From assembly GCA_035495955.1 (NCBI GenBank), contig DATJFE010000082.1:45460-109459 (forward strand): 64,000 bases of DNA, read 5' to 3'. Source of the DNA: Vicinamibacterales bacterium. GTDB taxonomy: Bacteria; Acidobacteriota; Vicinamibacteria; Vicinamibacterales; 2-12-FULL-66-21. A program made the position numbers and the translations under genes. Positions within the stretch are counted from its first letter, which is position 1, and each line of letters begins with the position of its first letter. The notes below the pieces were generated by a model. That model was not told where the DNA came from and did no database searches. It worked only from the letters and a program-made list of their open reading frames with translations. This document shows positions 1 to 64,000 of this stretch, one piece after another.

Positions 1-496
1 CGATGTCGACGGACGCGCCACTATTCCGGGTCTGTTCGCCGCCGGAGAAGCCGCGTGCACCGGCGTCCACGGCGCGAATCGCCTCGCGAGCAATTCGCTG
101 CTCGAGGGTCTGGTATTCGGCGCCCGTGCCGGCGTCGCGATGCGGGAAACGGCCTCGACGGCGCCCAGAGCCGCGGAGGTGGCTCTGACGGTGGTCAAGT
201 TCATCCCCGGTTCGGCGAAGAGTTCGCAGGAGCTGGCTCCCGAAACCGCGCGCCGCGTGATGTGGCAGCGCGTCGGGTTATTTCGCAACAAAGCGGGGCT
301 CGACGAGGCTCTTGCGCAATTCGGGGCGCCGGCCGACGGTGAGCCGAGCGTCGTGACTGTCGGCCGTCTCATCGCGCGCGCGGCGCTGCGACGCGAAGAG
401 AGCCGCGGCGGGCATTACAGGCTGGATTTTCCGCAGCGCGACGATGGGCAATGGAAGCGGCGGGTGGCTGAATGCCGAGTGAATGCCGAATGCTGA
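1..496 (+). CDS. nadB: L-aspartate oxidase, C-terminal part (5' end lies outside the window)
   Basis: Frame 2 is open from base 2: DVDGRATIPGLFAAGEAACTGVHGANRLASNSLLEGLVFG, and later ESRGGHYRLDFPQRDD. Both are typical NadB C-terminal motifs. Track ORF 140..496 covers only the part after an internal Met. Confidence 0.85.
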   Translation, partial: DVDGRATIPGLFAAGEAACTGVHGANRLASNSLLEGLVFGARAGVAMRETASTAPRAAEVALTVVKFIPGSAKSSQELAPETARRVMWQRVGLFRNKAGLDEALAQFGAPADGEPSVVTVGRLIARAALRREESRGGHYRLDFPQRDDGQWKRRVAECRVNAEC

Positions 497-505
497 ATGC
501 TGAAG
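468..505. repeat. Tandem heptad array GAATGCC/GAATGCT, about 5 units, spanning the nadB stop and proS start
   Basis: Reads ctgaatgccgagtgaatgccgaatgctgaatgctgaagg. It encodes the nadB tail AECRVNAEC and the first codons of track ORF 497. Confidence 0.8.
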
Positions 506-1987
506 GAATCTATGGCAGAGAAGAGTGCGGAGCAGAACAAGGGGGAGCAGAAGGGCGCCGTGACCGAGATCACGCGACAGTCCGAGAACTTTTCGCAGTG
601 GTATCTCGACGTCGTCCGGCGCGCTGAGCTGGCGGACTACACCGAGGTGAAGGGCTGCATGGCGATCCGTCCGTACGGCTACGCCATCTGGGAACTGATC
701 CAGCAGGCGTTCGATCGGCGGTTCAAGGCGACGGGGCACGTGAATGCGTACTTCCCCCTGTTCATCCCGGCCGGACTCCTGAACAAGGAGAAGGAGCACG
801 TCGCAGGATTCACACCGCAGGTCGCGTGGGTCACCAAAGGGGGCGATGAGGACCTCGCCGAGCCGCTCGCGATCCGTCCCACCTCCGAGGTGATCATCGG
901 GACGCTCTACGCGAAGTGGATCAAGTCGTGGCGCGATTTGCCCGTCCTGATCAATCAGTGGGCGAACGTCGTCCGCTGGGAGAAAGTGACGCGTCCCTTC
1001 CTGCGCACGACGGAGTTCCTGTGGCAGGAGGGGCACACCGCGCACGAGACGGCGGACGAGGCGCAGGAGGAGACGCTGAAAATCCTCGCCCTCTACAAGG
1101 AGTGCGCGGAGAGCGAGCTTGCGATGCCCGTCGTGGACGGGCAGAAGAGCGAGTCCGAGAAATTCGCCGGCGCGTCGCGGACCTACTCCATCGAGGGCCT
1201 GATGGGCGACGGCCGGGCGCTGCAGGCCGGCACGTCGCACAACCTCGGCCAGAACTTCGCAAAGGCGTTCGGCATTCAGTTCCAGGGCCGCGACAAGTCG
1301 CTCCAGCATGCATGGACGACGTCGTGGGGCGTGTCCACGCGGCTGGTGGGCGGCGTGATCATGACGCACGGCGATGACAACGGATTGATCCTGCCGCCGA
1401 GGATCGCTCCTTATCAGGTCGTGATCGTGCCGATTCCGCGCGGCAACTGGCAGGAGACCGTGCTCCCGAAAGCGCGGGAACTGAAGGCCGCGCTCGAGGC
1501 GCGCGGCCTCCGCGTGTTTCTCGACGATCGCGATTCGCAGACGCCCGGATGGAAATTCGCCGAGTGGGAGCTCCGCGGCGTTCCCCTGCGGATGGAGCTC
1601 GGCCCGAAGGATCTCGAAAAGTCGGCCGTCATGGTGGCGCGGCGCGACACCCGGACGAAGGAGTCGATGCCGATGGAAGGCCTGGCGGAGGCGGTCGCGG
1701 CGAAGCTGGAGGAGATCCAGCGCGCGCTGTTCCAGCGCGCGCTGACGTTCCGCGACGAGCACACGACGCGCGTGAGCTCCTATGAGGAGTTCAAGAGCGT
1801 CATGGAGGGGCGCCCGGGATTCGTCATCGCCGGCTGGTGCGGGAGCGACGAGTGCGAAGCGCAGATCAAAGCCGATACGCAGGCCACCCTGCGGAACATT
1901 CCGTTCGGCGGCGCAGACGTCAAGGGAAAGTGCGTCCGGTGCGGCCGCCCCTCGCCGTCGGAAGCGTGGTTCGCCAAATCGTACTGA
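497..1987 (+). CDS. proS: Proline--tRNA ligase (archaeal/eukaryote-like type, no editing insertion)
   Basis: 496 aa. N-terminus has ENFSQWYLDVVRRAELADYTEVKGCMAIRPYGYAIWE. Class II motifs and C-terminal zinc-type CxxC...CVRCG are present. The true start may be the second Met at about 512. Confidence 0.9.
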   Translation: MLKESMAEKSAEQNKGEQKGAVTEITRQSENFSQWYLDVVRRAELADYTEVKGCMAIRPYGYAIWELIQQAFDRRFKATGHVNAYFPLFIPAGLLNKEKEHVAGFTPQVAWVTKGGDEDLAEPLAIRPTSEVIIGTLYAKWIKSWRDLPVLINQWANVVRWEKVTRPFLRTTEFLWQEGHTAHETADEAQEETLKILALYKECAESELAMPVVDGQKSESEKFAGASRTYSIEGLMGDGRALQAGTSHNLGQNFAKAFGIQFQGRDKSLQHAWTTSWGVSTRLVGGVIMTHGDDNGLILPPRIAPYQVVIVPIPRGNWQETVLPKARELKAALEARGLRVFLDDRDSQTPGWKFAEWELRGVPLRMELGPKDLEKSAVMVARRDTRTKESMPMEGLAEAVAAKLEEIQRALFQRALTFRDEHTTRVSSYEEFKSVMEGRPGFVIAGWCGSDECEAQIKADTQATLRNIPFGGADVKGKCVRCGRPSPSEAWFAKSY

Positions 1988-1992
1988 CGTCG

Positions 1993-2056
1993 ACAATGCC
2001 GAATGCTGGATACCGAATGCCTAAAGAAGCATTGTCAGCATTCGTCATTCGGCATC
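1993..2056. repeat. Inverted GAATGCC/GGCATTC heptad arrays forming an imperfect hairpin just after the proS stop
   Basis: Left arm is caatgccgaatgctggataccgaatgcc and right arm is gcattgtcagcattcgtcattcggcat. atgccgaatg pairs with cattcggcat. Confidence 0.7.
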
Positions 2057-2066
2057 CGGCTTTCAT

Positions 2067-3452
2067 GTGAAGCACCGTCAGCTCCGCGCGGCCCTGGGAG
2101 TTCTTGCGTGCGTGCTGACGGCGCTGCTCTACCAGCAAACGCTCGACCACCCGTTCGTGTTCGACGACCGCGCGGCGGTTCTGCTGAATCCGTCGTTGAT
2201 TGACGCGTGGAGCCTCCGCGCCGCGCTGCTGCTCAATCCCGCGCGGTCGGTCGTGAATCTGTCGTTTGCCCTCGATCGCGCCTTCTGGGGCTTCAGCTCG
2301 TTCGGCTACCACATCACCAACGGCATCCTGCACGTCGCCGTGGTGGGTCTCTTCTTCGGCTTCTGCACGCGCGCGCTGGCAGATGCCCGACCGAGAGACC
2401 AAGGGACGCGGGACCAAGGGACCCGGGACCAAGGGACCCGGGACCAAGGGACCGACTGGCCGGCGTTTTTCGCAGCCGCCGTGTTCGGCGTGCACCCGCT
2501 GATGTCGTCGACAGTACTGTATGTCGCCGCCCGATCCGATCTCCTGTGCGCGGCGGGTTTTCTGCTGGCGCTGATCGTCGCCAGGCGCGCGATTGCGAGT
2601 TCGAGCGCGGCCGCCGGTCTGTGTGCCGTTATGTGCGGCTTGTTCGCGCTTGCGTCGGGCCCCGCGGCCGCCGGCCTGCCAATCGTCGTCCTCGCGTTCG
2701 ATGCGTGGATCCTCCGCGATCGAGGATGGCGCCGCCGGGCGACGCGGGTCTACGTGCCCGCCATGGCGGCGATCGCGGTGGCGGGCGCATGGCAGGCACG
2801 GGCGGTGCTCGGCGCGAATCGGGTGCCGCCGCGCGGGCTGTTCGCGAACCTGCTGACCGAGTCGGTCGTGATCTGGCGGTACGTGCGGCTCCTGGTGGCG
2901 CCGTACGGGCAGTCGATGATCCACGACGTCCACTGGGCGCGCTCACCGGTCGATCCGCTCGGCGTCTGCGCCATCGCGCTCCTGGCCATCTCGATTGTGG
3001 CGGCCGTCCGGATCAGGCACGCGCGCCCGCTGGTCGCGTTCGGCGTCGTCTGGTTCGCCGCGGCGCTGGCGCCGACGTCGACCATTTTTCCGCTTCGAGA
3101 CGCAATGTCGGAGCCTCGCGCGTACCTTGCCGCCGCCGGATTGTTTCTTGCCGCCGCGTCGATGCTCGCGCATCCCCTTGCCTCGAGCCGCGTGGCTCGG
3201 GCGATCGCCGTCGGGGCGCTCGTCCTGTGCGGCGCCTCGACCCTCGCGCGGACGCGCGTGTGGGACGACCCGCTGGCGCTGTGGAAGGAAGCGATCGATC
3301 GCGCGCCGGGATCGTGGCAGGCGCATCTGGGCTATGCCGACGCCCTGCGCGAAGTCGACCAGTGCGGGCCCGCGAAGGAGGAGTACCGGACCGCGCTGCG
3401 GCTTTATCCCGCGAATGCGGACGCTCGAAGCGGATTGGAGCGCTGCCCGTAG
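2067..3452 (+). CDS. Multi-pass membrane protein with C-terminal TPR repeats (PMT/TMTC-like glycosyltransferase family candidate)
   Basis: GTG start. Several hydrophobic helices, and FGYHITNGILHVAVVGLFF resembles the YHxxNxxLH motif of TMTC/PMT_2-type proteins. C-terminal TPR-like WQAHLGYADALREVDQCGPAKEEYRTALRLYPANADA. Confidence 0.6.
   Translation: MKHRQLRAALGVLACVLTALLYQQTLDHPFVFDDRAAVLLNPSLIDAWSLRAALLLNPARSVVNLSFALDRAFWGFSSFGYHITNGILHVAVVGLFFGFCTRALADARPRDQGTRDQGTRDQGTRDQGTDWPAFFAAAVFGVHPLMSSTVLYVAARSDLLCAAGFLLALIVARRAIASSSAAAGLCAVMCGLFALASGPAAAGLPIVVLAFDAWILRDRGWRRRATRVYVPAMAAIAVAGAWQARAVLGANRVPPRGLFANLLTESVVIWRYVRLLVAPYGQSMIHDVHWARSPVDPLGVCAIALLAISIVAAVRIRHARPLVAFGVVWFAAALAPTSTIFPLRDAMSEPRAYLAAAGLFLAAASMLAHPLASSRVARAIAVGALVLCGASTLARTRVWDDPLALWKEAIDRAPGSWQAHLGYADALREVDQCGPAKEEYRTALRLYPANADARSGLERCP
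2395..2453 (+). repeat. In-frame 15-nt tandem repeat x4 (gggaccaagggaccc) encoding (RDQGT)4
   Basis: Reads gagaccaagggacgcgggaccaagggacccgggaccaagggacccgggaccaagggacc, translated PRDQGTRDQGTRDQGTRDQGTD in a predicted loop of the membrane protein. Confidence 0.9.
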
Positions 3453-3591
3453 CCATTCGTCATGGACTCCGGGAAGCCGCTGCCTGGTCGGCCTGAAGGC
3501 TGAATGCGTCTCGAAGCGACGAGCGCAGCGGGTGAGCCACGCGAACGGAGCGCGCCGGCGAAGCGGCGCGCGAGAGGGCGTGGAGGGGAGT

Positions 3592-3612
3592 CCGAGGGGC
3601 GAAGCCCTTCGG
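3592..3612. terminator. GC-rich hairpin ccgaggggc-gaa-gcccttcgg between convergent genes
   Basis: 9-bp stem (one G-U) with a GAA loop, 5 nt from the stop of the minus-strand gene 3618..4637. There is no clean U tract. Confidence 0.4.
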
Positions 3613-3617
3613 ATATT

Positions 3618-4637
3618 CTAGATGCGCGCCATCAGGTCGGCGGCCGCTTCCGGCCAGCGCGCCATCGTCCGCTTGACGGCCGTGTGACGGCGGGTCAGTC
3701 CTTCGCGGTGCACGATCGCGCGGAATGCCGCCGCCAGATGCTCGCGCCACCAGGTGTCGCTGCTGCGCGACGAGGCGTCGTAGGCGGCGGCGAGCGGCTC
3801 GAGGCAGCTCGCATCGCCGATGTCCTCGAGCGCCGCGACGAAAGCGACCGGCAGCCGCTCGGGGCCGAGGAGGCTGTCCCGCAGATCGTAGAGCGCCAGC
3901 CGGCTGTTGCGCGCTGCCAGCGCCTGGTGCGCGGCGCCGCGAACCGCGCGCCACTCTTCGCGCTGCAGGGCGTCGGGCTCGCGCTGCTCCCGCGCGCGCA
4001 GGTGGTCGACGAGATGCTGCAGTTCCGTGAGCCGCGCCGACGCGCGGGACGCCGTGAGGGCCGCCTTCATGGCGGCCGGTGAGCCGGGCAGCCGGCCGGC
4101 GACGGCTGCGTTCCAGATGTCGCGATCGTCGACAACGTCGGGCGGCCGGCCAGCAGCCTTCGAGCGCACGTCGGGATTGACGTCCGCCGCGAGCCGGGCG
4201 CGGATTGGCTCGCGGACGTCCTCCGGCGCCTCGCGCAGCGCCTCTATGGCGGCCAGGCGCACCGTCGCGGAGCGATCGGGATCGAGCGCCACGGCGACCA
4301 GCGCGTCGAGCGCGGCCGTCGAAATCTCGCCTCGCGCGGATTTCAGGAGCGCGCGCAGGACTCCGACGGCCGCGAGGGAGGCTTCCGGCGAGGCCGCCTT
4401 CAACGCGTCGCGCGCGACGGGCAGCGCGCGCGGATCCGCCGCCGCCTCGAGCGCCCGAAGAATCCCCGGACGCAGGTCCGGGCCCGCTTCCGGATATTCC
4501 CGCAGCAACTGCTCGATCGCTCTGGATCCGATCACGGCAAGCCGCGCGAGCGCGGACTCGCGGGTCACGCTGTTCGCGTCGGCGAGTCCACGGATCAATT
4601 GACGGACCTCGGTGCCCGCCGGGGGCCTGATCGGCAT
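3618..4637 (-). CDS. HEAT/armadillo-like repeat protein, function unknown
   Basis: 339 aa with repeated helical units: DANSVTRESALARLAVIG, DPRALPVARDALKA, DPDRSATVRLAAIEAL, NPDVRSKAA. Confidence 0.5.
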   Translation of the reverse strand: MPIRPPAGTEVRQLIRGLADANSVTRESALARLAVIGSRAIEQLLREYPEAGPDLRPGILRALEAAADPRALPVARDALKAASPEASLAAVGVLRALLKSARGEISTAALDALVAVALDPDRSATVRLAAIEALREAPEDVREPIRARLAADVNPDVRSKAAGRPPDVVDDRDIWNAAVAGRLPGSPAAMKAALTASRASARLTELQHLVDHLRAREQREPDALQREEWRAVRGAAHQALAARNSRLALYDLRDSLLGPERLPVAFVAALEDIGDASCLEPLAAAYDASSRSSDTWWREHLAAAFRAIVHREGLTRRHTAVKRTMARWPEAAADLMARI

Positions 4638-4660
4638 GAGCTATGGTAACGCGGTGGCCG

Positions 4661-6367
4661 TCAGCGCGTGATCCGCACCACGAGCGCGGCACGCCGGTTC
4701 AGACGCCGCGTCTCCTCGCGGGCGTTGTCGTATTTCGGCCGCTCTTCGCCGTAGCTGACCGTGTGCAGGCGATCGGCGACGATACCCTGGCTGGTGAGAT
4801 ACTGCTGCACCGCGTTCGCGCGGCGCCCACCCAGCGCGAGATTGTATTCGGCCGTGCCGATGTTGCAGGTGTGGCCCTCGATCTCGATCCGCAGTCCCGG
4901 ATTGTCCTGCAGCGCCTTGACGGCTTCGTCGAGCACACGCGTCGCCTCGGGCCGCAGGCTGTAGCGGTCGAAGTCGAAGTGCACGTCTTCGAACGTGACC
5001 TCCTTCAGCGCCTCCTTGATCACCTGGATCGTGACGACGTCCGACGCCGTGCCGCCCTTGCCGTCGTCCACGCGGACGCTGACCGGCACAGGGCCTTCCT
5101 GCATCGGCGCGGTCCACGACGTCTGGCGCGATGACGCGTTCGTGAGCGTGCCGGCCGCCGCGCTCCACAGGTAAGTCAGCGCGTCGCCGTCCTGGTCCTG
5201 GCCGTCGGCGGTGACCGCTGAAATCTTGCCGAGAAAGACCGTGCACGGCTCGCAGCGCGCGTGGACCGTCGGCGGATGGTTCTGCGCCACTGCGGCCGGC
5301 GGCGGGGCCGGGGGCGTCGGAGGCGGCGCGTAGACCCTGACCCCGGGGTGATACCCGATGCGACCCACGATGTCCATCTTGTCGCCGGCGCCGTTCGTGA
5401 GCGGGCTCAGGAACCTGTCCCGCTTGTCCATGTTGACGCGCCAGGTCCAGCCCGCGCCTGCGAAGAATCCGCCGCCGCGCTGCCATGTCAGGCCGACGTC
5501 GAGGTTCACCGGAGATTTGGTGTCGGACGAAAAGCCCACCGGCAGGAAGGAACCGTCTTCGCCGGACAGGACGGTCTTCGAGACGAGCGAACTCTTTGTG
5601 TAAGCCTCTCCGTCGAGTTCGACAGTCAGCCTCAGCGCCTGGCGCGACGGAAACCCTGCGCCGAGGCCCCAGCGGAAGCCGTTCGTGGTTTCGACCGCAT
5701 CCGGTTTGCCGCGCACGATGAATCCGCCGTACCCCGACACCTCCGCGCGCCGATTCAGCTCCCTGCTGGCGATCGCGTCGACCGCGATGTCGGCCCTGCC
5801 AGTACCCGCCCCGCTATCTTTGTCGCCCGTCGGGATCTTCAGCATCGCGCGCATCGCGAACGCGGCGGGCTTCTGGCGCCATTCGGACGCGAGGTTGAAT
5901 TTGGCGCCGACCCAGAAGTCGCCGACGTTGTTGCCGCTCCATCCCGCGCGCGCGAGCGGATTCTGCGGGACGACGCCCCCCGCCTGCGCGAACGCGGCGC
6001 TCGCCAGGAACAGCGGACGAATGTCCCGGTCGATGCGATTGACGGCGACGAACGAGCCGAAGATCTCTGCCCGATCGCGGATGCCGTAGCCGAACGTGAT
6101 CGGCCAGTTCGAGACGTCCGAGAATCCCTGGTTGTCGTCGAAGTTCACGCGGTACGCGCTGAGCGACCATCTCCGCGCGGGAAGTATCTCCGCCGTCGGC
6201 ACGTTCCACAAACCCGTGTCGCCAAGAAACGTCGTCGTCGCAGGTCTGACGCCAGAAGAGGCTTCGGCCGCCGAGGGAACGGACGGGAGCGGCGTCTGCG
6301 TCCGTGTTTGCGCTGACGCCGATACGCTGGCGGTCAGCACCATCAGAAGGACGGGAGAACACCTCAT
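4661..6367 (-). CDS. OmpA-family outer membrane protein (N-terminal porin-like region, Ig/PKD-like insert, C-terminal OmpA domain)
   Basis: Signal peptide MRCSPVLLMVLTASVSASAQT. C-terminal OmpA_C motif: FDFDRYSLRPEATRVLDEAVKALQDNPGLRIEIEGHTCNIGTAEYNLALGGRRANAV. Confidence 0.85.
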   Translation of the reverse strand: MRCSPVLLMVLTASVSASAQTRTQTPLPSVPSAAEASSGVRPATTTFLGDTGLWNVPTAEILPARRWSLSAYRVNFDDNQGFSDVSNWPITFGYGIRDRAEIFGSFVAVNRIDRDIRPLFLASAAFAQAGGVVPQNPLARAGWSGNNVGDFWVGAKFNLASEWRQKPAAFAMRAMLKIPTGDKDSGAGTGRADIAVDAIASRELNRRAEVSGYGGFIVRGKPDAVETTNGFRWGLGAGFPSRQALRLTVELDGEAYTKSSLVSKTVLSGEDGSFLPVGFSSDTKSPVNLDVGLTWQRGGGFFAGAGWTWRVNMDKRDRFLSPLTNGAGDKMDIVGRIGYHPGVRVYAPPPTPPAPPPAAVAQNHPPTVHARCEPCTVFLGKISAVTADGQDQDGDALTYLWSAAAGTLTNASSRQTSWTAPMQEGPVPVSVRVDDGKGGTASDVVTIQVIKEALKEVTFEDVHFDFDRYSLRPEATRVLDEAVKALQDNPGLRIEIEGHTCNIGTAEYNLALGGRRANAVQQYLTSQGIVADRLHTVSYGEERPKYDNAREETRRLNRRAALVVRITR

Positions 6368-6416
6368 CAGTATTTATGGTAGAGCTATGGATCGAGGCGA
6401 GTCAACTACCGCGAGG

Positions 6417-7223
6417 TCAGTCGGTTACGGGACGGGATGGTTTCTTCTTTCCGACGAGCGCGGCCAGCGCGATGCTGATGATGTACAGACCCAGCATCGG
6501 TATCGCCATGATCAGCTGGGACATCATGTCGGTTCCGGGACTGATAACGGCGGCCACGATGAAGATGATCAGCACGGCGTACTTGAAGTATTTCAGCAGC
6601 CAGCGCGCGCTGACGACCCCCATGCGCGCGAGAAAGAACACGATCGTCGGCATCTCGAAGATGAGCCCGAATCCGAGCAGCATCTTCGTGTAGAGCGAGA
6701 ACGCCTCGTCGATCTTCGGCATGAAGACCATGTAGTCCGTGGCGAAGCTGCCGAAGAAGATCCAGGTCCAGCGGAATGCGACGAAGTGCGAGAACAAGCC
6801 GCCGGTGATGAAGAAAATCGACGACAGCGCGACGAAGGGAATCGCGAACTTCTTTTCGTGGGAGTACAGGCCTGGAGCGACGAACTTCCAGATCTGATAC
6901 ATGATGAGCGGCGACGCGATGAAGATACCCGCGAGGAAGCCGATCTTCATGTAGAGCATGAAGGCGTCCCCCCCGCCGGTGTAAATCAACTTGTTGCCGC
7001 CCGGCAGGATCGTGTACATCGGCTTCATGACGAAGTCGAAGATCCGGCCGATGAACAGATAGGCGACGGCGCAGCCGGCGATCAGCGAATAGATGATGTA
7101 GATGAGTCGTTTCCGGAGCTCGTCGAGATGCTCCAGAAACGACATCTTGCTGCCGGAGTCATCGAACTCCTCGGGTTCGTCGTCGTCGCCGGGCCTGGCG
7201 CTGGGGAATGGCACGAGCGCCAT
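6417..7223 (-). CDS. tatC: Twin-arginine translocase subunit TatC
   Basis: MSFLEHLDELRKRLIYIIYSLIAG, six hydrophobic segments, 268 aa. Confidence 0.9.
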   Translation of the reverse strand: MALVPFPSARPGDDDEPEEFDDSGSKMSFLEHLDELRKRLIYIIYSLIAGCAVAYLFIGRIFDFVMKPMYTILPGGNKLIYTGGGDAFMLYMKIGFLAGIFIASPLIMYQIWKFVAPGLYSHEKKFAIPFVALSSIFFITGGLFSHFVAFRWTWIFFGSFATDYMVFMPKIDEAFSLYTKMLLGFGLIFEMPTIVFFLARMGVVSARWLLKYFKYAVLIIFIVAAVISPGTDMMSQLIMAIPMLGLYIISIALAALVGKKKPSRPVTD

Positions 7224-7231
7224 CGGGAGAA

Positions 7232-7528
7232 CTAGGCGCTGCCGTTCTGGCGGGGGACGTTGCCGATACTGTGATCGGTGCCGGTTCGTTCACTCTCGGG
7301 CTGGACCGAGGGCTCGATCGAACGGGGAGCTTCCTGCCGCTCGGCCGAACGCCGCTCTTCTACCCGGATTTCTTCGTCGAGCGTGCTCCGAAGCTCGTTC
7401 GAGGCCTTCTTGAACTCCGCGATGCTCTTGCCCAGGGACCGGCCCAATTCCGGCAGTTTTCTGGGCCCGAACACGATGAGCGCAATGGTGAAAATAATGA
7501 TCAGTTCGGGAATGCCTACGGATCCCAT
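7232..7528 (-). CDS. tatA: Twin-arginine translocase TatA/E family protein
   Basis: MGSVGIPELIIIFTIALIVFGPRKLPELGRSLGKSIAEFKKA is the canonical TatA N-terminus. Confidence 0.9.
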   Translation of the reverse strand: MGSVGIPELIIIFTIALIVFGPRKLPELGRSLGKSIAEFKKASNELRSTLDEEIRVEERRSAERQEAPRSIEPSVQPESERTGTDHSIGNVPRQNGSA

Positions 7529-7538
7529 ATAGCCCAGA

Positions 7539-7544
7539 ATTATA
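7539..7544 (-). promoter_or_regulatory. Perfect TATAAT -10 box 10 nt upstream of the tatA ATG (leaderless candidate)
   Basis: Minus strand reads ggggTATAATtctgggctatATG. There is no SD between box and ATG. Confidence 0.45.
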
Positions 7545-7563
7545 CCCCCGAAAGTCTGCTACG

Positions 7564-9195
7564 ATGCGATCCATGCGTATTCCCCGGTTTTTCCCCGTAG
7601 CCGCCCTGGCGATCCTGCTGTCGGCGCTTGCCGGAGGGTTCTTTGGGGCCCCGGCCCAGGCGACGCAGGATCAGGTCGCGCAACAGTATCGAATCTTCAC
7701 GGCGGCCCTCGTCGCGGTCGACCGGGAGTACGTCGACAAGGTCCAATCGGACCGCGTCATTTACGACGCGATTGGCGGCATGCTGCAGACGCTCGATCCG
7801 CATTCGAGCTTTTTCGACCCGAAGGCGTACGCGCAAATGCGCGAGCGGCAGGAGGGGCGTTATTACGGGATCGGGCTGTCGATCCAGACCGTGAATGGCG
7901 ACGTCACGGCGGTTTCGGTCTTCGAGGGCTCTCCGGCGTTCAAGGCTGGACTTCGCCGCGGGGACATCATCGCACGCGTGGCCGGGCAGGACGCCAAGAA
8001 CTGGACGACGGAACAGACCGCCGCCAAGTTGAAGGGCCCGAAAGGGACCAAGGTCCACATCTCGATCAAGCGGCCCGGCTACGACGAGTTGATCGAGCTC
8101 GATGTCGAGCGCGACGAAGTCAACATCGTCACCGTGCGCGGCGTGTTCATGCTCGATCCCCAGACGGGTTACATCAAGCTCGGCGACTTTTCCGAAACGT
8201 CCGACCGGGAGGTCGGGGACGCGCTCGACAAGCTGAAGGCGCAGGGGATGAAACGCCTCGTGCTGGATCTGCGCGACAATCCCGGCGGTCCCCTGAATCA
8301 GGCGATCCGCATCGCGAACCGCTTCCTGCCCAAAGGGGACATGATCGTCTACACGCGCGGCCGCGTGCCGAACGCGGACGAAGACTATCGCGGCACGGCG
8401 GCGCCGGATTTCACCGGCCCGATGCTGGTGCTCACGAACCGCAACAGCGCCAGCGCCTCGGAAATCGTCAGCGGCTCGCTGCAGGATCACGATCGGGCGC
8501 TGATCGTCGGCGAGACGACGTTCGGCAAGGCTCTCGTGCAGTCGGTCTACAACATCAGCGAAGGCGCCGGCCTCGCGCTGACGACCGGGCGCTACTTCAC
8601 GCCCAGCGGACGCATGATCCAGCGGCCGTGGGACAACGCGTTCGATGAATATCTCACCTACACGCTTCGCGAACAGACTGGCGCGCGCGAGCATTCGGCG
8701 ACGCAGCTGAAATACACCGACGCCGGACGGAAGGTGTACGGCGGCGGCGGCATCGAGCCCGACAAGTTCTTCGTCGGACCCGTGCAGGGCTTCAATCCGA
8801 CGCGATTCGGACGATCGCTCGTCGGACGGGCGGCGTTCCAGAACTACGCCGAGCGCTTCGCGGCGGAGGGCGACACGCGCCTCAGCGCGGCGTCGAAGGG
8901 CAAGAAGCGCCTCGCCCGCGGCTTCGTCGTGGATGATGCGATGGCGGCCGACTTCAAGAGCTTCATCCAGAGCGAGAAGATCAAGGTCGACGAAGAGGCG
9001 TTCGCGAAGGACATCGACTTCATCAAGGCGATGATCCACGACGAGATCGACGTCGCGCTCTTCGGCGTCGCGGAGGCCCAGAAGAACCTGGTCGTCAAGG
9101 ATCCGCAGGCGCAGTACGCCCTGTCGCAGTTCGGCGAGGCGGTCAAGCTCACCGAGCTCGTGCGCAGCCGCGCGGCGTCCAAGGGCGGGCACTAG
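7564..9195 (+). CDS. ctpA: Carboxy-terminal processing protease (peptidase S41, PDZ-containing)
   Basis: GIGLSIQTVNGDVTAVSVFEGSPAFKAGLRRGDII (PDZ), LVLDLRDNPGGPL, LTNRNSASASEIVSGSLQDHDRALIVGETTFGKA (catalytic Ser/Lys region). An alternative start is ATG 7573, which is preceded by TACGAT at 7560..7565. Confidence 0.85.
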   Translation: MRSMRIPRFFPVAALAILLSALAGGFFGAPAQATQDQVAQQYRIFTAALVAVDREYVDKVQSDRVIYDAIGGMLQTLDPHSSFFDPKAYAQMRERQEGRYYGIGLSIQTVNGDVTAVSVFEGSPAFKAGLRRGDIIARVAGQDAKNWTTEQTAAKLKGPKGTKVHISIKRPGYDELIELDVERDEVNIVTVRGVFMLDPQTGYIKLGDFSETSDREVGDALDKLKAQGMKRLVLDLRDNPGGPLNQAIRIANRFLPKGDMIVYTRGRVPNADEDYRGTAAPDFTGPMLVLTNRNSASASEIVSGSLQDHDRALIVGETTFGKALVQSVYNISEGAGLALTTGRYFTPSGRMIQRPWDNAFDEYLTYTLREQTGAREHSATQLKYTDAGRKVYGGGGIEPDKFFVGPVQGFNPTRFGRSLVGRAAFQNYAERFAAEGDTRLSAASKGKKRLARGFVVDDAMAADFKSFIQSEKIKVDEEAFAKDIDFIKAMIHDEIDVALFGVAEAQKNLVVKDPQAQYALSQFGEAVKLTELVRSRAASKGGH

Positions 9196-9197
9196 AG

Positions 9198-9246
9198 GGG
9201 TTCCTGGGTTCCGAGGTTCTGGTTCCGAAGGGTTCCAGGGTTCCGG
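9198..9246. repeat. Direct array of GGTTCC-based 6-10 nt units immediately after the ctp stop
   Basis: Reads ggttcctgggttccgaggttctggttccgaagggttccagggttccgg. Confidence 0.8.
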
Positions 9247-9379
9247 CGACATGGTTCGCAAACCGGGCCCGAGATCGAGAACGCCGGAGTGCCGAGTGCC
9301 GACGTTGGGCACTGACCCTATTACTTGTGCCGGTAGATTGTGCTTGCCCTAGGTATGGGGCATTGTTAGACTGACCGCC

Positions 9380-9563
9380 GTTTACCGGGCCCAGGGGCCA
9401 TCCCGTTTGGTGCGGGGTGTTGGGACGCCGGAATCGAACGGTCGTTGTTCAGTCTGGTATCCCGACAACCGATCCAGGCGGACCTTCGCGGGTCCGTCGC
9501 CGAAGCGCACCCAGCCGCTTCCAGGCCGTCGTCTGGCGACGCGGCCGGGCAGCGGCTTTTTTT
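9380..9563 (+). ncRNA. Candidate small non-coding RNA of about 185 nt (class not identified)
   Basis: Sigma70-like promoter TTGCCC(9344)-17 nt-TAGACT(9367), then about 185 nt without a credible ORF, ending in a long hairpin plus 7 U at 9513..9563. Internal helices include ggtgcg(9409)/cgcacc(9505) and ggacc-ttcgcg-ggtcc(9480..9495). Confidence 0.4.
9513..9563 (+). terminator. Rho-independent terminator
   Basis: agccgct...agcggct outer stem plus ggccgtcg/cgacgcggcc inner stem, followed by ttttttt. It ends 12 nt before the smc ATG. Confidence 0.75.
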
Positions 9564-9574
9564 GTGTAGGACCT

Positions 9575-12500
9575 ATGCGCCTCAATCGTCTCGAAATCGC
9601 CGGCTTCAAGAGCTTTCCCGATCGATCCGAGCTCGCCTTCGACACGGGGGTCACCGCGATCGTCGGACCGAACGGCTGCGGCAAGAGCAACGTCGTCGAC
9701 GCGATTACGTGGGTACTCGGCGAGCAGAGCGCGAAGAGCCTGCGCGGCGAGCAGATGATGGACGTCATTTTCCAGGGAAGCGACGCGCGGAAGCCGACGT
9801 CGGCCGCAGAAGTCCGGCTGCGCCTGAGCGGCGTGGCGGCCCGGCATCCCGGCAATGGAAACGGCAAAGCCGCCGGCGTCTTTGTCGAGGGTTCGCCGGA
9901 ACCGGCCGTCGCCGTCGCGTTTGCCCTCGAGGAGGAATCGCTCATCGTTCGCGACGTCGAGCTGTCGCGGCGCCTGTATCGTTCCGGTGAAAGCGAGTAC
10001 CTGATCGACGGTGAGGTCGTCCGGCTCAAGGACGTGCAGGACCTGCTGATGGACGCCGGCGTCGGCGTCAAGGCCTACGCCGTCATCGAGCAGGGCAAAA
10101 TCGGTCAGATTCTGAGCGCGCGTCCCACCGATCGGCGGCAACTGATCGAAGAAGCCGCGGGCATCACCAAATACAAGTCGCGCCGGCGGTCGGCGGAGCT
10201 GAAGCTCGAGGTGGCGCAGCAGAATCTGACGCGCGTCGACGACATCATCTTCGAAGTCGAGAAGCAGCGGGGCGCGCTGAAGCGCCAGGCTGCGAAGGCG
10301 CGCCGGTACAAGCGGCTGCGCGAGGAGCTGCGACGCTGGGAGAAAGTCCAGTTCGCGCAGCGGTATCGCACGCTGGGACAGGTGATCGACGCGGCACGGG
10401 CCCGCTTGTCGGACGCGCGCGCCCGTGAGGCGGCGGCGGCGGCCCATCTCGCCGACGTCGAAACCGCGCTGGAGCGCCTGCGGATCGAGCTGACCGAGGC
10501 CGACGCCCGCACGACGGCGGTCCGCGAGGCCGCCCACGCACGGGAATTGTCGATCGGGCGTCTCCAGCAGCAGGTCGTCTTCGACAAGCAGCAGATCGAT
10601 ATTCTGGCATCGGCGGCGGCCGCGCTCGAGGCGGAGCTCCAGGGGCTCGAGGCGCGGCGCGAACCGGCGCGCGAAGAGCTCGCGCAGCGTCGCGAGGCGG
10701 CGGCGCGCGCGATCGGGGAACGCGACCGGGCGGCTGCGGCGCTCGCGACCGAAGACCGCGCCTACGCATCGGCGACCGGCGCGATCGAAGGGCTGGAATC
10801 GGACGTGGAGGCGGCGAGAAGCGAAGTCTACGCCGCCGTCAATGCGGCGACGGCGCTGCGGCATGCCATGGAGCACGCGTCGGCCGCCCGCGCGCGCATC
10901 GGCGAGGCGCTCGCGAAGCTCGATGTCGAGCGCAACGACCTGCAGGTCGAGGCGCAGCGCGCCGCCGACGAGCGGTCGGCAGCCGAGGACGCGCTCCGAC
11001 GCGCCCGCGAGGCGATGGACACCCTCCACGTCGATCGCGCCGCGCGCGAGGGGGAGCTTGCCGGGGCGCGCCACGGCCGCGAGGCGCTCGGGCGCGGCAT
11101 TCGCACACGCGAGCACGATCTCGCCGCCGCCCGCGCGCGGCTGAAGTCCCTCGAGGAGCTCGACGCCGCGCGCGCCGAGTACGGCGACGGGGCGCGGATG
11201 ATCCTGGCGGACTCGGCCGGCGCGGTCCGGCATCTGGGTTCGGTCGCCGACTACATCGAGGTCGGCAAGCCGCACGAGCGCGCCGTCGATGCGGCCGCCG
11301 GCGATCTCCTGCAGCACGTCGTGGTCCGCACGCATGAAGATGCTGCCGAGGGGCTGGCGTTTGCGCGCGAGCGCGGCGCAGGCCGCGTCGCATTCGTCGT
11401 TGCCGAATCGACGCCGTCGAGTCTATCGGTCCCTGGTCCATCGGTCCCTGGACCGTCGGGAGCGATGTTGAACGCGGTGCTCCAGGTGTCCGGGCCGGCG
11501 GCGGAAGTCATACGCGCGCTCTTTGCGAACACGTTCGTCGCGGACGCTCGGGAGGACGCCAGGGAGTTCGCGTCGAGCACGGGCGCGACGGTCGTCACCG
11601 TCGGGGGCGATGTATTCCGCGGCGCTCACGTCGTGGAAGGGGGCCAGCGCGGCGAGGCGCGCAGCATCCTGACGACGAAGCGGGAAATCAAGGAGCTGCG
11701 CGAGCGGGCTGAAGCGGAAGATGTCGCGCTGGCCCGCATGCGCGAAGAAGCCGGCGGTCTCGACGTGGCGATCGCGGCCGCCGAGTCGGCGATCGCGTCG
11801 CTGCAGGCCGAGCTGCACCGCCAGGAGAAGGCCATCGTCGGTTTCGAGCTTCAGGCCGGCGGAGCGATCGAAGCGTCCGAGCGGGTCGAGCGCAAACAGC
11901 AGCAGATCGCCGTCGAGCGGCGCTCGGCCGAGGAGGAGCTCCGAAGCCAGGAGCGGCGTGAAGAAGAAGCCCGACACTCGATTCAGCGGATAGAGACCGA
12001 ACAGCGCGTCGCGGACGAGCAGTTGTCCATGGCGCAGCGGCGGCTGTTCGAGGCGCGGGAAGCCGCCGCGAGCCAGGCCCGCGTCACCGCGGAAGCCAAG
12101 GCCGTCCACGCCGCGCTCGTCGAGCGCAGCAGCGCGCTTGCGACCGACGTCCAGCGGCTGGAACACGCCGCGCTCGAGCTCGAGGCGCGCATGTCGGCGC
12201 GGTCGGACGAGCGGGAGCGAAACGTCGCCCGCCGCGAGGAGCTTCGCGTCGCGATCGTCGAATCCGAGCGGCACCTGGACGAGGATGTGCGGACGTTCGA
12301 CGGCCTGAAGGACCAGGTCCGGGCCGCCGACGAGGCCTCGCAGGCCATCCGCGCGCAGTTCGAGGCGCAGGAGGTGACGATCCGCGCGGCGCGCCGGCAG
12401 CTCGAAGCCGTGCGCGAAGAAGCGTCGCACCTGGAGGTGCAGCGCGCGACGGCGGAGTCCGATCTGACCCACCTGGCGGCCGCGTGCGCCGACACGGTGC

Positions 12501-13297
12501 AGGCATCGCTCGACGAAATTGCCGCGGAAGTCGATCAGATGGAGCGCGCTGGGCAGTTGGCCAGTCCCAGGGCCGTCGAAGACGCGCCCGAGCCGGCGGA
12601 AATCGAGGAGGGCGAAGTCCCGGCGGAGCCGGCGGCGGCCGCCCCGGCCCGGGCCCTGACGCCGGACGAAATGGTCGCCGACCTCCGCGCGAAGATCGAC
12701 CGCATGGGCGCCGTCAACATGATGGCGATCGACCAGTTCGACGATCTCGAATCGCGCCACACGTTCCTGACCGCGCAGCGCAAGGACCTCGTGGACTCGA
12801 TCGCCGCGACCAACGACGCCATCCGCAAGATCGACAAGACGACGCGCGAGCGATTCCACGAAGCGTTCACCGTCATCAACCGGAACTTCGAAGCCACCTT
12901 CACGACGCTGTTCGGCGGCGGCAAGGCCGGCCTCGTACTGCTCGATGAAAGCGACGCGCTCGAGAGCGGGATCGACATCATCGCGTCGCCTCCGGGAAAA
13001 CGGCTGCAGAGCATCCAGTTGCTCTCGGGCGGCGAGAAGGCGCTCACCGCGATGGCCCTGATGTTCGCGATCTTCAAGTATCGCCCGAGCCCGTTCTGCC
13101 TGCTCGACGAGATCGACGCGCCGCTCGACGATGCGAACATCGGGCGCTTCGTGGAGATGCTCCAGGGCATGCAGGAGCACACGCAGTTCATCCTCATCAC
13201 CCACAACCGGAAGACGATGGAGATCGCCGATCGGCTCTACGGCGTCACGATGGAAGAGCCGGGCGTGTCGAAGCTGATCTCCGTGCAGTTGAACTAA
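9575..13297 (+). CDS. smc: Chromosome segregation protein SMC
   Basis: MRLNRLEIAGFKSFPDRSELAFDTGVTAIVGPNGCGKSNVVDAITWVLGEQS (Walker A), long coiled coils, C-terminal LSGGEKALTAMALMFAIFKYRPSPFCLLDEIDAPLDDAN. Track ORF 9407 has a spurious N-terminal extension. Confidence 0.95.
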   Translation: MRLNRLEIAGFKSFPDRSELAFDTGVTAIVGPNGCGKSNVVDAITWVLGEQSAKSLRGEQMMDVIFQGSDARKPTSAAEVRLRLSGVAARHPGNGNGKAAGVFVEGSPEPAVAVAFALEEESLIVRDVELSRRLYRSGESEYLIDGEVVRLKDVQDLLMDAGVGVKAYAVIEQGKIGQILSARPTDRRQLIEEAAGITKYKSRRRSAELKLEVAQQNLTRVDDIIFEVEKQRGALKRQAAKARRYKRLREELRRWEKVQFAQRYRTLGQVIDAARARLSDARAREAAAAAHLADVETALERLRIELTEADARTTAVREAAHARELSIGRLQQQVVFDKQQIDILASAAAALEAELQGLEARREPAREELAQRREAAARAIGERDRAAAALATEDRAYASATGAIEGLESDVEAARSEVYAAVNAATALRHAMEHASAARARIGEALAKLDVERNDLQVEAQRAADERSAAEDALRRAREAMDTLHVDRAAREGELAGARHGREALGRGIRTREHDLAAARARLKSLEELDAARAEYGDGARMILADSAGAVRHLGSVADYIEVGKPHERAVDAAAGDLLQHVVVRTHEDAAEGLAFARERGAGRVAFVVAESTPSSLSVPGPSVPGPSGAMLNAVLQVSGPAAEVIRALFANTFVADAREDAREFASSTGATVVTVGGDVFRGAHVVEGGQRGEARSILTTKREIKELRERAEAEDVALARMREEAGGLDVAIAAAESAIASLQAELHRQEKAIVGFELQAGGAIEASERVERKQQQIAVERRSAEEELRSQERREEEARHSIQRIETEQRVADEQLSMAQRRLFEAREAAASQARVTAEAKAVHAALVERSSALATDVQRLEHAALELEARMSARSDERERNVARREELRVAIVESERHLDEDVRTFDGLKDQVRAADEASQAIRAQFEAQEVTIRAARRQLEAVREEASHLEVQRATAESDLTHLAAACADTVQASLDEIAAEVDQMERAGQLASPRAVEDAPEPAEIEEGEVPAEPAAAAPARALTPDEMVADLRAKIDRMGAVNMMAIDQFDDLESRHTFLTAQRKDLVDSIAATNDAIRKIDKTTRERFHEAFTVINRNFEATFTTLFGGGKAGLVLLDESDALESGIDIIASPPGKRLQSIQLLSGGEKALTAMALMFAIFKYRPSPFCLLDEIDAPLDDANIGRFVEMLQGMQEHTQFILITHNRKTMEIADRLYGVTMEEPGVSKLISVQLN
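11425..11459 (+). repeat. In-frame duplicated atcggtccctgg unit inside smc (encodes SVPGPSVPGPS)
   Basis: Reads atcggtccctggtccatcggtccctggaccgtcgg. The motif is the reverse complement of the core of the 2395..2453 repeat. Confidence 0.75.
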
Positions 13298-13347
13298 CCG
13301 ACAACCGATAACCGACAAGGACACCCGACACCCGACACCCGATAACC
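13296..13347. repeat. Heptad array AACCGA/CACCCGA just after the smc stop
   Basis: Reads aaccgacaaccgataaccgacaaggacacccgacacccgacacccgataaccg, followed by the small hairpin aaccgta-caacccac-tacggtt. Confidence 0.8.
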
Positions 13348-13366
13348 GTACAACCCACTACGGTTC

Positions 13367-14485
13367 GTGAACGAAGACAGAGCGTCCCGCTATCACCGGC
13401 TGCGGCGGCGTGCGACGGTCGCGTCCACGCTCGCGGGTGCGGCGTGGCTCGTCTGGCTGCTGGCCAGCGGGTTTTCGAGGCAGCTCGCCTCGTGGGCGTT
13501 GACGCCGGGCGCAGCGCTGCCGTGGATTGTCGGCCGTTCGCTCGCCGTGGCGCTTGCCGCGGCGGCAACCGCAGTCGGCTGGGAACTCGTGTCGCTGCCG
13601 TTCGAGTTCTATCGCAGCTTTCTCCTCGATCGAAAATACGGCCTCTCATCCGAGCCGCTGGTGAACTGGCTCGGCGACTACGCCAAGGCGCTCGCGCTCG
13701 TGCTGCTGCTGACGATGGCGGGAGCGGTGACTGTCTACGGAGCGGTTCACGTCGCGGGCCGTGCCTGGTGGCTGCTGGCGGCCGGGCTGTTCGGGCTCGG
13801 GGCGGTCGCGCTGTCGCGGATCGCGCCCGTCGTGCTCATGCCCCTCTTCTTTCGATGCCGTCCGCTGGACCGCGAGGGGCTTCGAGTCCGCCTGCTCGAT
13901 CTGTCGCGCCGGGCCGGCGTTCCGGTCGTGGGCGCGTTGGAGTGGGGGCTCGGCGAGAAAACGACGCGCGCCAACGCGGCCCTTGTCGGAGTGGGACGCA
14001 CGCGTCGGATCCTCGTATCGGACACGCTCCTGCGGAACTATTCGGACGACGAAATCGAGGTGATTCTCGCGCATGAGTTCGCGCACCACATTCATCACGA
14101 CATCTGGACGGGACTGGCGCTCGAGACGCTGATCGTCGCCGCGGCGCTGTTCGCGGCGGCCGTCGCCGTGCAGCGCGTCGGGCCCAGGTTCGGCGTGTCG
14201 ACCGTTGCGGATCCGGCCGGGATTCCTCTCCTGATTCTGGCTGCCGGCGCCGTCTCGCTGGCGCTGACTCCGCTCGCCAACGCATGGTCCCGCCGGAACG
14301 AGCGCCGCGCGGATCGGTTCGCGTTGGCGCTGACCGGCGGCCGCGAGCCCTTCATCACGGCGATGCGGCGGCTGGGCGTTCAGAACCTGGCCGAGGAGCG
14401 GCCGTCCGCGCCTGTCTTCTGGTTCTTCCACACCCACCCGACGATCGACGAGCGCATCACCGTCGCCAAGACGTTCGAGGTGTAG
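13367..14485 (+). CDS. M48 family zinc metalloprotease (Ste24/HtpX-like), membrane-bound
   Basis: HEFAHHIHHD (HExxH), several TM helices, C-terminal FFHTHPTIDERI typical of M48. Confidence 0.8.
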   Translation: MNEDRASRYHRLRRRATVASTLAGAAWLVWLLASGFSRQLASWALTPGAALPWIVGRSLAVALAAAATAVGWELVSLPFEFYRSFLLDRKYGLSSEPLVNWLGDYAKALALVLLLTMAGAVTVYGAVHVAGRAWWLLAAGLFGLGAVALSRIAPVVLMPLFFRCRPLDREGLRVRLLDLSRRAGVPVVGALEWGLGEKTTRANAALVGVGRTRRILVSDTLLRNYSDDEIEVILAHEFAHHIHHDIWTGLALETLIVAAALFAAAVAVQRVGPRFGVSTVADPAGIPLLILAAGAVSLALTPLANAWSRRNERRADRFALALTGGREPFITAMRRLGVQNLAEERPSAPVFWFFHTHPTIDERITVAKTFEV

Positions 14486-14592
14486 GTGGCTGGCGGCCGC
14501 GTCACGAACCATTCACTCTCATAGGGGCACTTTTCGTCCGCGTCGTCCGTGGCCAATCCTCTGTACGTCTCCGTGTGCTCGGCGACGCTGTG

Positions 14593-14622
14593 TTGTACGG
14601 TCTCTCTTCTCTGACGTAGAAT
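14593..14622 (+). promoter_or_regulatory. Sigma70-like promoter TTGTAC-18 nt-TAGAAT, 10 nt upstream of ATG 14633
   Basis: Reads ttgtacggtctctcttctctgacgtagaat followed by ctgcggcatcATG, with no SD. Confidence 0.5.
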
Positions 14623-14632
14623 CTGCGGCATC

Positions 14633-17380
14633 ATGCGCAGATTCGTTCTGGGCGGCATCCTCCTGGCGCTTTCTGTTGCGGCGGCTCCCGTGGCGCAGCA
14701 GAGGCTGGCTTTGCAAGCCTCACAGGCGCGCCATCTCACCACGCCCAAGGAAGCGCTCGGGTTCAGCTTCGGCGACGACTACCAGCTCGCCAACTACAAG
14801 CAGATCGAGGCGTACTGGAAGACGCTCGCGAAGGAATCGGATCGCCTGGTCCTCCACGACATGGGCCGGACCGCCGAGGGACGGACCCAATGGATGGCGA
14901 TCGTGACGTCTCCCGAGAACCAGAAGAAGCTCGCCCGCTACCGCGAAATCTCGATGCGCCTCGCGTTGGCGGATGGACTGACGGACGATCAGGCGCGCGC
15001 GCTCGCCAGGGAGGGCAAAGCGGTCGTGTGGATCGACGGCGGCCTGCACGCGACCGAGACGCTGGGGGCGCAGCAGCTCGGGGAGATGGTCTACGAGATG
15101 GTCAGCCGGACCGACGAAGAAACGACGAGGTTTCTGAACGATTGCATCATCCTCTTCGTCCACGCCAATCCCGACGGAAACGATCTCGTCGCCGACTGGT
15201 ACATGCGCAACGCCGATCCGCAGAAGCGATCGCTGAACAATCTCCCCCGGCTCTACCAGAAATACATCGGACACGACAACAACCGCGACTTCTTCGCGTC
15301 CACTCAGCCGGAGACGGAGAACATCAATCGCGTGCTCTACCACGAATGGATGCCGCAGATCCTCTACAACCATCATCAGAGCGGACCGGCGGGGACCGTT
15401 GCCTGGTCGTCGCCGCAGCGCGATCCCTACAACTACAATCTCGATCCGCTGCTGATCCTGGGATTGCAGGCGCTCGGCACGCACCTCGCCGAACGCGCGG
15501 CCACGGAAGGCAAGCCGGGCGTCACGCTTGCGTCGGGCGGCGCGTATGACGGCTGGTGGAACGGCGGCATCCGCAACACCGGCAACTTCCACAACATCCT
15601 GGCGATCCTGACGGAAACGATCGGCGGTCCGACGCCGATGCAGATCCCGTTGACGCCGCAGCGGCTGCTCCCGAACCGGGATCTGCCGTATCCCATCGAG
15701 CCGCAGGAGTGGCACTTCCGGCAGTCGGTGGATTACTCGATCACCTTCAACCGCGCCATCCTCGACTACGCGTCGCGCAACCGCGAGAATCTGCTGTTCA
15801 ACATCTACCGGATGGGGCAGCGATCGATTCAGCGCGGGAGCGGCGACTACTGGACGCCGTCGCCGTCGCGCGTGAATGGGCTGAGCGGCGATTTCGGCGG
15901 CAGAGGTGCATCGCCGGAGGCGGAGACCGCGGCCTGGGCAGCGCTGCGTAAACCGGAGCTGCGCGATCCCCGCGCCTTCATCGTTCCTGCGAACCAGCGC
16001 GATTTTCCGACGGCGGTCAAGTTCATCAACGCGCTGCGCGAAGTGAATGTGACGGTGCATCGCGCGACCAAGGAGTTCACGGTCAACGGCAGGACCTATC
16101 CGGGCGGGTCGTTCGTCGTGTTCACGGCGCAGGCGTTTCGCCCGCATGTGATGGACATGTTCGAGCCGCAGGATCATCCGAACGTGATTCCGTATCCCGG
16201 CGCGCCGCCGACGCGACCCTACGACAACGCCGGCTGGACGCTCGCCTTCCAGATGGGCGTGCAGGTCGATCGGATTCTCGAAGGGTTCACCGGTCCGTTC
16301 GAGAAAGTGACGGATTGGAACGTGAAGCCGCCGATGGGACAGATCGACGGCTCCCGCGGGACCTGGTTGACGTTCGACCGCGCGCTGAACGACTCGGCTC
16401 GTGTCGTCAACCGGCTTCTTGCGGCCGGCGCTACCGTGGCCATCGCGCCGCTCACATATTCAACGAACGCGTCCGCCGACCTCATCCAGAAGCTGACGGC
16501 GCTTGGAGTCAGCTTCAGACGCATTCCTGATATCGATGTGACGACGCTGCCCACAGGCACGCACGCGGACACGGTGCCTCGCGTCGATCTGCGCGCGCCG
16601 CGCATCGGGCTCTGGGATCAGTACGGCGGCTCCGCGGAATCGGGCTGGACGCGCTGGATCCTCGAGCAGTTCGAGTTTCCGTATCAGCGCGTCTACGCGC
16701 CGGAGCTCGATGCCGGCAACCTGAACGCGAAATACGACGTGCTTATCCTTCCTCAGGGCGCGATCCCTGCCGTTGGGGGCGGCGGGCGCGGGGGCCGTGG
16801 CGCCGGCCGAGGTGGAGGCGCGCCGAGCGACGATATTCCCGCTGAATACCGATCCCAGCTCGGTCGCGTCACCGCTGAGACGACGATTCCGCAGATCCGC
16901 GCGTTTCTCGCGAACGGCGGCACCGTGATCGCGATCGGATCCTCCGCGATGAATCTCGCCCAGCAACTCAAGTTGCCGGTGGAGAACCATCTCGTCGAAA
17001 ACGGCGCGCCGCTGCCCGCATCGAAATTCTTCGTTCCCGGGTCGGTCCTCACCGTCAAGGTCGACACGAGGCATCCGCTGGCGGCAGGCATGAGCGAGCG
17101 GACCGATTTCTTCTTCGACAACAACCCGGTCTTCAAACTCGCGCCCGGCGCGGAGGCCGCCGGGTTGAAGGCGTTCGCCTGGTTTGATTCCGCCACGCCG
17201 CTGCACAGCGGCTGGGCCTGGGGCCAGAAGTACCTCCAGGGCGGCATCGTCGCTATCGAAGGGCCGGTCGGCAAGGGGCGCGTGATTCTCTACGGCCCCG
17301 AGATCCTCCAGCGCGCGCAGCCGCACGGCACGTTCAAGCTGCTCTTCAATGCGCTGTTCGCGTCCGCCGCTGGGCAGTAG
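14633..17380 (+). CDS. Secreted M14-family metallocarboxypeptidase-like protein (large, with C-terminal extra domains)
   Basis: Signal peptide. IDGGLHATETLG, HANPDGNDLVADWYMRN, YQKYIGHDNNRDFF are M14 zinc/active-site-type motifs. Gly/Arg loop GGGGRGGRGAGRGGG. Confidence 0.8.
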   Translation: MRRFVLGGILLALSVAAAPVAQQRLALQASQARHLTTPKEALGFSFGDDYQLANYKQIEAYWKTLAKESDRLVLHDMGRTAEGRTQWMAIVTSPENQKKLARYREISMRLALADGLTDDQARALAREGKAVVWIDGGLHATETLGAQQLGEMVYEMVSRTDEETTRFLNDCIILFVHANPDGNDLVADWYMRNADPQKRSLNNLPRLYQKYIGHDNNRDFFASTQPETENINRVLYHEWMPQILYNHHQSGPAGTVAWSSPQRDPYNYNLDPLLILGLQALGTHLAERAATEGKPGVTLASGGAYDGWWNGGIRNTGNFHNILAILTETIGGPTPMQIPLTPQRLLPNRDLPYPIEPQEWHFRQSVDYSITFNRAILDYASRNRENLLFNIYRMGQRSIQRGSGDYWTPSPSRVNGLSGDFGGRGASPEAETAAWAALRKPELRDPRAFIVPANQRDFPTAVKFINALREVNVTVHRATKEFTVNGRTYPGGSFVVFTAQAFRPHVMDMFEPQDHPNVIPYPGAPPTRPYDNAGWTLAFQMGVQVDRILEGFTGPFEKVTDWNVKPPMGQIDGSRGTWLTFDRALNDSARVVNRLLAAGATVAIAPLTYSTNASADLIQKLTALGVSFRRIPDIDVTTLPTGTHADTVPRVDLRAPRIGLWDQYGGSAESGWTRWILEQFEFPYQRVYAPELDAGNLNAKYDVLILPQGAIPAVGGGGRGGRGAGRGGGAPSDDIPAEYRSQLGRVTAETTIPQIRAFLANGGTVIAIGSSAMNLAQQLKLPVENHLVENGAPLPASKFFVPGSVLTVKVDTRHPLAAGMSERTDFFFDNNPVFKLAPGAEAAGLKAFAWFDSATPLHSGWAWGQKYLQGGIVAIEGPVGKGRVILYGPEILQRAQPHGTFKLLFNALFASAAGQ

Positions 17381-17466
17381 TCGGGAGGCGGAAGGGGGGG
17401 AACGCGGAAGGCGGAAAGCAGAAGTCAGAACCGATCGCCTTCTGTCTTCTGACTCCTGCCTCCTGA
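17381..17466. repeat. Purine-rich heptad arrays (GCGGAAG) and their complement forming a convergent-gene hairpin
   Basis: gcagaagtcagaa (17418..17430) pairs with ttctgtcttctgac (17440..17453). The right arm encodes the S9 peptidase tail GGRSQKTEGDRF. Confidence 0.7.
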
Positions 17467-19428
17467 ATTTTTCAGGTATTTTTCCCACCACTGGAGCTCG
17501 TTGATCATCCGGTGGACGTTGTTCCAGTGGCCGGAGATGCCGTGCGGCTGGTCGGCGTAGCGGATCATCTTCGCGGGAATGCCGCGGCGGCGCAGCGCGA
17601 AGTACATCTGCTCGCCTTCGGTGTAGGGCACGCGATGATCGACTTCGCCGTGGATGAAGAGCGTCGGCGTCTTGACCCGGTCGGCGTAGGCAAGCGGCGA
17701 CTGATGGATCATGCGGTCGCGTGCCGCCTTGTCCCACGGCGTGCCGAAGAACTCCGTCTCCTTCGTCCGATAGATGTCGGCGGTGCCGTAGTCGGACATC
17801 CAGTTGGAGATTCCAGCGCCTGTGACAGCTGCCGCGAAGCGGTCGGGATACTGCGTGATGAGCCAGTTCGTCATGAAGCCGCCGTACGAATGACCGGTAT
17901 GCCCGACGCGCTTCGAATCGATCGGGTACTTGTGGATCACATAGTCGATCCCTGACACGACGTCTTCGCCGTCCTTCGTGCCCCATTCGCCCCAGGTGGC
18001 CCACTTGAAGGCGTCGCCATACCCTGTCGAGCTGCGGAAGTTCGTATCGAGCACGAAGTAGCCGTGGGCCGCGAAGAACTGCTGCTTGAAGTCGAAGCTG
18101 TAGCCCGTGGCCGCGTGCGGTCCGCCGTGGCTGAACACGATCAGCGGGTACGGCCCCCTGCTCGGATCGTAGTTCGCCGGCGGCAGGATCCAGCCTTCGA
18201 TCGGCGTGCCGTCATAGCTTTTCCACTGCAGCCGCTCCGCCTTGCTCAGCGCGACGTCGGCCATCAGCGCGTGATTGACATCGGTCAGACGCCGTTCGTG
18301 CGAGCCGTCGATGTCGGCCGCGTAGAGATCGCCCGGCTCGTCGTGCTGGCCGACGGTGTAGGCGATCGTCGTGAACGCCTTGTCGATCGTCAGGTTGCCG
18401 ATCCTGCGCGGCCCGGTCGTCACTTGCTCGACCCTCGCGCCGGCGACGGGCGCCACGCGAAACAGATGCGATTCGCCTCCGATTTCCGCCGTGAAGTAGA
18501 CGAAGCGGCTGTCGGGCGACCAGTGGATCGGTCCCGGCTCGAGATCCCACGCGGCCGTCAGATTGATCGGTTGTCCGCCGGCGACGGGACGGATGTACAG
18601 ATCGCGCGGCCCACCGTGGTTCAGCTTGTGCTGAATGATCATGTCGGTGCCGAAGCTGCGCTCGTAGGCCAGGTACTTGCCGTCGGGCGAGAACGCCGGG
18701 TCGGAGTAGACCGCGCCGTCGTTCGTCAGGCGCGTGACCGTGCCGTTGGTGGTCGACGTCCACAGGTCCGCGTGGTCGTATTTCAGCTCGTCGCGGAAAT
18801 CGGCGTCGGCGGTGAACGCGATCAGCCGTTCCGTCGGATGCCACGTCAGGCCAGACGGGCGCAGATCCTTGTCGACGATAACCTTCGCGTCGCCGCCGGC
18901 CGCGGGCAGCAGGACGACCTGCAGCGCGGGCGCCGCCGCGGGATTCGGCACCGGATACGGCGCGCCGTCGCGCTGGAAATCCTTCCAGTCGAACTGGACG
19001 CCCTTGAATCGTTCCTGGTGCCGTTTCTCGAAGTCGCTCGCGTAGTTCGGCTCGGCCTTCGCCTCCGGCTTCTCCTGCGTACGAACGATCCACGCGCCGT
19101 CGGGGCTCATGGCGGTGGCTCCGCCGCCACCGCGGCCTCCACGGCCGCCGCCGCGTCCGCCACCGGCGCCCCTGCCGGGCGGCGCCTCGATCTTTTCCGG
19201 CGGCGCGGACGCGTCGGTCGGCACCCGAAAGGTGTCCGTCTTCGTGCTGTTGTCGTCCTCGACGCGCGTCGCGACCGTGAACTGCACGGACTTGCCGTCC
19301 GACGAGATCTGCGGATTGCCGATCGTCAGCACGCGGTAGTAGTCCTCGATCGCAAGCGGGCGCTTCGCCTGACCATGCAGAGCCGCCGCCGCGAGTGCGC
19401 ACATCACGCCGAACACCGCGCGTTTCAT
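17425..19428 (-). CDS. S9 family serine peptidase (prolyl oligopeptidase/dipeptidyl-peptidase type) with N-terminal beta-propeller
   Basis: GHTGHSYGGFMTNW (GxSxGG nucleophile elbow), FIHGEVDHRVP, propeller-like N-terminal half. The start MKRAVFGVMCALAAAALHG is preceded by GGAGG. Gly/Arg loop GRGAGGGRGGGRGGRGGGG. Confidence 0.85.
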   Translation of the reverse strand: MKRAVFGVMCALAAAALHGQAKRPLAIEDYYRVLTIGNPQISSDGKSVQFTVATRVEDDNSTKTDTFRVPTDASAPPEKIEAPPGRGAGGGRGGGRGGRGGGGATAMSPDGAWIVRTQEKPEAKAEPNYASDFEKRHQERFKGVQFDWKDFQRDGAPYPVPNPAAAPALQVVLLPAAGGDAKVIVDKDLRPSGLTWHPTERLIAFTADADFRDELKYDHADLWTSTTNGTVTRLTNDGAVYSDPAFSPDGKYLAYERSFGTDMIIQHKLNHGGPRDLYIRPVAGGQPINLTAAWDLEPGPIHWSPDSRFVYFTAEIGGESHLFRVAPVAGARVEQVTTGPRRIGNLTIDKAFTTIAYTVGQHDEPGDLYAADIDGSHERRLTDVNHALMADVALSKAERLQWKSYDGTPIEGWILPPANYDPSRGPYPLIVFSHGGPHAATGYSFDFKQQFFAAHGYFVLDTNFRSSTGYGDAFKWATWGEWGTKDGEDVVSGIDYVIHKYPIDSKRVGHTGHSYGGFMTNWLITQYPDRFAAAVTGAGISNWMSDYGTADIYRTKETEFFGTPWDKAARDRMIHQSPLAYADRVKTPTLFIHGEVDHRVPYTEGEQMYFALRRRGIPAKMIRYADQPHGISGHWNNVHRMINELQWWEKYLKNSGGRSQKTEGDRF

Positions 19429-19498
19429 CCTGACCTCCGCGTGTGAGACCGGCGCAGTGTACACCGTCCAGCAACCACACGGCTTGCGGCCGTTCGGA

Positions 19499-19504
19499 TA
19501 GAAT
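19499..19504 (+). promoter_or_regulatory. TAGAAT -10 box 7 nt upstream of ATG 19512 (leaderless candidate)
   Basis: Reads cggaTAGAATccgacgcATG, with no SD. Confidence 0.4.
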
Positions 19505-19511
19505 CCGACGC

Positions 19512-22151
19512 ATGTGCAAGCAGCTGATTGCCGCGATTGGTGTCGTGATCGCGGTCGCGATCCCCCACGCGCAGTCGCGCGCTTCCGGCGTGCCGGCTCC
19601 CGAGTCCGTTTTCGGCTTCGCCCCTGGCGCCGACTACAAACTGGCCACTTACGAGCAGTCGATCGCCTATTTCAAGAAACTTGCGGCCGCGAGCCGATGC
19701 ATCAGGCTCTACGAGGCGGGAAAGACGACGCAGGGAAGGACGATGTACTTTGCGTTGATCTCCACGCCGGAGAACCTGGCGAAGATCGATCGATACCGCG
19801 AGATCTGGCAGCGGCTCGCGCATCCGCAGGGACTCGACGAGACCGAGGCGAAGAAGCTCGCGGCCGAAGGAAAAGCGCTCGTCCACATCGACGGCGGCCT
19901 GCACGCGACCGAGGTGGCCGGTCCCCAACACACGCCGCTGCTCGCCTACGACCTGTTGAGCAGAGTCACCGAGCCGGCGGTCAAAGCGATGCTCGACAAC
20001 GTGGTCCTCATGCTGTGGCCGACGATCAATCCCGATGGCCAGCAGATGGTCGCCGAGTGGTACATGAGGAACGTCGGCACGCCCTACGAGCTGTCGGGCC
20101 TGCCGCGCCTGTATCAGGAATACGTCGGGCACGACAACAACCGCGACGCCTACATGCTGAACATGATCGAGTCGCGCGCGATCGAGCACACCTGGCGCCA
20201 GTGGGAGCCGCAGATCGTCTACGTGCACCATCAGTCAGGTCCGTTCCCGACGCGCATCTGGCTGCCGCCCTTCTCAGAGCCCGTCGGCGTCGAAGCACCG
20301 CCGGTCATCGCGCGTGAAGTGAACATGCTCGGCATGGCGATGGCGAAGGGACTGGACGAGAAAGGGCAGCCAGGCGCGACGCACATGGGAACGGCGTTCG
20401 ACGCCTGGTATCCGGGTTACATCGACTACGCGCCGGTCTTCAAGAACATCGCGGCCTATTGGACCGAGACGGCGCTCTACCAGTACGCGACGCCGCACCA
20501 GTACACGATCGACGATTTCCCGGCGAACGTGCGCGACCTGCGGCCGCAGAGCCTCTATTCGAGTCCATGGCCGCCCGGCTGGTGGCGCCTGCGCGACGCG
20601 GTCGACTACATGGAAACGGCATCGCTGGCGACCATCGAGTTCGCGGCGAAGTACAAGGACTCGCTGCTGCTGAATCGGTACCGGGCCGGCCGCGATCAAA
20701 TCGCCCTGGGCGTCAAGAAGCCTCCGTACGCATACGTCGTCCCGCAGCAGCAGCGCGATCCGGTCGCCGCCGTGGAGCTGCTCCGGCGCCTGGCGTTCGG
20801 CGGCGTGCGGGTATCGCAGCTCACGGGCGACACCGCGATTGACGGCACGTCGTATCCGGCAGGCACGTGGATCGTGCCGACCGATCAGGAGTTCGCCGCG
20901 ATGGCGCGCGAAGTCCTCGACGTCCAGAAGTATCCCGATCTCCGTCAATTCCCGGGCGGCCCGCCCGAGCGGCCGTACGACGCCGCGGGTTGGACGCTGC
21001 CGCTGCAGATGGGCGTGGATGTGATCGCGATAAAGACGCCGTTATCGGTCGAGGCGCGCGCCGGGATGAAACTCCTCGGTCCGATGCCGGATCCGAAAGT
21101 GAAGCCGACGCCTTACACCGCCTCGTCGGCCGACGCCGCGCCGTTCGACAGCGTGCCGGGCGCAGGATTCGATACCGAAGCCGGCGCCGCCGCCATCGTT
21201 CCGCCGCCAGGGCGGGTCACCGGTACCGGACCCATCCTCTGGGTCGACGCCGCCCAGAACAACAGCTATCGCGCCATCAACCGCGCGTGGAAGATGGGCG
21301 CGAGCGTTTCCTACGCGAACGGCCGGTACGGGCTCTCGACCTTGTCGGAGGCGCAGCAGAACGAGCTGGCGTCGGCAGTGGCGATTTCCGCGCAGCGCGG
21401 GCCCGCGGCGGGCGTGCCGATCAAGCGGCCGCGCATCGGGTTGTTCCAGCCGTGGACCGGCAGCATGGACGAAGGCTGGACCCGCTGGGTCCTCGAGCAG
21501 TACGGCTTCGAGTACGTCTCGCTCCATCCCGCGGACTTCAAATCGCCCCTGACCGGCAAGGTCGACGTGGTCGTCCTTGCCGACGACGCGAGGGTGCCGG
21601 TTGAGGGAGCGGCGGGCGGCCGCGGCGGCGGCCGGGCGCAGGTGCGCCCCGAATATGCCGATCGGCTCTCGGCGGCCGACGTGGGATCGTTCGAGCAATT
21701 CATCCGTGCCGGCGGCACGCTCGTGTGCCTGAATACGGCGAGCGCCTTTCCCATCCAGCAATTCAAGCTGCCGGTGAAGAACGCGGTCGCCGGGCTCCGC
21801 TCCGAGGAATTCTTCCTGCACGGCAGCATCGTCGAAATCATCACAGATCCGGCACAGCAGGCGATGGCGGGGATGCCGGCGACTGCCGCTGTGTTCGCGG
21901 ATGGCAGTCCGGCGTTCGAAACCCTGGATGGATTCAACGGGAAGATCCTGGCGAAGTACCGGGATACGGGCTCGCCGCTGCTCTCCGGCTACCTCATCGG
22001 TGAGAAGTATCTCAATGGCAAGGCGGCGGCACTCGATGTGCAGCTCGAATCCGGTCATGTCGTGCTTCTCGGCTTCCGGCCGGAATGGCGCGGTCAGCCG
22101 TTCGGGACGTTCAAGGTTCTGTTCAACGCTGTTCTGAGCGCCGGCCGCTGA
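19512..22151 (+). CDS. Secreted M14-family metallocarboxypeptidase-like protein, paralogue of 14633..17380
   Basis: MCKQLIAAIGVVIAVAIPHAQS signal. IDGGLHATEVAG, INPDGQQMVAEWYMRN, YQEYVGHDNNRDAY are collinear with the first M14 gene. Loop GAAGGRGGGR. Confidence 0.8.
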   Translation: MCKQLIAAIGVVIAVAIPHAQSRASGVPAPESVFGFAPGADYKLATYEQSIAYFKKLAAASRCIRLYEAGKTTQGRTMYFALISTPENLAKIDRYREIWQRLAHPQGLDETEAKKLAAEGKALVHIDGGLHATEVAGPQHTPLLAYDLLSRVTEPAVKAMLDNVVLMLWPTINPDGQQMVAEWYMRNVGTPYELSGLPRLYQEYVGHDNNRDAYMLNMIESRAIEHTWRQWEPQIVYVHHQSGPFPTRIWLPPFSEPVGVEAPPVIAREVNMLGMAMAKGLDEKGQPGATHMGTAFDAWYPGYIDYAPVFKNIAAYWTETALYQYATPHQYTIDDFPANVRDLRPQSLYSSPWPPGWWRLRDAVDYMETASLATIEFAAKYKDSLLLNRYRAGRDQIALGVKKPPYAYVVPQQQRDPVAAVELLRRLAFGGVRVSQLTGDTAIDGTSYPAGTWIVPTDQEFAAMAREVLDVQKYPDLRQFPGGPPERPYDAAGWTLPLQMGVDVIAIKTPLSVEARAGMKLLGPMPDPKVKPTPYTASSADAAPFDSVPGAGFDTEAGAAAIVPPPGRVTGTGPILWVDAAQNNSYRAINRAWKMGASVSYANGRYGLSTLSEAQQNELASAVAISAQRGPAAGVPIKRPRIGLFQPWTGSMDEGWTRWVLEQYGFEYVSLHPADFKSPLTGKVDVVVLADDARVPVEGAAGGRGGGRAQVRPEYADRLSAADVGSFEQFIRAGGTLVCLNTASAFPIQQFKLPVKNAVAGLRSEEFFLHGSIVEIITDPAQQAMAGMPATAAVFADGSPAFETLDGFNGKILAKYRDTGSPLLSGYLIGEKYLNGKAAALDVQLESGHVVLLGFRPEWRGQPFGTFKVLFNAVLSAGR

Positions 22152-23281
22152 CGCGGCTCGTCAGGGCCGGAATCCTCGCCGTCGTCGTGCTCGCGCCGCG
22201 CCCCGCAGGCGCGTACTCCGTTCTGGCGCACGAGTCGAACATCGACGCGCTCTGGGATGCGAAGATCCGTCCGCTCCTGCTCGCCAGATACCCGCGCACC
22301 TCCGCCGCGGCGCTGACGCAGGCGCGCGCCTATGCGTACGGCGGTTCGGTGATCCAGGACCTCGGGTACTATCCGTTCGGCAGCGCCTTTTTCACGAATC
22401 TGCTGCACTACGTCAAGACGGGCGACTTCGTCCGGGCGATGCTGCGCGACTCGCAGGACGTGAACGACTACGCGTTCGCCATCGGGGCGCTGTGCCATTA
22501 CGCGTCCGACGCGGACGGGCACGCGGTCGCGGTGAATCGCGCGGTCCCGCTCATCTATCCAAAGCTGCGGAAGAAATTCGGCGACAGCGTCCCGTACGAC
22601 GAGGCGCCGAAAGAGCACATCCTCGTCGAGTTCGCGTTCGACGTCCTGCTCGTCGCCAACGGCGGATACAAGCTGCAGGCCTACCACGACTACATCGGCT
22701 TCAAGGTCGCCGAGCCGCTGCTCGAACGCGCCTTCCGCGAGACCTACGGCCTCGAGATGAAGGATCTCTTCATGAGCGAAGACCTCGCGTTCTCGACGTT
22801 CCGGCACGGCGTCGGCACGACGATTCCGAGCGTCACGAAAGTGGCATGGCAGAAGAAACAGGATCAGATCCGGCGTACGACCCCAGGCGCCGTGCGCGAG
22901 AAGTTCGTGCTGACGCTGCCGCGCGCGGCCTACGAGAAGGAATTCGGAGCGGATTATCAGAAGCCGCACGGCCTGATGCGCGTGCTCGGCTTTCTCTATG
23001 CGCTCGTGCCCAAGATCGGTCCGCTGCGGCCGCTCTCGTTCAAAGTGCCGACGCCGGAGGCGGAGAAGTTGTTTCTGGAAAGCCTGACGCGCACGCGCGC
23101 GCGGTTCGGCGATTCGCTCGACGAGCTTCGCCGGGGCCGGCTCGAGCTGCGGAACATCAATCTCGACACCGGGAAGCCGTCAGCGGCCGGCACGTACGCT
23201 CTCGCCGACGAGACGCTGCGGGAGCTGCAGCGAAAGCAGGCGGACGGCACCCACGCGGTTACGCACGCGCGAAATCGATGA
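22085..23281 (+). CDS. Secreted protein, zinc-dependent phospholipase C-like fold candidate
   Basis: Signal-like ILAVVVLAPRPAGA then YSVLAHESNIDALWD, VIQDLGYYPFG, GALCHYASDADGH. The ATG 22085 start overlaps the upstream gene by 67 nt and no better start was seen. Confidence 0.45.
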   Translation: MARSAVRDVQGSVQRCSERRPLTRLVRAGILAVVVLAPRPAGAYSVLAHESNIDALWDAKIRPLLLARYPRTSAAALTQARAYAYGGSVIQDLGYYPFGSAFFTNLLHYVKTGDFVRAMLRDSQDVNDYAFAIGALCHYASDADGHAVAVNRAVPLIYPKLRKKFGDSVPYDEAPKEHILVEFAFDVLLVANGGYKLQAYHDYIGFKVAEPLLERAFRETYGLEMKDLFMSEDLAFSTFRHGVGTTIPSVTKVAWQKKQDQIRRTTPGAVREKFVLTLPRAAYEKEFGADYQKPHGLMRVLGFLYALVPKIGPLRPLSFKVPTPEAEKLFLESLTRTRARFGDSLDELRRGRLELRNINLDTGKPSAAGTYALADETLRELQRKQADGTHAVTHARNR

Positions 23282-24707
23282 AGCCGCGCCGCGCGTCGGT
23301 GCTCGTCAGCCTGACGCGCGTGTGATCGCCGACGTCGAGCCCCGCAGCGCCGCGTTCGAGCCGTCCTTCGACGGGCAGGCCGGCCAATCGGACCCAGGTG
23401 CCCTTGGGGCCGGCGCCGGTCACGATAGCGTCGAACTGCTGCCCGATCCGTCCGCCGAGCCACAGCGCCGCCGCCGCCTTCTTCGTCAATCGCTCCACCT
23501 TGTTGGCGGCATCCTCTCGATCCGTGCAGTGCTGCGCCAGGGCCGTGAGCGACGGGATCTGATAGGGCGGCGGCTGGCCGGCGAGCGCCGCTTTCACCAG
23601 ACGCTGCGTCAGGACGTCGGGGAAGCGCCGATTCGGCGCCGTCGCATGCGAGTAGCCCTGCGACGCCAGGGCGAAATGCAGGCTCGGCGCACCGGGCGCT
23701 TCCGCCACGTACTCGCCCCGCCCCAGCAGCTTGATGATCGCGAGTGAGAGATCGACGAATGTGTCGGGCGCCGCCGCGCGCTGCGCCTTCAGGAACTGCT
23801 GGAGCGCCACGGCGTCGGGCGCGGCCGGCAGCGTCGTGCCCCGCTGCGCCGCGAGATCCACGATTCGCGCCCATCGCTCCGGCGCGCGGACGACGCGCCG
23901 GATAGAGGGGAAGCCCTTCGCGTTCAGGAAGCGCACGGTCGCGGCGTTGGACGCGATCATGAAGTTCTCGATCAGCGCCTTGGCGCGATTGGGTAGCTCC
24001 GTCGTGAGGTCCTTGACGCCGTCATCGTCCACGATCGGCCGCAGCTCGGACCGATCGAAGTCCAGCGCGCCCTGGGCGTCGCGCTCGTGCTGCAGCAGGC
24101 CTGCGAGACGATCCTGAAGACGCAGCTGGGCCTCGAGCTCGGAGACGCGCGCGAGCGGCGGCGGCGGCGGCCCCGTGCCGTCGAGCCACGCGGCGACCGC
24201 CGAGTACGTGAGCTGCGCGCGGTTGCGCACCAGCGCGCGATAGACGGTCGAGTCTGCCACGCGTCCATCGGAGGCGACGGTGAGGTCCACAACGACTGCC
24301 TCGCGATCTTCGGCTTCGTTGAGCGACGTCCGATCCGTCGACAGCTCCGGCGGCAGCATAGGGAAGATGACCGCGGGGGTGTACACCGACGTGGTGTTGA
24401 TCCGCGCGTGATCGTCCAGCGGGGAATCGCGCGGCACCAGCGCGTCGACGTCGGCGATGCCGACCAGCACCCGCGTCGCGGCGCCGTCGGTCACGCACAC
24501 CTCGATCTGATCTAGGTCGCGCGAATCGTCGTTGTCGATGGAGGACCAGGGCAGTCCGCGCAGGTCGCGGACCGCTGCCGGCGATGGCGCTCCCGCCGCC
24601 GCGTGGGCCTGTGCGAGCGCCCGCGCCGAAAAATCGGGCTCGAATCCGCGCGCGCGCATCGCCTCGCGCGCGATGTCCTGCAGCTCTTGCTTTTGTGAAC
24701 CGTTCAC
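23259..24707 (-). CDS. RNB-domain exoribonuclease (RNase II/R family) with C-terminal S1-like domain
   Basis: WSSIDNDDSRDLDQ, HFALASQGYSHATAPNRRFPDVLTQR (RNB catalytic region), C-terminal FDAIVTGAGPKGTWVRL. Confidence 0.8.
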   Translation of the reverse strand: MNGSQKQELQDIAREAMRARGFEPDFSARALAQAHAAAGAPSPAAVRDLRGLPWSSIDNDDSRDLDQIEVCVTDGAATRVLVGIADVDALVPRDSPLDDHARINTTSVYTPAVIFPMLPPELSTDRTSLNEAEDREAVVVDLTVASDGRVADSTVYRALVRNRAQLTYSAVAAWLDGTGPPPPPLARVSELEAQLRLQDRLAGLLQHERDAQGALDFDRSELRPIVDDDGVKDLTTELPNRAKALIENFMIASNAATVRFLNAKGFPSIRRVVRAPERWARIVDLAAQRGTTLPAAPDAVALQQFLKAQRAAAPDTFVDLSLAIIKLLGRGEYVAEAPGAPSLHFALASQGYSHATAPNRRFPDVLTQRLVKAALAGQPPPYQIPSLTALAQHCTDREDAANKVERLTKKAAAALWLGGRIGQQFDAIVTGAGPKGTWVRLAGLPVEGRLERGAAGLDVGDHTRVRLTSTDARRGFIDFARA

Positions 24708-24716
24708 TCTCTAAGG

Positions 24717-26834
24717 TTACCTTGGAGCGGTGACCGGACGCGGCAATCGCTGTCTCAGCTCGCGGAGCCACTGGAGAACGACGATGGCGCTGTCCGCACG
24801 CGCGGACTGGCGCTGGATGAGCAGGCGGCCGCCGGGCGCGACGGCGAGCACGCGGGCGCCGGGACGGTCGAACACGATCTCGCGCGCGCCGACATGCACC
24901 TCGTGCGCCGGATCGAACGCGGCGCGGACGAGTCGATCGCCGTCGTGGAAGTAGAGGGATCGTCCGTCGCCGCTCCACGATGGGCGTTCCCCTCCGCCGG
25001 TCGACACCGGGATTCGACGCGGGTCGCCGCGGCGCACGACGTACACGTCGCGCCGGCCGTTTTCGTCGGAGTCGAACGCGATCCACGCGCCGTCCGGAGA
25101 GAAGGCGCCTGACGACTGATCGAACGGGCCGTCGACGACGGGTTGCGGTTTGCCATCGCGCGCCGCGGTGACCAGCGTCGTCCGCCCGTCGGCTGATATC
25201 CGCACCGCGGCGATCGTGCCGTCCGGCGCAATCGAGCTGGGGAACAGGTTGTCCTGCGAGAATCCGGACAGCGCGGCGACGTGAAACAGTCCGTCGCGGC
25301 CTCGCGTCGCGTAGACAAGGTCTCCGCGCGCCGACCACGCGGGTGAGACGTTCGCGCCGCCGAAAGTCACGCGCGTCAGCGCGCCGCTCTGGAGGTCGAT
25401 CCTCCAGATATCCGACCCGGTGACATCGGCCGTCACGCCCGCCGCCTGGCGTCCGTCCGGCGAGATCGTCAACTGCGCGAGGTTTGCCGCGTTGGCCACC
25501 GCGCGGTCAGGAGCGTCGTTCCATTCGACCGTGCGATGGGTCGCGGCTCTGCGGACGGCGACCAGCGTTCCACCGCCGACGGCAAACGGTGCGCCCGTGT
25601 CGTCGTCTGCGGCGGCGTCGAGGACGGAGTCGGAGGCGCCGGTGAGCGCGAGCGCTCCCTCGTCGAACGTGACCGCCTGAAGGTCGCTGCCGCCAGAGAC
25701 GAGCAGGTATCCGCGGCCTGCGGGGACGCCTCGCGTGACGCCGCCGCGGAGCGATCGCCATGTTCGCGACGGCAACGACAGCACGGCGAGGTGCCCGGGC
25801 GCGCCTGGCACGGGGGAGGTGGCGACGGTGAACACGATCGCGCGTCCGCCCGGGAGCCACGACGGCCACAGATGCCGAAGCTCCCCGCGCGCGAACTGCG
25901 GCGTCGTGAGCGGTGTCACCTCGCCGCCCTGATCCGACGCGAGCGACAGGCCACCGGCCGGCAGTCCGCTGAACACGATCCGGCCGTCTTCGCCCCACGA
26001 CGCGCCGCCTGGCACCGGCGCGTCTGCGAGCGGGACCGGCGATCCGCCCGAAACCGAGACCTTGCGCAGCTTGCCGTCGGCGAAGAATCCGAGCCAGCGT
26101 CCATCCGGCGAGAAGAAGGGGGCGGCCGCGCCGTCGGTGCCGGCGAGGCGAACCGCGTCGAGGCGATCGATCGGTCGGACGAAGAGTCCGCAGACGTCCG
26201 TCGCGCCGTCACAGCCGGCCCATGCGAGGGTGCGGCCGTCCGGCGAGACGGCGAGCGCGGGCGCCCGGCGATCGAACGACGATCCTGGCGTCGGCCTGAC
26301 ATCGAAGCGCGCGATCGGCGGCGGTTCCGGCGATTGTTCGCGTACGCCGCGCCAGACCCCCGCCGTCGCCAGCGCGAGACTCAAAATGGTCACGCTCCAT
26401 GGCAAAAGCTGCCACGCAATCGATGGCTTGACCGCTGCAGAATCAGCTCTGGCACCACTTGACACTGCAAAGTGTGAATCCGGGGTCAGACCCCGCGCCG
26501 TCCCTAATCTCTCGACGGCCGGGTCGTTGTGGCGCAGCGGCGGTAGAAAGCGGTACCCGCGGCGGTGGATGGTCTGGATGTAGCGCGGCGACTGCGGGTC
26601 GTCGCCCAGCGCCTGCCGCAGCACGCTGACCGCTTCGGCGAGGGACGTGTCGGTGACGAACGCGTCCTTCCACACGCGGTCGAGCAGGTCCTGCCGCGCG
26701 ATGATCTGTCCGGGACGCTCGATCAGCAATTCCAGGACGCCCAGGACGCGCGGCGGCAGCGCCACCTCCGTGCCATCGCGCCAGAGCAGCCGGTTCTCGG
26801 GATCGAACGCGAACGGCCCGAAGCTGATCCGCAT
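24717..26834 (-). CDS. CadC/OmpR-type winged-helix regulator fused through one TM helix to a TolB-like beta-propeller
   Basis: N-terminus: LPPRVLGVLELLIERPGQIIARQDLLDRVWKDAFVTDTSLAEAVSVLRQALGD...IQTIHRRGYRF. TM segment LLPWSVTILSLALATAGVW. The C-terminal part has repeated SPDGR/FSPDG propeller blades. Confidence 0.8.
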   Translation of the reverse strand: MRISFGPFAFDPENRLLWRDGTEVALPPRVLGVLELLIERPGQIIARQDLLDRVWKDAFVTDTSLAEAVSVLRQALGDDPQSPRYIQTIHRRGYRFLPPLRHNDPAVERLGTARGLTPDSHFAVSSGARADSAAVKPSIAWQLLPWSVTILSLALATAGVWRGVREQSPEPPPIARFDVRPTPGSSFDRRAPALAVSPDGRTLAWAGCDGATDVCGLFVRPIDRLDAVRLAGTDGAAAPFFSPDGRWLGFFADGKLRKVSVSGGSPVPLADAPVPGGASWGEDGRIVFSGLPAGGLSLASDQGGEVTPLTTPQFARGELRHLWPSWLPGGRAIVFTVATSPVPGAPGHLAVLSLPSRTWRSLRGGVTRGVPAGRGYLLVSGGSDLQAVTFDEGALALTGASDSVLDAAADDDTGAPFAVGGGTLVAVRRAATHRTVEWNDAPDRAVANAANLAQLTISPDGRQAAGVTADVTGSDIWRIDLQSGALTRVTFGGANVSPAWSARGDLVYATRGRDGLFHVAALSGFSQDNLFPSSIAPDGTIAAVRISADGRTTLVTAARDGKPQPVVDGPFDQSSGAFSPDGAWIAFDSDENGRRDVYVVRRGDPRRIPVSTGGGERPSWSGDGRSLYFHDGDRLVRAAFDPAHEVHVGAREIVFDRPGARVLAVAPGGRLLIQRQSARADSAIVVLQWLRELRQRLPRPVTAPR

Positions 26835-27270
26835 CGTAAGAACAACTTACCAGACCGTCTTGAGGAGGAGATGGAGTTGATGAGGTTACCCCAGTTTCAT
26901 TGGCAATTTCGCCACTCGACTCGATGGCTTGTGATGTCTGACGAGCGTTGATTTAGCTTGGGTATTAGACAGTTCTTCGACAAGCTCGCTCGGTACTTTC
27001 ATACTACCTGCCATGCTACGATGCCCGCCCGTCGTATTCCGACCCGACAATGTGACAGGTGCGGCGACCGGGCAGACACAACTATTCTGTTCTGACCAAA
27101 CTGTCACCTGCCGGTTGTCCCGTCCGACGATGGTGGGCTACGCCGGTCGGACATCTGGATCGCCGTCCTCGTCACAGCGGCGATCATGCTGGCGCTGTTT
27201 ATCGCAATGGCGCTCGCGTCGTCGCGCTAATTTCTCGCGACCGTCGAAACGGCTATCGTGCAGAAGATGA

Positions 27271-27996
27271 TTACTTGATGACGATGTCCACGCCGGTCGT
27301 CTGGCCTGCCGGCACCGTCAGGTATGTGACCTGTCCAGGACCAGCCGCCGCACTCAGATAGGAGACCTCGGTCGAAGGCAACCCGCAGAGCAGGTAGCGC
27401 CCCTGCGAGTCGCTGGTGGTGACGGCGGCTGGAAAGTCCTCAACTGGCTCGAAATCGACAAACGCACCTGCCGCCGGCGTGTGAGTGCCGTTCGTCTCAA
27501 GATACACAGTGCCGGAAATGATCCTGGTGCCGGGTGAGGTCATCCACGGGGCGCTAGTCGTGAACAGCTGAGCCGATGGCACCATCTGCGCATCCATTGT
27601 CGTGTCGCTACCAACGACGCTGACGGGCGCCGACGCACACTGCTGACGGTAACCGTCTTTCCAGAGCTGCAGTCGGACAGACGCGTTGGCAAGTCCGACG
27701 AGTTGATAGTGGCCGCCCGCGTCGGTCTGGTGCGGTCCGGTCGCCCACATGTACGAGTAGCCCAATGACCCTGTGGCGACCCACGCGGAGTACGAAACGC
27801 CTGAGAGCGGCTGCCCAGTCGTCGCGTCATAGACAATGCCGGACACCGTACCGCTTCCCTTGGGCACTATCGGTCCGGATGGGGATGGAGTCACTGGGGA
27901 GCCGGGGGTAGACGGAGTCGGAGCGGTCGGCGGAGCCCCGCGACCGCACGCAGCGACGAATAACGCTAGGCAACAGGCAACGACGACTCTCTTCAT
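27271..27996 (-). CDS. Lipoprotein with two carboxypeptidase-regulatory-like (CarboxypepD_reg) domains
   Basis: Lipobox LFVAAC. GTVSGIVYDATTGQPLSGVSY...TDAGGHYQLVGL and ISGTVYLE...SDSQGRYLLCGLP. SD gaggtgg lies before the ATG. GC is lower than the flanks. Confidence 0.65.
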   Translation of the reverse strand: MKRVVVACCLALFVAACGRGAPPTAPTPSTPGSPVTPSPSGPIVPKGSGTVSGIVYDATTGQPLSGVSYSAWVATGSLGYSYMWATGPHQTDAGGHYQLVGLANASVRLQLWKDGYRQQCASAPVSVVGSDTTMDAQMVPSAQLFTTSAPWMTSPGTRIISGTVYLETNGTHTPAAGAFVDFEPVEDFPAAVTTSDSQGRYLLCGLPSTEVSYLSAAAGPGQVTYLTVPAGQTTGVDIVIK

Positions 27997-28038
27997 CGTC
28001 CACCTCGTCAGAGTGTCGCGTGTTGACGCCTGGGAAGC

Positions 28039-28044
28039 GATTCT
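28039..28044 (-). promoter_or_regulatory. TAGAAT -10 box upstream of the lipoprotein gene
   Basis: Minus strand reads cctgaggTAGAATcgcttccc...gaggtggacgATG. Confidence 0.35.
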
Positions 28045-28336
28045 ACCTCAGGTTCGGAAGACTCTTTTGAGGTTTCTTTGGGATTAGACGAACTCAGCGC
28101 CGGCGGGATCGGCTATCGCTCCACGCGCGGTACGCGGGACGGTACTCTCAAATGTACGCGGCAGTCTGGACACACAAACTGGGTCGAGTAGCTCCCGGTG
28201 TGCTCAATTCGCACCAGAACTTTGCAGGGAGGGTCGTCGTCCACGGGGAACTTTCGGACGGAAGTATCGACCGAAGGGCGACGGCTGTAAAGCTGAGCCA
28301 CGCGTGGGAGCTGCACGGTTGAGAGGCTCGGAGGCC

Positions 28337-28450
28337 GGAAGATAGAATCCTTCGGCCAAGCCGCTTCGCAGCGTCCGTCTGCATCCCGGGGTTCACGTGT
28401 GCGTAGAGGTTCAGCGTTTGACGCCTTTCAGAAGAGCCTGAGCTCATCCA
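28337..28450 (-). pseudogene. Remnant of a tyrosine recombinase (phage-type integrase): last ~35 residues only
   Basis: Frame of track ORF 28148..28474 reads SSGSSERRQTLNLYAHVNPGMQTDAAKRLGRRIL. This matches the catalytic-Tyr C-terminal signature (LGHssi.tTl.lYsHv.p.mq..Aa..l). No upstream integrase body exists, because that position is occupied by gene 28428..28910. Confidence 0.6.
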
Positions 28451-28910
28451 TCTTGATCGACGCGATCGACACATTCACAATCTCTAATGCCGTTGGAAAG
28501 GTAGGTGGCAGGATCGCTCTGTAAACGAGTTTGCCTTCCGCCTCGGCTATGAGATTCGCTCCGACGATGAGTGACGCCAGTCGCATCGACGCAGGATTGA
28601 TGTCGAGCATCTCGTAGACGTCGACCCAGGTTCCTACACGGAGCTCAAACCTGACGCTGACTTGATTCGGTTCCGGGGCAGCCGGCGTCGGCTTGGGCGC
28701 CGGGTTGATGATATTGAGTTTGGCGAAGACTATCCAATTCCCTTCACCCAGCTTGAAAGACTGGACCAGCGTTTCGACCTTGCCGTCGTAACTCAGGGGT
28801 GGTAGCGGCGAGTTTGTTCGGTCTTCGGTCTTCTGCCGGACGAAGGGTCCGCGATAAGGGTTCAAAACGTCGTCGCGGTTATCGTGCTTCGCTACGGGGG
28901 ATACCATCAT
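28428..28910 (-). CDS. Hypothetical protein (160 aa), no recognisable domain
   Basis: Strong SD aaggagg 7 nt before ATGATG (MMVSPVAKHD...). About 54% GC versus about 68% in the flanks. Pro-rich linker PAPKPTPAAPEP. Confidence 0.55.
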   Translation of the reverse strand: MMVSPVAKHDNRDDVLNPYRGPFVRQKTEDRTNSPLPPLSYDGKVETLVQSFKLGEGNWIVFAKLNIINPAPKPTPAAPEPNQVSVRFELRVGTWVDVYEMLDINPASMRLASLIVGANLIAEAEGKLVYRAILPPTFPTALEIVNVSIASIKMDELRLF

Positions 28911-29115
28911 CTCCGTTCCTCCTTTTTGCCACTTTTGTGCGACCAATTGTCGTCAGCCGCTCGACCTGCGTCTGTGCAAAAGGAGACAACCGGGGTAACA
29001 GTCCGGAAAATCGGCCCGTCTTCGAACCATACACTTAAGAACAAGTTAAGACATTCTTCGGACCGGTTGAGAGGCCTTTCAGGACTTTCCGCGCCGAATC
29101 GGACACGGTCTTCCG

Positions 29116-30636
29116 ATGTCCATCTTCGCGACCAAACCCATCGAGCAGATCGAAGCCGAGCAACTCGGATCGGGCGAGGCGACGCTGAAGCGCGTTCTGG
29201 GCCCGAGTCAGCTGATCCTGCTCGGCGTCGGCGCCATCATCGGGACGGGGATCTTCGTGCTGACCGGCCAGGCCGCGGCCGCCAACGCCGGTCCCGCGAT
29301 CGTCCTCTCCATGGTGCTGGCCGGACTGACCAGTGTACTCGCGGCGCTCTGCTACTCCGAGTTCGCCGCGAGCGTCCCGGTCGCCGGCTCCGCGTATACG
29401 TACGCCTACGCCACGCTGGGCGAGTTCATCGCCTGGGTCATCGGCTGGGATCTGATCCTCGAGTACGCGCTCGGGGCGGCGACGGTCGCGGTCGGCTGGT
29501 CGGGCAACCTGGTGACGCTGCTGAACCAGTTGGGGATCGCCTTTCCTGCCGCGGTCAGCGCGGCGCCGGGGACGGTCGTGCAGCTCGCCGGCGGCGGGAT
29601 GGCCACCGGCACTGTGACCGCGGTCTTCAATCTGCCCGCCGTCCTGATCACCATCGCGGTCACGATGCTGCTCGTGATCGGAGTAAGCGAGTCGGCGACG
29701 GTCAACGCCGTCATCGTCGTCATCAAGGTCGCGGTCGTCCTGATCGTCATCGGGGCCGGCGCGATGTTCATCGAGCCGGCGAACTGGCATCCGTTCATCC
29801 CGCCGAACACGGGACGATTCGGCGAGTATGGATGGAGTGGCGTCCTTCGCGGAGCCGGCGTGATCTTCTTCGCCTACATCGGATTCGACGCCGTGTCGAC
29901 GTCGGCGCAGGAGGCGCGCGATCCGCAGCGCGACATGCCGCGCGGCATTCTCGGATCGCTGGCCGTGTGCACGGTCCTGTTCGTGCTCGTGTCGGGAGTC
30001 ATGGTCGGCATCGTGCCGTACCGGCAGATGCTGAATCAGCCGGCGCCGCTGGTCGTGGCGATTGCGGCGGCCGCCGGCCGCGCGGCGGGAACGCCCTGGG
30101 CGCCGGTAATGAACGCGCTGCAGCTCCTGTTGACGGTAGGGGCGCTCGCCGCCCTGAGCTCCGTGATGGTCGTGATGATGCTCGCTCAGCCGCGAATCTT
30201 TCTCGCGATGGCGAAAGACGGCCTGCTGCCGGCCTGGGCCGCGCGGGTCCATCCGCGATTCCGCACGCCGCACGTCTCGACGATCGTCACGGGCATCGCC
30301 GTTTCGATCGCCTCCGGGCTGACGCCGATCGGCACGCTCGGATCGCTCGTCAGCATCGGTACGCTGATGGCGTTCGTGATCGTCTCGATCGGGATCATCG
30401 TGCTGCGCAAGACGCGGCCGGATCTTCCGCGTCCGTTCAGGATGCCGCTGGTGCCGCTGCTGCCGATCCTCTCGGCGCTGGTCGCGTTCGTTCTCATGCT
30501 CGGCCTTCCGCGCGCCACGTGGGAGCGGTTGATCCTCTGGATGGCCGTCGGCATCGTCATCTATTTCACGTACGGATATCGGCGCAGCCATCTGCGGGGC
30601 GAGGCGGCCCGAGCACTGGCGACGGGCGAGGTATAA
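29116..30636 (+). CDS. Amino acid permease (APC superfamily, cationic amino acid transporter-like)
   Basis: LKRVLGPSQLILLGVGAIIGTGIFVLTGQAA...CYSEFAASVPVAGSAYTYAYATLGEFIAWVIGWDLILEY, about 12 TM helices. Confidence 0.9.
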   Translation: MSIFATKPIEQIEAEQLGSGEATLKRVLGPSQLILLGVGAIIGTGIFVLTGQAAAANAGPAIVLSMVLAGLTSVLAALCYSEFAASVPVAGSAYTYAYATLGEFIAWVIGWDLILEYALGAATVAVGWSGNLVTLLNQLGIAFPAAVSAAPGTVVQLAGGGMATGTVTAVFNLPAVLITIAVTMLLVIGVSESATVNAVIVVIKVAVVLIVIGAGAMFIEPANWHPFIPPNTGRFGEYGWSGVLRGAGVIFFAYIGFDAVSTSAQEARDPQRDMPRGILGSLAVCTVLFVLVSGVMVGIVPYRQMLNQPAPLVVAIAAAAGRAAGTPWAPVMNALQLLLTVGALAALSSVMVVMMLAQPRIFLAMAKDGLLPAWAARVHPRFRTPHVSTIVTGIAVSIASGLTPIGTLGSLVSIGTLMAFVIVSIGIIVLRKTRPDLPRPFRMPLVPLLPILSALVAFVLMLGLPRATWERLILWMAVGIVIYFTYGYRRSHLRGEAARALATGEV

Positions 30637-30674
30637 CCAAAACAGATGGGGCCCATTCGATAATTCTGTTTTGG
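30637..30674. terminator. 10-bp perfect hairpin ccaaaacaga/tctgttttgg starting at the permease stop
   Basis: 18-nt loop and no U tract. Confidence 0.35.
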
Positions 30675-30725
30675 CGATAACGAGTCGAGCGATATTCTCC
30701 CTTTGAGTTCTCGAGGGGAGGGACA

Positions 30726-30914
30726 GTGGACAAGAATACAGGCCGATTCGTCGCGGTCAATCTTACCGACACCGAATGGCACGCGCTCCGCAGCGTGGCC
30801 CCGGACCCCTGCGCCTGGATCAAGAGCCAGATCCAGCGTCTCCTGGAAGAGTCGGGCGTCCAGACGCCCCGCGAGGAGCAAGAGCACCGTTTTGCGGTAG
30901 AATTCGCCGAATAG
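30726..30914 (+). CDS. Small hypothetical protein (62 aa), possibly ribbon-helix-helix-like
   Basis: GTG start preceded by gaggggaggg. High GC3. GRFVAVNLTDTEWHALRSVA resembles an RHH beta-strand plus helix. Followed by a strong terminator. Confidence 0.55.
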   Translation: MDKNTGRFVAVNLTDTEWHALRSVAPDPCAWIKSQIQRLLEESGVQTPREEQEHRFAVEFAE

Positions 30915-30936
30915 CGACTCACTTCCGCGACCATGC

Positions 30937-30972
30937 GACCGCCGGCCAGATCGGGCCGGCGGTCTTTTTTTT
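30937..30972 (+). terminator. Rho-independent terminator (11-bp perfect GC stem plus T8)
   Basis: gaccgccggcc-agatcg-ggccggcggtc followed by tttttttt. It ends 21 nt before the lysC ATG. Confidence 0.85.
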
Positions 30973-30993
30973 GCTCAGTTTCAGGTTTCACGC

Positions 30994-32367
30994 ATGCGCG
31001 CAGTAGTCATGAAGTTCGGCGGTTCATCCGTGATAGACGGCCCGGCTATCGACCGCGTCGTGTCAATCGTCGACCGCGAACGGACTGCGGGAAGCGCACC
31101 GGTGGTCGTGGTGTCGGCGCTTGGCGGCGTCACAGACTCGTTGCTCGCGTTGGCCGACGGGGCGCGGACCGCCCGAAAACCGCTCATCGCCGAAGCCTTG
31201 AAGTCTCTGACGGACAGGCACTTCGCCGAGGCGGCGCGCGTGGCTCCTTCGACGGCATGGCTGAAGGACGCACTCCAGGGGCACCTCGATGAGCTTCGGA
31301 CGGCCCTTTCCGCGGCGATCGATACGGGCGGCCTGGCGCCATCACAGGCGGACGTCGTGGCGGCGGCCGGCGAGCTCCTGAGCAGCCGCATCGTCGCGGC
31401 CGCCATGGAGCAGCGCGGGCTCCCGGCTGTCTGGGTGGATGCCCGCGACGCCATCGTGACGGATGAAACCTATACGCGCGCGACTCCGCTGCCGGAGGAA
31501 ACGGCGCAGGCCTCGGCGGCATTGCTGCAGCCCGTCATTGATGCTGGCAAGATCCCCATCCTCGGCGGCTTCATCGGACGGACGGTTGACGGCCATACCA
31601 CGACGCTCGGCCGGGGCGGATCCGACTATTCGGCGGCGCTGGTTGGCTCCGCAATCGGGGCCGCCGAGATCCAGATCTGGACCGACGTGGACGGCATGCT
31701 GACGGCCGATCCGCGCATAGTGGCCGATGCCGAGGTGGTCAGCCATCTTTCGTTCGTCGAGGCGGCCGAGCTGGCCTACTTTGGCGCGAAGGTTCTGCAT
31801 CCGAGCACGATCTTTCCGGCGGTCTCGCGCAACATTCCCGTCCGCATCCTGAACAGCCACCGCCCGGACGGCAGCGGCACGCTGATTACGGCGGAACCGC
31901 CGGTGCGCAGTCGCCCGTTCGCGGCGCTTGCCTGCAAGCGCGGGATTACCGTCATCGACATCACGTCGACGAGGATGCTGATGGCGCACGGCTTTCTGCG
32001 CCGGGTCTTCGAAGCGTTCGAACGCAACGCGACCGCCGTCGACGTCGTGACGACATCGGAAGTGAGTGTTTCGGTCACGATCGACGATAATCGCCGCGGC
32101 GCCGACATCGTGGCGGACCTTCTTGAAATCGCGGACGTCACCGTCGAAGAGCAGATGGCGATTCTGACGGTGGTGGGCGAGAGGCTCACGACGCATTCGG
32201 CGCTCGCGGCGCGGGTGATCGGCGCGCTGACGGGTTTTCCATTGCGGATGATCTCCCAGGCGGCCTCGCGACGGAACGTGACGATCGTCCTGCCGGAAGC
32301 GTACCTGGCGCCGGCGATGATGCATCTGCACCGGGAACTGTTCGCGGTCGCGGAGCCGGCACGATGA
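30994..32367 (+). CDS. lysC: Aspartate kinase
   Basis: MRAVVMKFGGSSV, GRGGSDYSAALVG, C-terminal ACT-like region, 457 aa. Confidence 0.9.
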   Translation: MRAVVMKFGGSSVIDGPAIDRVVSIVDRERTAGSAPVVVVSALGGVTDSLLALADGARTARKPLIAEALKSLTDRHFAEAARVAPSTAWLKDALQGHLDELRTALSAAIDTGGLAPSQADVVAAAGELLSSRIVAAAMEQRGLPAVWVDARDAIVTDETYTRATPLPEETAQASAALLQPVIDAGKIPILGGFIGRTVDGHTTTLGRGGSDYSAALVGSAIGAAEIQIWTDVDGMLTADPRIVADAEVVSHLSFVEAAELAYFGAKVLHPSTIFPAVSRNIPVRILNSHRPDGSGTLITAEPPVRSRPFAALACKRGITVIDITSTRMLMAHGFLRRVFEAFERNATAVDVVTTSEVSVSVTIDDNRRGADIVADLLEIADVTVEEQMAILTVVGERLTTHSALAARVIGALTGFPLRMISQAASRRNVTIVLPEAYLAPAMMHLHRELFAVAEPAR

Positions 32368-33068
32368 AAGCTCGCGATGTTCCGCGGAAGCGACGTCTGC
32401 TGCTGATCGGCCACGGCCGCATGGGACGGCTGGTGGAGACGCTGGCCTTCGATTACGGGTTCGATGTCGCGGGCGCGGTGACGCGGAGCACGCCGGCGTC
32501 GGCGGAATGGCCCACGGCCGACGTGGCGATTGATTTTTCCGTCGCGGCCGCCGTGCCTTCGACCGTCGAGCGGCTCGCCGCGCGCGGGACGTCGATCGTC
32601 CTGGGCACGACGGGATGGCAGGCCTCCGAAGCCGCGCTCCGAAGCGCGGTCGCGGCGGGCGGCATCGGCGTGGTCGCCGCGCCGAATTTCTCGATCGGCG
32701 TCAACGTCTTTCTGGCCGTTGTCGACCGAATCGGGACGTTGATGGCGGCGCAGCCGGCGTTCGGCGCCTGGATTCACGAGCTGCACCACGCGACTAAGCG
32801 CGACGCGCCGTCGGGCACGGCGCTCGCGATCGCGCAGCGGCTTCGGCAGCACGGCTACACCGCCGATGTGCCGATTGCGTCCACGCGCGCCGGCGCGATT
32901 CCCGGCACGCACACACTCGGCTTCGACGCGCCGTCGGAGACGATCACGCTGACGCATCAGGCGCGCGATCGAGCCGCGTTCGCGCGCGGCGCGCTGGCCG
33001 CGGCATCATGGCTCGAGGGAAAACGCGGCTGGTTCACGATGACCGACGTGCTGGACTTGCAGTCATGA
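32364..33068 (+). CDS. dapB: 4-hydroxy-tetrahydrodipicolinate reductase
   Basis: LLLIGHGRMGR (NAD(P) binding), HELHHATKRDAPSGTAL signature. ATGA overlap with the lysC stop. Confidence 0.9.
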   Translation: MKARDVPRKRRLLLIGHGRMGRLVETLAFDYGFDVAGAVTRSTPASAEWPTADVAIDFSVAAAVPSTVERLAARGTSIVLGTTGWQASEAALRSAVAAGGIGVVAAPNFSIGVNVFLAVVDRIGTLMAAQPAFGAWIHELHHATKRDAPSGTALAIAQRLRQHGYTADVPIASTRAGAIPGTHTLGFDAPSETITLTHQARDRAAFARGALAAASWLEGKRGWFTMTDVLDLQS

Positions 33069-33099
33069 CGTGCGAACGAGCGATCGCGAGGAGGAAATA

Positions 33100-33999
33100 A
33101 TGAGACGACCATTCACCGGATGCGGGACCGCGCTCGTAACGCCCTTCAGGCGCGACGGGTCGCTCGACGAGGCCGGCGTCGCCCGCCTCGCGAAGCGGCA
33201 GATCGATGCCGGCATTCACTTCCTCGTGCCCTGCGGGACGACCGGCGAGTGTCCGACGCTCACTGAGGAAGAGCAGACGCGAGTCGTGGAGCTCGTCGTC
33301 GCCGAAGCCGCCGGCCGTGTACCGGTGCTTGCGGGCGCGGGCGGCTACAACACGCAGGAAGTCATCCACGCCGCGCGGCGGATGCGGGCCGCGGGCGCCG
33401 ACGGCATCCTGTCGGTCACGCCCTACTACAACAAGCCGACGCCCGAGGGGCTCTTCCAGCACTACAGCGCGATTGCCGAGGCGATCGACATGCCGATCGT
33501 CGTCTACAACGTGCCGGGGAGGACCGGGTGCAACGTCGATCCGGCCACGATCGCGCGCCTGAGCGGTGTTCGCAACATCGTCGGCGTCAAGGAAGCGTCC
33601 GGCAACATGACTCAGATGTGCGAAGTATGCGCCGCCGTCCCGGACGACTTCATCGTTCTCTCCGGCGACGATGCGCTGACGCTGCCGCTGATGGCGATCG
33701 GCGGCCGCGGGATCGTGTCCGTCGCGTCGAACGAGATTCCGGCGGAGATGAGCCGGCTCGTCGAGATCGCCGAGCGCGGCGATTTCGCGTCCGCGCGCGC
33801 GCTGCACCAGCGGCTTCTGCCGCTCCTGCTCGTGAACTTCATCGAGTCCAATCCAATTCCCGTGAAGAGCGCAATGGCCTCTCTCGGTCTGCTCGAGGAG
33901 GTATATCGTCTGCCGATGGTGCCGCCGCGCCCGGCCTCGAAACAGAAGATCGAAGCGGTGCTGCACTCGCTCGGCATCCGTGGGGGCGTGCCCGCGTGA
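33100..33999 (+). CDS. dapA: 4-hydroxy-tetrahydrodipicolinate synthase
   Basis: GTALVTPF, VPCGTTGECPTLT, ITPYYNKPT-type motif (SVTPYYNKPTPEG), VGVKEASGN. SD gaggagg precedes ATG 33100. Confidence 0.9.
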   Translation: MRRPFTGCGTALVTPFRRDGSLDEAGVARLAKRQIDAGIHFLVPCGTTGECPTLTEEEQTRVVELVVAEAAGRVPVLAGAGGYNTQEVIHAARRMRAAGADGILSVTPYYNKPTPEGLFQHYSAIAEAIDMPIVVYNVPGRTGCNVDPATIARLSGVRNIVGVKEASGNMTQMCEVCAAVPDDFIVLSGDDALTLPLMAIGGRGIVSVASNEIPAEMSRLVEIAERGDFASARALHQRLLPLLLVNFIESNPIPVKSAMASLGLLEEVYRLPMVPPRPASKQKIEAVLHSLGIRGGVPA

Positions 34000-34853
34000 C
34001 GGTGGCGGAGCTGTCGAGCGCGATCGAGCGGCTCGCGGCATCGGGGCCCGACGCTTCGCGCGACGAAGCCAGACAGATCTTTGCGACCCTTCGATCCGCG
34101 CTCTCGAACGGCTCGATCCGTGCGGCCGAGCCAGACCCGTCGTCCCCTTCCGGCTGGCGCGTCAACGCCTGGGTCAAACGCGGCATCCTCCTCGGATTCA
34201 GATTCGGCACCTCCGTCGACTTTCATCTGGCCGGGAGTCATGAGCGTTGGCCCTTTATCGACAAGGACACGCTGCCGCTCAAGCCGATTTCGCCCGATTC
34301 GGGCGTCCGCATCGTGCCGGGCGGATCCAGCGTGCGGGACGGCGCCTATCTCGGCCGCGGCGTCATCTGCATGCCTCCGATGTACGTGAACATCGGCGCA
34401 TATGTCGGCGATGAATCGCTGATCGATTCGCACGCGCTCGTGGGCTCGTGCGCGCAGGTGGGCTCGCGCGTGCACATCAGCGCGGCGGCGCAGATCGGCG
34501 GCGTGCTCGAGCCCGTTGGCGCGCTGCCGGTCATCATCGAAGACGATGTGCTCGTGGGCGGCAACTGCGGTGTTTACGAAGGGGCCATCGTCAAGCGACG
34601 GGCGGTGCTCGCGGCGGGAACGATCCTGACCGGATCGACGCCGATCTACGACGTTCCGAACGATCGCGTGATCCAGCCGGCCGCGGGCGAGCCGCTCATC
34701 GTGCCGGAGGGCGCGGTCGTGGTGCCGGGCACGCGTCCGCTGGCGAGCGGCCGCGGCGGGGAACGGGGCCTCGCGGTCGCGACGCCGATCATCGTCAAAT
34801 ACCGCGACGAGAAAACGTCGGCGAAGACCGCGCTCGAAACATGGATACGCTAG
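33996..34853 (+). CDS. dapD: 2,3,4,5-tetrahydropyridine-2,6-dicarboxylate N-succinyltransferase
   Basis: GTG start overlapping the dapA stop (GTGA). GWRVNAWVKRGILLGFR plus hexapeptide-repeat region IGAYVGDESLIDSHALVGSCAQVGSRVHISAAAQIGGVLEP. Confidence 0.8.
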   Translation: MTVAELSSAIERLAASGPDASRDEARQIFATLRSALSNGSIRAAEPDPSSPSGWRVNAWVKRGILLGFRFGTSVDFHLAGSHERWPFIDKDTLPLKPISPDSGVRIVPGGSSVRDGAYLGRGVICMPPMYVNIGAYVGDESLIDSHALVGSCAQVGSRVHISAAAQIGGVLEPVGALPVIIEDDVLVGGNCGVYEGAIVKRRAVLAAGTILTGSTPIYDVPNDRVIQPAAGEPLIVPEGAVVVPGTRPLASGRGGERGLAVATPIIVKYRDEKTSAKTALETWIR

Positions 34854-35860
34854 ACGCGATCGCGCTCGCCCGCAGCCTGATCGACATCGATTCGACGACG
34901 GGGCGGGAGCAGGCCGCGGGGGAGTGGCTCGCATCCGCCCTGCAGGATCTCGGTTATCACGTCGTCCGCCAGCCGGTCGCCGACGGCCGCTTCAACGTCT
35001 TCGCGCGCATCGACGGTCCGTCGGTCGTTCTCTCCACGCATTTCGATTGTGTGCCGCCGTTCTTCCCGAGCGACCTTCGCGACGGATTGCTGTTCGGCCG
35101 CGGGTCATGCGATGCAAAGGGGATTCTCGCCTGCCAGCTTGCCGCGGCGCAGCGCATGCGCGCGGCGGGAGAGCGCCGCGTCGGCCTGCTGTTCGTCGTC
35201 GGCGAGGAGCGCGGCAGCGATGGCGCGACTGTGGCGAATGCCGCGGCGCCGGGCTCGTGCAGATTCCTCATCAACGGCGAGCCGACCGACAACCGCCTTG
35301 GCATCGCGACGCGCGGGATCCTCCGGTTGCGGCTGACGGCGCGGGGACGCGCCGCGCACTCGGCCGCGCCCGAGCACGGCGACTCCGCCATCGACAAGCT
35401 GCTGGACGCGCTCATCCGGATGCGATCGATTCGCTGGCCTACGGATCCGGAGCTCGGCACGACCTTCTACACGCTCGGCCTGATCGAAGGCGGGATCGCG
35501 CCGAACGTGATTTCTCCTTCGGCGTCGGCGGAGGCGATGTTCCGGATCGTCGGGTCGGCCGACGAGATCCTCGAAACGGCGCGGCAGCTCGAACCGGCCG
35601 TGACCGTCGATGAGGTTCTGCGCGTGCCCATGGTCCGCCTGCACACCATCGCGGACCTGCCGTCGGCCGTGTTCCCGTTCACGACCGACATCCCTCTGCT
35701 CGACCGCTGGGGCACGCCGCTCCTGTTCGGTCCCGGATCGTTTCTGGTCGCGCACACCGACAAGGAGCATGTCCGCATCGACGACATGGCTGCCGCGATC
35801 GACCGCTACCAGCAGCTCGCGGCGTCGTGTCTCAGCTCGCCGTTGTGCGCGGGCGTGTGA
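34841..35860 (+). CDS. M20 family metallopeptidase (ArgE/DapE type); probable succinyl-diaminopimelate desuccinylase by context
   Basis: LSTHFDCVPP, GRGSCDAKG, VGEERGSDGA (metal ligands typical of M20). 13-nt overlap with dapD. Confidence 0.65.
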   Translation: MDTLDAIALARSLIDIDSTTGREQAAGEWLASALQDLGYHVVRQPVADGRFNVFARIDGPSVVLSTHFDCVPPFFPSDLRDGLLFGRGSCDAKGILACQLAAAQRMRAAGERRVGLLFVVGEERGSDGATVANAAAPGSCRFLINGEPTDNRLGIATRGILRLRLTARGRAAHSAAPEHGDSAIDKLLDALIRMRSIRWPTDPELGTTFYTLGLIEGGIAPNVISPSASAEAMFRIVGSADEILETARQLEPAVTVDEVLRVPMVRLHTIADLPSAVFPFTTDIPLLDRWGTPLLFGPGSFLVAHTDKEHVRIDDMAAAIDRYQQLAASCLSSPLCAGV

Positions 35861-35872
35861 AGCGGCGACGCG

Positions 35873-36715
35873 TCAGCATCGAAAGCGATCGAATCGGATG
35901 GGAGGAATCCGCCAGTGCGCGGCGATCGCCGCCGTCGTTCTCCGAAGGACCTCATCCATGGCGGGCGCGCTACGGCCGAGCGCGCGTAGATACACGAGAT
36001 GCGGCGCCGACTGCGCGAATGCGACTAGTGCGTCGCCCTCGTTACAGGGGTCGCAGTCGTCGGGCAGCGTCGCGCCGTGCCAGAAGCCCGCGGCCACGTA
36101 CCGATGTCCGGAAAGTATTCCCGCGCCCGCGAGATCGGCCGCCGCAGGCTGGAATTCCACCGCGTCCGCGTAGATGAGCGCATCGTCCACGGTCAACGTC
36201 GTGCGGCTCGAGATGCTTCTGAATTGCAGATACTCCTCGCGTGCGCTCCGTCCGAGGGCCCACGTCTCGACGACGGCCACGCGCGCGGACGACGAAGCGG
36301 TCACGGCGAGGGACTGGCGAAGCGCGCTGCCGGGAAAGGGGATCGTGACGGCGGGGTAATACTCGAGCGACGCGTCGCGGGCGGCGTGCAGCCGCACATG
36401 CTGTTCTGCGCGCTCGCTCGCGTCCATCGCCATGACGCGCGTAGCCGCCGTCGTCGTCACGATCACGCGCGCGCCGGTCTCGGCCGTGATGTCGATGTGG
36501 ACGGCGTCGCCGGCGCAGAGGCCGGGACCGAGCGTAATGAGCTGCACCATCGTGCGGCCGTCGGGGAGATCGAAAGGCCGTACGAGGGCCATGGGCGCGG
36601 CGGCGCGCGAGCGGCGGAGGACGGTGCGGGCGCCGCAGCGCTCGAACCTGAGGTCGACGCAGCCGTCCACGCCCGAGGACACCGGGGTCAGATCTTGATT
36701 TTCTACGCCGCGCAT
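35873..36715 (-). CDS. ureD: Urease accessory protein UreD (UreH)
   Basis: LITLGPGLCAGDAVHIDITAETGARVIVTTTAATRV...LEYYPAVTIPFPGSAL. The start is taken as ATG 36715 (gggag SD 8 nt upstream). Track start 36793 would overlap ureG by 31 nt. Confidence 0.75.
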   Translation of the reverse strand: MRGVENQDLTPVSSGVDGCVDLRFERCGARTVLRRSRAAAPMALVRPFDLPDGRTMVQLITLGPGLCAGDAVHIDITAETGARVIVTTTAATRVMAMDASERAEQHVRLHAARDASLEYYPAVTIPFPGSALRQSLAVTASSSARVAVVETWALGRSAREEYLQFRSISSRTTLTVDDALIYADAVEFQPAAADLAGAGILSGHRYVAAGFWHGATLPDDCDPCNEGDALVAFAQSAPHLVYLRALGRSAPAMDEVLRRTTAAIAAHWRIPPIRFDRFRC

Positions 36716-36758
36716 GTCCGGCGCTCCCGCCGCCCGTCGAAAATCAAGATCTGACCCC
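36684..36758. repeat. Perfect 20-bp inverted repeat ggggtcagatcttgattttc / gaaaatcaagatctgacccc with a 35-nt spacer
   Basis: Arms at 36684..36703 and 36739..36758. The spacer holds the gggag SD and the ATG (36715) of ureD. The arms are AT-richer than their surroundings. Confidence 0.9.
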
Positions 36759-36762
36759 AGTG

Positions 36763-37365
36763 TCACTCGAAGAGGACGTCTCGGCGGAGCCACGCAATCA
36801 CCTCGTCGACGCCCTCGCCGGTCTTCAGGTTCGTGAAGACGATCGGCTTGCCTCGCCGGATCGCCGCGGCGTCGCGCTCCATCACGGACAGGTCCGCCCC
36901 GACATGCGGCGCCAGATCGATCTTGTTGATCACGAGCAGATCGCTTCTCGTCACACCCGGCCCCCCCTTGCGCGGGACCTTGTCGCCGCCCGCCACATCC
37001 ACGACGTAGATGCTGACGTCGACCAGCTCGGGGCTGAACGACGCCGCCAGGTTGTCGCCGCCCGACTCCAGGAACACGATGCGCACGTCCGGGAAGCGCG
37101 CGACCGCCTCGTCGATCGCTTCCTGATTGATGGACGTATCCTCGCGGATCGCGGTGTGCGGGCAGCCGCCCGTCTGCACCCCGCGGATACGCTCGAGCGG
37201 GAGCGCTCCGGATCGCATCAGAAACTCGGCGTCTTCGTAGGTGTAAATGTCGTTGGTAATCACCGCGAGGCTATAGCGATCCCTCAGCCGCTTGCACAAG
37301 CTGTCGAGCAGCGCCGTCTTGCCCGAACCCACGGGACCTCCCACCCCGATCGTCACTCGTGACAT
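36763..37365 (-). CDS. ureG: Urease accessory GTPase UreG
   Basis: [43 protein letters not shown]. Confidence 0.95.
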
Positions 37366-37410
37366 CGCGACTCCCGACGATGAAAACGCGGCCCGTTGCT
37401 CCCCACACCG

Positions 37411-38142
37411 TCACGATTGGAACAGCCGAGTGTGCAGGCCGGCCTGCTGATGGCTTCGGATGTCGAGCGCCGGCGCGCTCGTGAACATCGAGCCATCCGG
37501 ATCGTCGCACGCGCGTTCGACCGCCTCGACGATCCGCGGATGCGATTCCACGAGCAGCGCCTGCGCCTGCTCGGGACTGACCGGCATGCAGCGCACCGCC
37601 GCCGCCAGCGTCCCCATCGCGAGACTCTGCGCGTAGGCGAGCAGCAGATCGCGCGCATCGACGCCGAGGTGCCGGGCCGCCGCGCCGATCACGACCGCAT
37701 GATGCGGACGGGGAAGGTCCAGCGGGATTTCCGGATAGAGCCGACGGAGAAGCGCGAGCGTCCGGCGCCCGAGCCTGATGCTGGCCTCTCGGACGGCCGG
37801 GACCACCTTCAGCGCGTCGAGCCGGACGGACAGATCCTCCAGCGCGCGCGAAGCCGGAACCGTCTCCGTTCTGGAGACTGTGAGCGTCCCGGTTTCGGGG
37901 CCGGCCGCCTTCCACGCCAGATGCGACGCCGCGAGGTCGCTTCGTCCCCACCCCAGGTCGATCTGCGCGCCAAGCACCTGGCGGAGCTCAGCCAGCCCGC
38001 CGCCCTGTGCCGCATAGGTTTCAATGCCTCCCGAATGCGCGAAGGCACCGATCGGGAACTGGGAATCGAACAACTGCAGCAGCCGAAGCACCGCGAGATC
38101 GCGAGTCGCCCCGCCGAAGCCCGAATCGTCGGCGCGGCTCAA
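37411..38142 (-). CDS. ureF: Urease accessory protein UreF
   Basis: LRLLQLFDSQFPIGAFAHSGGIETY. Confidence 0.85.
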   Translation of the reverse strand: MSRADDSGFGGATRDLAVLRLLQLFDSQFPIGAFAHSGGIETYAAQGGGLAELRQVLGAQIDLGWGRSDLAASHLAWKAAGPETGTLTVSRTETVPASRALEDLSVRLDALKVVPAVREASIRLGRRTLALLRRLYPEIPLDLPRPHHAVVIGAAARHLGVDARDLLLAYAQSLAMGTLAAAVRCMPVSPEQAQALLVESHPRIVEAVERACDDPDGSMFTSAPALDIRSHQQAGLHTRLFQS

Positions 38143-38537
38143 TGCGCGTGCTCGCCGGAAGCGCGGCCGTGAAACGCCCGGCGATCCTCGACAACGGGCA
38201 CGTTCGCCCGGCGGAGCCGTTCGGCGAGCGCCGCGTCCGCGAGCGCGACGATCTCGGATCCCGAAACCTCGATATCGCGATGGAGATTGCCAATCAGATG
38301 ACCGACCCGCGCCGCTTCCGCGATATCGCGTGGACGCGCGACGAGGACGTCTTCGGATGCCGCGGCCACCACGTAGGCGCGCGGACCGCTCCGATGGAGG
38401 ATCTGTCCGGGCTGAAGTATCGTGCCGGTCGCGAGCTCCAGCGGGAACCGGACGCCGTCCGGCGCCTCGATCATGCGGCGAACGCGCCGGCGATCCTCCG
38501 CCGTCATGGGAATCTCGATCGTGATCGTGTCGGACAT
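38139..38537 (-). CDS. ureE: Urease accessory (nickel chaperone) protein UreE
   Basis: 132 aa. VGHLIGNLHRDIEV core (GNrH motif) and His-containing tail GEHAH. It is embedded at the end of the spurious 533-aa track ORF 38139..39740. Confidence 0.75.
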   Translation of the reverse strand: MSDTITIEIPMTAEDRRRVRRMIEAPDGVRFPLELATGTILQPGQILHRSGPRAYVVAAASEDVLVARPRDIAEAARVGHLIGNLHRDIEVSGSEIVALADAALAERLRRANVPVVEDRRAFHGRASGEHAH

Positions 38538-38545
38538 CGCAGCGC

Positions 38546-40252
38546 TCAGAACAGGAAGTATCGCTGCGCGAGCGGGAGCACCGCGGCCGGACGGGGGACG
38601 ATCCGTTCGCCGTCGATCGTCACGACGTATCGCTCGGGGTCGATGTCGATCTTCGGCAGGGCGTCGTTGAGCGCCATGTCGTGCTTGCCGAGCCGCCGCG
38701 TGTTGCGGACCGGCAGCAGCGCTCGATCGAGGTGTGACGGCGCGCGCCCATCCTGCAGCGACAGACGTGAGACGAACGTCCACGACGTGGCGGCCGCCGC
38801 GTGTCCGAAGGCGCCGAACATCGGGCGATAGCGGACCGGCTCCGGCGTCGGGATCGACGCGTTCGGATCGCCCATCGCCGCCGCCGCGATGATACCGGAC
38901 TTCAGCACGAGATCGGGCTTGATGCCGAAGAACGCCGGCGTCCACAGCACGAGATCGGCGAGCTTGCCGACTTCGATCGACCCGACGTAATCGCCGATGC
39001 CGTGCGCGCGGGCGGGATTGATCGTGTACTTCGCGACGTACCGCCGAATCCGCAGATTGTCGGCGCCGGAGGCCTCGCCCGGCAGCGGGCCGCGCGCGGC
39101 CTTCATCACGTGCGCCGTCTGCCACGTCCGTGCGACGACTTCCCCCACACGCCCCATGGCCTGCGAGTCCGACGACATCATGCTGATCGCGCCGAGATCG
39201 TGCAGGACGTCCTCCGCCGCCATTGTCTCGGGTCGGATGCGCGACTCGGCGAAGGCGACGTCCTCGGGAACCTGCGAGTTCAGATGATGGCACACGAGCA
39301 GCATGTCGAGGTGCTCGTCCAGCGTATTCACCGTGTACGGCATCGTCGGATTCGTGCTCGACGGAAGCACGTTCCGTTCGGCGCAGACGCGCAGGATGTC
39401 GGGCGCGTGCCCGCCGCCGGCGCCTTCGCTGTGGTACGTATGGATCGTCCGACCCTTGAACGCGGCGATCGTGTTTTCGACGAAGCCCGATTCGTTCAGC
39501 GTGTCGGTGTGGATCGCAATCTGGACGTCGTGCTCGTCCGCCACTGTCAGCGCCGCATCGATCGTGGCGGGCGTCGTCCCCCAGTCCTCGTGCAGCTTCA
39601 GTCCCATCGCGCCGCCGCGGATCTGCTCGACGAGCGCCTCCGGCGTCGAGGCGTTGCCCTTCCCGAGAAATCCGAAGTTCATCGGCAGGCTTTGCGTGGC
39701 CTCGATCATCCGGTGGATGTTCCATTCGCCCGGCGTGCACGTCGTGGCGCGCGTGCCTTCGGCAGGACCCGTCCCGCCGCCAATCATCGTCGTCACGCCG
39801 CTATAGAGCGCTTCCCACACCTGCTGCGGGCTGATGAAATGAATGTGCGCGTCGATGCCGCCGGCGGTGAGGATCCGGTGCTCTCCGGCGATGATTTCGG
39901 TCGAAGGGCCGATGGCGAGTCCCGCAGTGACGCCGTCCTGGATGTCGGGGTTGCCGGCCTTGCCGATCGCGCAGATGCGCCCGTCGCGCACCCCGACGTC
40001 GGCCTTCACGATGCCCCAGTAGTCGGCGACGATGACGTTGGTGATGACGAGATCAGGCGCGCCATCGGCGCGTGTCGTCTGCGACTGGCCCTGACCGTCC
40101 CGGATGACTTTTCCGCCGCCGAACGTGACCTCTTCGCCGTAGACCGCCGCGTCGCGTTCGACTTCGAGGAACAGGTCCGTATCCGCAAGCCGCACGCGAT
40201 CGCCCGTCGTCGGGCCGTACAGGTTCGCGTAGGTCTCGCGCGGAATCTTCAT
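38546..40252 (-). CDS. ureC: Urease subunit alpha
   Basis: [69 protein letters not shown]. Confidence 0.97.
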
Positions 40253-40599
40253 CGCGAGCCTGTCTCGCCGAAGCCGCGACGCGGCCGACGCGGATCCAGA
40301 GGACCGTCGACCAGGCCGTTCATCCCGCGGACGATCCGACGTCCGGCAAGCGGAACGAGCGGGACGTCGCGCGCTTCACCGGGCTCGAAGCGCAGCGATG
40401 TGCCGGCCGGGAGGTCGAGCCGCCGCCCGTAGGCCGCGGCGCGATCGAACCGAAGCGCCCGGTTGACCTCGAAGAAGTGCGTGTGCGATCCGACCTGGAT
40501 CGGCCGGTCGCCGGCGTTCTCGACGCGCAGGCGCGTCGCCTCGCGTCCCGCGTTCAGCTCGATGGAGCCGCTCTGAATGATGTACTCGCCGGGGACCAC
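40249..40599 (-). CDS. ureB: Urease subunit beta
   Basis: [46 protein letters not shown]. Confidence 0.95.
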
Positions 40600-40607
40600 G
40601 CGCGTGC

Positions 40608-40910
40608 CTACCGGATCGGATCGTGGACGGTGACCAGTTTCGTGCCGTCGGGGAAGGTGCCTTCGACCTGGATCTCCCTGATCATCTCGGGCACCCCCTC
40701 CATCACCTCGTCCCGCCGCAGCACGCCGGCGCCGAGCGTCATCAGCTCCGACACCGATCGGCCGTCGCGAATGCCTTCGAGGACTTCGGCGGTGATGAGG
40801 GCGATGGCCTCCGGATGGTTCAGCTTCAGGCCGCGCGTCTTCCTGCGCCGCGCGACGTCGGCGGCGGTGAAGATGAGCAGCTTGTCGATTTCGCGCTCGG
40901 TCAGCCTCAT
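40608..40910 (-). CDS. ureA: Urease subunit gamma
   Basis: [39 protein letters not shown], 100 aa. Confidence 0.95.
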
Positions 40911-41821
40911 GACGCGCGGTCCACCGTGGGCTGGAGCTGCGGCGCGATGCGCGTCAGCGTCGCCATCATCTCCTGGACGACCCTCGGCACGCGTTCGCCG
41001 GCGCGGTACACCCAACCCGTCTCGCGTACGAGCTGCTGCCCGCGAATGCGAGCGACCTTCAGCGTGCCGCCGCGCGTCTCGCGCTCCACCGACTGGAAGG
41101 GAACGATGCTGATGCCGAGGCCGGAGGCGACCATCGACTTGATGATCTCGACGTTCTCCGTCTCGGTGACGACGTTGGGCTTGATCTGTTCGCGGACGAA
41201 GAACTCGTCGAGGGTCCTCCGCGTATTGGAGCCGGCCTCGAACACGATGAACGGCTGCCCGACGAGCGCCTCGACGGGCACGGAGTCCTTCGTCGAGAGC
41301 GGATGGCCGCTGGGCATCACGAGCAACAGTTCCTCGCGCAGCACGGGAACCGTCGTGAACGTAGGATCGTCGACGGGCAGCGTCAGCAGCGCGAGATCCG
41401 CGCGCCGCGTGCGCAGGCGCCGGAGCAGCCGCTGGACGCCGCCGGTCGCTACCTTGATGTCGACGTGCGGATGGTGCTTGCGGAATTCCTTCAGGAGCGG
41501 CGGAAATACGTAGAGGCACACCGTCATGCCGCCGACGAGATTGAGCGGTCCGCTCAGGACTTTCTGGCGATCCGTTATGCTGGCCGACGTATCGCGGATG
41601 TCGGTGAAGACGCGGTGGCTCAACTGGAGCAGCGCTTCGCCAGCCGCGGTAATCTGCACGCGGCGGCCGAGGCGGACGAAGAGGCGCTCGTGAAACTCGT
41701 CTTCCAGCAGCAGAATCTGGCGGCTGATGGCGGACTGCGAGACATGCAGCCGCGCGCCGGCGCCCGTGAAGGATCCGGTCTCGGCGATGGCGCGAACGAT
41801 CTCCAGTTGCCGGAGGTCCAT
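40907..41821 (-). CDS. LysR-family transcriptional regulator
   Basis: [43 protein letters not shown] (HTH). Its stop overlaps the ureA start (ATGA). Confidence 0.9.
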
Positions 41822-41894
41822 CGATGGAGCAGATCTTTACCCTCCGCCTGCCAGAAGGGAAATAAAAAGAATCGATTCAAACCATCTGAATCGC

Positions 41895-42740
41895 TTATGC
41901 CTTCCAGGCCGGATAGCTGCCCAGGATGCGGACCCAGTGGGAGAACTCCCGCAAATCCGCCACGGCCCGCTGGAGACGGGCGTCGGCCGCAGGCACCTCG
42001 ACGTCCACGTAGAAGGCATACTCCCAGGGACGTCCCCGGAGCGGCCGCGACTCCAGCTTCGTCAGGTTGATGTCGCGCAGCGCGAAGCCCGCGAGCGCCT
42101 TGAACAGGGCGCCGGGACGGCTCTGGAGCGCGAACACGATCGACGTCTTGTCGGCGTCGTGTCTCTTGACGGCGTCGATGGCCGCGTCACCCGAACGCTC
42201 GCGCGGGTTGGCGATGACGCAGAAGCGGGTGATGTTGTCCGCGAAATCCTGAATCGACTCCCGGAGCACCGCCAGGCCAAAGACCTCGGCTGCGCGGCGC
42301 GACGCCACGGCCGCCGCGTCTGCCCGCGCCGAGTCGCGGATCATCTTGGCGGCTCCCGCCGTGTCGTACGCCGCCACGACTTCCACCCCGCGCATCGCCG
42401 CGAGCGCCTTCTCGCACTGCGCGAGCGCCTGCGGGTGGGAATAGACGATCTTCACGTCCTCGACCGCGGTTCCGGGCATCCCGAGGAGGCAGTGATCCAC
42501 CAGCACCTCGACTTCTCCGATGATCGGGAGATCGTGTTCGACGAGCAGATCGAAGTTGCGATGGATGCTGCCCCCGATGGAATTCTCAAGCGGCAGCACG
42601 CCGTGGCTGGCGCGCCCGGACCCGACGGCCGCAAAGACTTCCTCGAAGCTCGGGCAGGGAAGGACGGATGCGCCGGGTGCGAAACTCATCGCCGCGGCTT
42701 CGCTGTAGGCGCCGGGCTCGCCCTGGAACGCGATCAGCAT
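41895..42740 (-). CDS. pheA: Prephenate dehydratase (PDT plus ACT domains)
   Basis: IAFQGEPGAYSEAA, NSIGGSIH, TRFCVI, ESRPLRGRPWEYAFYVD. Confidence 0.9.
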   Translation of the reverse strand: MLIAFQGEPGAYSEAAAMSFAPGASVLPCPSFEEVFAAVGSGRASHGVLPLENSIGGSIHRNFDLLVEHDLPIIGEVEVLVDHCLLGMPGTAVEDVKIVYSHPQALAQCEKALAAMRGVEVVAAYDTAGAAKMIRDSARADAAAVASRRAAEVFGLAVLRESIQDFADNITRFCVIANPRERSGDAAIDAVKRHDADKTSIVFALQSRPGALFKALAGFALRDINLTKLESRPLRGRPWEYAFYVDVEVPAADARLQRAVADLREFSHWVRILGSYPAWKA

Positions 42741-42753
42741 TCCGAAGGATACG

Positions 42754-43119
42754 CTATTTGACCGTGAGCGTGCCCTTCATGTCCTTGCATTTCTCGTCGA
42801 AGGACAGGTTGCAGTAGAACGGGAACGCGCCGGCCTTGTCGGCGCGGAACTCGAACGTCACGGTCTGGCCCTGGTTCGCACGCTTCGAGATGCGGTAGTC
42901 GTCGATCGTGAAGCTGTGCGCCATGTCCTGCGCGGTGAAGGTGACCTTCACCACGTCGTTCTGGCTGACGGTCAGGCTCGACGGCGAGAAGCCGTAATGG
43001 TTGCCGACGATGGTGAACTGGCGGACCTGTCCCGGCTCCTGCGATCGCGCGACGGTCGACACGAGCAGCAGCACGGACGCGGCCAGCATCGCGAACACCA
43101 CCGATTGACGTGCGCGCAT
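42754..43119 (-). CDS. Small secreted cupredoxin-fold protein
   Basis: Signal peptide. FTIVGNHYGFSPSSLTVSQNDVVKVTFTAQDMAHSFTIDDY ... FPFYCNLSFDEKCKDMKGTLTV. Confidence 0.6.
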   Translation of the reverse strand: MRARQSVVFAMLAASVLLLVSTVARSQEPGQVRQFTIVGNHYGFSPSSLTVSQNDVVKVTFTAQDMAHSFTIDDYRISKRANQGQTVTFEFRADKAGAFPFYCNLSFDEKCKDMKGTLTVK

Positions 43120-43196
43120 AGATCCCCCAGGGTTGACGGTTGGCCCGCTGTTACCCTTAGACGCCCAAGCCGGCCAAAAGGTCGTTGCCGGCGGCT

Positions 43197-45377
43197 CTAC
43201 AGCGCGGGTTCGCGGTCGCGGCGCGGACCGCGCGGGCCGCGATCGCGCCGTTCGCCGCCCTGATCGCCGCCGTGGCCGCCCTCTGGCGTGCCCTCCGGAA
43301 CCGGCAGGAGCGCCTTACGGCTGAGGCGAATCTTGCCGGAGGGATCGATGTTGATCACCTTGACCATCACCTGATCGCCTTCCTTGAGCTCGTCGCGAAC
43401 GTCCTTCACCCGGTAGTGCGCGATCTCGGAGACATGGAGCAGGCCATCGAGACCGGGCATGATCTCGACGAACGCCCCGAAATCGGTAATCCGCTGGACC
43501 TTTCCCATGTAGGTCTTGTTGAGCTCCGGGGTGGCGGTGAGCTCCTGGATGATGCCGATCGCCTTCGCCGCCGACGCCTCGTCGGCCGACGCCACGTTCA
43601 CCGTGCCGTTGTCCTCGACGTCGATCTTCACGCCCGTGCGCTCGATGATGCTGCGGATCATCTTGCCGCCGGGCCCGATGACGTCGCGGATCTTGTCGAC
43701 CGGAATCTTGATCGTCACGATGCGCGGCGCGTGGCGGGAGACGTCGGATCGGTGCGTCTTGAGCGCCGCTTCCATCTTGTCGAGGATGAAGAACCGGCCC
43801 TGCTGCGCCTGCGCGAGCGCCTTGCGCATGATCTCCATCGTGATGCCGCCGACCTTGATGTCCATCTGCAGCGCCGTGATGCCGTCGCGGCTGCCGGCGA
43901 CCTTGAAGTCCATGTCGCCGTAATGGTCCTCGGCTCCCGCGATGTCGGACAGCACGGCGTACTTGCCGGACTGTTCGTCCATGATGAGGCCCATCGCCAC
44001 GCCCGCGACCGCCGACTTCAGCGGCACGCCGGCGTCCATCATGGCGAGCGATCCGCCGCAGACCGACGCCATCGACGAGGAGCCGTTCGACTCGAGGATG
44101 TCGGACACGATGCGGACGGTGTAGGGGAACTTGTCTTCGGCCGGAATCATCGGCGTCAGCGCGCGCTCGGCCAGGGCGCCGTGGCCGATCTCCCGGCGGC
44201 CGGGGCCTCGCAGGAACTGGACTTCGCCGACCGAGAACGGCGGAAAATTGTAATGAAGCATGAAGCGCTTCCAGACCTCGCCGTCCACCGTCTCGATCTT
44301 CTGCTGGTCGTCGGCGGTGCCGAGCGTGGCGGTCACGAGCGCCTGCGTCTCGCCGCGCGTGAACACGGCCGACCCGTGCGTGCGCGGCAGCACGCCGACT
44401 TCGATCGAGATCGGGCGGATCTCGTCGAATTTCCGTCCGTCGAGGCGCCGGCCGCGCTCGAGGGCCTCGTCGCGCATGACCTTCTCCTTCAGTTCCTTGA
44501 AGACGGCCTTGGCGTCGCTGCGCCGCTCGATCTCTTCTTCGGGGATGCTCGCGACCAGATCGGCGAGCACCTCGTCCACCGAGCCGTAGTTCTCGAGCTT
44601 GTCCTTGATTCGCATCGCGTCGGCGAGAGGCGCGTACGCCTTCTCTTCGACCTCGCGATAGAAGTCCTTGTTGATTTCCTTCTTCGCGACCGTCTTCTTG
44701 CCCTTCCCGGCCTGCTTCGTCACTGCCTCGATGCCGGCGATGATGTCCTTGATCGCCGCATGGGCGCGATCGAGCGCCTGGACCATGTCCTCTTCCGGCA
44801 CTTCCTTGGCGCCGGCTTCCACCATCACGATGCCGTCGCTGGTGCCCGCGACGATCAGATCGAGACGGCTGTTGCGCCGCTGCTCGAACGACGGGTTGAG
44901 GATGAACTGTCCGTCAACGAGTCCGACGCGGACGCCCGCGATCGTGCGCCCGAACGGAATGCTCGAGAGCGCCAGCGCCGCCGAGGCTCCCGTGATCGCG
45001 AGCACGTCGGAGTCGTTCTCGGTGTCGGCCGAGAGCACCAGCGCGATGATCTGGGTCTCGTGCCGCCATCCCGACGGAAACAGCGGCCGGATCGGACGAT
45101 CGATCAGGCGGCTCGTCAGCACTTCCTTCTCGGTCGGCTTGCCTTCGCGCTTGAAGAATCCGCCCGGGATGCGCCCCGACGCGTACGTGTATTCCTTGTA
45201 GTCGACCGTGAGCGGAAGGAAATCGATCCCCTCCCGCGCGTTCGCCGCCGCACAGGCGGTGACGAGAACGACGGTGTCGCCCGAGCGGACCAGAACGGAG
45301 CCGTCCGCCTGCTTGGCCAGACGGCCGGTCTCGATGGAGATCGTGCGTCCGCCGACGGAGATGTCGCGTGTATACAT
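43197..45377 (-). CDS. pnp: Polyribonucleotide nucleotidyltransferase (PNPase)
   Basis: Two RNase PH domains (GRLAKQADGSV, EIGHGALAERAL), KH (GPGGKMIRSI) and S1 (GKVQRITDFGAFVEI). Confidence 0.97.
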   Translation of the reverse strand: MYTRDISVGGRTISIETGRLAKQADGSVLVRSGDTVVLVTACAAANAREGIDFLPLTVDYKEYTYASGRIPGGFFKREGKPTEKEVLTSRLIDRPIRPLFPSGWRHETQIIALVLSADTENDSDVLAITGASAALALSSIPFGRTIAGVRVGLVDGQFILNPSFEQRRNSRLDLIVAGTSDGIVMVEAGAKEVPEEDMVQALDRAHAAIKDIIAGIEAVTKQAGKGKKTVAKKEINKDFYREVEEKAYAPLADAMRIKDKLENYGSVDEVLADLVASIPEEEIERRSDAKAVFKELKEKVMRDEALERGRRLDGRKFDEIRPISIEVGVLPRTHGSAVFTRGETQALVTATLGTADDQQKIETVDGEVWKRFMLHYNFPPFSVGEVQFLRGPGRREIGHGALAERALTPMIPAEDKFPYTVRIVSDILESNGSSSMASVCGGSLAMMDAGVPLKSAVAGVAMGLIMDEQSGKYAVLSDIAGAEDHYGDMDFKVAGSRDGITALQMDIKVGGITMEIMRKALAQAQQGRFFILDKMEAALKTHRSDVSRHAPRIVTIKIPVDKIRDVIGPGGKMIRSIIERTGVKIDVEDNGTVNVASADEASAAKAIGIIQELTATPELNKTYMGKVQRITDFGAFVEIMPGLDGLLHVSEIAHYRVKDVRDELKEGDQVMVKVINIDPSGKIRLSRKALLPVPEGTPEGGHGGDQGGERRDRGPRGPRRDREPAL

Positions 45378-45416
45378 GTGTCAGTTCTTTCTGTCTGAGC
45401 TGCGCCAGCTTTTCAT

Positions 45417-45490
45417 GGGCTTTGGACTTTGGGCTTTGGGCGTTGGGCTTTAGGTTTGGGCATGTCGACGAGAGCCCAGCGCCCAAAGCC
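45417..45490. repeat. GGGCTTT heptad array plus inverted arm forming a 17-bp hairpin in the rpsO-pnp spacer
   Basis: ggctttgggcgttgggc (about 45432..45448) pairs with gcccagcgcccaaagcc (45474..45490) with one mismatch. Confidence 0.8.
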
Positions 45491-45756
45491 TACTTACGAA
45501 TACCGAGACGCTTGATCAGTTCCGCGTAGCGGTCCGTATCTTTCCGTTTGAGGTAATCGAGGAGACGGCGGCGCTGGCCTACGAGCTTCAGCAGCCCGCG
45601 CCGCGAGTGATGGTCCTTCGCGTGCGCCTTGAAATGTTCCGTCAGATAGCTGATCCGCTCGCTCAGGAGCGCGACCTGTACTTCAGGGGATCCGGTGTCG
45701 CCGCTATGGGTCGCGTAGCTGCCAATGACTTCCGTCTTGCGGTCCTTGCTTAGCAC
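45490..45756 (-). CDS. rpsO: 30S ribosomal protein S15
   Basis: GTG start with ggaggg [51 protein letters not shown]. Confidence 0.95.
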
Positions 45757-45846
45757 GATGTGCCCTCCACGCACGGCCCAGACATGTCGGAGCGGGATGC
45801 TCCGCACCAGGCCGCCGTTGCCCGTATTCCTAAACGGTTCAATATT

Positions 45847-46785
45847 TTACCTCAGGACAACGAGGGGATGCAAAAGTCCGCCGGCCCGCCGTTCGGCCAC
45901 CGCCACGACCTCCCCGGCCTCGTCGAGCAGCCGCACCCTCGCAGGGTCCGAACCGGACGCGTCCGGCCTCGCAACGTGCATAGGGCCGAGGTCGTTTCCA
46001 TGGGCCGCGCGCCGCAGTCCTTCGCCGGTCAGCCGGACCGGGGGCATGTCGGCCAGCAGCGTGTTCATCGAGATCAGCGAATTGGCGCCCTCGGCCTCCA
46101 CCCGATCCAGCGTCAGCGCGTCGTCCACACGGAACCGTCCCGCCCGTATGCGCCGGAGCGCCTCGAGATGCGCGCCGCAGCCAAGCGCCTGCCCGAGGTC
46201 GTGCGCCAGCGAGCGTACGTAGAAGCCTGCGCTCGCCGTCACCCTGAGACGGATCAGGGGCGCGTCGGCGTCGCGAGGCGCGAGGTGCGAGGTCCGAGGT
46301 TCAAGGAGTTCGAGGTCGCGGACGGTGACTTCCACCGGCGTCAGCTCGACGGCTTGGTTCTTCCGCGCCTTCTCGTATGCCGGCACGCTGGCAATCTTCT
46401 TTGCGGAGAAGGGCGGCGGCGTCTGCAGGAACGTGCCGCGAAAGCGCGTCAGCACCTCGGCGATCTCCTCACGTCTCACGTCTCGCGCCTCGCGCTCTGC
46501 GCCCCGCCCCCTGGGGCCCGCGCCTCCCGCCTCGAGCGACGCCGCGTCGTAGGTCGGCGTCGAGAGGCCCAGACGGACATCGGCGACGTATTCCTTGTCG
46601 TTGCCCGAAAGGAATTGCGCGAGGCGGGTCGCCTGGCCGACGAGGAGCACGAGAAGGCCGGTCGCCAGCGGATCGAGCGTGCCGGTATGGCCCGCGCGCG
46701 GCGTCTTCAGCGTCCGGCGGACGAACGCGACGACGTCATGCGATGTCGGGCCGCTCGGCTTGTCGATGAGGAGGGCGCCTTGCAT
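45847..46785 (-). CDS. truB: tRNA pseudouridine(55) synthase
   Basis: GALLIDKPSGPTSHDVV...AGHTGTLDPLATGLLVLLVG. Confidence 0.93.
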   Translation of the reverse strand: MQGALLIDKPSGPTSHDVVAFVRRTLKTPRAGHTGTLDPLATGLLVLLVGQATRLAQFLSGNDKEYVADVRLGLSTPTYDAASLEAGGAGPRGRGAEREARDVRREEIAEVLTRFRGTFLQTPPPFSAKKIASVPAYEKARKNQAVELTPVEVTVRDLELLEPRTSHLAPRDADAPLIRLRVTASAGFYVRSLAHDLGQALGCGAHLEALRRIRAGRFRVDDALTLDRVEAEGANSLISMNTLLADMPPVRLTGEGLRRAAHGNDLGPMHVARPDASGSDPARVRLLDEAGEVVAVAERRAGGLLHPLVVLR

Positions 46786-46794
46786 CGGGCGCGG

Positions 46795-47799
46795 TCATGG
46801 CCTCGACCGGATGCCGTGCGCGATGGCATCGGCGACTTCCTTCAGGACGCCGTCGCGGACGGCCTCGAGCGGACCGCGCATCTTGAACCCCGCCGCGTTC
46901 TTGTGGCCGCCGCCGCCGTGCCGGGCCGCAATCGCGCGGACGTCGACGTCGTACTTCGATCGCATGCTGACGTGGATATCGCCGTCGGCCCCGAGCTTGA
47001 AGAACACGACCGCCTGGATTTCGCGCGCGGTCAGGGGGAGATTGATGAGCCCTTCGGTATCGTTGTAGGTCGTCCCCGTCGCGTTGAGGATGTCGTCGTT
47101 GAGATACATCGCGGCGAGCCGTCCGTCGGCGAGCAGATCCATCTCGTCGAGGAGCGCGCCGATCAGCTTCAGCTTGCCGAAGCTGTTCTGATCGAAGACG
47201 CGCCGCGCCATCGCCGCCGGATTGACTCCCGCTTCGACGGTCTGCCGGCAGATGTCGAAGGTCTTCGGCGTGATGTTGGAATAGTGGAACGAGCCCGTGT
47301 CGGTCAGGATCGCGAGATAGACGTGCGTCGCGATCTCGATGGTGAGGGGCACGCCGAGCGCCTCGATGAGATCGAAGACCATCTCGCCGCAGGCGGCGGC
47401 CGATTCGTCGATCCAGTTCAGGGACGCGTATCGCGCATTGCCCTGGTGATGATCGATATTGATCGCGAATCGCCCTTCGAGGCCGGCGATGCCCGTCCGC
47501 GCGAGGTCGCCCGATTCCATCACGATGAGCGCGTCGACGTCGGTCTCCACGATGCCGCGCGTGATCTCGATTCGTGACACGCCGGGAAATTCCAGGTAAT
47601 GCTCGGGCGCGGGATCCGCGTTCACGATGCGGACTTCCTTCCCGATCGCCTCGAGCGCGTACGCCATCGCGAGCTGGGAGCCGATGGAATCGCCGTCGGG
47701 CTTCGTGTGCGATGTGATCAGGAAGCGCGTGCGGGCGTGAATCGCGTCGCAGATCTGCGACAGCGCCGGATTACGCGTCTCGGTCGGGATCGTCATCAA
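46795..47799 (-). CDS. nrnA: DHH/DHHA1 phosphoesterase (NrnA-like oligoribonuclease/pAp phosphatase)
   Basis: ITSHTKPDGDSIGS, NIDHH, GGGGHKNAAGF. Confidence 0.8.
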   Translation of the reverse strand: MMTIPTETRNPALSQICDAIHARTRFLITSHTKPDGDSIGSQLAMAYALEAIGKEVRIVNADPAPEHYLEFPGVSRIEITRGIVETDVDALIVMESGDLARTGIAGLEGRFAINIDHHQGNARYASLNWIDESAAACGEMVFDLIEALGVPLTIEIATHVYLAILTDTGSFHYSNITPKTFDICRQTVEAGVNPAAMARRVFDQNSFGKLKLIGALLDEMDLLADGRLAAMYLNDDILNATGTTYNDTEGLINLPLTAREIQAVVFFKLGADGDIHVSMRSKYDVDVRAIAARHGGGGHKNAAGFKMRGPLEAVRDGVLKEVADAIAHGIRSRP

Positions 47800-48172
47800 C
47801 TGATCCGGCGGGCTTCGCCCGAGAGCTCTCTTCCGCCTTCAGCTCCTGGAGGATCTGCTCGATCCGGTCGTGCCGGGCGATGGACTCGTCGTAGAAGAAC
47901 TCGAGCTCAGGCGCCCGGCGCAGCCGGATGCGCTGGGCGATCTGCCGGCGCAGAAACGGCGTCGCTCGCCTCAGCGCCCGCACCGTCTCGCGCCGCGCCG
48001 CCTCGTCGCCCATCGTCGTGTAATACACGCGCGCGAGCTGCAGGTCCGAGGTCACCTTCACCTTCGTGAGCGTGAGGAAGCCGATCCCGGGGTCGTGCAC
48101 GTCGCGCCCGAGAAGCGTCGACAGCTCGTCCCGGATGGCCTCGCCGACGCGCTCGGGACGGTTAGAAGACAC
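47771..48172 (-). CDS. rbfA: Ribosome-binding factor A
   Basis: GTG start. RVGEAIRDELSTLL...LTLTKVKVTSDLQLARVYY. Confidence 0.9.
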   Translation of the reverse strand: MSSNRPERVGEAIRDELSTLLGRDVHDPGIGFLTLTKVKVTSDLQLARVYYTTMGDEAARRETVRALRRATPFLRRQIAQRIRLRRAPELEFFYDESIARHDRIEQILQELKAEESSRAKPAGSVDDDPDRDA

Positions 48173-48175
48173 TTG

Positions 48176-48253
48176 TCAATGCTGAATGCCGAATGCCGAA
48201 TGCCGAACCGAGGCAATCATGAGAGCGCTCTGCCATTCGGCATTCAGCATTGA
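48176..48253. repeat. GAATGCC heptad hairpin (about 21-bp stem) between infB and rbfA
   Basis: tcaatgctgaatgccgaatgcc (48176..) is the reverse complement, 21 of 22, of tgccattcggcattcagcattga (48231..48253). Confidence 0.85.
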
Positions 48254-48260
48254 TGTGACC

Positions 48261-51038
48261 TCACGCGGTGGCCGCGACCCGCTCGACCACGAAAGCTTCG
48301 ATGATGTCGCCGACCTTGACGTCGTTGTATTTCTCGAAGCCGATGCCGCACTCGAAGCCCGCCTTCACCTCGGACACGTCGTCCTTGAAGCGGCGGAGCG
48401 AGCCGATCTTGCCCTCGTGGACGACGACGTTGTCGCGAAGCAGGCGCGCCTGCGTGTCGCCCGAGCGCGTGATGCGCCCTTCGGTGACCATGCAGCCGGC
48501 GATGGTGCCGAACTTCGGCACCTTGAAGGTTTCGCGCACTTCGGCGCTGCCGATGCGCACTTCCTTCAGCGTCGGCTCGAGCAGCCCCGTCATCGCCTTC
48601 TTCATCTCGTCGACCACGTTGTAGATGACGGAGTGCAGGCGGATGTCGACCTTGTCGCGGTCGGCCACGTCTGCGGCGTTGCGATCGGGCCGGACGTTGA
48701 AGCCGATGACGATCGCGTTCGACGCCGCAGCGAGCAGGACGTCGGACTCGTTGATCGCGCCGACTCCGCTGTGGATGATCCGGATCTTCACGCGCTCGTC
48801 GCTCATCTTCGTCAGCGTGTCGGCGAGCACCTCGGCCGATCCCTGCACGTCGGCCTTGATGATGATCGGCAGCTCCTTCATGCCGCCTTCCGCGATCTGC
48901 GCCTGCAGCGACTCGAGCGTCAGCCGCGCGCCCTTCGCGCCGAGCGCCTTGTCCTTCGCCTGCATCTGGCGGTACTGGGCGATCTGGCGCGCCTTGGCGG
49001 CGTCGGCGAGCGCCTGGAAGGCGTCGCCCGGCTGCGGCAGGCCGCCGAGGCCCAGCACTTCCACGGGCGTCGCCGGCGGCGCGGCCTTGATCGACTTCCC
49101 CCGGTCGTCGATGATCGCGCGGACCTTGCCGACGATCGTGCCGGCGATGAGCATATCGCCGACGTGGAGCGTGCCGTCCTGGACGAGGATGGTGGCCACC
49201 GGCCCGCGACCCTTGTCGAGCTTTGCTTCGAGCACCGTGCCCGACGCGTTGCGCATCGGGTTCGCCTTCAGCTCGCTCAGCTCGGTCACGAGGAGGATCA
49301 TTTCGAGCAGCGCCGGAATGTTCTCCCGTTTCTTCGCGGACACCGGCACGGTCACGGTCTGGCCGCCCCAGTCTTCCGGCACGAGCCCGAGATCCGACAG
49401 CTCCTTCTTCACGCGATCCTGGTTCGCGTTGGGCTTGTCGATCTTGTTGATCGCGACGACAATCGGGACGCCGGCCGCCTTCGCGTGATCGATCGCCTCT
49501 TTCGTCTGCGGCATCACGCCGTCGTCGGCCGCCACCACGAGGACCACGACGTCGGTGACACGGGCCCCGCGGGCGCGCATCATCGTGAACGCTTCATGGC
49601 CAGGCGTGTCGAGGAAGACCACATTCCGATCGCCGACCTGAACGGCATACGCGCCGATATGCTGGGTGATGCCGCCGGCCTCGCGTTCGGCGACGCGCGT
49701 CTCGCGGATCGCGTCGAGCAGGGTCGTCTTCCCGTGGTCGACGTGTCCCATGACCGTGACGACCGGGGCGCGCGTGACGACGTCCTCCGGCTTGGCGTCC
49801 TCCGCCTCGACCTGCAGCAGTTCCTCCTCGAAGGTCTGCATCTTCACGTCGGCGCCGAACTCGCGCGCGATCATCGATGCCGTGTCGGTGTCGAGCGTGC
49901 TGTTGATGGTCATCATCATCCGCTTGTCCATCAACTTCTTGAGCACGTCCTTCGCCTTCACGTCCAGCTTCGTCGCCAGATCCGAGACCGTCATCCCTTC
50001 GGCGAGGGTAATCGTGCGGGTGACGGGCGGCGGCGGCGCGCTGGTCGGAGGCGGGGGCTGGACGCGCGGCTGTTCGCGGCGCGGTCCCGTCGAGCGCGGG
50101 CCTGACGGACGCGGCGGCGGCGGACGGTAGCCGGGGACCTGCGGCCGTCCGGGTTGCGACGGACGTACGGGCTGCGACGGCAGCGGCCTCGGGCCGCCCA
50201 TCGGCGCCTGCGGACGGGGATAGGCGCCGACGCGCGGAGGTCCGCCAGGGCGCGGCGCGGCCGGTGCGCTCGGCCGCGGCGCAGCGGGCTTGCTCAAGTT
50301 GCCGGTTGCCGCGGGCGGCGGCGACGTCGGCTGCGGCGGACGGACGAGAAGCGGACGCCGCGGAGCCGCCGGCGGCGCCTGTCCCGTTTTCGGATCTTCG
50401 ACGCGCAAACGCAGCGTCGGCGGCACGATGCGGCCGGGCACCGAGATCGGACGCGCAGGAACCGGCGGTGCGGCGGTGGGCGGCGGCGCGACGGGTTCAG
50501 GCATCATCGGCGCGGGACGCTCGACCGGCGCGGGCGCGGGCGGCGCGGCGGCTTCCGCCGGCGCCGCATCGACGGCTGCGGCGGGCCGCGCGGATTCCGG
50601 TTCGGGCGCGGGCGCCGAAGGCGCGGCCGGCGGCGGTGCGACTGCGGCAGGTTCGGGCGTCGGAGCCGGAATCGGCTCCGGCGTGAGAGGCGCGGGCATC
50701 GGCTCCGCGGCAACCGCGGGCTTCGCGGTCTTGACGAGCCGTGGCGCTGGCATCGCCGGGGCGGCAGGCTTCGGAGGCTCCGGCGCCCTGCCGCCGCCCG
50801 GTCTCTTCGCGACGCCGCGCGACGCCGGGCCGGGCGTCTCGGCGAAGGCCGCGCTGGACGGCACCTTCATGTTCCGCTGGCGAGCCTGCTTGGTGACGAA
50901 CTCGCGCGCGACGACCTCTTCGATCGTGCTCGACGCGCTCTTTACCTCGATGCCGTGCTCCTTCTTCAAGAGCGACATGACGTCCTGGCTCGTGAGGTTG
51001 AGCAGCTCCGCGACTTTGTAGATCCGAACTGTTGCCAA
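48261..51038 (-). CDS. infB: Translation initiation factor IF-2
   Basis: TTG start. Long Pro/Ala-rich N-terminal region, G domain [30 protein letters not shown]. Confidence 0.97.
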
Positions 51039-51060
51039 AAAAGACCTCTAAAAAACCGAT

Positions 51061-51159
51061 CAACTACCAATGACCAACTCCCAACTAACTGAAGGCGCCG
51101 AGGTTCAGCATCCGGCCTCCCGAGGCACATGTCCTGGGAGTTGGGAGTTGGAAGCTGGG
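51061..51159. repeat. AACTCCC / GGGAGTT inverted heptad arms in the nusA-infB spacer
   Basis: caactaccaatgaccaactcccaactaac ... cctgggagttgggagttggaagctggg, with a loop of about 45 nt. Confidence 0.7.
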
Positions 51160-51167
51160 CGTCGATC

Positions 51168-52412
51168 CTATTCAGCCTTCGCCGGCTCCGACGCCGCGGT
51201 CAGCTCCGCCGCCTGAACGCCGCTTTCGTCGCTCATCGCCTCGCCGGCGGCGGCCGTCTCCGCCTCGCTCGCCTGCGCCGTCGCGTCTTCGGCTGCCGGC
51301 GACTCGGCGCCCTCGGCCGCGGACGCCGGCTCGCCGGCCCCGATTTCAAGCGCGCCGAATTGCGCTTCGACCTCGCGGCGCTTCTCTTCCTCGCTCTTGA
51401 TGTCGATCTTCCAGCCCGTGAGCTTCGCCGCGAGCCGGACGTTCTGACCCTTCTTGCCGATCGCCAGCGACAACTGCTTGTCCTCGACGACCACCTCCAT
51501 CACCTTCTCGGCATCGTCCACGATCGAGACGCGCTGGACCTTCGCGGGGCTGATGGCGTTGGTGACGAAGAGGACCGGATCCTCCGACCATTCGACGATG
51601 TCGATCTTCTCGCCGCGAAGCTCACGGATGATCGACTGCACGCGCGTGCCCTTCATGCCCACGCAGGCGCCGACGGGATCGACATCGCGCTCGCGCGAGT
51701 AGACCGCCACTTTGGCGCGGTCGCCCGCCTCACGCACGGCCCCGCGGATCATGACGGTGCCGTCGTAAATCTCAGGCACCTCCTGCTCGAACAGCTTGAT
51801 CAGCAGGGCAGGATCCGTGCGCGACAGAACGATCTGGGGTCCCTTCGCGCTGCGGTTGACGCCGCGAATGACGGCGCGGACGCGGTCGCCCACGGCGTAG
51901 TTCTCGGCGCGCGACTGTTCCTTGCGGGGGAGCTGCGCCTCGATGCGCCCCAGTTCCATGATGATGTCGCCGTTCTCGAAGCGCTTGACGACGCCGCTGA
52001 CGACTTCGCCGACGCGGTTGCTGTACTCCGCATAGACGTTCTCCCGCTCGGCCTCGCGGACCTTCTGGAAGATCACCTGCTTTGCCGTCTGCGCGGCGAT
52101 GCGTCCGAGATCCTCGGTAGGACGCGGAAACTCGATCTCCATGTCCACCTCGGCCTCGTCGCCGTAGAGCTGCTGCGCCTCGACCAGCGAGATCTGATTC
52201 GCCGGATCGGTGACGTCTTCGACGATGCGCTTCACGGCACAGAGCTCGATCTGACCGGTCTCGGTGTTGAATCGGGCGCGCAGCGTCTCGTTCTTGTAGC
52301 GCTTCCGGGCGGCCGCCTCGATGGCGTCCTGCACCGCGCCGATGATGATCTCGGGCTCGACGCCCTTTTCCTTCGCGATGGCGTCGATCTGCTGTAACAG
52401 CGGATTCTGCAT
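51168..52412 (-). CDS. nusA: Transcription termination/antitermination factor NusA
   Basis: S1 (GEVVSGVVKRFENGDIIMELG), two KH (DPVGACVGMKGTRVQSI, AIGKKGQNVRLA), acidic C-terminal tail. Confidence 0.95.
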   Translation of the reverse strand: MQNPLLQQIDAIAKEKGVEPEIIIGAVQDAIEAAARKRYKNETLRARFNTETGQIELCAVKRIVEDVTDPANQISLVEAQQLYGDEAEVDMEIEFPRPTEDLGRIAAQTAKQVIFQKVREAERENVYAEYSNRVGEVVSGVVKRFENGDIIMELGRIEAQLPRKEQSRAENYAVGDRVRAVIRGVNRSAKGPQIVLSRTDPALLIKLFEQEVPEIYDGTVMIRGAVREAGDRAKVAVYSRERDVDPVGACVGMKGTRVQSIIRELRGEKIDIVEWSEDPVLFVTNAISPAKVQRVSIVDDAEKVMEVVVEDKQLSLAIGKKGQNVRLAAKLTGWKIDIKSEEEKRREVEAQFGALEIGAGEPASAAEGAESPAAEDATAQASEAETAAAGEAMSDESGVQAAELTAASEPAKAE

Positions 52413-52429
52413 GATTCTTTTACTCTTGC

Positions 52430-52885
52430 CTAAAACTCCACATCGAGGTTGGCGCGCTTGATCGTGTCGAGCGGCACCCGATGCGTCCGTCGTCCTTCTT
52501 CCAATACCACCGCGCCGGCGTCGACGCCCCGGATCCTTCCCGCGAACGCGCTCTGGCGTCCGATCGGCTCGCGCGTCACGATTTTCGCCAGCCGGCCCGC
52601 GAACCGCCTGTAGTCCGCTTCGTGCCGGAGGGGGCGGTCCAGCCCGGGCGACGAAACCTCGAGCGTGTACCGCTCGCCGAGCTCCTGCTGGCCAAACTCG
52701 TCTTCCACGTCGAGCAGGGCGCTGAGGTCGTGGCTCACGCGCTGGCAGTCTTCGATCCCGACGGCGGCCTCCGGCGGCTCGACTCCGCCCGGATCGGGTC
52801 GGTCGATCACGACCCGGAGCACCATCCCAATGGGCTCGCGCCGGAGCTGCACGTCGAAGATCTCGAGCCTATGGCTGCGCGCCAC
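52430..52885 (-). CDS. rimP: Ribosome maturation factor RimP
   Basis: LEVSSPGLDRPL core motif, position upstream of nusA. Confidence 0.85.
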   Translation of the reverse strand: MARSHRLEIFDVQLRREPIGMVLRVVIDRPDPGGVEPPEAAVGIEDCQRVSHDLSALLDVEDEFGQQELGERYTLEVSSPGLDRPLRHEADYRRFAGRLAKIVTREPIGRQSAFAGRIRGVDAGAVVLEEGRRTHRVPLDTIKRANLDVEF

Positions 52886-52945
52886 CCGCTCGGCGGCACC
52901 CCTCAGCCGCGTGAGTTCTTCAATTCGTGCCGTATTCCTGTCCTG

Positions 52946-52973
52946 AAAAACAAAAAGTGGGCAACCGGCCCAC
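52946..52973 (-). terminator. Intrinsic terminator/attenuator in the rimP-nusA leader
   Basis: Minus strand reads gtgggccggttgcccac followed by tttttgttttt. It lies between a TATACT -10 box (53006..53011) and the rimP start. Confidence 0.65.
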
Positions 52974-53005
52974 TGTCTGGAGAACCCCCGCGCCTACCAC
53001 CAAAC

Positions 53006-53011
53006 AGTATA
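53006..53011 (-). promoter_or_regulatory. TATACT -10 box of the rimP-nusA-infB operon promoter candidate
   Basis: Minus strand reads gatgcgcTATACTgtttgg. The -35 is unclear. Confidence 0.4.
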
Positions 53012-53085
53012 GCGCATCTTTTGGCTGAAGGCGGAAGCTCGAGTGGATGAGGTCGGTCCGCCGTTCGCGCATGTGGCTTCCGTCT

Positions 53086-54477
53086 TCAAGCGGAAGGAGT
53101 GACGAGCAGATCGTAGCCCCGCGCCCCAACGATGCGCGCGCGGATGAGGTCGCCGCTGCTGAACTGCGACGGGTCGCAATCGGTCAGATAGACGACGGGA
53201 TCGATGTCGGGCGCCTGTCCTTCGAGCCGCCCCTGCAACACCAGATCGTGCTCGGCGGACGGACCGTCGACCAGGACGTCGACGTCCGTGCCGACCCGGC
53301 CCTTCTGCCGTCTGGCGACGATCCGCTGCTGCCGCTTCATGATGCGATCGCGGCGGCGCCGCTTCACTGCGGCGGGAACGTCATCTTTCACCTGGTACGC
53401 CCGGGTCCCTTCCTCGTGCGAATACGTGAATACGCCGACATGATCGAACTGCGTGTCTTCGACGAACCGCTCCAGCTCGCCGAACTCCTCCTCGGTCTCG
53501 CCGGGGAAGCCGGCGATGAAGGTGGTGCGCAGCGTCACGCCAGGCACGCGGTCGCGGATGCGCGCCAGGAGCGCATCGTACGTCTTGCGGCTGCCCGGCC
53601 GCCGCATCCGTTTGAGAACGGCCGCCGAGGCGTGCTGCAGCGGCAGGTCGACGTAGCGGCAGACCTTCTCGCATTCCGCCATCGCCGAGAGCACGTCATC
53701 GGTGATGGTGGTCGGATACAGATAGAGCAGGCGAATCCATTCGAGGCCGTCGACGCCGTTCAATTCGCGCAGGAGCGCGGCCAACGCGCCTCGCTCACCC
53801 CGATCGATGCCGAAGAACGTCGTGTCCTGAGAGATGAGGAGAAGCTCCTTCGTTCCGCGCTCGGCGAGCGCGCGGGCTTCGGCCACAATCGATTGCCGCG
53901 TGCGGCTGCGATACTCTCCGCGCAGCGTCGGGATGATGCAGAACGCGCAGGTGTAGTCGCAGCCTTCTGCGATCTTGACGTAGGCGAAGTGCTGCGGCGT
54001 GGTGAGCACGCGCGGCGTCGACGTGTCGTAGAGGTAAGTGGGGAGGGGTCGGGTAGCGGATTTCGGGTGTCGGATGAATCTCATTGGAACGGCATCCAAC
54101 ACCCGATCCCCGACACCCGACCCCTGACACCCGACACCCGATATCGCTTCTACGATGCCCGGAATCTCGCCCGTTCCCAGGATCGCGTCGATCTCCGGGA
54201 TCTCCTTGATCAGTTCCTCGCGATACCGCTCCGCCAGACAGCCGGTCACGACCAGGCGCGACGCGCTGCCGTCGCGTTTCTGCTGCGCCATTTCGAGGAT
54301 GGCGTCGATCGATTCCTGCTTGGCGCGGTCGATGAAGGCACAGGTGTTGACGACGAGCACGTCGGCGTCCTCCGCCGCGGCGGTGATCTCGTGACCCGCC
54401 TGCCGGGCGTATCCCAGCATCACTTCGCCGTCGACGAGGTTCTTCGGACAGCCCAGCGAGACGAAACCTATCTTCAT
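53086..54477 (-). CDS. rimO: Ribosomal protein S12 methylthiotransferase RimO
   Basis: [18 protein letters not shown], radical-SAM CDYTCAFCIIP, C-terminal TRAM domain. The start overlaps the asnS stop by 1 nt (TAATG). Confidence 0.9.
   Translation of the reverse strand: MKIGFVSLGCPKNLVDGEVMLGYARQAGHEITAAAEDADVLVVNTCAFIDRAKQESIDAILEMAQQKRDGSASRLVVTGCLAERYREELIKEIPEIDAILGTGEIPGIVEAISGVGCQGSGVGDRVLDAVPMRFIRHPKSATRPLPTYLYDTSTPRVLTTPQHFAYVKIAEGCDYTCAFCIIPTLRGEYRSRTRQSIVAEARALAERGTKELLLISQDTTFFGIDRGERGALAALLRELNGVDGLEWIRLLYLYPTTITDDVLSAMAECEKVCRYVDLPLQHASAAVLKRMRRPGSRKTYDALLARIRDRVPGVTLRTTFIAGFPGETEEEFGELERFVEDTQFDHVGVFTYSHEEGTRAYQVKDDVPAAVKRRRRDRIMKRQQRIVARRQKGRVGTDVDVLVDGPSAEHDLVLQGRLEGQAPDIDPVVYLTDCDPSQFSSGDLIRARIVGARGYDLLVTPSA
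54062..54142. repeat. CACCCGA/TCGGGTG heptad hairpin plus direct array lying in frame inside rimO
   Basis: tcgggtgtcggatg (54063..) pairs with catccaacacccga (54093..). This is followed by tccccgacacccgacccctgacacccgacacccgata. It encodes SGVGCQGSGVGDRVLDAVPMRFIRHPK in the linker between the MTTase N-domain and the radical-SAM domain. Confidence 0.8.
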
Positions 54478-55775
54478 TACGGATACATCCGGTAGAGCAT
54501 CCGTGGATACGGGATCGCTTCCCGCAGATGCTCGAGTCCGCAGATCCAACTGACGGCGCGCTCGATGCCCATGCCGAAGCCGCCGTGGGGCACCGTGCCG
54601 TAGCGGCGCAGGTCGAGATACCACTCGAAGGCTTCCTGCGGCAGATTGTGCTCCTTGATCCGCGCAAGCAGCAGATCGAGATCCGAGATGCGTTCGCCGC
54701 CGCCGATGATCTCGCCGTAGCCCTCGGGCGCGAGCACGTCGACGCCCAGCGCCACCTCGGGGCGCTGAGGGTCCGGCTTCATGTAGAACGCCTTCACCTT
54801 GGACGGATACCGGTGGACGCAGATCGGCCGGTCGAATTCCTCGGACAGCGCGGTTTCATCCGGCGCGCCGAAGTCGCCGCCCCACTCGAACGGCAACCCT
54901 TTCTTCTTCAGGATCTCGACCGCCTCGTCGTACGACACGCGCGGAAACGGCGCCTGGACTTTCTCGAGCTTCGACGTATCGCGCTCGAGGACCTCCAGCT
55001 CGTGCTTCCGCTTGTCGAGCGCGCGTCCCACGATGGAGGTGATGAGCCCTTCGGCCAGCTCCATGACGTCGTCCAGCGTGGCGAACGCCATTTCGGGCTC
55101 CACCATCCAGAACTCGGTGAGGTGCCGGCGCGTCTTCGATTTTTCCGCGCGGAACGTCGGCCCGAAGGCGTACACGCGGCCCAGCGCCATCGCGTTGGCT
55201 TCGTTGTAGAGCTGCCCGCTCTGAGTCAGATACGCCGTGGTGTCGTCGAAGTACTGCACCGGAAACAGCGTCGTCGTGCCTTCGCAGGCCGCCGGGGTGA
55301 AGATCGGCGTGTCAGCCAGGATGAAGCCGCGGCCGTTGAAGAAGTCCCGGACCGCGTTGATGACCTCGTGCCGCACGCGGAGGATCGCCTGCTGCCGCTG
55401 CGATCGGATCCAGAGATGCCGGCGGTCCATGAGGTAGTCGACGCCGTGCTCTTTCGGCGTGATCGGATAGTCCCTGGCCTCCGAGACGATCTCCAGACCG
55501 CTGACGTCGACTTCGTAGCCGCCAGGCGCGCGCGCGTCGGCGCGGGCGACGCCCTCGATGATGAGCGCGCTCTCCTGCGCGAGATGATCGGCGCGCTTGA
55601 ACATCTCCTCGCCCACGGCCTGCTTCGACATCACGCACTGGATGAACCCGGTGCCGTCCCGGACGGTCAGGAAATGGATCTTGCCGCTCGATCGCCGGTT
55701 GTGGAGCCACCCTCGGAGCCGGACCGGCTGTCCTGCATGCGCCGCGATGTCTTCGATGTAGACGATAGGTGTCAT
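54477..55775 (-). CDS. asnS: Asparagine--tRNA ligase
   Basis: [24 protein letters not shown] (AsnRS-type motif 2 region), [28 protein letters not shown]. Confidence 0.85.
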
Positions 55776-55788
55776 CTTCGGCCTGCAG

Positions 55789-56622
55789 CTAGAACGCGAG
55801 CAGCTTCTCGAAGCGGAGGCGCGCGGCGCGCGCCTTCTCGAGCACGTCCGCCGGCGAGCTCGTGTTCGCCACTTCCATCAGGTACGTGCCGTCGTAGCCG
55901 ATCTTCTGCAGCGTCATGAGCGCGATCTCCCAGTCGATCCGCCCCTCGAACGGCACGAGATGATCGTCCTTCTTCCCGGCGTTGTCGTGCAGGTGCGTCG
56001 TGATGAGGTGCTCGGCCACCATCTCGATCGTGTCCGCGACGTCGCCCATGAGGAACGCGTGCCCGACGTCGAGGCAGATGCCCGTGCGCGGCGCGTCCAG
56101 ATCCTGTTCGAGGAGCGCCACGAGCGACGCGGCGTTCGACAGCGGGTTCGGGATCAGCTCGATCGCGACGCGGATGCCGATCGGCTCGGCAAGCCGGCAG
56201 ATCTCTTCCGCGCTGCGAAACGCCGCGGCGCGATTGTTCTCGCCCCCCTGCGCCGTCGGCGTGCCGAGGTGCACGACGAAGACCTCCGCGGGGATCTGCC
56301 GCGCGATCTCGAGCGCTGCGTGCGCTTCCTGCACCGCGGTCTGCCGCTTCGCGTTGTCGCTGACGGCGTTCGAGATGACCTCGCCCCATTCGTCGCCGGG
56401 CGACAGACGATCCGTGATGGGCGCGTGGATGCCGTGCAGCGCCAGGCCCGTGTCGCGCAGCCACTCTCCGAGCCGGGCGATGGCGCCGGGATCGTGGTAG
56501 TCGAAGTGGCTTCGCGTCGCGAACACCTCGACGGCCTCGAACCCGTATGCGGCGATCTCGGCCAGGTGCTCGCGACCGAGCCGCTGATCGTGGTACAGGT
56601 GCGTGGAGATGCCGAATCGCAT
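55789..56622 (-). CDS. Sugar phosphate isomerase/epimerase (xylose isomerase-like TIM barrel)
   Basis: [10 protein letters not shown]...YGFEAVEVF...VVHLG...IELIPN...CLDVGHAF pattern. Confidence 0.7.
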
Positions 56623-56677
56623 ATGTCCGCTGAAACACGTGATGCCGAACTACTCATTCTAGCATCGCCTCGCATCA

Positions 56678-57712
56678 CTAGCGGAATTCCTCGACGTAGG
56701 CGGCGAGCTCCTCCCGCAGTCGGTCGAACCGCGGCTGCTGATCGAGGTTGTTCCGCACGTATCTCAGCGTGCGCGGGATGTACTGAATGTAGACGGGGTT
56801 TCGCCGCGCGGTGGTCTGATACCCGAACGTGCCGAGCGCTTTCAGATTGCGCTGCAGCGCCATCACGTCGAAGCGGCGGCGGAACGCGGTGGCCGACTCC
56901 GGTGACGGCGGCCCGGGCACGGCTTTGACCGCCAGAAAGTAGGCAATCAGCTCCTCGACGGTCTGTTCGGGCAGATCGACGTAGGAATCGCGGAGCAGCG
57001 ACACGAGATCGTAGGTGTCGGGCCCCATGCGCGCGTCCTGGAAATCGATGATGTAGAGGCGCGAGTCGCTCAGCATCAGATTGCGGCTGTGATAATCCCG
57101 GTGGCAGAGCACGCGCGGCTCCGACGCCAGCTCCTGCACGATCGCCGCGAACTCGCCGCGCAGGCTCGCGCGCTGCTCGTCGGTCAGCGTCACGCCGCGG
57201 TAGGCCTCGAGGAAATGCTTCGTAAAGAAGTCCAGCTCCCATGTGAGCTTCTCGACGTCGAACGAGATGCCGTAGGGGAGATACTCGGAGGAGGCGAGTT
57301 GCTCGCCCCGACGTTGAAGCGTGGCGATCAGGGCGACCGCCTCGCGGTAGAGCGCGGCGTGCTCCGCCGGGCTGGCCGCGCCCAGATGCGCCTGCAGCGT
57401 CACGTCGCCGAGATCCTGCAGCGCCAGGATGCCGAGATCGTCGGCATGGCCGATGACTTCGGGGATCGGCACGGGCATCTGCGACAGCAGCTTCGCGACG
57501 TTGACAAAGGGCAGCGTACTCACGTCGAAGGCCGCCGAATAGAGCGAGAGCACGATCGACGGTGCGCTGGGCATCAGGATTCGGAAGTAGCGCCGGTCGG
57601 ACGCGTCGCCGGTGAGCGGGACGACGCGCGGCTTCCGCGCCGCGAGCCCGCTCCGGCCCAGATAGCCCTGGATGCGCTCCCGCGCGGTGTCGGCCGCCTG
57701 TCTTTTGTCCAT
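56678..57712 (-). CDS. Aminoglycoside-phosphotransferase-fold kinase (COG3178-like; AmgK-like anomeric sugar kinase candidate)
   Basis: LCHRDYHSRNLML (HxDxxxxN catalytic loop), IIDFQDAR (DFQ metal-binding motif). Confidence 0.6.
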   Translation of the reverse strand: MDKRQAADTARERIQGYLGRSGLAARKPRVVPLTGDASDRRYFRILMPSAPSIVLSLYSAAFDVSTLPFVNVAKLLSQMPVPIPEVIGHADDLGILALQDLGDVTLQAHLGAASPAEHAALYREAVALIATLQRRGEQLASSEYLPYGISFDVEKLTWELDFFTKHFLEAYRGVTLTDEQRASLRGEFAAIVQELASEPRVLCHRDYHSRNLMLSDSRLYIIDFQDARMGPDTYDLVSLLRDSYVDLPEQTVEELIAYFLAVKAVPGPPSPESATAFRRRFDVMALQRNLKALGTFGYQTTARRNPVYIQYIPRTLRYVRNNLDQQPRFDRLREELAAYVEEFR

Positions 57713-57851
57713 ATTGTTGCCGGGGGGCTTCGCCCCGCCGGACCCCCCTACACGCTCACGCGCTCGCCGCTCCGCCGGCTCGCTCCGTTCGCGTGGCGCG
57801 TCGCGGCGCTCGCGCGCGATATAGCCGGGGGGCGTCGCCGGTCAACACGCT

Positions 57852-58784
57852 TCATCCTAACGGTTGCACTACCAGCGTGTCAGCCGCTCGGACGATCGCG
57901 CAGCGGCGGTAGCGCGCACCCGCGGGAATGGTGACTCCGTCGGCGATCACGCATTCGTCGATCTCGGCGCCGGCGCCGACGGTCACCTCGTCCCACAGCA
58001 CCGAACGCGTCACACGCGCTGAGGGATCGAGGTGGACGCCGTGTCCCCAGCGCGGGCGGTCCGGCCGGCCGTCGGCGGCGGCCAGCTCGAGCGACGTCTT
58101 CAGCAGATCCGCGGGCGTTCCGATGTCGTAAAACGCGCAGTCGGCGACGAATCCTCTCACCGACCCCGGCCGCGCCGCCATCAGCTTCGGATAGATCTCC
58201 AGCACCGACTCTGCTGGAACGCCGTCCGCGAGCGGCGAAAACGCGTCGGCCTCGACCACCTGCGGCCCGATGAAGTGGAAAGACGGTCCGGCATGCCCGC
58301 GGCGCGTGAACCCCGTCACACCGCGGTCGCCATCGAGCAGCACGCCGCCGTACTTGTCAGGATTCGGATTCGGGATGAGCGCCATCGTCACCAGCGCGCC
58401 GGAGCCGCGGTGCTGATCGATCATCGCCGCCAGAGGGACGTCGGCGAGTGTGTCTCCGTTCACCAGGAGAAAGGTCCGCTCGGCGCCGCGATCGAGGATG
58501 AGCGGCAGGGCATGCCTCGGCCCGCCGGCGGAGCCGAGGATCGGCGACTCCCAGGAGTAGCGGACGCGGACCCCGAGGTCGGCGCCGTCGCCGACCACCG
58601 CGGCGATCGACTCGGGGCGGTGATGAAGATTGAGAACGAGGTCGCTCACGCCGTGCGAAGCGAGCCAGCGGATCGTCCGGCGTGCCAGCGGCTCCCCGTC
58701 GACCGGAGCGGCTGCCTTCGCCCTCGCGAGCGTCAACGGCTGCAGCCGCGTGCCCAGCCCCGCGGTGAGAGCGAGCGCGCGCAA
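57852..58784 (-). CDS. Sugar-1-phosphate nucleotidyltransferase with C-terminal left-handed beta-helix
   Basis: ALALTAGLGTRLQPLTLARAKAAAPV (GxGTRL motif), SWESPILGSAGG. A TTG start at 58784 is assumed. The track ORF extension to 59189 overlaps the CYTH gene. Confidence 0.65.
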   Translation of the reverse strand: MRALALTAGLGTRLQPLTLARAKAAAPVDGEPLARRTIRWLASHGVSDLVLNLHHRPESIAAVVGDGADLGVRVRYSWESPILGSAGGPRHALPLILDRGAERTFLLVNGDTLADVPLAAMIDQHRGSGALVTMALIPNPNPDKYGGVLLDGDRGVTGFTRRGHAGPSFHFIGPQVVEADAFSPLADGVPAESVLEIYPKLMAARPGSVRGFVADCAFYDIGTPADLLKTSLELAAADGRPDRPRWGHGVHLDPSARVTRSVLWDEVTVGAGAEIDECVIADGVTIPAGARYRRCAIVRAADTLVVQPLG

Positions 58785-58786
58785 GC

Positions 58787-59353
58787 CTACTCGGGCCGGT
58801 CGAACAGCATGTCGCTGCCCGTCAGCCCGAACGCCTCGCGATGCTTCAGGAACAATCCGCGATAGGAATCGAGGATGAAGTCGGACGGGCCGCGGCCGAG
58901 CGCTTCGGCCGCCGCCATGATGCCGTGCTCGCTGCCTTCGATCTCGACGAACGCGCCGACGGGCGTCTCGTCGATTGCGAAGATGACATCCTCGTAGCAG
59001 AACTCTTCTCGATACTTCTCGTAGCGGAACCAGACGTGAAACCCGAGCTCTTCGAAGATGTGAAGGAGCAAACCGCCGTCGCCCACGAGCGTCTCCAGCT
59101 CGTCGCGGACCTTGATGATCGACGGCTGTACGGGGCCCTTGAACGTAATCCGGCTCTTGCCGTTCTCGACCCGGATCCGCAGCACGCACCGCCGCCGCCG
59201 CAGCGACTCGTCGTCGCTGTCGAGGAGGGCGTCTTCCTGGAGCCGGCGGCCCAGGAGGGGTGTGGCTCCGACCGCCAGTACCGCCGCGCGCGCGTCGTCC
59301 ACCGACCCGAAGCTGAGCTTGATCTCGCGCTCGACGGGCGCTGTCACATCCAT
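58787..59353 (-). CDS. CYTH-domain protein (class IV adenylate cyclase / triphosphate tunnel metalloenzyme family)
   Basis: VEREIKL (ExExK signature), LRIRVENGKSRITFKGP, EKYREEF. Confidence 0.7.
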   Translation of the reverse strand: MDVTAPVEREIKLSFGSVDDARAAVLAVGATPLLGRRLQEDALLDSDDESLRRRRCVLRIRVENGKSRITFKGPVQPSIIKVRDELETLVGDGGLLLHIFEELGFHVWFRYEKYREEFCYEDVIFAIDETPVGAFVEIEGSEHGIMAAAEALGRGPSDFILDSYRGLFLKHREAFGLTGSDMLFDRPE

Positions 59354-59362
59354 AAGCCGGCG

Positions 59363-59368
59363 ATTATA
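59363..59368 (-). promoter_or_regulatory. Perfect TATAAT -10 box 9 nt upstream of ATG 59353 (leaderless candidate)
   Basis: Minus strand reads gccagacTATAATcgccggcttATG, with no SD. Confidence 0.45.
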
Positions 59369-59378
59369 GTCTGGCGTG

Positions 59379-59460
59379 CCAATCGCCAATCATCAATCCG
59401 TCGATCGGCACTCGCCAATCGTCAATGACAATCGTCACCCTGCAATCGCCACTCGCCGAT
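59379..59460. repeat. Direct array of about 11 degenerate CAATCGC heptads
   Basis: Reads ccaatcgccaatcatcaatccgtcgatcggcactcgccaatcgtcaatgacaatcgtcaccctgcaatcgccactcgccgat. Confidence 0.8.
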
Positions 59461-59461
59461 G

Positions 59462-61039
59462 TCAGCGCTTTGTCATGGTGACGAAGACGTTGTTGCCGTC
59501 GCGCCAGAGGAGCATGAAGGCGGGCTGACCGCCCTGCACTTTCTGCAGCTCGCGCGTCACCTGGCTCACGTTCGCGACCTTCTGGCGATTCACCTCGAGA
59601 ATCACGTCGCCGGGGACGACGCCGGCGTTCGCGGCCGGGCTGTTGCGCTCGACGTCGCTGACGATCGCGCCGCCGCCGTTCGAGGGCAGGTCGAGGCGCC
59701 GCGCGAGCTCGGGCGTCAGCGCATCGAGCGTCATGCCGAAGCTGGTCGCGGACGGCTCCGGCGCGGCCTGGTTCGGCGTACCGCCGCCGCGGCGCGCCAC
59801 GCGCGACTGCTCGGCGTCGACGTCGAGCTCGTCAATGGTGACGTTCAGCGACCGACGCTTGTTGTCGCGGTAGATCACGACGGGTACGGTCGTTCTCGGC
59901 TTCGTGTTGACGACCAGGGCGACGAGCGCATCGCTGTCCTTGATCGCCTTGCCGTTGAACTCGACCACGACGTCGCCGGGCTGGATGCCGGCCTTATCGG
60001 CCGGGCCGTTGGGATTGACCGTGGCGATGAGCGCGCCGCTCGTGTCGGGCAGGCCGAACGCCTTCGCGGTTTCCGGCGCGAAGTGCTCTCTCGATACCGT
60101 CACGCCGATCACGCCGCGCACGACCTTACCGTTGCGGAGTTGGGGCAGCAGGTCGCGGATCGCGTTCATCGGCGTCGCGAAGCCGATGCCGATGTTCGCG
60201 GAGCGCTGATCGGTGTAAATCGCCGTGTTCATGCCGACGACTTCGCCCCGGACGTTGAGCAGCGGGCCGCCGGAATTGCCGGGATTGATCGCGGCGTCGG
60301 TCTGCAGCATGTTCTGCTCGCGCCCCGGCACGCCGAAGGGGCGGCCGAGCGCGCTGATGACGCCCACGCTGACGCTGTGACCGAGATGGAAGGGGTTCCC
60401 GATCGCCATGACCCAGTCGCCGGGCTGCATCTGATCGGAGTCGCCGAACTTGATCTCGCTGAGGGGATGGTGCGGCGTTTCCGTCAGCTGAATCAGCGCG
60501 CTGTCGGTCAGCGTATCGTGGCCGACCACCTTGGCCGCGTAGGATTCATTGCGCTCGGCGCCGTAGAAACTGACGCGGATCGTTTCCGCGCCGTCGATGA
60601 CGTGATTGTTGGTCAGGATGAACCCGGCCCGATCGATAACGAATCCCGTGCCCGCGCCTTCCAGGACGGGCTCCTGCTGCCGCGGTCCGCGATTGCGTCC
60701 ACGCGTCGGCGGGGACTGCGGGTCCTCTCCGCCGAAGAAGCGCCGCAGGAGATCGTCGCCGCCTCCGCCGTTGCCGAAGTACTCGGTCAGATCGCGCCCG
60801 CGCTGCCGCACTTCGGTCTGGATGTTGACGACCGCCGGGGCGTTGTTCTTCGCGATATTCCGGAATGTGGTCGCGTCGATCGCCCCTGTCAGCGGCGCGC
60901 TGTTGATCGGCGGGATCGACACGGTCTGCGCCGACGAGGAGGGGGTCAGATCCAGGCGCGAGGCGATGACCATGCCGACAGCCATGGACGCGACCGCGAT
61001 GAGAACCACATAAAATGCCGAAGTCTTGCGGGTGGACAT
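59462..61039 (-). CDS. htrA: Do/DegP/HtrA family serine endoprotease with two PDZ domains
   Basis: TNNHVI, DSALI, GNSGGPLLN catalytic triad motifs. Two PDZ domains (ADKAGIQPGDVVVEFNG, AANAGVVPGDVILEVN). Confidence 0.9.
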   Translation of the reverse strand: MSTRKTSAFYVVLIAVASMAVGMVIASRLDLTPSSSAQTVSIPPINSAPLTGAIDATTFRNIAKNNAPAVVNIQTEVRQRGRDLTEYFGNGGGGDDLLRRFFGGEDPQSPPTRGRNRGPRQQEPVLEGAGTGFVIDRAGFILTNNHVIDGAETIRVSFYGAERNESYAAKVVGHDTLTDSALIQLTETPHHPLSEIKFGDSDQMQPGDWVMAIGNPFHLGHSVSVGVISALGRPFGVPGREQNMLQTDAAINPGNSGGPLLNVRGEVVGMNTAIYTDQRSANIGIGFATPMNAIRDLLPQLRNGKVVRGVIGVTVSREHFAPETAKAFGLPDTSGALIATVNPNGPADKAGIQPGDVVVEFNGKAIKDSDALVALVVNTKPRTTVPVVIYRDNKRRSLNVTIDELDVDAEQSRVARRGGGTPNQAAPEPSATSFGMTLDALTPELARRLDLPSNGGGAIVSDVERNSPAANAGVVPGDVILEVNRQKVANVSQVTRELQKVQGGQPAFMLLWRDGNNVFVTMTKR

Positions 61040-61045
61040 TAGAAA

Positions 61046-61090
61046 ACTCCCAAACTCAACTCAACTCAACTCCCAACTCCCAACTCCCAA
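61046..61090. repeat. AACTCCC/AACTCAA heptad array between the htrA start and the M24 stop
   Basis: Reads aactcccaaactcaactcaactcaactcccaactcccaactcccaa. Confidence 0.85.
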
Positions 61091-61093
61091 GGG

Positions 61094-62272
61094 TCAGAGA
61101 AGAACGAATTCGCGTTGAAGCGGTCCGCTGACAGTCGCCTCGCGCTCGCCGATGAACATGTTGATCTCGGTCCGGACGCCGAATTCCTTGCCATACACGC
61201 CGGGCTCGATCGTGAATCCCGTGCCTGGAATCAGACGGCGCTCGTCGTGCGTCTCGTAGTCGTCCATGTGCACGCCGTTGCCGTGCACTTCGGTGCCGAG
61301 ACTGTGTCCGGTCCGGTGGATGAATTGCGATCCGAATCCCGCGCGCTCGATCACCGCGCGGCACGCGCGATCGACCTCGTAGCCGCGCAGCTCGCGCCCT
61401 GCCGACACCGCGTCCTGCACGAGGGTGACGGCGGCGTCGCGGGCATCGCGCGCCGCATTGAAGGCCCGTACGTAGCGCTCGGGCACCTGGTCGGCCGTGA
61501 AGCCCACCCAGGTGATGTCCGCAAAGACCGCGCCGGGCTGCGGAAGCTTCCCCCACAGGTCGAGCAGGAGGACCTCGTTCGCGCCGATGGCTCGCGGCCT
61601 GGCCGCGGTCGGCATGTAATGCGGGTTGCCCGCATTCTCCTGCGCGGCGACGACGGGCGGGGCATCGGTGACGAGCCCTTCGTCGCCGAACCAACCGGTC
61701 ATCGCGCTCTGGACGTCGAGCTCGGTCAGGCTCCGTCCCTGTTTTCGCGCGTCGCGCACGAAATTGAAGGCGCGATCCTTGATCCGGTACAGCGCATCCG
61801 AAGCCGTCCGGTGCGTCGTCAGGGCGTCGGCCGACCAGACAGCCTCGAAGCGCTGGACGAGATCGCCCGATGAGACGACTTCGGCTCCGGTTTTCCGGAC
61901 AGCCTCGACCGTGCCGGCGTCGACGCGTGAGATGTATGGGATCGCGTTGCCGGGTGAGTACTCCATGGCCACGCGTTTGAGCCCACCGAGCACGTGCGCG
62001 AGGCCGGATGCGAGCGTGTCGCGCTGCGAGTAGATCGTTTTCCCGCCCGGCAAGTGATCGAGATTGAAGGGCTCGATCGCGTGAACGAGCTTCTGCGGCT
62101 CGCCGCTGGCCGGAATGACGTAGTACCACCGGCGAGTGGTCATCTTGCCGGCCATGTCGAGACCCGTCAGCCGCCTGGCAATCGGGTTCGATCCGTGGAA
62201 ATCGTACAGGACCCAGCCGTCCAGCCCATCTTCTTTGAGGGCGCTCTGGACCGCCGGAATCGACAAGGCCAT
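61094..62272 (-). CDS. M24 family metallopeptidase (Xaa-Pro aminopeptidase-like)
   Basis: FIHRTGHSLGTEVHGNG, GFTIEPGVY, TEINMFI (pita-bread metal ligands). Only the last 392 codons of track ORF 61094..63928 are real. Confidence 0.85.
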   Translation of the reverse strand: MALSIPAVQSALKEDGLDGWVLYDFHGSNPIARRLTGLDMAGKMTTRRWYYVIPASGEPQKLVHAIEPFNLDHLPGGKTIYSQRDTLASGLAHVLGGLKRVAMEYSPGNAIPYISRVDAGTVEAVRKTGAEVVSSGDLVQRFEAVWSADALTTHRTASDALYRIKDRAFNFVRDARKQGRSLTELDVQSAMTGWFGDEGLVTDAPPVVAAQENAGNPHYMPTAARPRAIGANEVLLLDLWGKLPQPGAVFADITWVGFTADQVPERYVRAFNAARDARDAAVTLVQDAVSAGRELRGYEVDRACRAVIERAGFGSQFIHRTGHSLGTEVHGNGVHMDDYETHDERRLIPGTGFTIEPGVYGKEFGVRTEINMFIGEREATVSGPLQREFVLL

Positions 62273-62278
62273 GGATTG

Positions 62279-62284
62279 AGTATA
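62279..62284 (-). promoter_or_regulatory. TATACT -10 box 6 nt upstream of ATG 62272 (leaderless candidate)
   Basis: Minus strand reads cttacgtcTATACTcaatccATG, with no SD. Confidence 0.45.
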
Positions 62285-62315
62285 GACGTAAGGGCCGCCA
62301 AAACGGATGGGTTGA

Positions 62316-62365
62316 GGGGGTGTCGGGTGTCGGGTGTCGGGTGTCGGGGTTGGGAGTTGGGAGTG
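62316..62365. repeat. GGGTGTC x4 followed by GGGAGTT x2 heptad arrays in the divergent M24/VWA spacer
   Basis: Reads gggggtgtcgggtgtcgggtgtcgggtgtcggggttgggagttgggagtgg. Confidence 0.9.
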
Positions 62366-62407
62366 GACGAAGTTGTACAATCGATCCGCCTGCCCGGTTG
62401 AAAGCCT

Positions 62408-64000
62408 ATGCGAACCACGATCGCCCCGATCCTCCTGGCCTGTCTCGCGCAGACACCGCCGCCGACGGCGCCGCAGGCCCCGGCCGCGCAGCCGCCCATC
62501 ACGTTCAAGGTGGAGGTCAACTACGTCGAGATCGATGCCAACGTGACTGACGCGCAGGGCAACTTCGCGCGCAACCTGACGCGCGACGACTTTCAGATCG
62601 TCGAGGACGGCAAGCCGCAGGCGCTGACCGCCTTCTCGATGGTCGACATCCCCATCGAGCGGACCGATCCGCCGCTGTTCTCCGCGGTGGCGATTCCTCC
62701 GGACGTCGCGACCAACAGCAAGCCGTTCGAGGGGCGCGTGTTCGTGCTCGTCATGGACGATCTCAACACGAAGTTCACGAGGACGCCCCGGACGCGGGCC
62801 GCGGCGCGGCAGTTCGTGGAACGCTACGTCGGCGCCAACGACATCATCGCCGTCGTGAACACGTCCGGGTACGGCAAGGGCATGCAGGAGTTCACGGGGA
62901 ACCGGCAGCTCGCGCTGAAGGCCATCGATGGCGCGCTCGGGAACAAGGCCGATTCGTCGACGTCGGCGGCGCTGCAGGACTATTACGCCAACAGCCTGGG
63001 CGGCGCGCAGTCGAACGCCAACGCGGCGTTCAACGAGCTGCAGCGCTACACGAACGCGCGCAACACCGTGCGCACGCTCAGGAGCATCTCCGAGTACCTG
63101 GCGGGCATACGAGGGCGGCGCAAGGCCGTCGTCTTCTTCAGCGAAGGGCTGAATTACAACGTCACCGATCCGATCAACAATCCGCACGCGACCGACGTTC
63201 AGCGTGAAATCCGCGATCTGGTCGCCGCCGCGACGCGGGGCAACGTCAACGTCTACAGCGTCGACCCGCGCGGGGTCGTCACGGGCATGGAGGACGCGAT
63301 CGAAATCTCCAGCCTGCCGTCCGACTACTCGATCAAGATGACGGACCTGCTGGACGAGGTGCGGCTCGAGCAGGACAGCCTCCGCGTCATCGCGGACGAA
63401 ACGGGCGGCTTCGCCGTCCTGAATCAGAACGATTTCCGCACCGGCTTCAAGCGGATTCTGGACGACAACAGCAGCTATTACGTGCTCGGCTACTACCCGA
63501 CCAACGACAAGCGCGACGGACGGTTCAGGACGATTCAGGTCAAAGTGCTGAAGCCGGGCCTCACCGTCCGCGCGCGGCGCGGCTACGCAGCGCCGGCGAC
63601 CGGCAAGAAAGACGACGCGTCGAAAGGCGCCAAGGCAGGCGCGAGCTCGCCGCAGTTGCACGAGGCGCTCGACAGCCCGCTGGCGGTCAGCGGCCTGACG
63701 ATCAGCGCCTTCGCGGCGCCGTTCCGCGGGCCGAGCGGAAAGGCCGGCACGTTCGACGCGATCGCGATGGCGATCGAAATCGACGGCGGCGGGTTGAAGT
63801 TCACGAACTCTCCACAGGGACTGTTCGCGGACGAGCTCGAGGTGGCGACGTTCGCGGCGGATGTCGACGGCAAGATCAAGGACGGCTCGCGCGACGTCAT
63901 CACCCTCAATCTGAAGCCGCAGACGCACGCCGTAGTCAGCCGCAGCGCCATCCGGGTGATCCGGCGCATCCAGGTGCCGCCGGGGAAGTATCAGTTGCGC
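62408..64000 (+). CDS. VWA-domain protein of the acidobacterial VWFA-related type (3' end outside the window)
   Basis: Read by hand because it is not in the ORF track (no stop in the window). MRTTIAPILLACLAQ..., ITFKVEVNYVEIDANVTDAQGNFARNLTRDDFQIVEDGKPQALTAFS, VFVLVMDDLN, AVVFFSEGL, VNVYSVDPRG, SSYYVLGYYP. Open through base 64000. Confidence 0.8.
   Translation, partial: MRTTIAPILLACLAQTPPPTAPQAPAAQPPITFKVEVNYVEIDANVTDAQGNFARNLTRDDFQIVEDGKPQALTAFSMVDIPIERTDPPLFSAVAIPPDVATNSKPFEGRVFVLVMDDLNTKFTRTPRTRAAARQFVERYVGANDIIAVVNTSGYGKGMQEFTGNRQLALKAIDGALGNKADSSTSAALQDYYANSLGGAQSNANAAFNELQRYTNARNTVRTLRSISEYLAGIRGRRKAVVFFSEGLNYNVTDPINNPHATDVQREIRDLVAAATRGNVNVYSVDPRGVVTGMEDAIEISSLPSDYSIKMTDLLDEVRLEQDSLRVIADETGGFAVLNQNDFRTGFKRILDDNSSYYVLGYYPTNDKRDGRFRTIQVKVLKPGLTVRARRGYAAPATGKKDDASKGAKAGASSPQLHEALDSPLAVSGLTISAFAAPFRGPSGKAGTFDAIAMAIEIDGGGLKFTNSPQGLFADELEVATFAADVDGKIKDGSRDVITLNLKPQTHAVVSRSAIRVIRRIQVPPGKYQLR

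Follow-up and report, generated by a model that had tools for sequence, protein, structure and literature searches.

Heptanucleotide repeat arrays in a soil Vicinamibacterales bacterium: a lineage's version of known bacterial repeats, with a plausible origin at the DNA level

The window analysed here, a stretch of 64,000 nucleotides from a soil Vicinamibacterales (Acidobacteriota) bacterium, carries tandem arrays of 7-nt units both between and within its genes. An ungapped lag-identity scan found 11 strong arrays of period 7, compared with 0.15 when the window was shuffled 20 times with dinucleotides preserved, and periods 4, 5, 6 and 8-14 gave 0-2 arrays each; the eight arrays at period 3 are due to coding sequence. 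Tandem Repeats Finder (TRF) returned a period-7 array at every locus named in a preliminary description of this DNA, whose coordinates and units were correct, and the enrichment in the window is specific to period 7. At least nine different units occur within the 64 kb, most of them without G runs. For each locus below, the TRF span and the span that was folded are given in brackets.

On the plus strand, a direct TGAATGC/GAATGCC array of about four units at 468-505 (TRF 480-504; folded 460-512; no hairpin, z +0.86) overlaps the stop codon of a nadB-like ORF (494-496) and lies just upstream of the proS start (ATG 497 or 512). Six nucleotides past the proS stop begin inverted AATGCCG and CATTCGG arrays at 1993-2056 (TRF 2038-2064; folded 1988-2066), with a predicted RNA hairpin of -27.8 kcal/mol (z -3.39). 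Direct arrays of GGGTTCC (about six units, with indels; 9198-9244) and GAGTGCC (2.3 units; 9287-9302), both new to this analysis, begin 3 nt past the stop of an S41 protease gene and give no significant hairpin (9198-9302; folded 9196-9320; z -0.60). The spacer between the SMC stop and the M48 peptidase start (13367) is occupied by a composite direct array, AACCGAC/ACACCCG, of 8.6 units (13296-13355, also the TRF span; folded 13298-13366; z -0.48), whose AACCGAC portion at 13296-13320 had been missed previously. At 17381-17466, inverted CGGAAGG and CCTTCTG arrays (TRF 17382-17424 and 17437-17465; folded 17378-17470; -43.4 kcal/mol on the plus strand, -31.0 on the minus strand) separate the convergent genes of an M14 carboxypeptidase (plus) and an S9 peptidase (minus), and their right arm, 17437-17465, codes for the C-terminal tail of the S9 peptidase, its final 13 residues. 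A minor array, TTCGGTC x2.4, also previously unlisted, lies in a stretch of poor coding signal at 28817-28833. Near the end of the window, a plus-strand composite direct array, (GGGTGTC)x4.4 followed by (GTTGGGA)x2.3, lies at 62316-62365 (TRF 62318-62348 and 62349-62364; folded 62300-62407; no hairpin, z +0.26) in a divergent spacer, 43 nt upstream of a VWA-domain gene (start 62408).

The remaining arrays are on the minus strand. The rpsO-pnp spacer holds inverted GGGCTTT and AAAGCCC arrays at 45378-45489 (TRF 45416-45461; folded over the same 45378-45489; -34.7 kcal/mol, z -2.44), which start at the stop codon of rpsO; after the hairpin comes a conserved leader motif of pnp. Two further arrays absent from the preliminary description lie within truB, mutually inverted (units GCGAGGT and its complement) and about 170 nt apart: an ACCTCGC-type array at 46273-46300, encoding a 10-residue insertion (EPRTSHLAPR) that is missing in more distant relatives, and a complementary GCGAGGC/GAGACGT-type array at 46467-46534 in a variable loop. 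Inverted GAATGCY and RGCATTC arrays fill the whole infB-rbfA spacer (48173-48260; TRF 48178-48207; folded 48173-48260; -43.4 kcal/mol, z -6.02), and inverted AACTCCC and GGGAGTT arrays occupy the nusA-infB spacer (51039-51167; TRF 51135-51159; folded 51039-51167), where a long hairpin (-52.0 kcal/mol, z -3.46) is followed by GGUUUUUUAG, a U run. Within rimO, in frame, inverted TCGGGTG and CACCCGA arrays at 54062-54142 (TRF 54099-54141; folded 54055-54150; -47.4 kcal/mol, z -3.99) lie in the linker joining the UPF0004 and radical-SAM domains. Degenerate CAATCGC and GCGATTG arrays at 59379-59460 (TRF 59378-59457; folded 59385-59465; -29.1 kcal/mol, z -2.67) occupy the spacer from the stop of an htrA-like gene (59462) to a CYTH-domain gene. 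A direct array reading TTGGGAG/TTGAG on the sense strand at 61046-61090 (TRF 61067-61090; folded 61040-61093; no hairpin, z +1.71) lies in the spacer that runs from the stop of the M24 peptidase gene (61094) to the start of the htrA-like gene (61039), and it repeats a Shine-Dalgarno-like GGGAG.

The preliminary description had taken these elements for usually inverted arrays at gene boundaries. Stable hairpins were predicted at seven of the 12 folded loci (-28 to -52 kcal/mol, z ≤ -2.4 and down to -6.0), and the other five are direct arrays without a hairpin (z ≥ -0.6). Proximity to a stop or start codon, within a few nucleotides, holds at 10 sites and fails for the rimO array and the two truB arrays; a restriction to gene boundaries is contradicted by rimO, truB and the S9 peptidase tail.

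We then compared the arrays with those of related genomes. Like arrays, with dozens of different units, are carried by 160 relatives, and 80 GTDB relatives contain 168 arrays of period 7, with only 6 of period 5 and 18 of period 8. The relatives draw on at least 60 unit clusters, and the modal array length is four units. The degenerate heptad GGSNNTY, put forward earlier as a single consensus family, fits 20% of the relatives' array units versus 7.3% of shuffled units and is a weak bias, not a consensus. The suggestion that units recur at separate sites beyond chance was borne out: within genomes, 39 site pairs share a unit with at most one mismatch, compared with 15.7 +/- 3.8 in permutations (2.5-fold), and 17 pairs are identical, compared with 2.7 (6-fold). 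Across the clade, CAGCATT units occur at 18 loci of six site types. GAATGCY arrays gave at least 120 matches in many phyla, and a scrambled control heptad likewise makes arrays at 120 or more matches in many phyla; the window's units therefore have no special status.

At orthologous positions, arrays recur across the order in the rimO linker and the rimP-nusA, infB-rbfA and nrnA-truB spacers, while many relatives have spacers of 15-30 nt without any hairpin at sites matching those of the window. The infB-rbfA arrays do not differ among three strains of 98.6-99.9% identity, and a relative of 94% identity has unrelated sequence in place of the hairpin. Strains of 98-99.9% identity differed neither in copy number, comparable at four arrays, nor by any new insertion. 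At rpsO-pnp, the hairpin of a relative at 94% identity is about 25 nt longer, the extra sequence being spread over both arms; some relatives have an ordinary GC hairpin there, others heptad hairpins with six different units, and most have a hairpin of either kind. Inverted heptad arrays with other units were found in the rimO linker of 60 of 140 relatives, with 57 distinct units across genomes. In 42 linkers both halves carry arrays, and in 34 of these the units are reverse complements, such that the arms co-vary within a genome and differ between genomes. All 140 linkers are in frame and none contains an in-frame stop.

Mismatches in the stems of one operon were used to assess at which level the arms pair. 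Among 44 unique stems from intergenic sites of the operon, G·U and A·C mismatches on the transcribed strand are equally frequent (51 versus 55, p = 0.77), and in 60 unique rimO-linker stems A·C predominates (53 versus 118, p = 7e-7). No strand asymmetry is visible at four-fold degenerate sites (A 102, T 117, G 1035, C 1077), about 86% of stem positions are Watson-Crick pairs, and folding the sense strand gives no gain in stability over the antisense strand (mean +3.7 kcal/mol). Given that G·U is not in excess over A·C in the sense strand, the data argue against selection for pairing in the sense RNA.

On balance, we lean towards the view that the arrays are heptanucleotide simple-sequence repeats made and maintained at the DNA level, with any effects of the RNA hairpins a by-product. 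Slipped-strand replication in a 7-nt register would expand a unit into an array, most often of about four units, and fold-back or intra-strand template switching would copy that array into a nearby inverted partner. Further template switching would then hold the two arms complementary while the unit drifts between lineages, and would so produce their concerted evolution. Arrays would pile up wherever extra DNA is tolerated, filling the whole of short intergenic spacers and for that reason adjoining stop and start codons. Within genes, where they fall in disordered parts of the protein (the RimO linker, TruB loops and the peptidase tail), only in-frame versions would survive. This view draws on the period specificity, the arbitrary units, the lack of selection for sense-RNA pairing, the concerted arms of the rimO linkers, the joint growth of both arms at rpsO-pnp, the in-frame arrays of rimO and truB, the interchange of ordinary and heptad hairpins at rpsO-pnp and the strength of the window's hairpins. 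That template switching can generate hairpins and preserve them is established (PMC8794818), and the cases described there resemble ours in their long near-perfect stems, in both arms changing together, and in stems that arise or are replaced faster than point substitution allows; they differ in coming from eukaryotic rRNA and further RNA hairpins that lack tandem units, whereas here switching is deduced. We infer both slippage and template switching from sequence comparison, in which no direct instance appeared and unit number was constant at 98.2-99.9% identity. An origin at the DNA level leaves the preference for 7 nt unexplained, the polymerase footprint quoted in PMC4692102 and PMC4679880 being a conjecture, and local slippage with fold-back copying explains neither the reuse of units within a genome nor a clade-wide repertoire such as that of CAGCATT. 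That arrays persist at a few hot sites throughout the order is as compatible with selection as with tolerance.

REP and BIME elements of enterobacteria and pseudomonads are multicopy imperfect palindromes at gene 3' ends or between cistrons that can stabilise upstream mRNA. The hairpins might likewise be selected intercistronic or 3'-end stem-loops, REP/BIME- or attenuator-like, that protect mRNA from 3' exonucleases or partly terminate transcription, heptad periodicity being merely how the stems grow; we regard this as doubtful. Most hairpins do lie 0-8 nt past a stop codon between co-directional genes, their predicted stabilities are high, their positions recur across the order, a hairpin is usual at rpsO-pnp and a U run follows the one at nusA-infB. 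The mismatch counts and the sense-antisense comparison nevertheless speak against it, as do the five hairpin-free window loci, the short hairpin-free spacers of many relatives and the replacement at infB-rbfA; moreover, the one canonical terminator found within 43-63 kb consists of a plain GC hairpin plus a T run. The arrays also differ from REP/BIME in having only the 7-nt unit common to sites in place of a 20-40 nt consensus, in the tandem periodicity inside their stems, in occurring within genes and in the lack of a RAYT gene among the roughly 50 ORFs scanned. The analysis supports the earlier judgement that the arrays are neither REP/BIME nor CRISPR, and they are no canonical terminators either.

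Active copying between loci, by inter-locus template switching, gene conversion or some enzyme, would make the unit repertoire a mobile microsatellite that colonises sites, and would account for the 2.5- to 6-fold unit sharing within genomes. Single copies of the units outside arrays are not over-represented (0.73-1.19 fold), unit clusters occupy several non-orthologous sites across the clade, different units adjoin in the composite arrays at 62316-62365 and 13296-13355, and a whole spacer was exchanged between genomes at 94% identity. We nonetheless think it rather improbable: sites with a common unit have neither flanking sequence nor terminal repeats or a target duplication in common, the clade uses dozens of units instead of one element, arbitrary heptads make arrays in many phyla, and closely related strains show no new insertion. 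In agreement with the preliminary description, a Pfam scan of about 50 of the window's ORFs found no transposase or RAYT domain.

A more remote alternative is that the arrays are platforms for a protein that binds single-stranded nucleic acids over a 7-nt footprint, for example one with a cold-shock domain, or that G-rich units form G-quadruplexes, in either case tuning translation or transcription near starts and stops. PMC4679880 quotes a CspB footprint equivalent to one protein on each heptamer, arrays at 468-505 and 61046-61090 immediately precede start codons, as do those before nusA in about 14 relatives, some units contain the Shine-Dalgarno-like GGGAG, G or C runs of at least three occur in about a third of units versus 21% in shuffles, and the modal four units match the Xanthomonas repeats, for which G-quadruplex folding was shown in vitro (PMC4692102). 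However, the units are too diverse for one specific binder, most lack G runs, and the two orientations and self-complementary pairs would sequester single strands. Phase variation, in which a gained or lost unit would shift the rimO or truB frame or alter promoter or Shine-Dalgarno spacing, is disfavoured and very improbable, as unit number is identical in all four comparable arrays at 98.2-99.9% identity, the flanking genes are housekeeping genes and all 140 rimO linkers are in frame.

The architecture, which the preliminary description did not recognise, has known counterparts. The searchable literature on such repeats makes no mention of Acidobacteria. Heptamers reportedly also make up the cyanobacterial STRR repeats of Mazel et al. 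1990. Over-represented intergenic heptanucleotide repeats are known in bacteria, as cited in PMC4692102 and PMC4679880, and the closest case is that of the inverted GGGAATC (GGGNATC) heptamer repeats of Xanthomonas, described together with the GGGGA(C/T)T repeats of Nostoc (Rehm et al. 2015; PMC4692102), where Xcc has 70 convergent inverted pairs able to form stem-loops among 186 arrays. Those repeats and the present ones combine tandem 7-nt units, a high-GC genome and non-coding over-representation, mostly between co-directional ORFs and at most 50 bp from a stop or start, with many convergent inverted pairs, a mode of four units, and a site and type (single or inverted) that related species keep despite variation in length and sequence. 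Units of the GGGATCC/GGGGATC type are enriched 3.6-5 fold over shuffled units in the window's relatives, many of them from one orthologous site. Xanthomonas, in contrast, has one dominant G-rich unit, explained by G-quadruplexes, against dozens per clade here, where arrays also recur in frame in a protein linker; the mismatch-symmetry analysis made here has no reported equivalent for Xanthomonas (PMC4692102). The long simple-sequence repeats of prokaryotes (Mrazek et al. 2007, summarised by PMC4692102 and PMC4679880) are similar in that period 7 is reported there as the over-represented class, mainly intergenic and in large high-GC genomes, with many unrelated units; in our scans, a window unit and a scrambled unit both form arrays in many phyla; GAATGCY arrays elsewhere are, however, mostly single (130 without and 18 with an inverted partner, among the matches listed), and inverted pairs are common in this order. 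The TAACTGA direct repeats of marine Beggiatoaceae, cyanobacteria and Bacteroidetes (PMC4679880), with 2-6 copies immediately upstream of start codons, recall the AGCTGAA/GAACTGA-type arrays directly upstream of nusA in about 14 of the relatives, and 15 units lie within one mismatch of TAACTGA against 3.9 expected, but the TAACTGA repeats comprise one specific heptamer with almost no inverted copies, and the window itself has no rimP-nusA array.

We therefore describe the arrays as this lineage's version of known heptanucleotide repeats. Transcripts of the palindromes are predicted to form very stable hairpins at the ends of cistrons, and these hairpins appear able to take the place of the usual ones at gene ends, such as that of the rpsO-pnp spacer. 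By analogy, they may work like REP/BIME elements, probably with a side effect on mRNA 3'-end stability or read-through, although such effects do not seem to be what maintains the pairing of the arms.

The preliminary description had named at least 12 heptad loci in the window, and at every one of them Tandem Repeats Finder and direct reading of the sequence recovered period-7 arrays of the units listed. An ungapped lag-identity scan gave 11 period-7 arrays in the window versus a mean of 0.15 in 20 dinucleotide-preserving shuffles, with 0-2 arrays at each of periods 4, 5, 6 and 8-14 (one at most at periods 5 and 8); period 3 returned eight arrays because of coding sequence. Set against the shuffled background, the arrays are real and specific to 7 nt, in DNA with a G+C content of 65-68%. 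Their units run head to tail in at least two copies (Tandem Repeats Finder, lag-7 scan), as is typical of heptanucleotide SSRs. Further arrays had been overlooked at 9198-9244, 9287-9302, 13296-13320 and 28817-28833, together with complementary arrays inside truB (46273-46300 and 46467-46534). A repeat of another kind, the 15-nt sequence GACCAAGGGACCCGG, is present in 3.8 copies at 2397-2453 (plus strand) within an open reading frame with weak TPR hits (2067-3452); it is in frame, encodes a 5-residue repeat and is also read as period 7-8 by Tandem Repeats Finder. Separately, a segment of about 2.3 kb (26835-29115) is lower in G+C and shows only a weak coding signal at third positions; its sole recognisable open reading frame is CarboxypepD_reg-like (27271-27996, minus strand), and an Rfam E-value scan of 26800-29150 gave no match down to E = 0.1.

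Pfam and NCBIfam served to identify window proteins, including NusA, IF2, SMC and ProRS. Among GTDB species representatives, the closest NusA loci all belong to metagenome-assembled genomes of Vicinamibacterales (Acidobacteriota), and a match to an acidobacterial VWA-domain family agrees with this placement; an exact DNA search of the window against the GTDB representative genomes returned no match. Five of the heptad loci first described lie inside a conserved operon on the minus strand, made up of rimO (53086-54477), rimP (52430-52885), nusA (51168-52412), infB (48261-51038), rbfA (47771-48172), an nrnA-like gene (46795-47799), truB (45847-46785), rpsO (45490-45756) and pnp (43197-45377). 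RimO is a TIGR01125 equivalog (515.9 bits), and translation of rpsO most likely begins at the GTG at 45756; the resulting product of 88 residues has exact matches in public contigs. Neither tRNA nor tmRNA genes, sought as possible integration-site marks, were found in the window. Two conserved elements of the operon spacers deserve mention in their own right. The truB-rpsO spacer (45757-45846, minus strand) holds segments common to most relatives, ACGGCGG..CTGG followed by CTGGGCCGTGCGTGGAGG, which may form an S15 autoregulatory leader. The motif GAAAAGCTGGCGCAGCTCAGACAGAAAGAACTGACAC (45378-45420, minus strand), which directly precedes the pnp start, may likewise be a pnp leader element; it is retained in about ten relatives (loci L005, L006, L010, L014, L015, L017, L020, L022, L024 and L025) as well as in L081 and L082.

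Spacers make up about one-tenth of the window yet hold 10 of its approximately 14 array sites, the preference for non-coding DNA that characterises heptanucleotide SSRs. Because the intergenic arrays usually fill their spacers, they touch stop and start codons. The placement at gene boundaries originally proposed therefore describes the 10 spacer sites well and fails for rimO, truB and the tail of an S9 peptidase gene, where the arrays are intragenic. The array at 54062-54142 encodes part of the linker that joins the UPF0004 and radical-SAM domains of RimO, that at 46273-46300 corresponds to a 10-residue TruB insertion absent in more distant relatives, and the right arm at 17437-17465 encodes the last 13 codons of the S9 peptidase. 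These intragenic copies are genuine in-frame insertions, not assembly errors.

Heptad elements are ordinary for the clade. In 80 GTDB loci around nusA (1.25 Mb in total) we counted 168 arrays at period 7 versus 6 at period 5 and 18 at period 8; period 7 is thus over-represented in the window and in its relatives. The arrays are concentrated at a few sites, namely the rimO linker (43 arrays in 26 of 67 loci), rimP-nusA (16 arrays, 14 of 79 loci), infB-rbfA (20 arrays, 13 of 51 loci) and nrnA-truB (16 arrays, 10 of 50 loci), and no array in any of the GTDB nusA loci falls inside rimP, nusA, rbfA, nrnA, rpsO or pnp. The rpsO-pnp spacer holds an ordinary GC hairpin in some relatives and heptad hairpins with six different units in others, and in still others it is too short for any hairpin. 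The rimO site recurs in a second, independent set of 80 metagenome contigs, with a period-7 array in 49 linkers and an inverted stem in 43. Among 140 unique rimO linkers, none with an in-frame stop, we found 57 distinct units in 26 clusters and a commonest array length of four units; 42 linkers carry arrays in both halves, which in 34 cases are reverse complements of each other. At the protein level, the RimO linker ranges from a minimal form of 43 residues without arrays (VPEILGAIAPSATPLTFYTKAPGTLPTYIYDADTPR, in L088, L090 and L092) up to 111 residues (L001), with a conserved centre, PLTF(F/H)R or IPLLRSNGEP, between two variable arms.

The folding of the arrays into hairpins, described as the usual arrangement, was borne out at 7 of the 12 loci, which are convergent inverted pairs of the type found among heptanucleotide SSRs and have predicted RNA folds on the transcribed strand of -27.8 to -52.0 kcal/mol (z of -2.4 to -6.0). 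The other five are direct arrays without excess predicted structure on that strand (z of -0.6 to +1.7). Selection on RNA stems would be expected to leave mainly G·U mismatches in the sense strand. We therefore counted mismatch types in the stems, in place of a whole-region MFE comparison in which the antisense folds were, if anything, more stable than the sense folds, a comparison made noisy by the included coding flanks. In 44 unique intergenic stems, all from one operon, G·U and A·C mismatches were equally frequent (51 and 55, p = 0.77), and in 60 unique rimO-linker stems A·C prevailed (118 versus 53 G·U, p = 7e-7). Mutational strand asymmetry was rejected as the cause of the rimO excess because four-fold degenerate sites of the stem-bearing genes are strand-symmetric. 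Within the rimO coding sequence, it is mismatches weakening the stem of the sense mRNA that survive. The two arms of a stem match in any one genome, whereas their sequence differs from genome to genome, which indicates that the arms evolve in concert at the DNA level.

Replication template switching is an established route to long stems that are kept paired (PMC8794818), and we infer that it may operate at these arrays. The best explanation, to which we give slightly better than even credence, is that 7-nt slippage and inverted template switching at the DNA level would together build the arrays and fill tolerated DNA, with any effects of the hairpins in mRNA arising as a by-product. The alternative, that the hairpins have a function as RNA, appears unlikely, as G·U does not exceed A·C in the sense strand either between genes (51:55) or in rimO (53:118). 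A structured functional RNA stem, with sense-strand pairing and G·U in excess of A·C, is likewise at odds with these counts and with the sense folds, which are not favoured. That the mismatch spectrum is symmetric between strands is an argument that hairpins of this type can arise as DNA-level products and not as selected RNA structures.

Intrinsic (Rho-independent) terminators, which we took to consist of a short GC-rich stem with a 3-8 nt loop and, right after the stem, a U tract, do not account for the hairpins either: a consensus scan of 43-63 kb flagged none of them, and a U run follows the nusA-infB hairpin only. The sole convincing match in this interval is a plain GC hairpin with a T run in the rimP leader (52974-52956), which is conserved in almost every Vicinamibacterales locus examined. 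The region upstream of rimP (52900-53000, minus strand) contains a TATACT-like box and, after it, AGTGGGCCGGTTGCCCACT and TTTTTGTTTTT; the hairpin resembles an attenuator in the leader of the nusA operon, comparable to NusA autoregulation in model bacteria.

The main unexplained point is the sharing of units between sites, for which, as the preliminary description had held, local slippage alone is insufficient. Recurrence of a unit at separate sites of one genome is commoner than in permutations, with 39 same-genome site pairs having units within one mismatch (15.7 +/- 3.8 in permutations) and 17 having identical units (2.7 in permutations). Reused units are not simply common genome words, as their single-copy frequency outside arrays is 0.73-1.19 of expectation. 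Some unit clusters also recur across the clade at several non-orthologous sites, an example being CAGCATT, equivalent to the GAATGCY of the window. This residue is the basis for a reading in which the arrays are actively dispersed, self-propagating DNA and not passive products of slippage, with genome-specific unit repertoires that spread from one site to another far away through inter-locus template switching or a putative dedicated enzyme. Arrays would install themselves as inverted pairs, conserved genes such as rimO included, and would persist throughout a bacterial order despite the turnover of their sequence. We consider active dispersal improbable, and self-propagation in this full sense equally so; if true, it would amount to a mobile palindromic microsatellite without element-encoded boundaries and could explain the long-noted heptanucleotide excess in bacteria.

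The proposed consensus GGSNNTY reflects a weak but real bias, fitting 20% of the relatives' units versus 7.3 +/- 1.8% of shuffled units. A special cross-phylum role for GAATGCY was dropped, since both (GAATGCY)x3.9 and a scrambled control, (GGACTAY)x3.9, gave at least 120 matches in many phyla when 185,579 species genomes were scanned; arbitrary heptads therefore form arrays across Bacteria, which leaves no ground for treating the window units as special. Among the matches listed, GAATGCY arrays in other phyla were mostly single (130, versus 18 with an inverted partner), so that frequent inverted pairing is a lineage trait, as in Xanthomonas. The control heptad GGACTAY was itself seen as an adjacent inverted pair in a Blastocatellia genome (7714-7779 of locus L306); inverted heptad pairs therefore occur in another acidobacterial class too.

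Almost the whole architecture is common to the GGGAATC repeats of Xanthomonas, where 186 arrays, including 70 convergent pairs, lie at most 50 bp from stops or starts, have a mode of four units and keep site and type between species while length varies (PMC4692102). A heptanucleotide excess is known from bacterial genomes, mainly in intergenic DNA of large, high-GC genomes, as summarised in PMC4692102 and PMC4679880, both of which quote the conjecture that 7 nt corresponds to a polymerase footprint. In contrast to Xanthomonas, the lineage studied here uses many units, most of them not G4-capable, and carries recurrent in-frame arrays in a protein linker. G-quadruplex repeats of the Xanthomonas type, with one dominant G-rich unit (GGGNATC) and at least four G-tracts, were rejected on the grounds that the window has at least nine unit types; GAATGCC, CAATCGC and AACCGAC lack a G run, and only about 33% of the relatives' units have a G or C run of three or more. 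The searchable literature contained no link of heptad repeats to Acidobacteria.

The earlier view that the arrays are not REP/BIME, Correia, ERIC or CRISPR elements stands. REP/BIME elements share a genome-wide palindromic consensus of 20-40 nt, whereas sites with the same unit here share the heptad only, within unrelated flanks, and each genome has many units; no RAYT (Y1/HUH transposase) gene was found among the approximately 50 window open reading frames scanned with Pfam. CRISPR arrays have repeats of 23-50 nt and unique spacers of similar length, whereas the present units are 7 nt and contiguous. MITE, Correia and ERIC sequences are conserved full-length elements with terminal inverted repeats and target-site duplications, whereas the window arrays have no common sequence beyond the unit, no duplications at their edges and no Rfam family. 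At the gathering threshold Rfam placed no family over the arrays anywhere in the window. Its sole match, 5_ureB_sRNA at 39811-40106 (plus strand, 72.2 bits), is antisense to the gene for the urease alpha subunit (38546-40252, minus strand), in a urease cluster that also has ureD, ureG and the genes of the beta and gamma subunits, and probably reflects coding-sequence conservation, not a real sRNA.

Close relatives were available as five short contigs found through an identical S15 or RbfA protein; for RimP no exact match is on record, and one metagenome scan returned nothing above 81% protein identity. In relatives at 98.2-99.9% nucleotide identity, unit number is unchanged in the infB-rbfA and rpsO-pnp arrays and in both truB arrays, with few point changes, and this constancy among strains rejects phase-variable contingency SSRs. 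In L081 (93.8% identity), the rpsO-pnp hairpin keeps its unit and is about 25 nt longer, the extra length being spread over both arms (predicted fold of -51 kcal/mol vs -33), and an unrelated spacer of about 50 nt has taken the place of the 88-nt infB-rbfA hairpin. The GTDB locus pairs above 90% identity (L049, L060 and L061) carry no arrays. Site and type are conserved and length varies when orthologous sites of relatives are compared, as for heptanucleotide SSRs, and the arrays do turn over much more quickly than the DNA on either side.

The finding is real and beyond chance, and is the Vicinamibacterales version of a known kind of repeat of unexplained mechanism; the bacterial 7-nt excess has been noted since 2007 without an accepted cause or function. 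What is new is a catalogue of the arrays and their hot sites across the clade, the hot spot in the rimO linker, the combination of strain-level stability with species-level turnover, and the argument from mismatch symmetry. For annotators and RNA-motif hunters there is a caution, as 'covariation' could mislabel such hairpins as terminators or novel structured RNAs. At the rimO site, in an essential-pathway gene, frame constraint, arm complementarity and mismatch spectra can be read together, and with its many units, many inverted pairs and recurring operon hot sites, Vicinamibacterales is an unusually rich comparative system.
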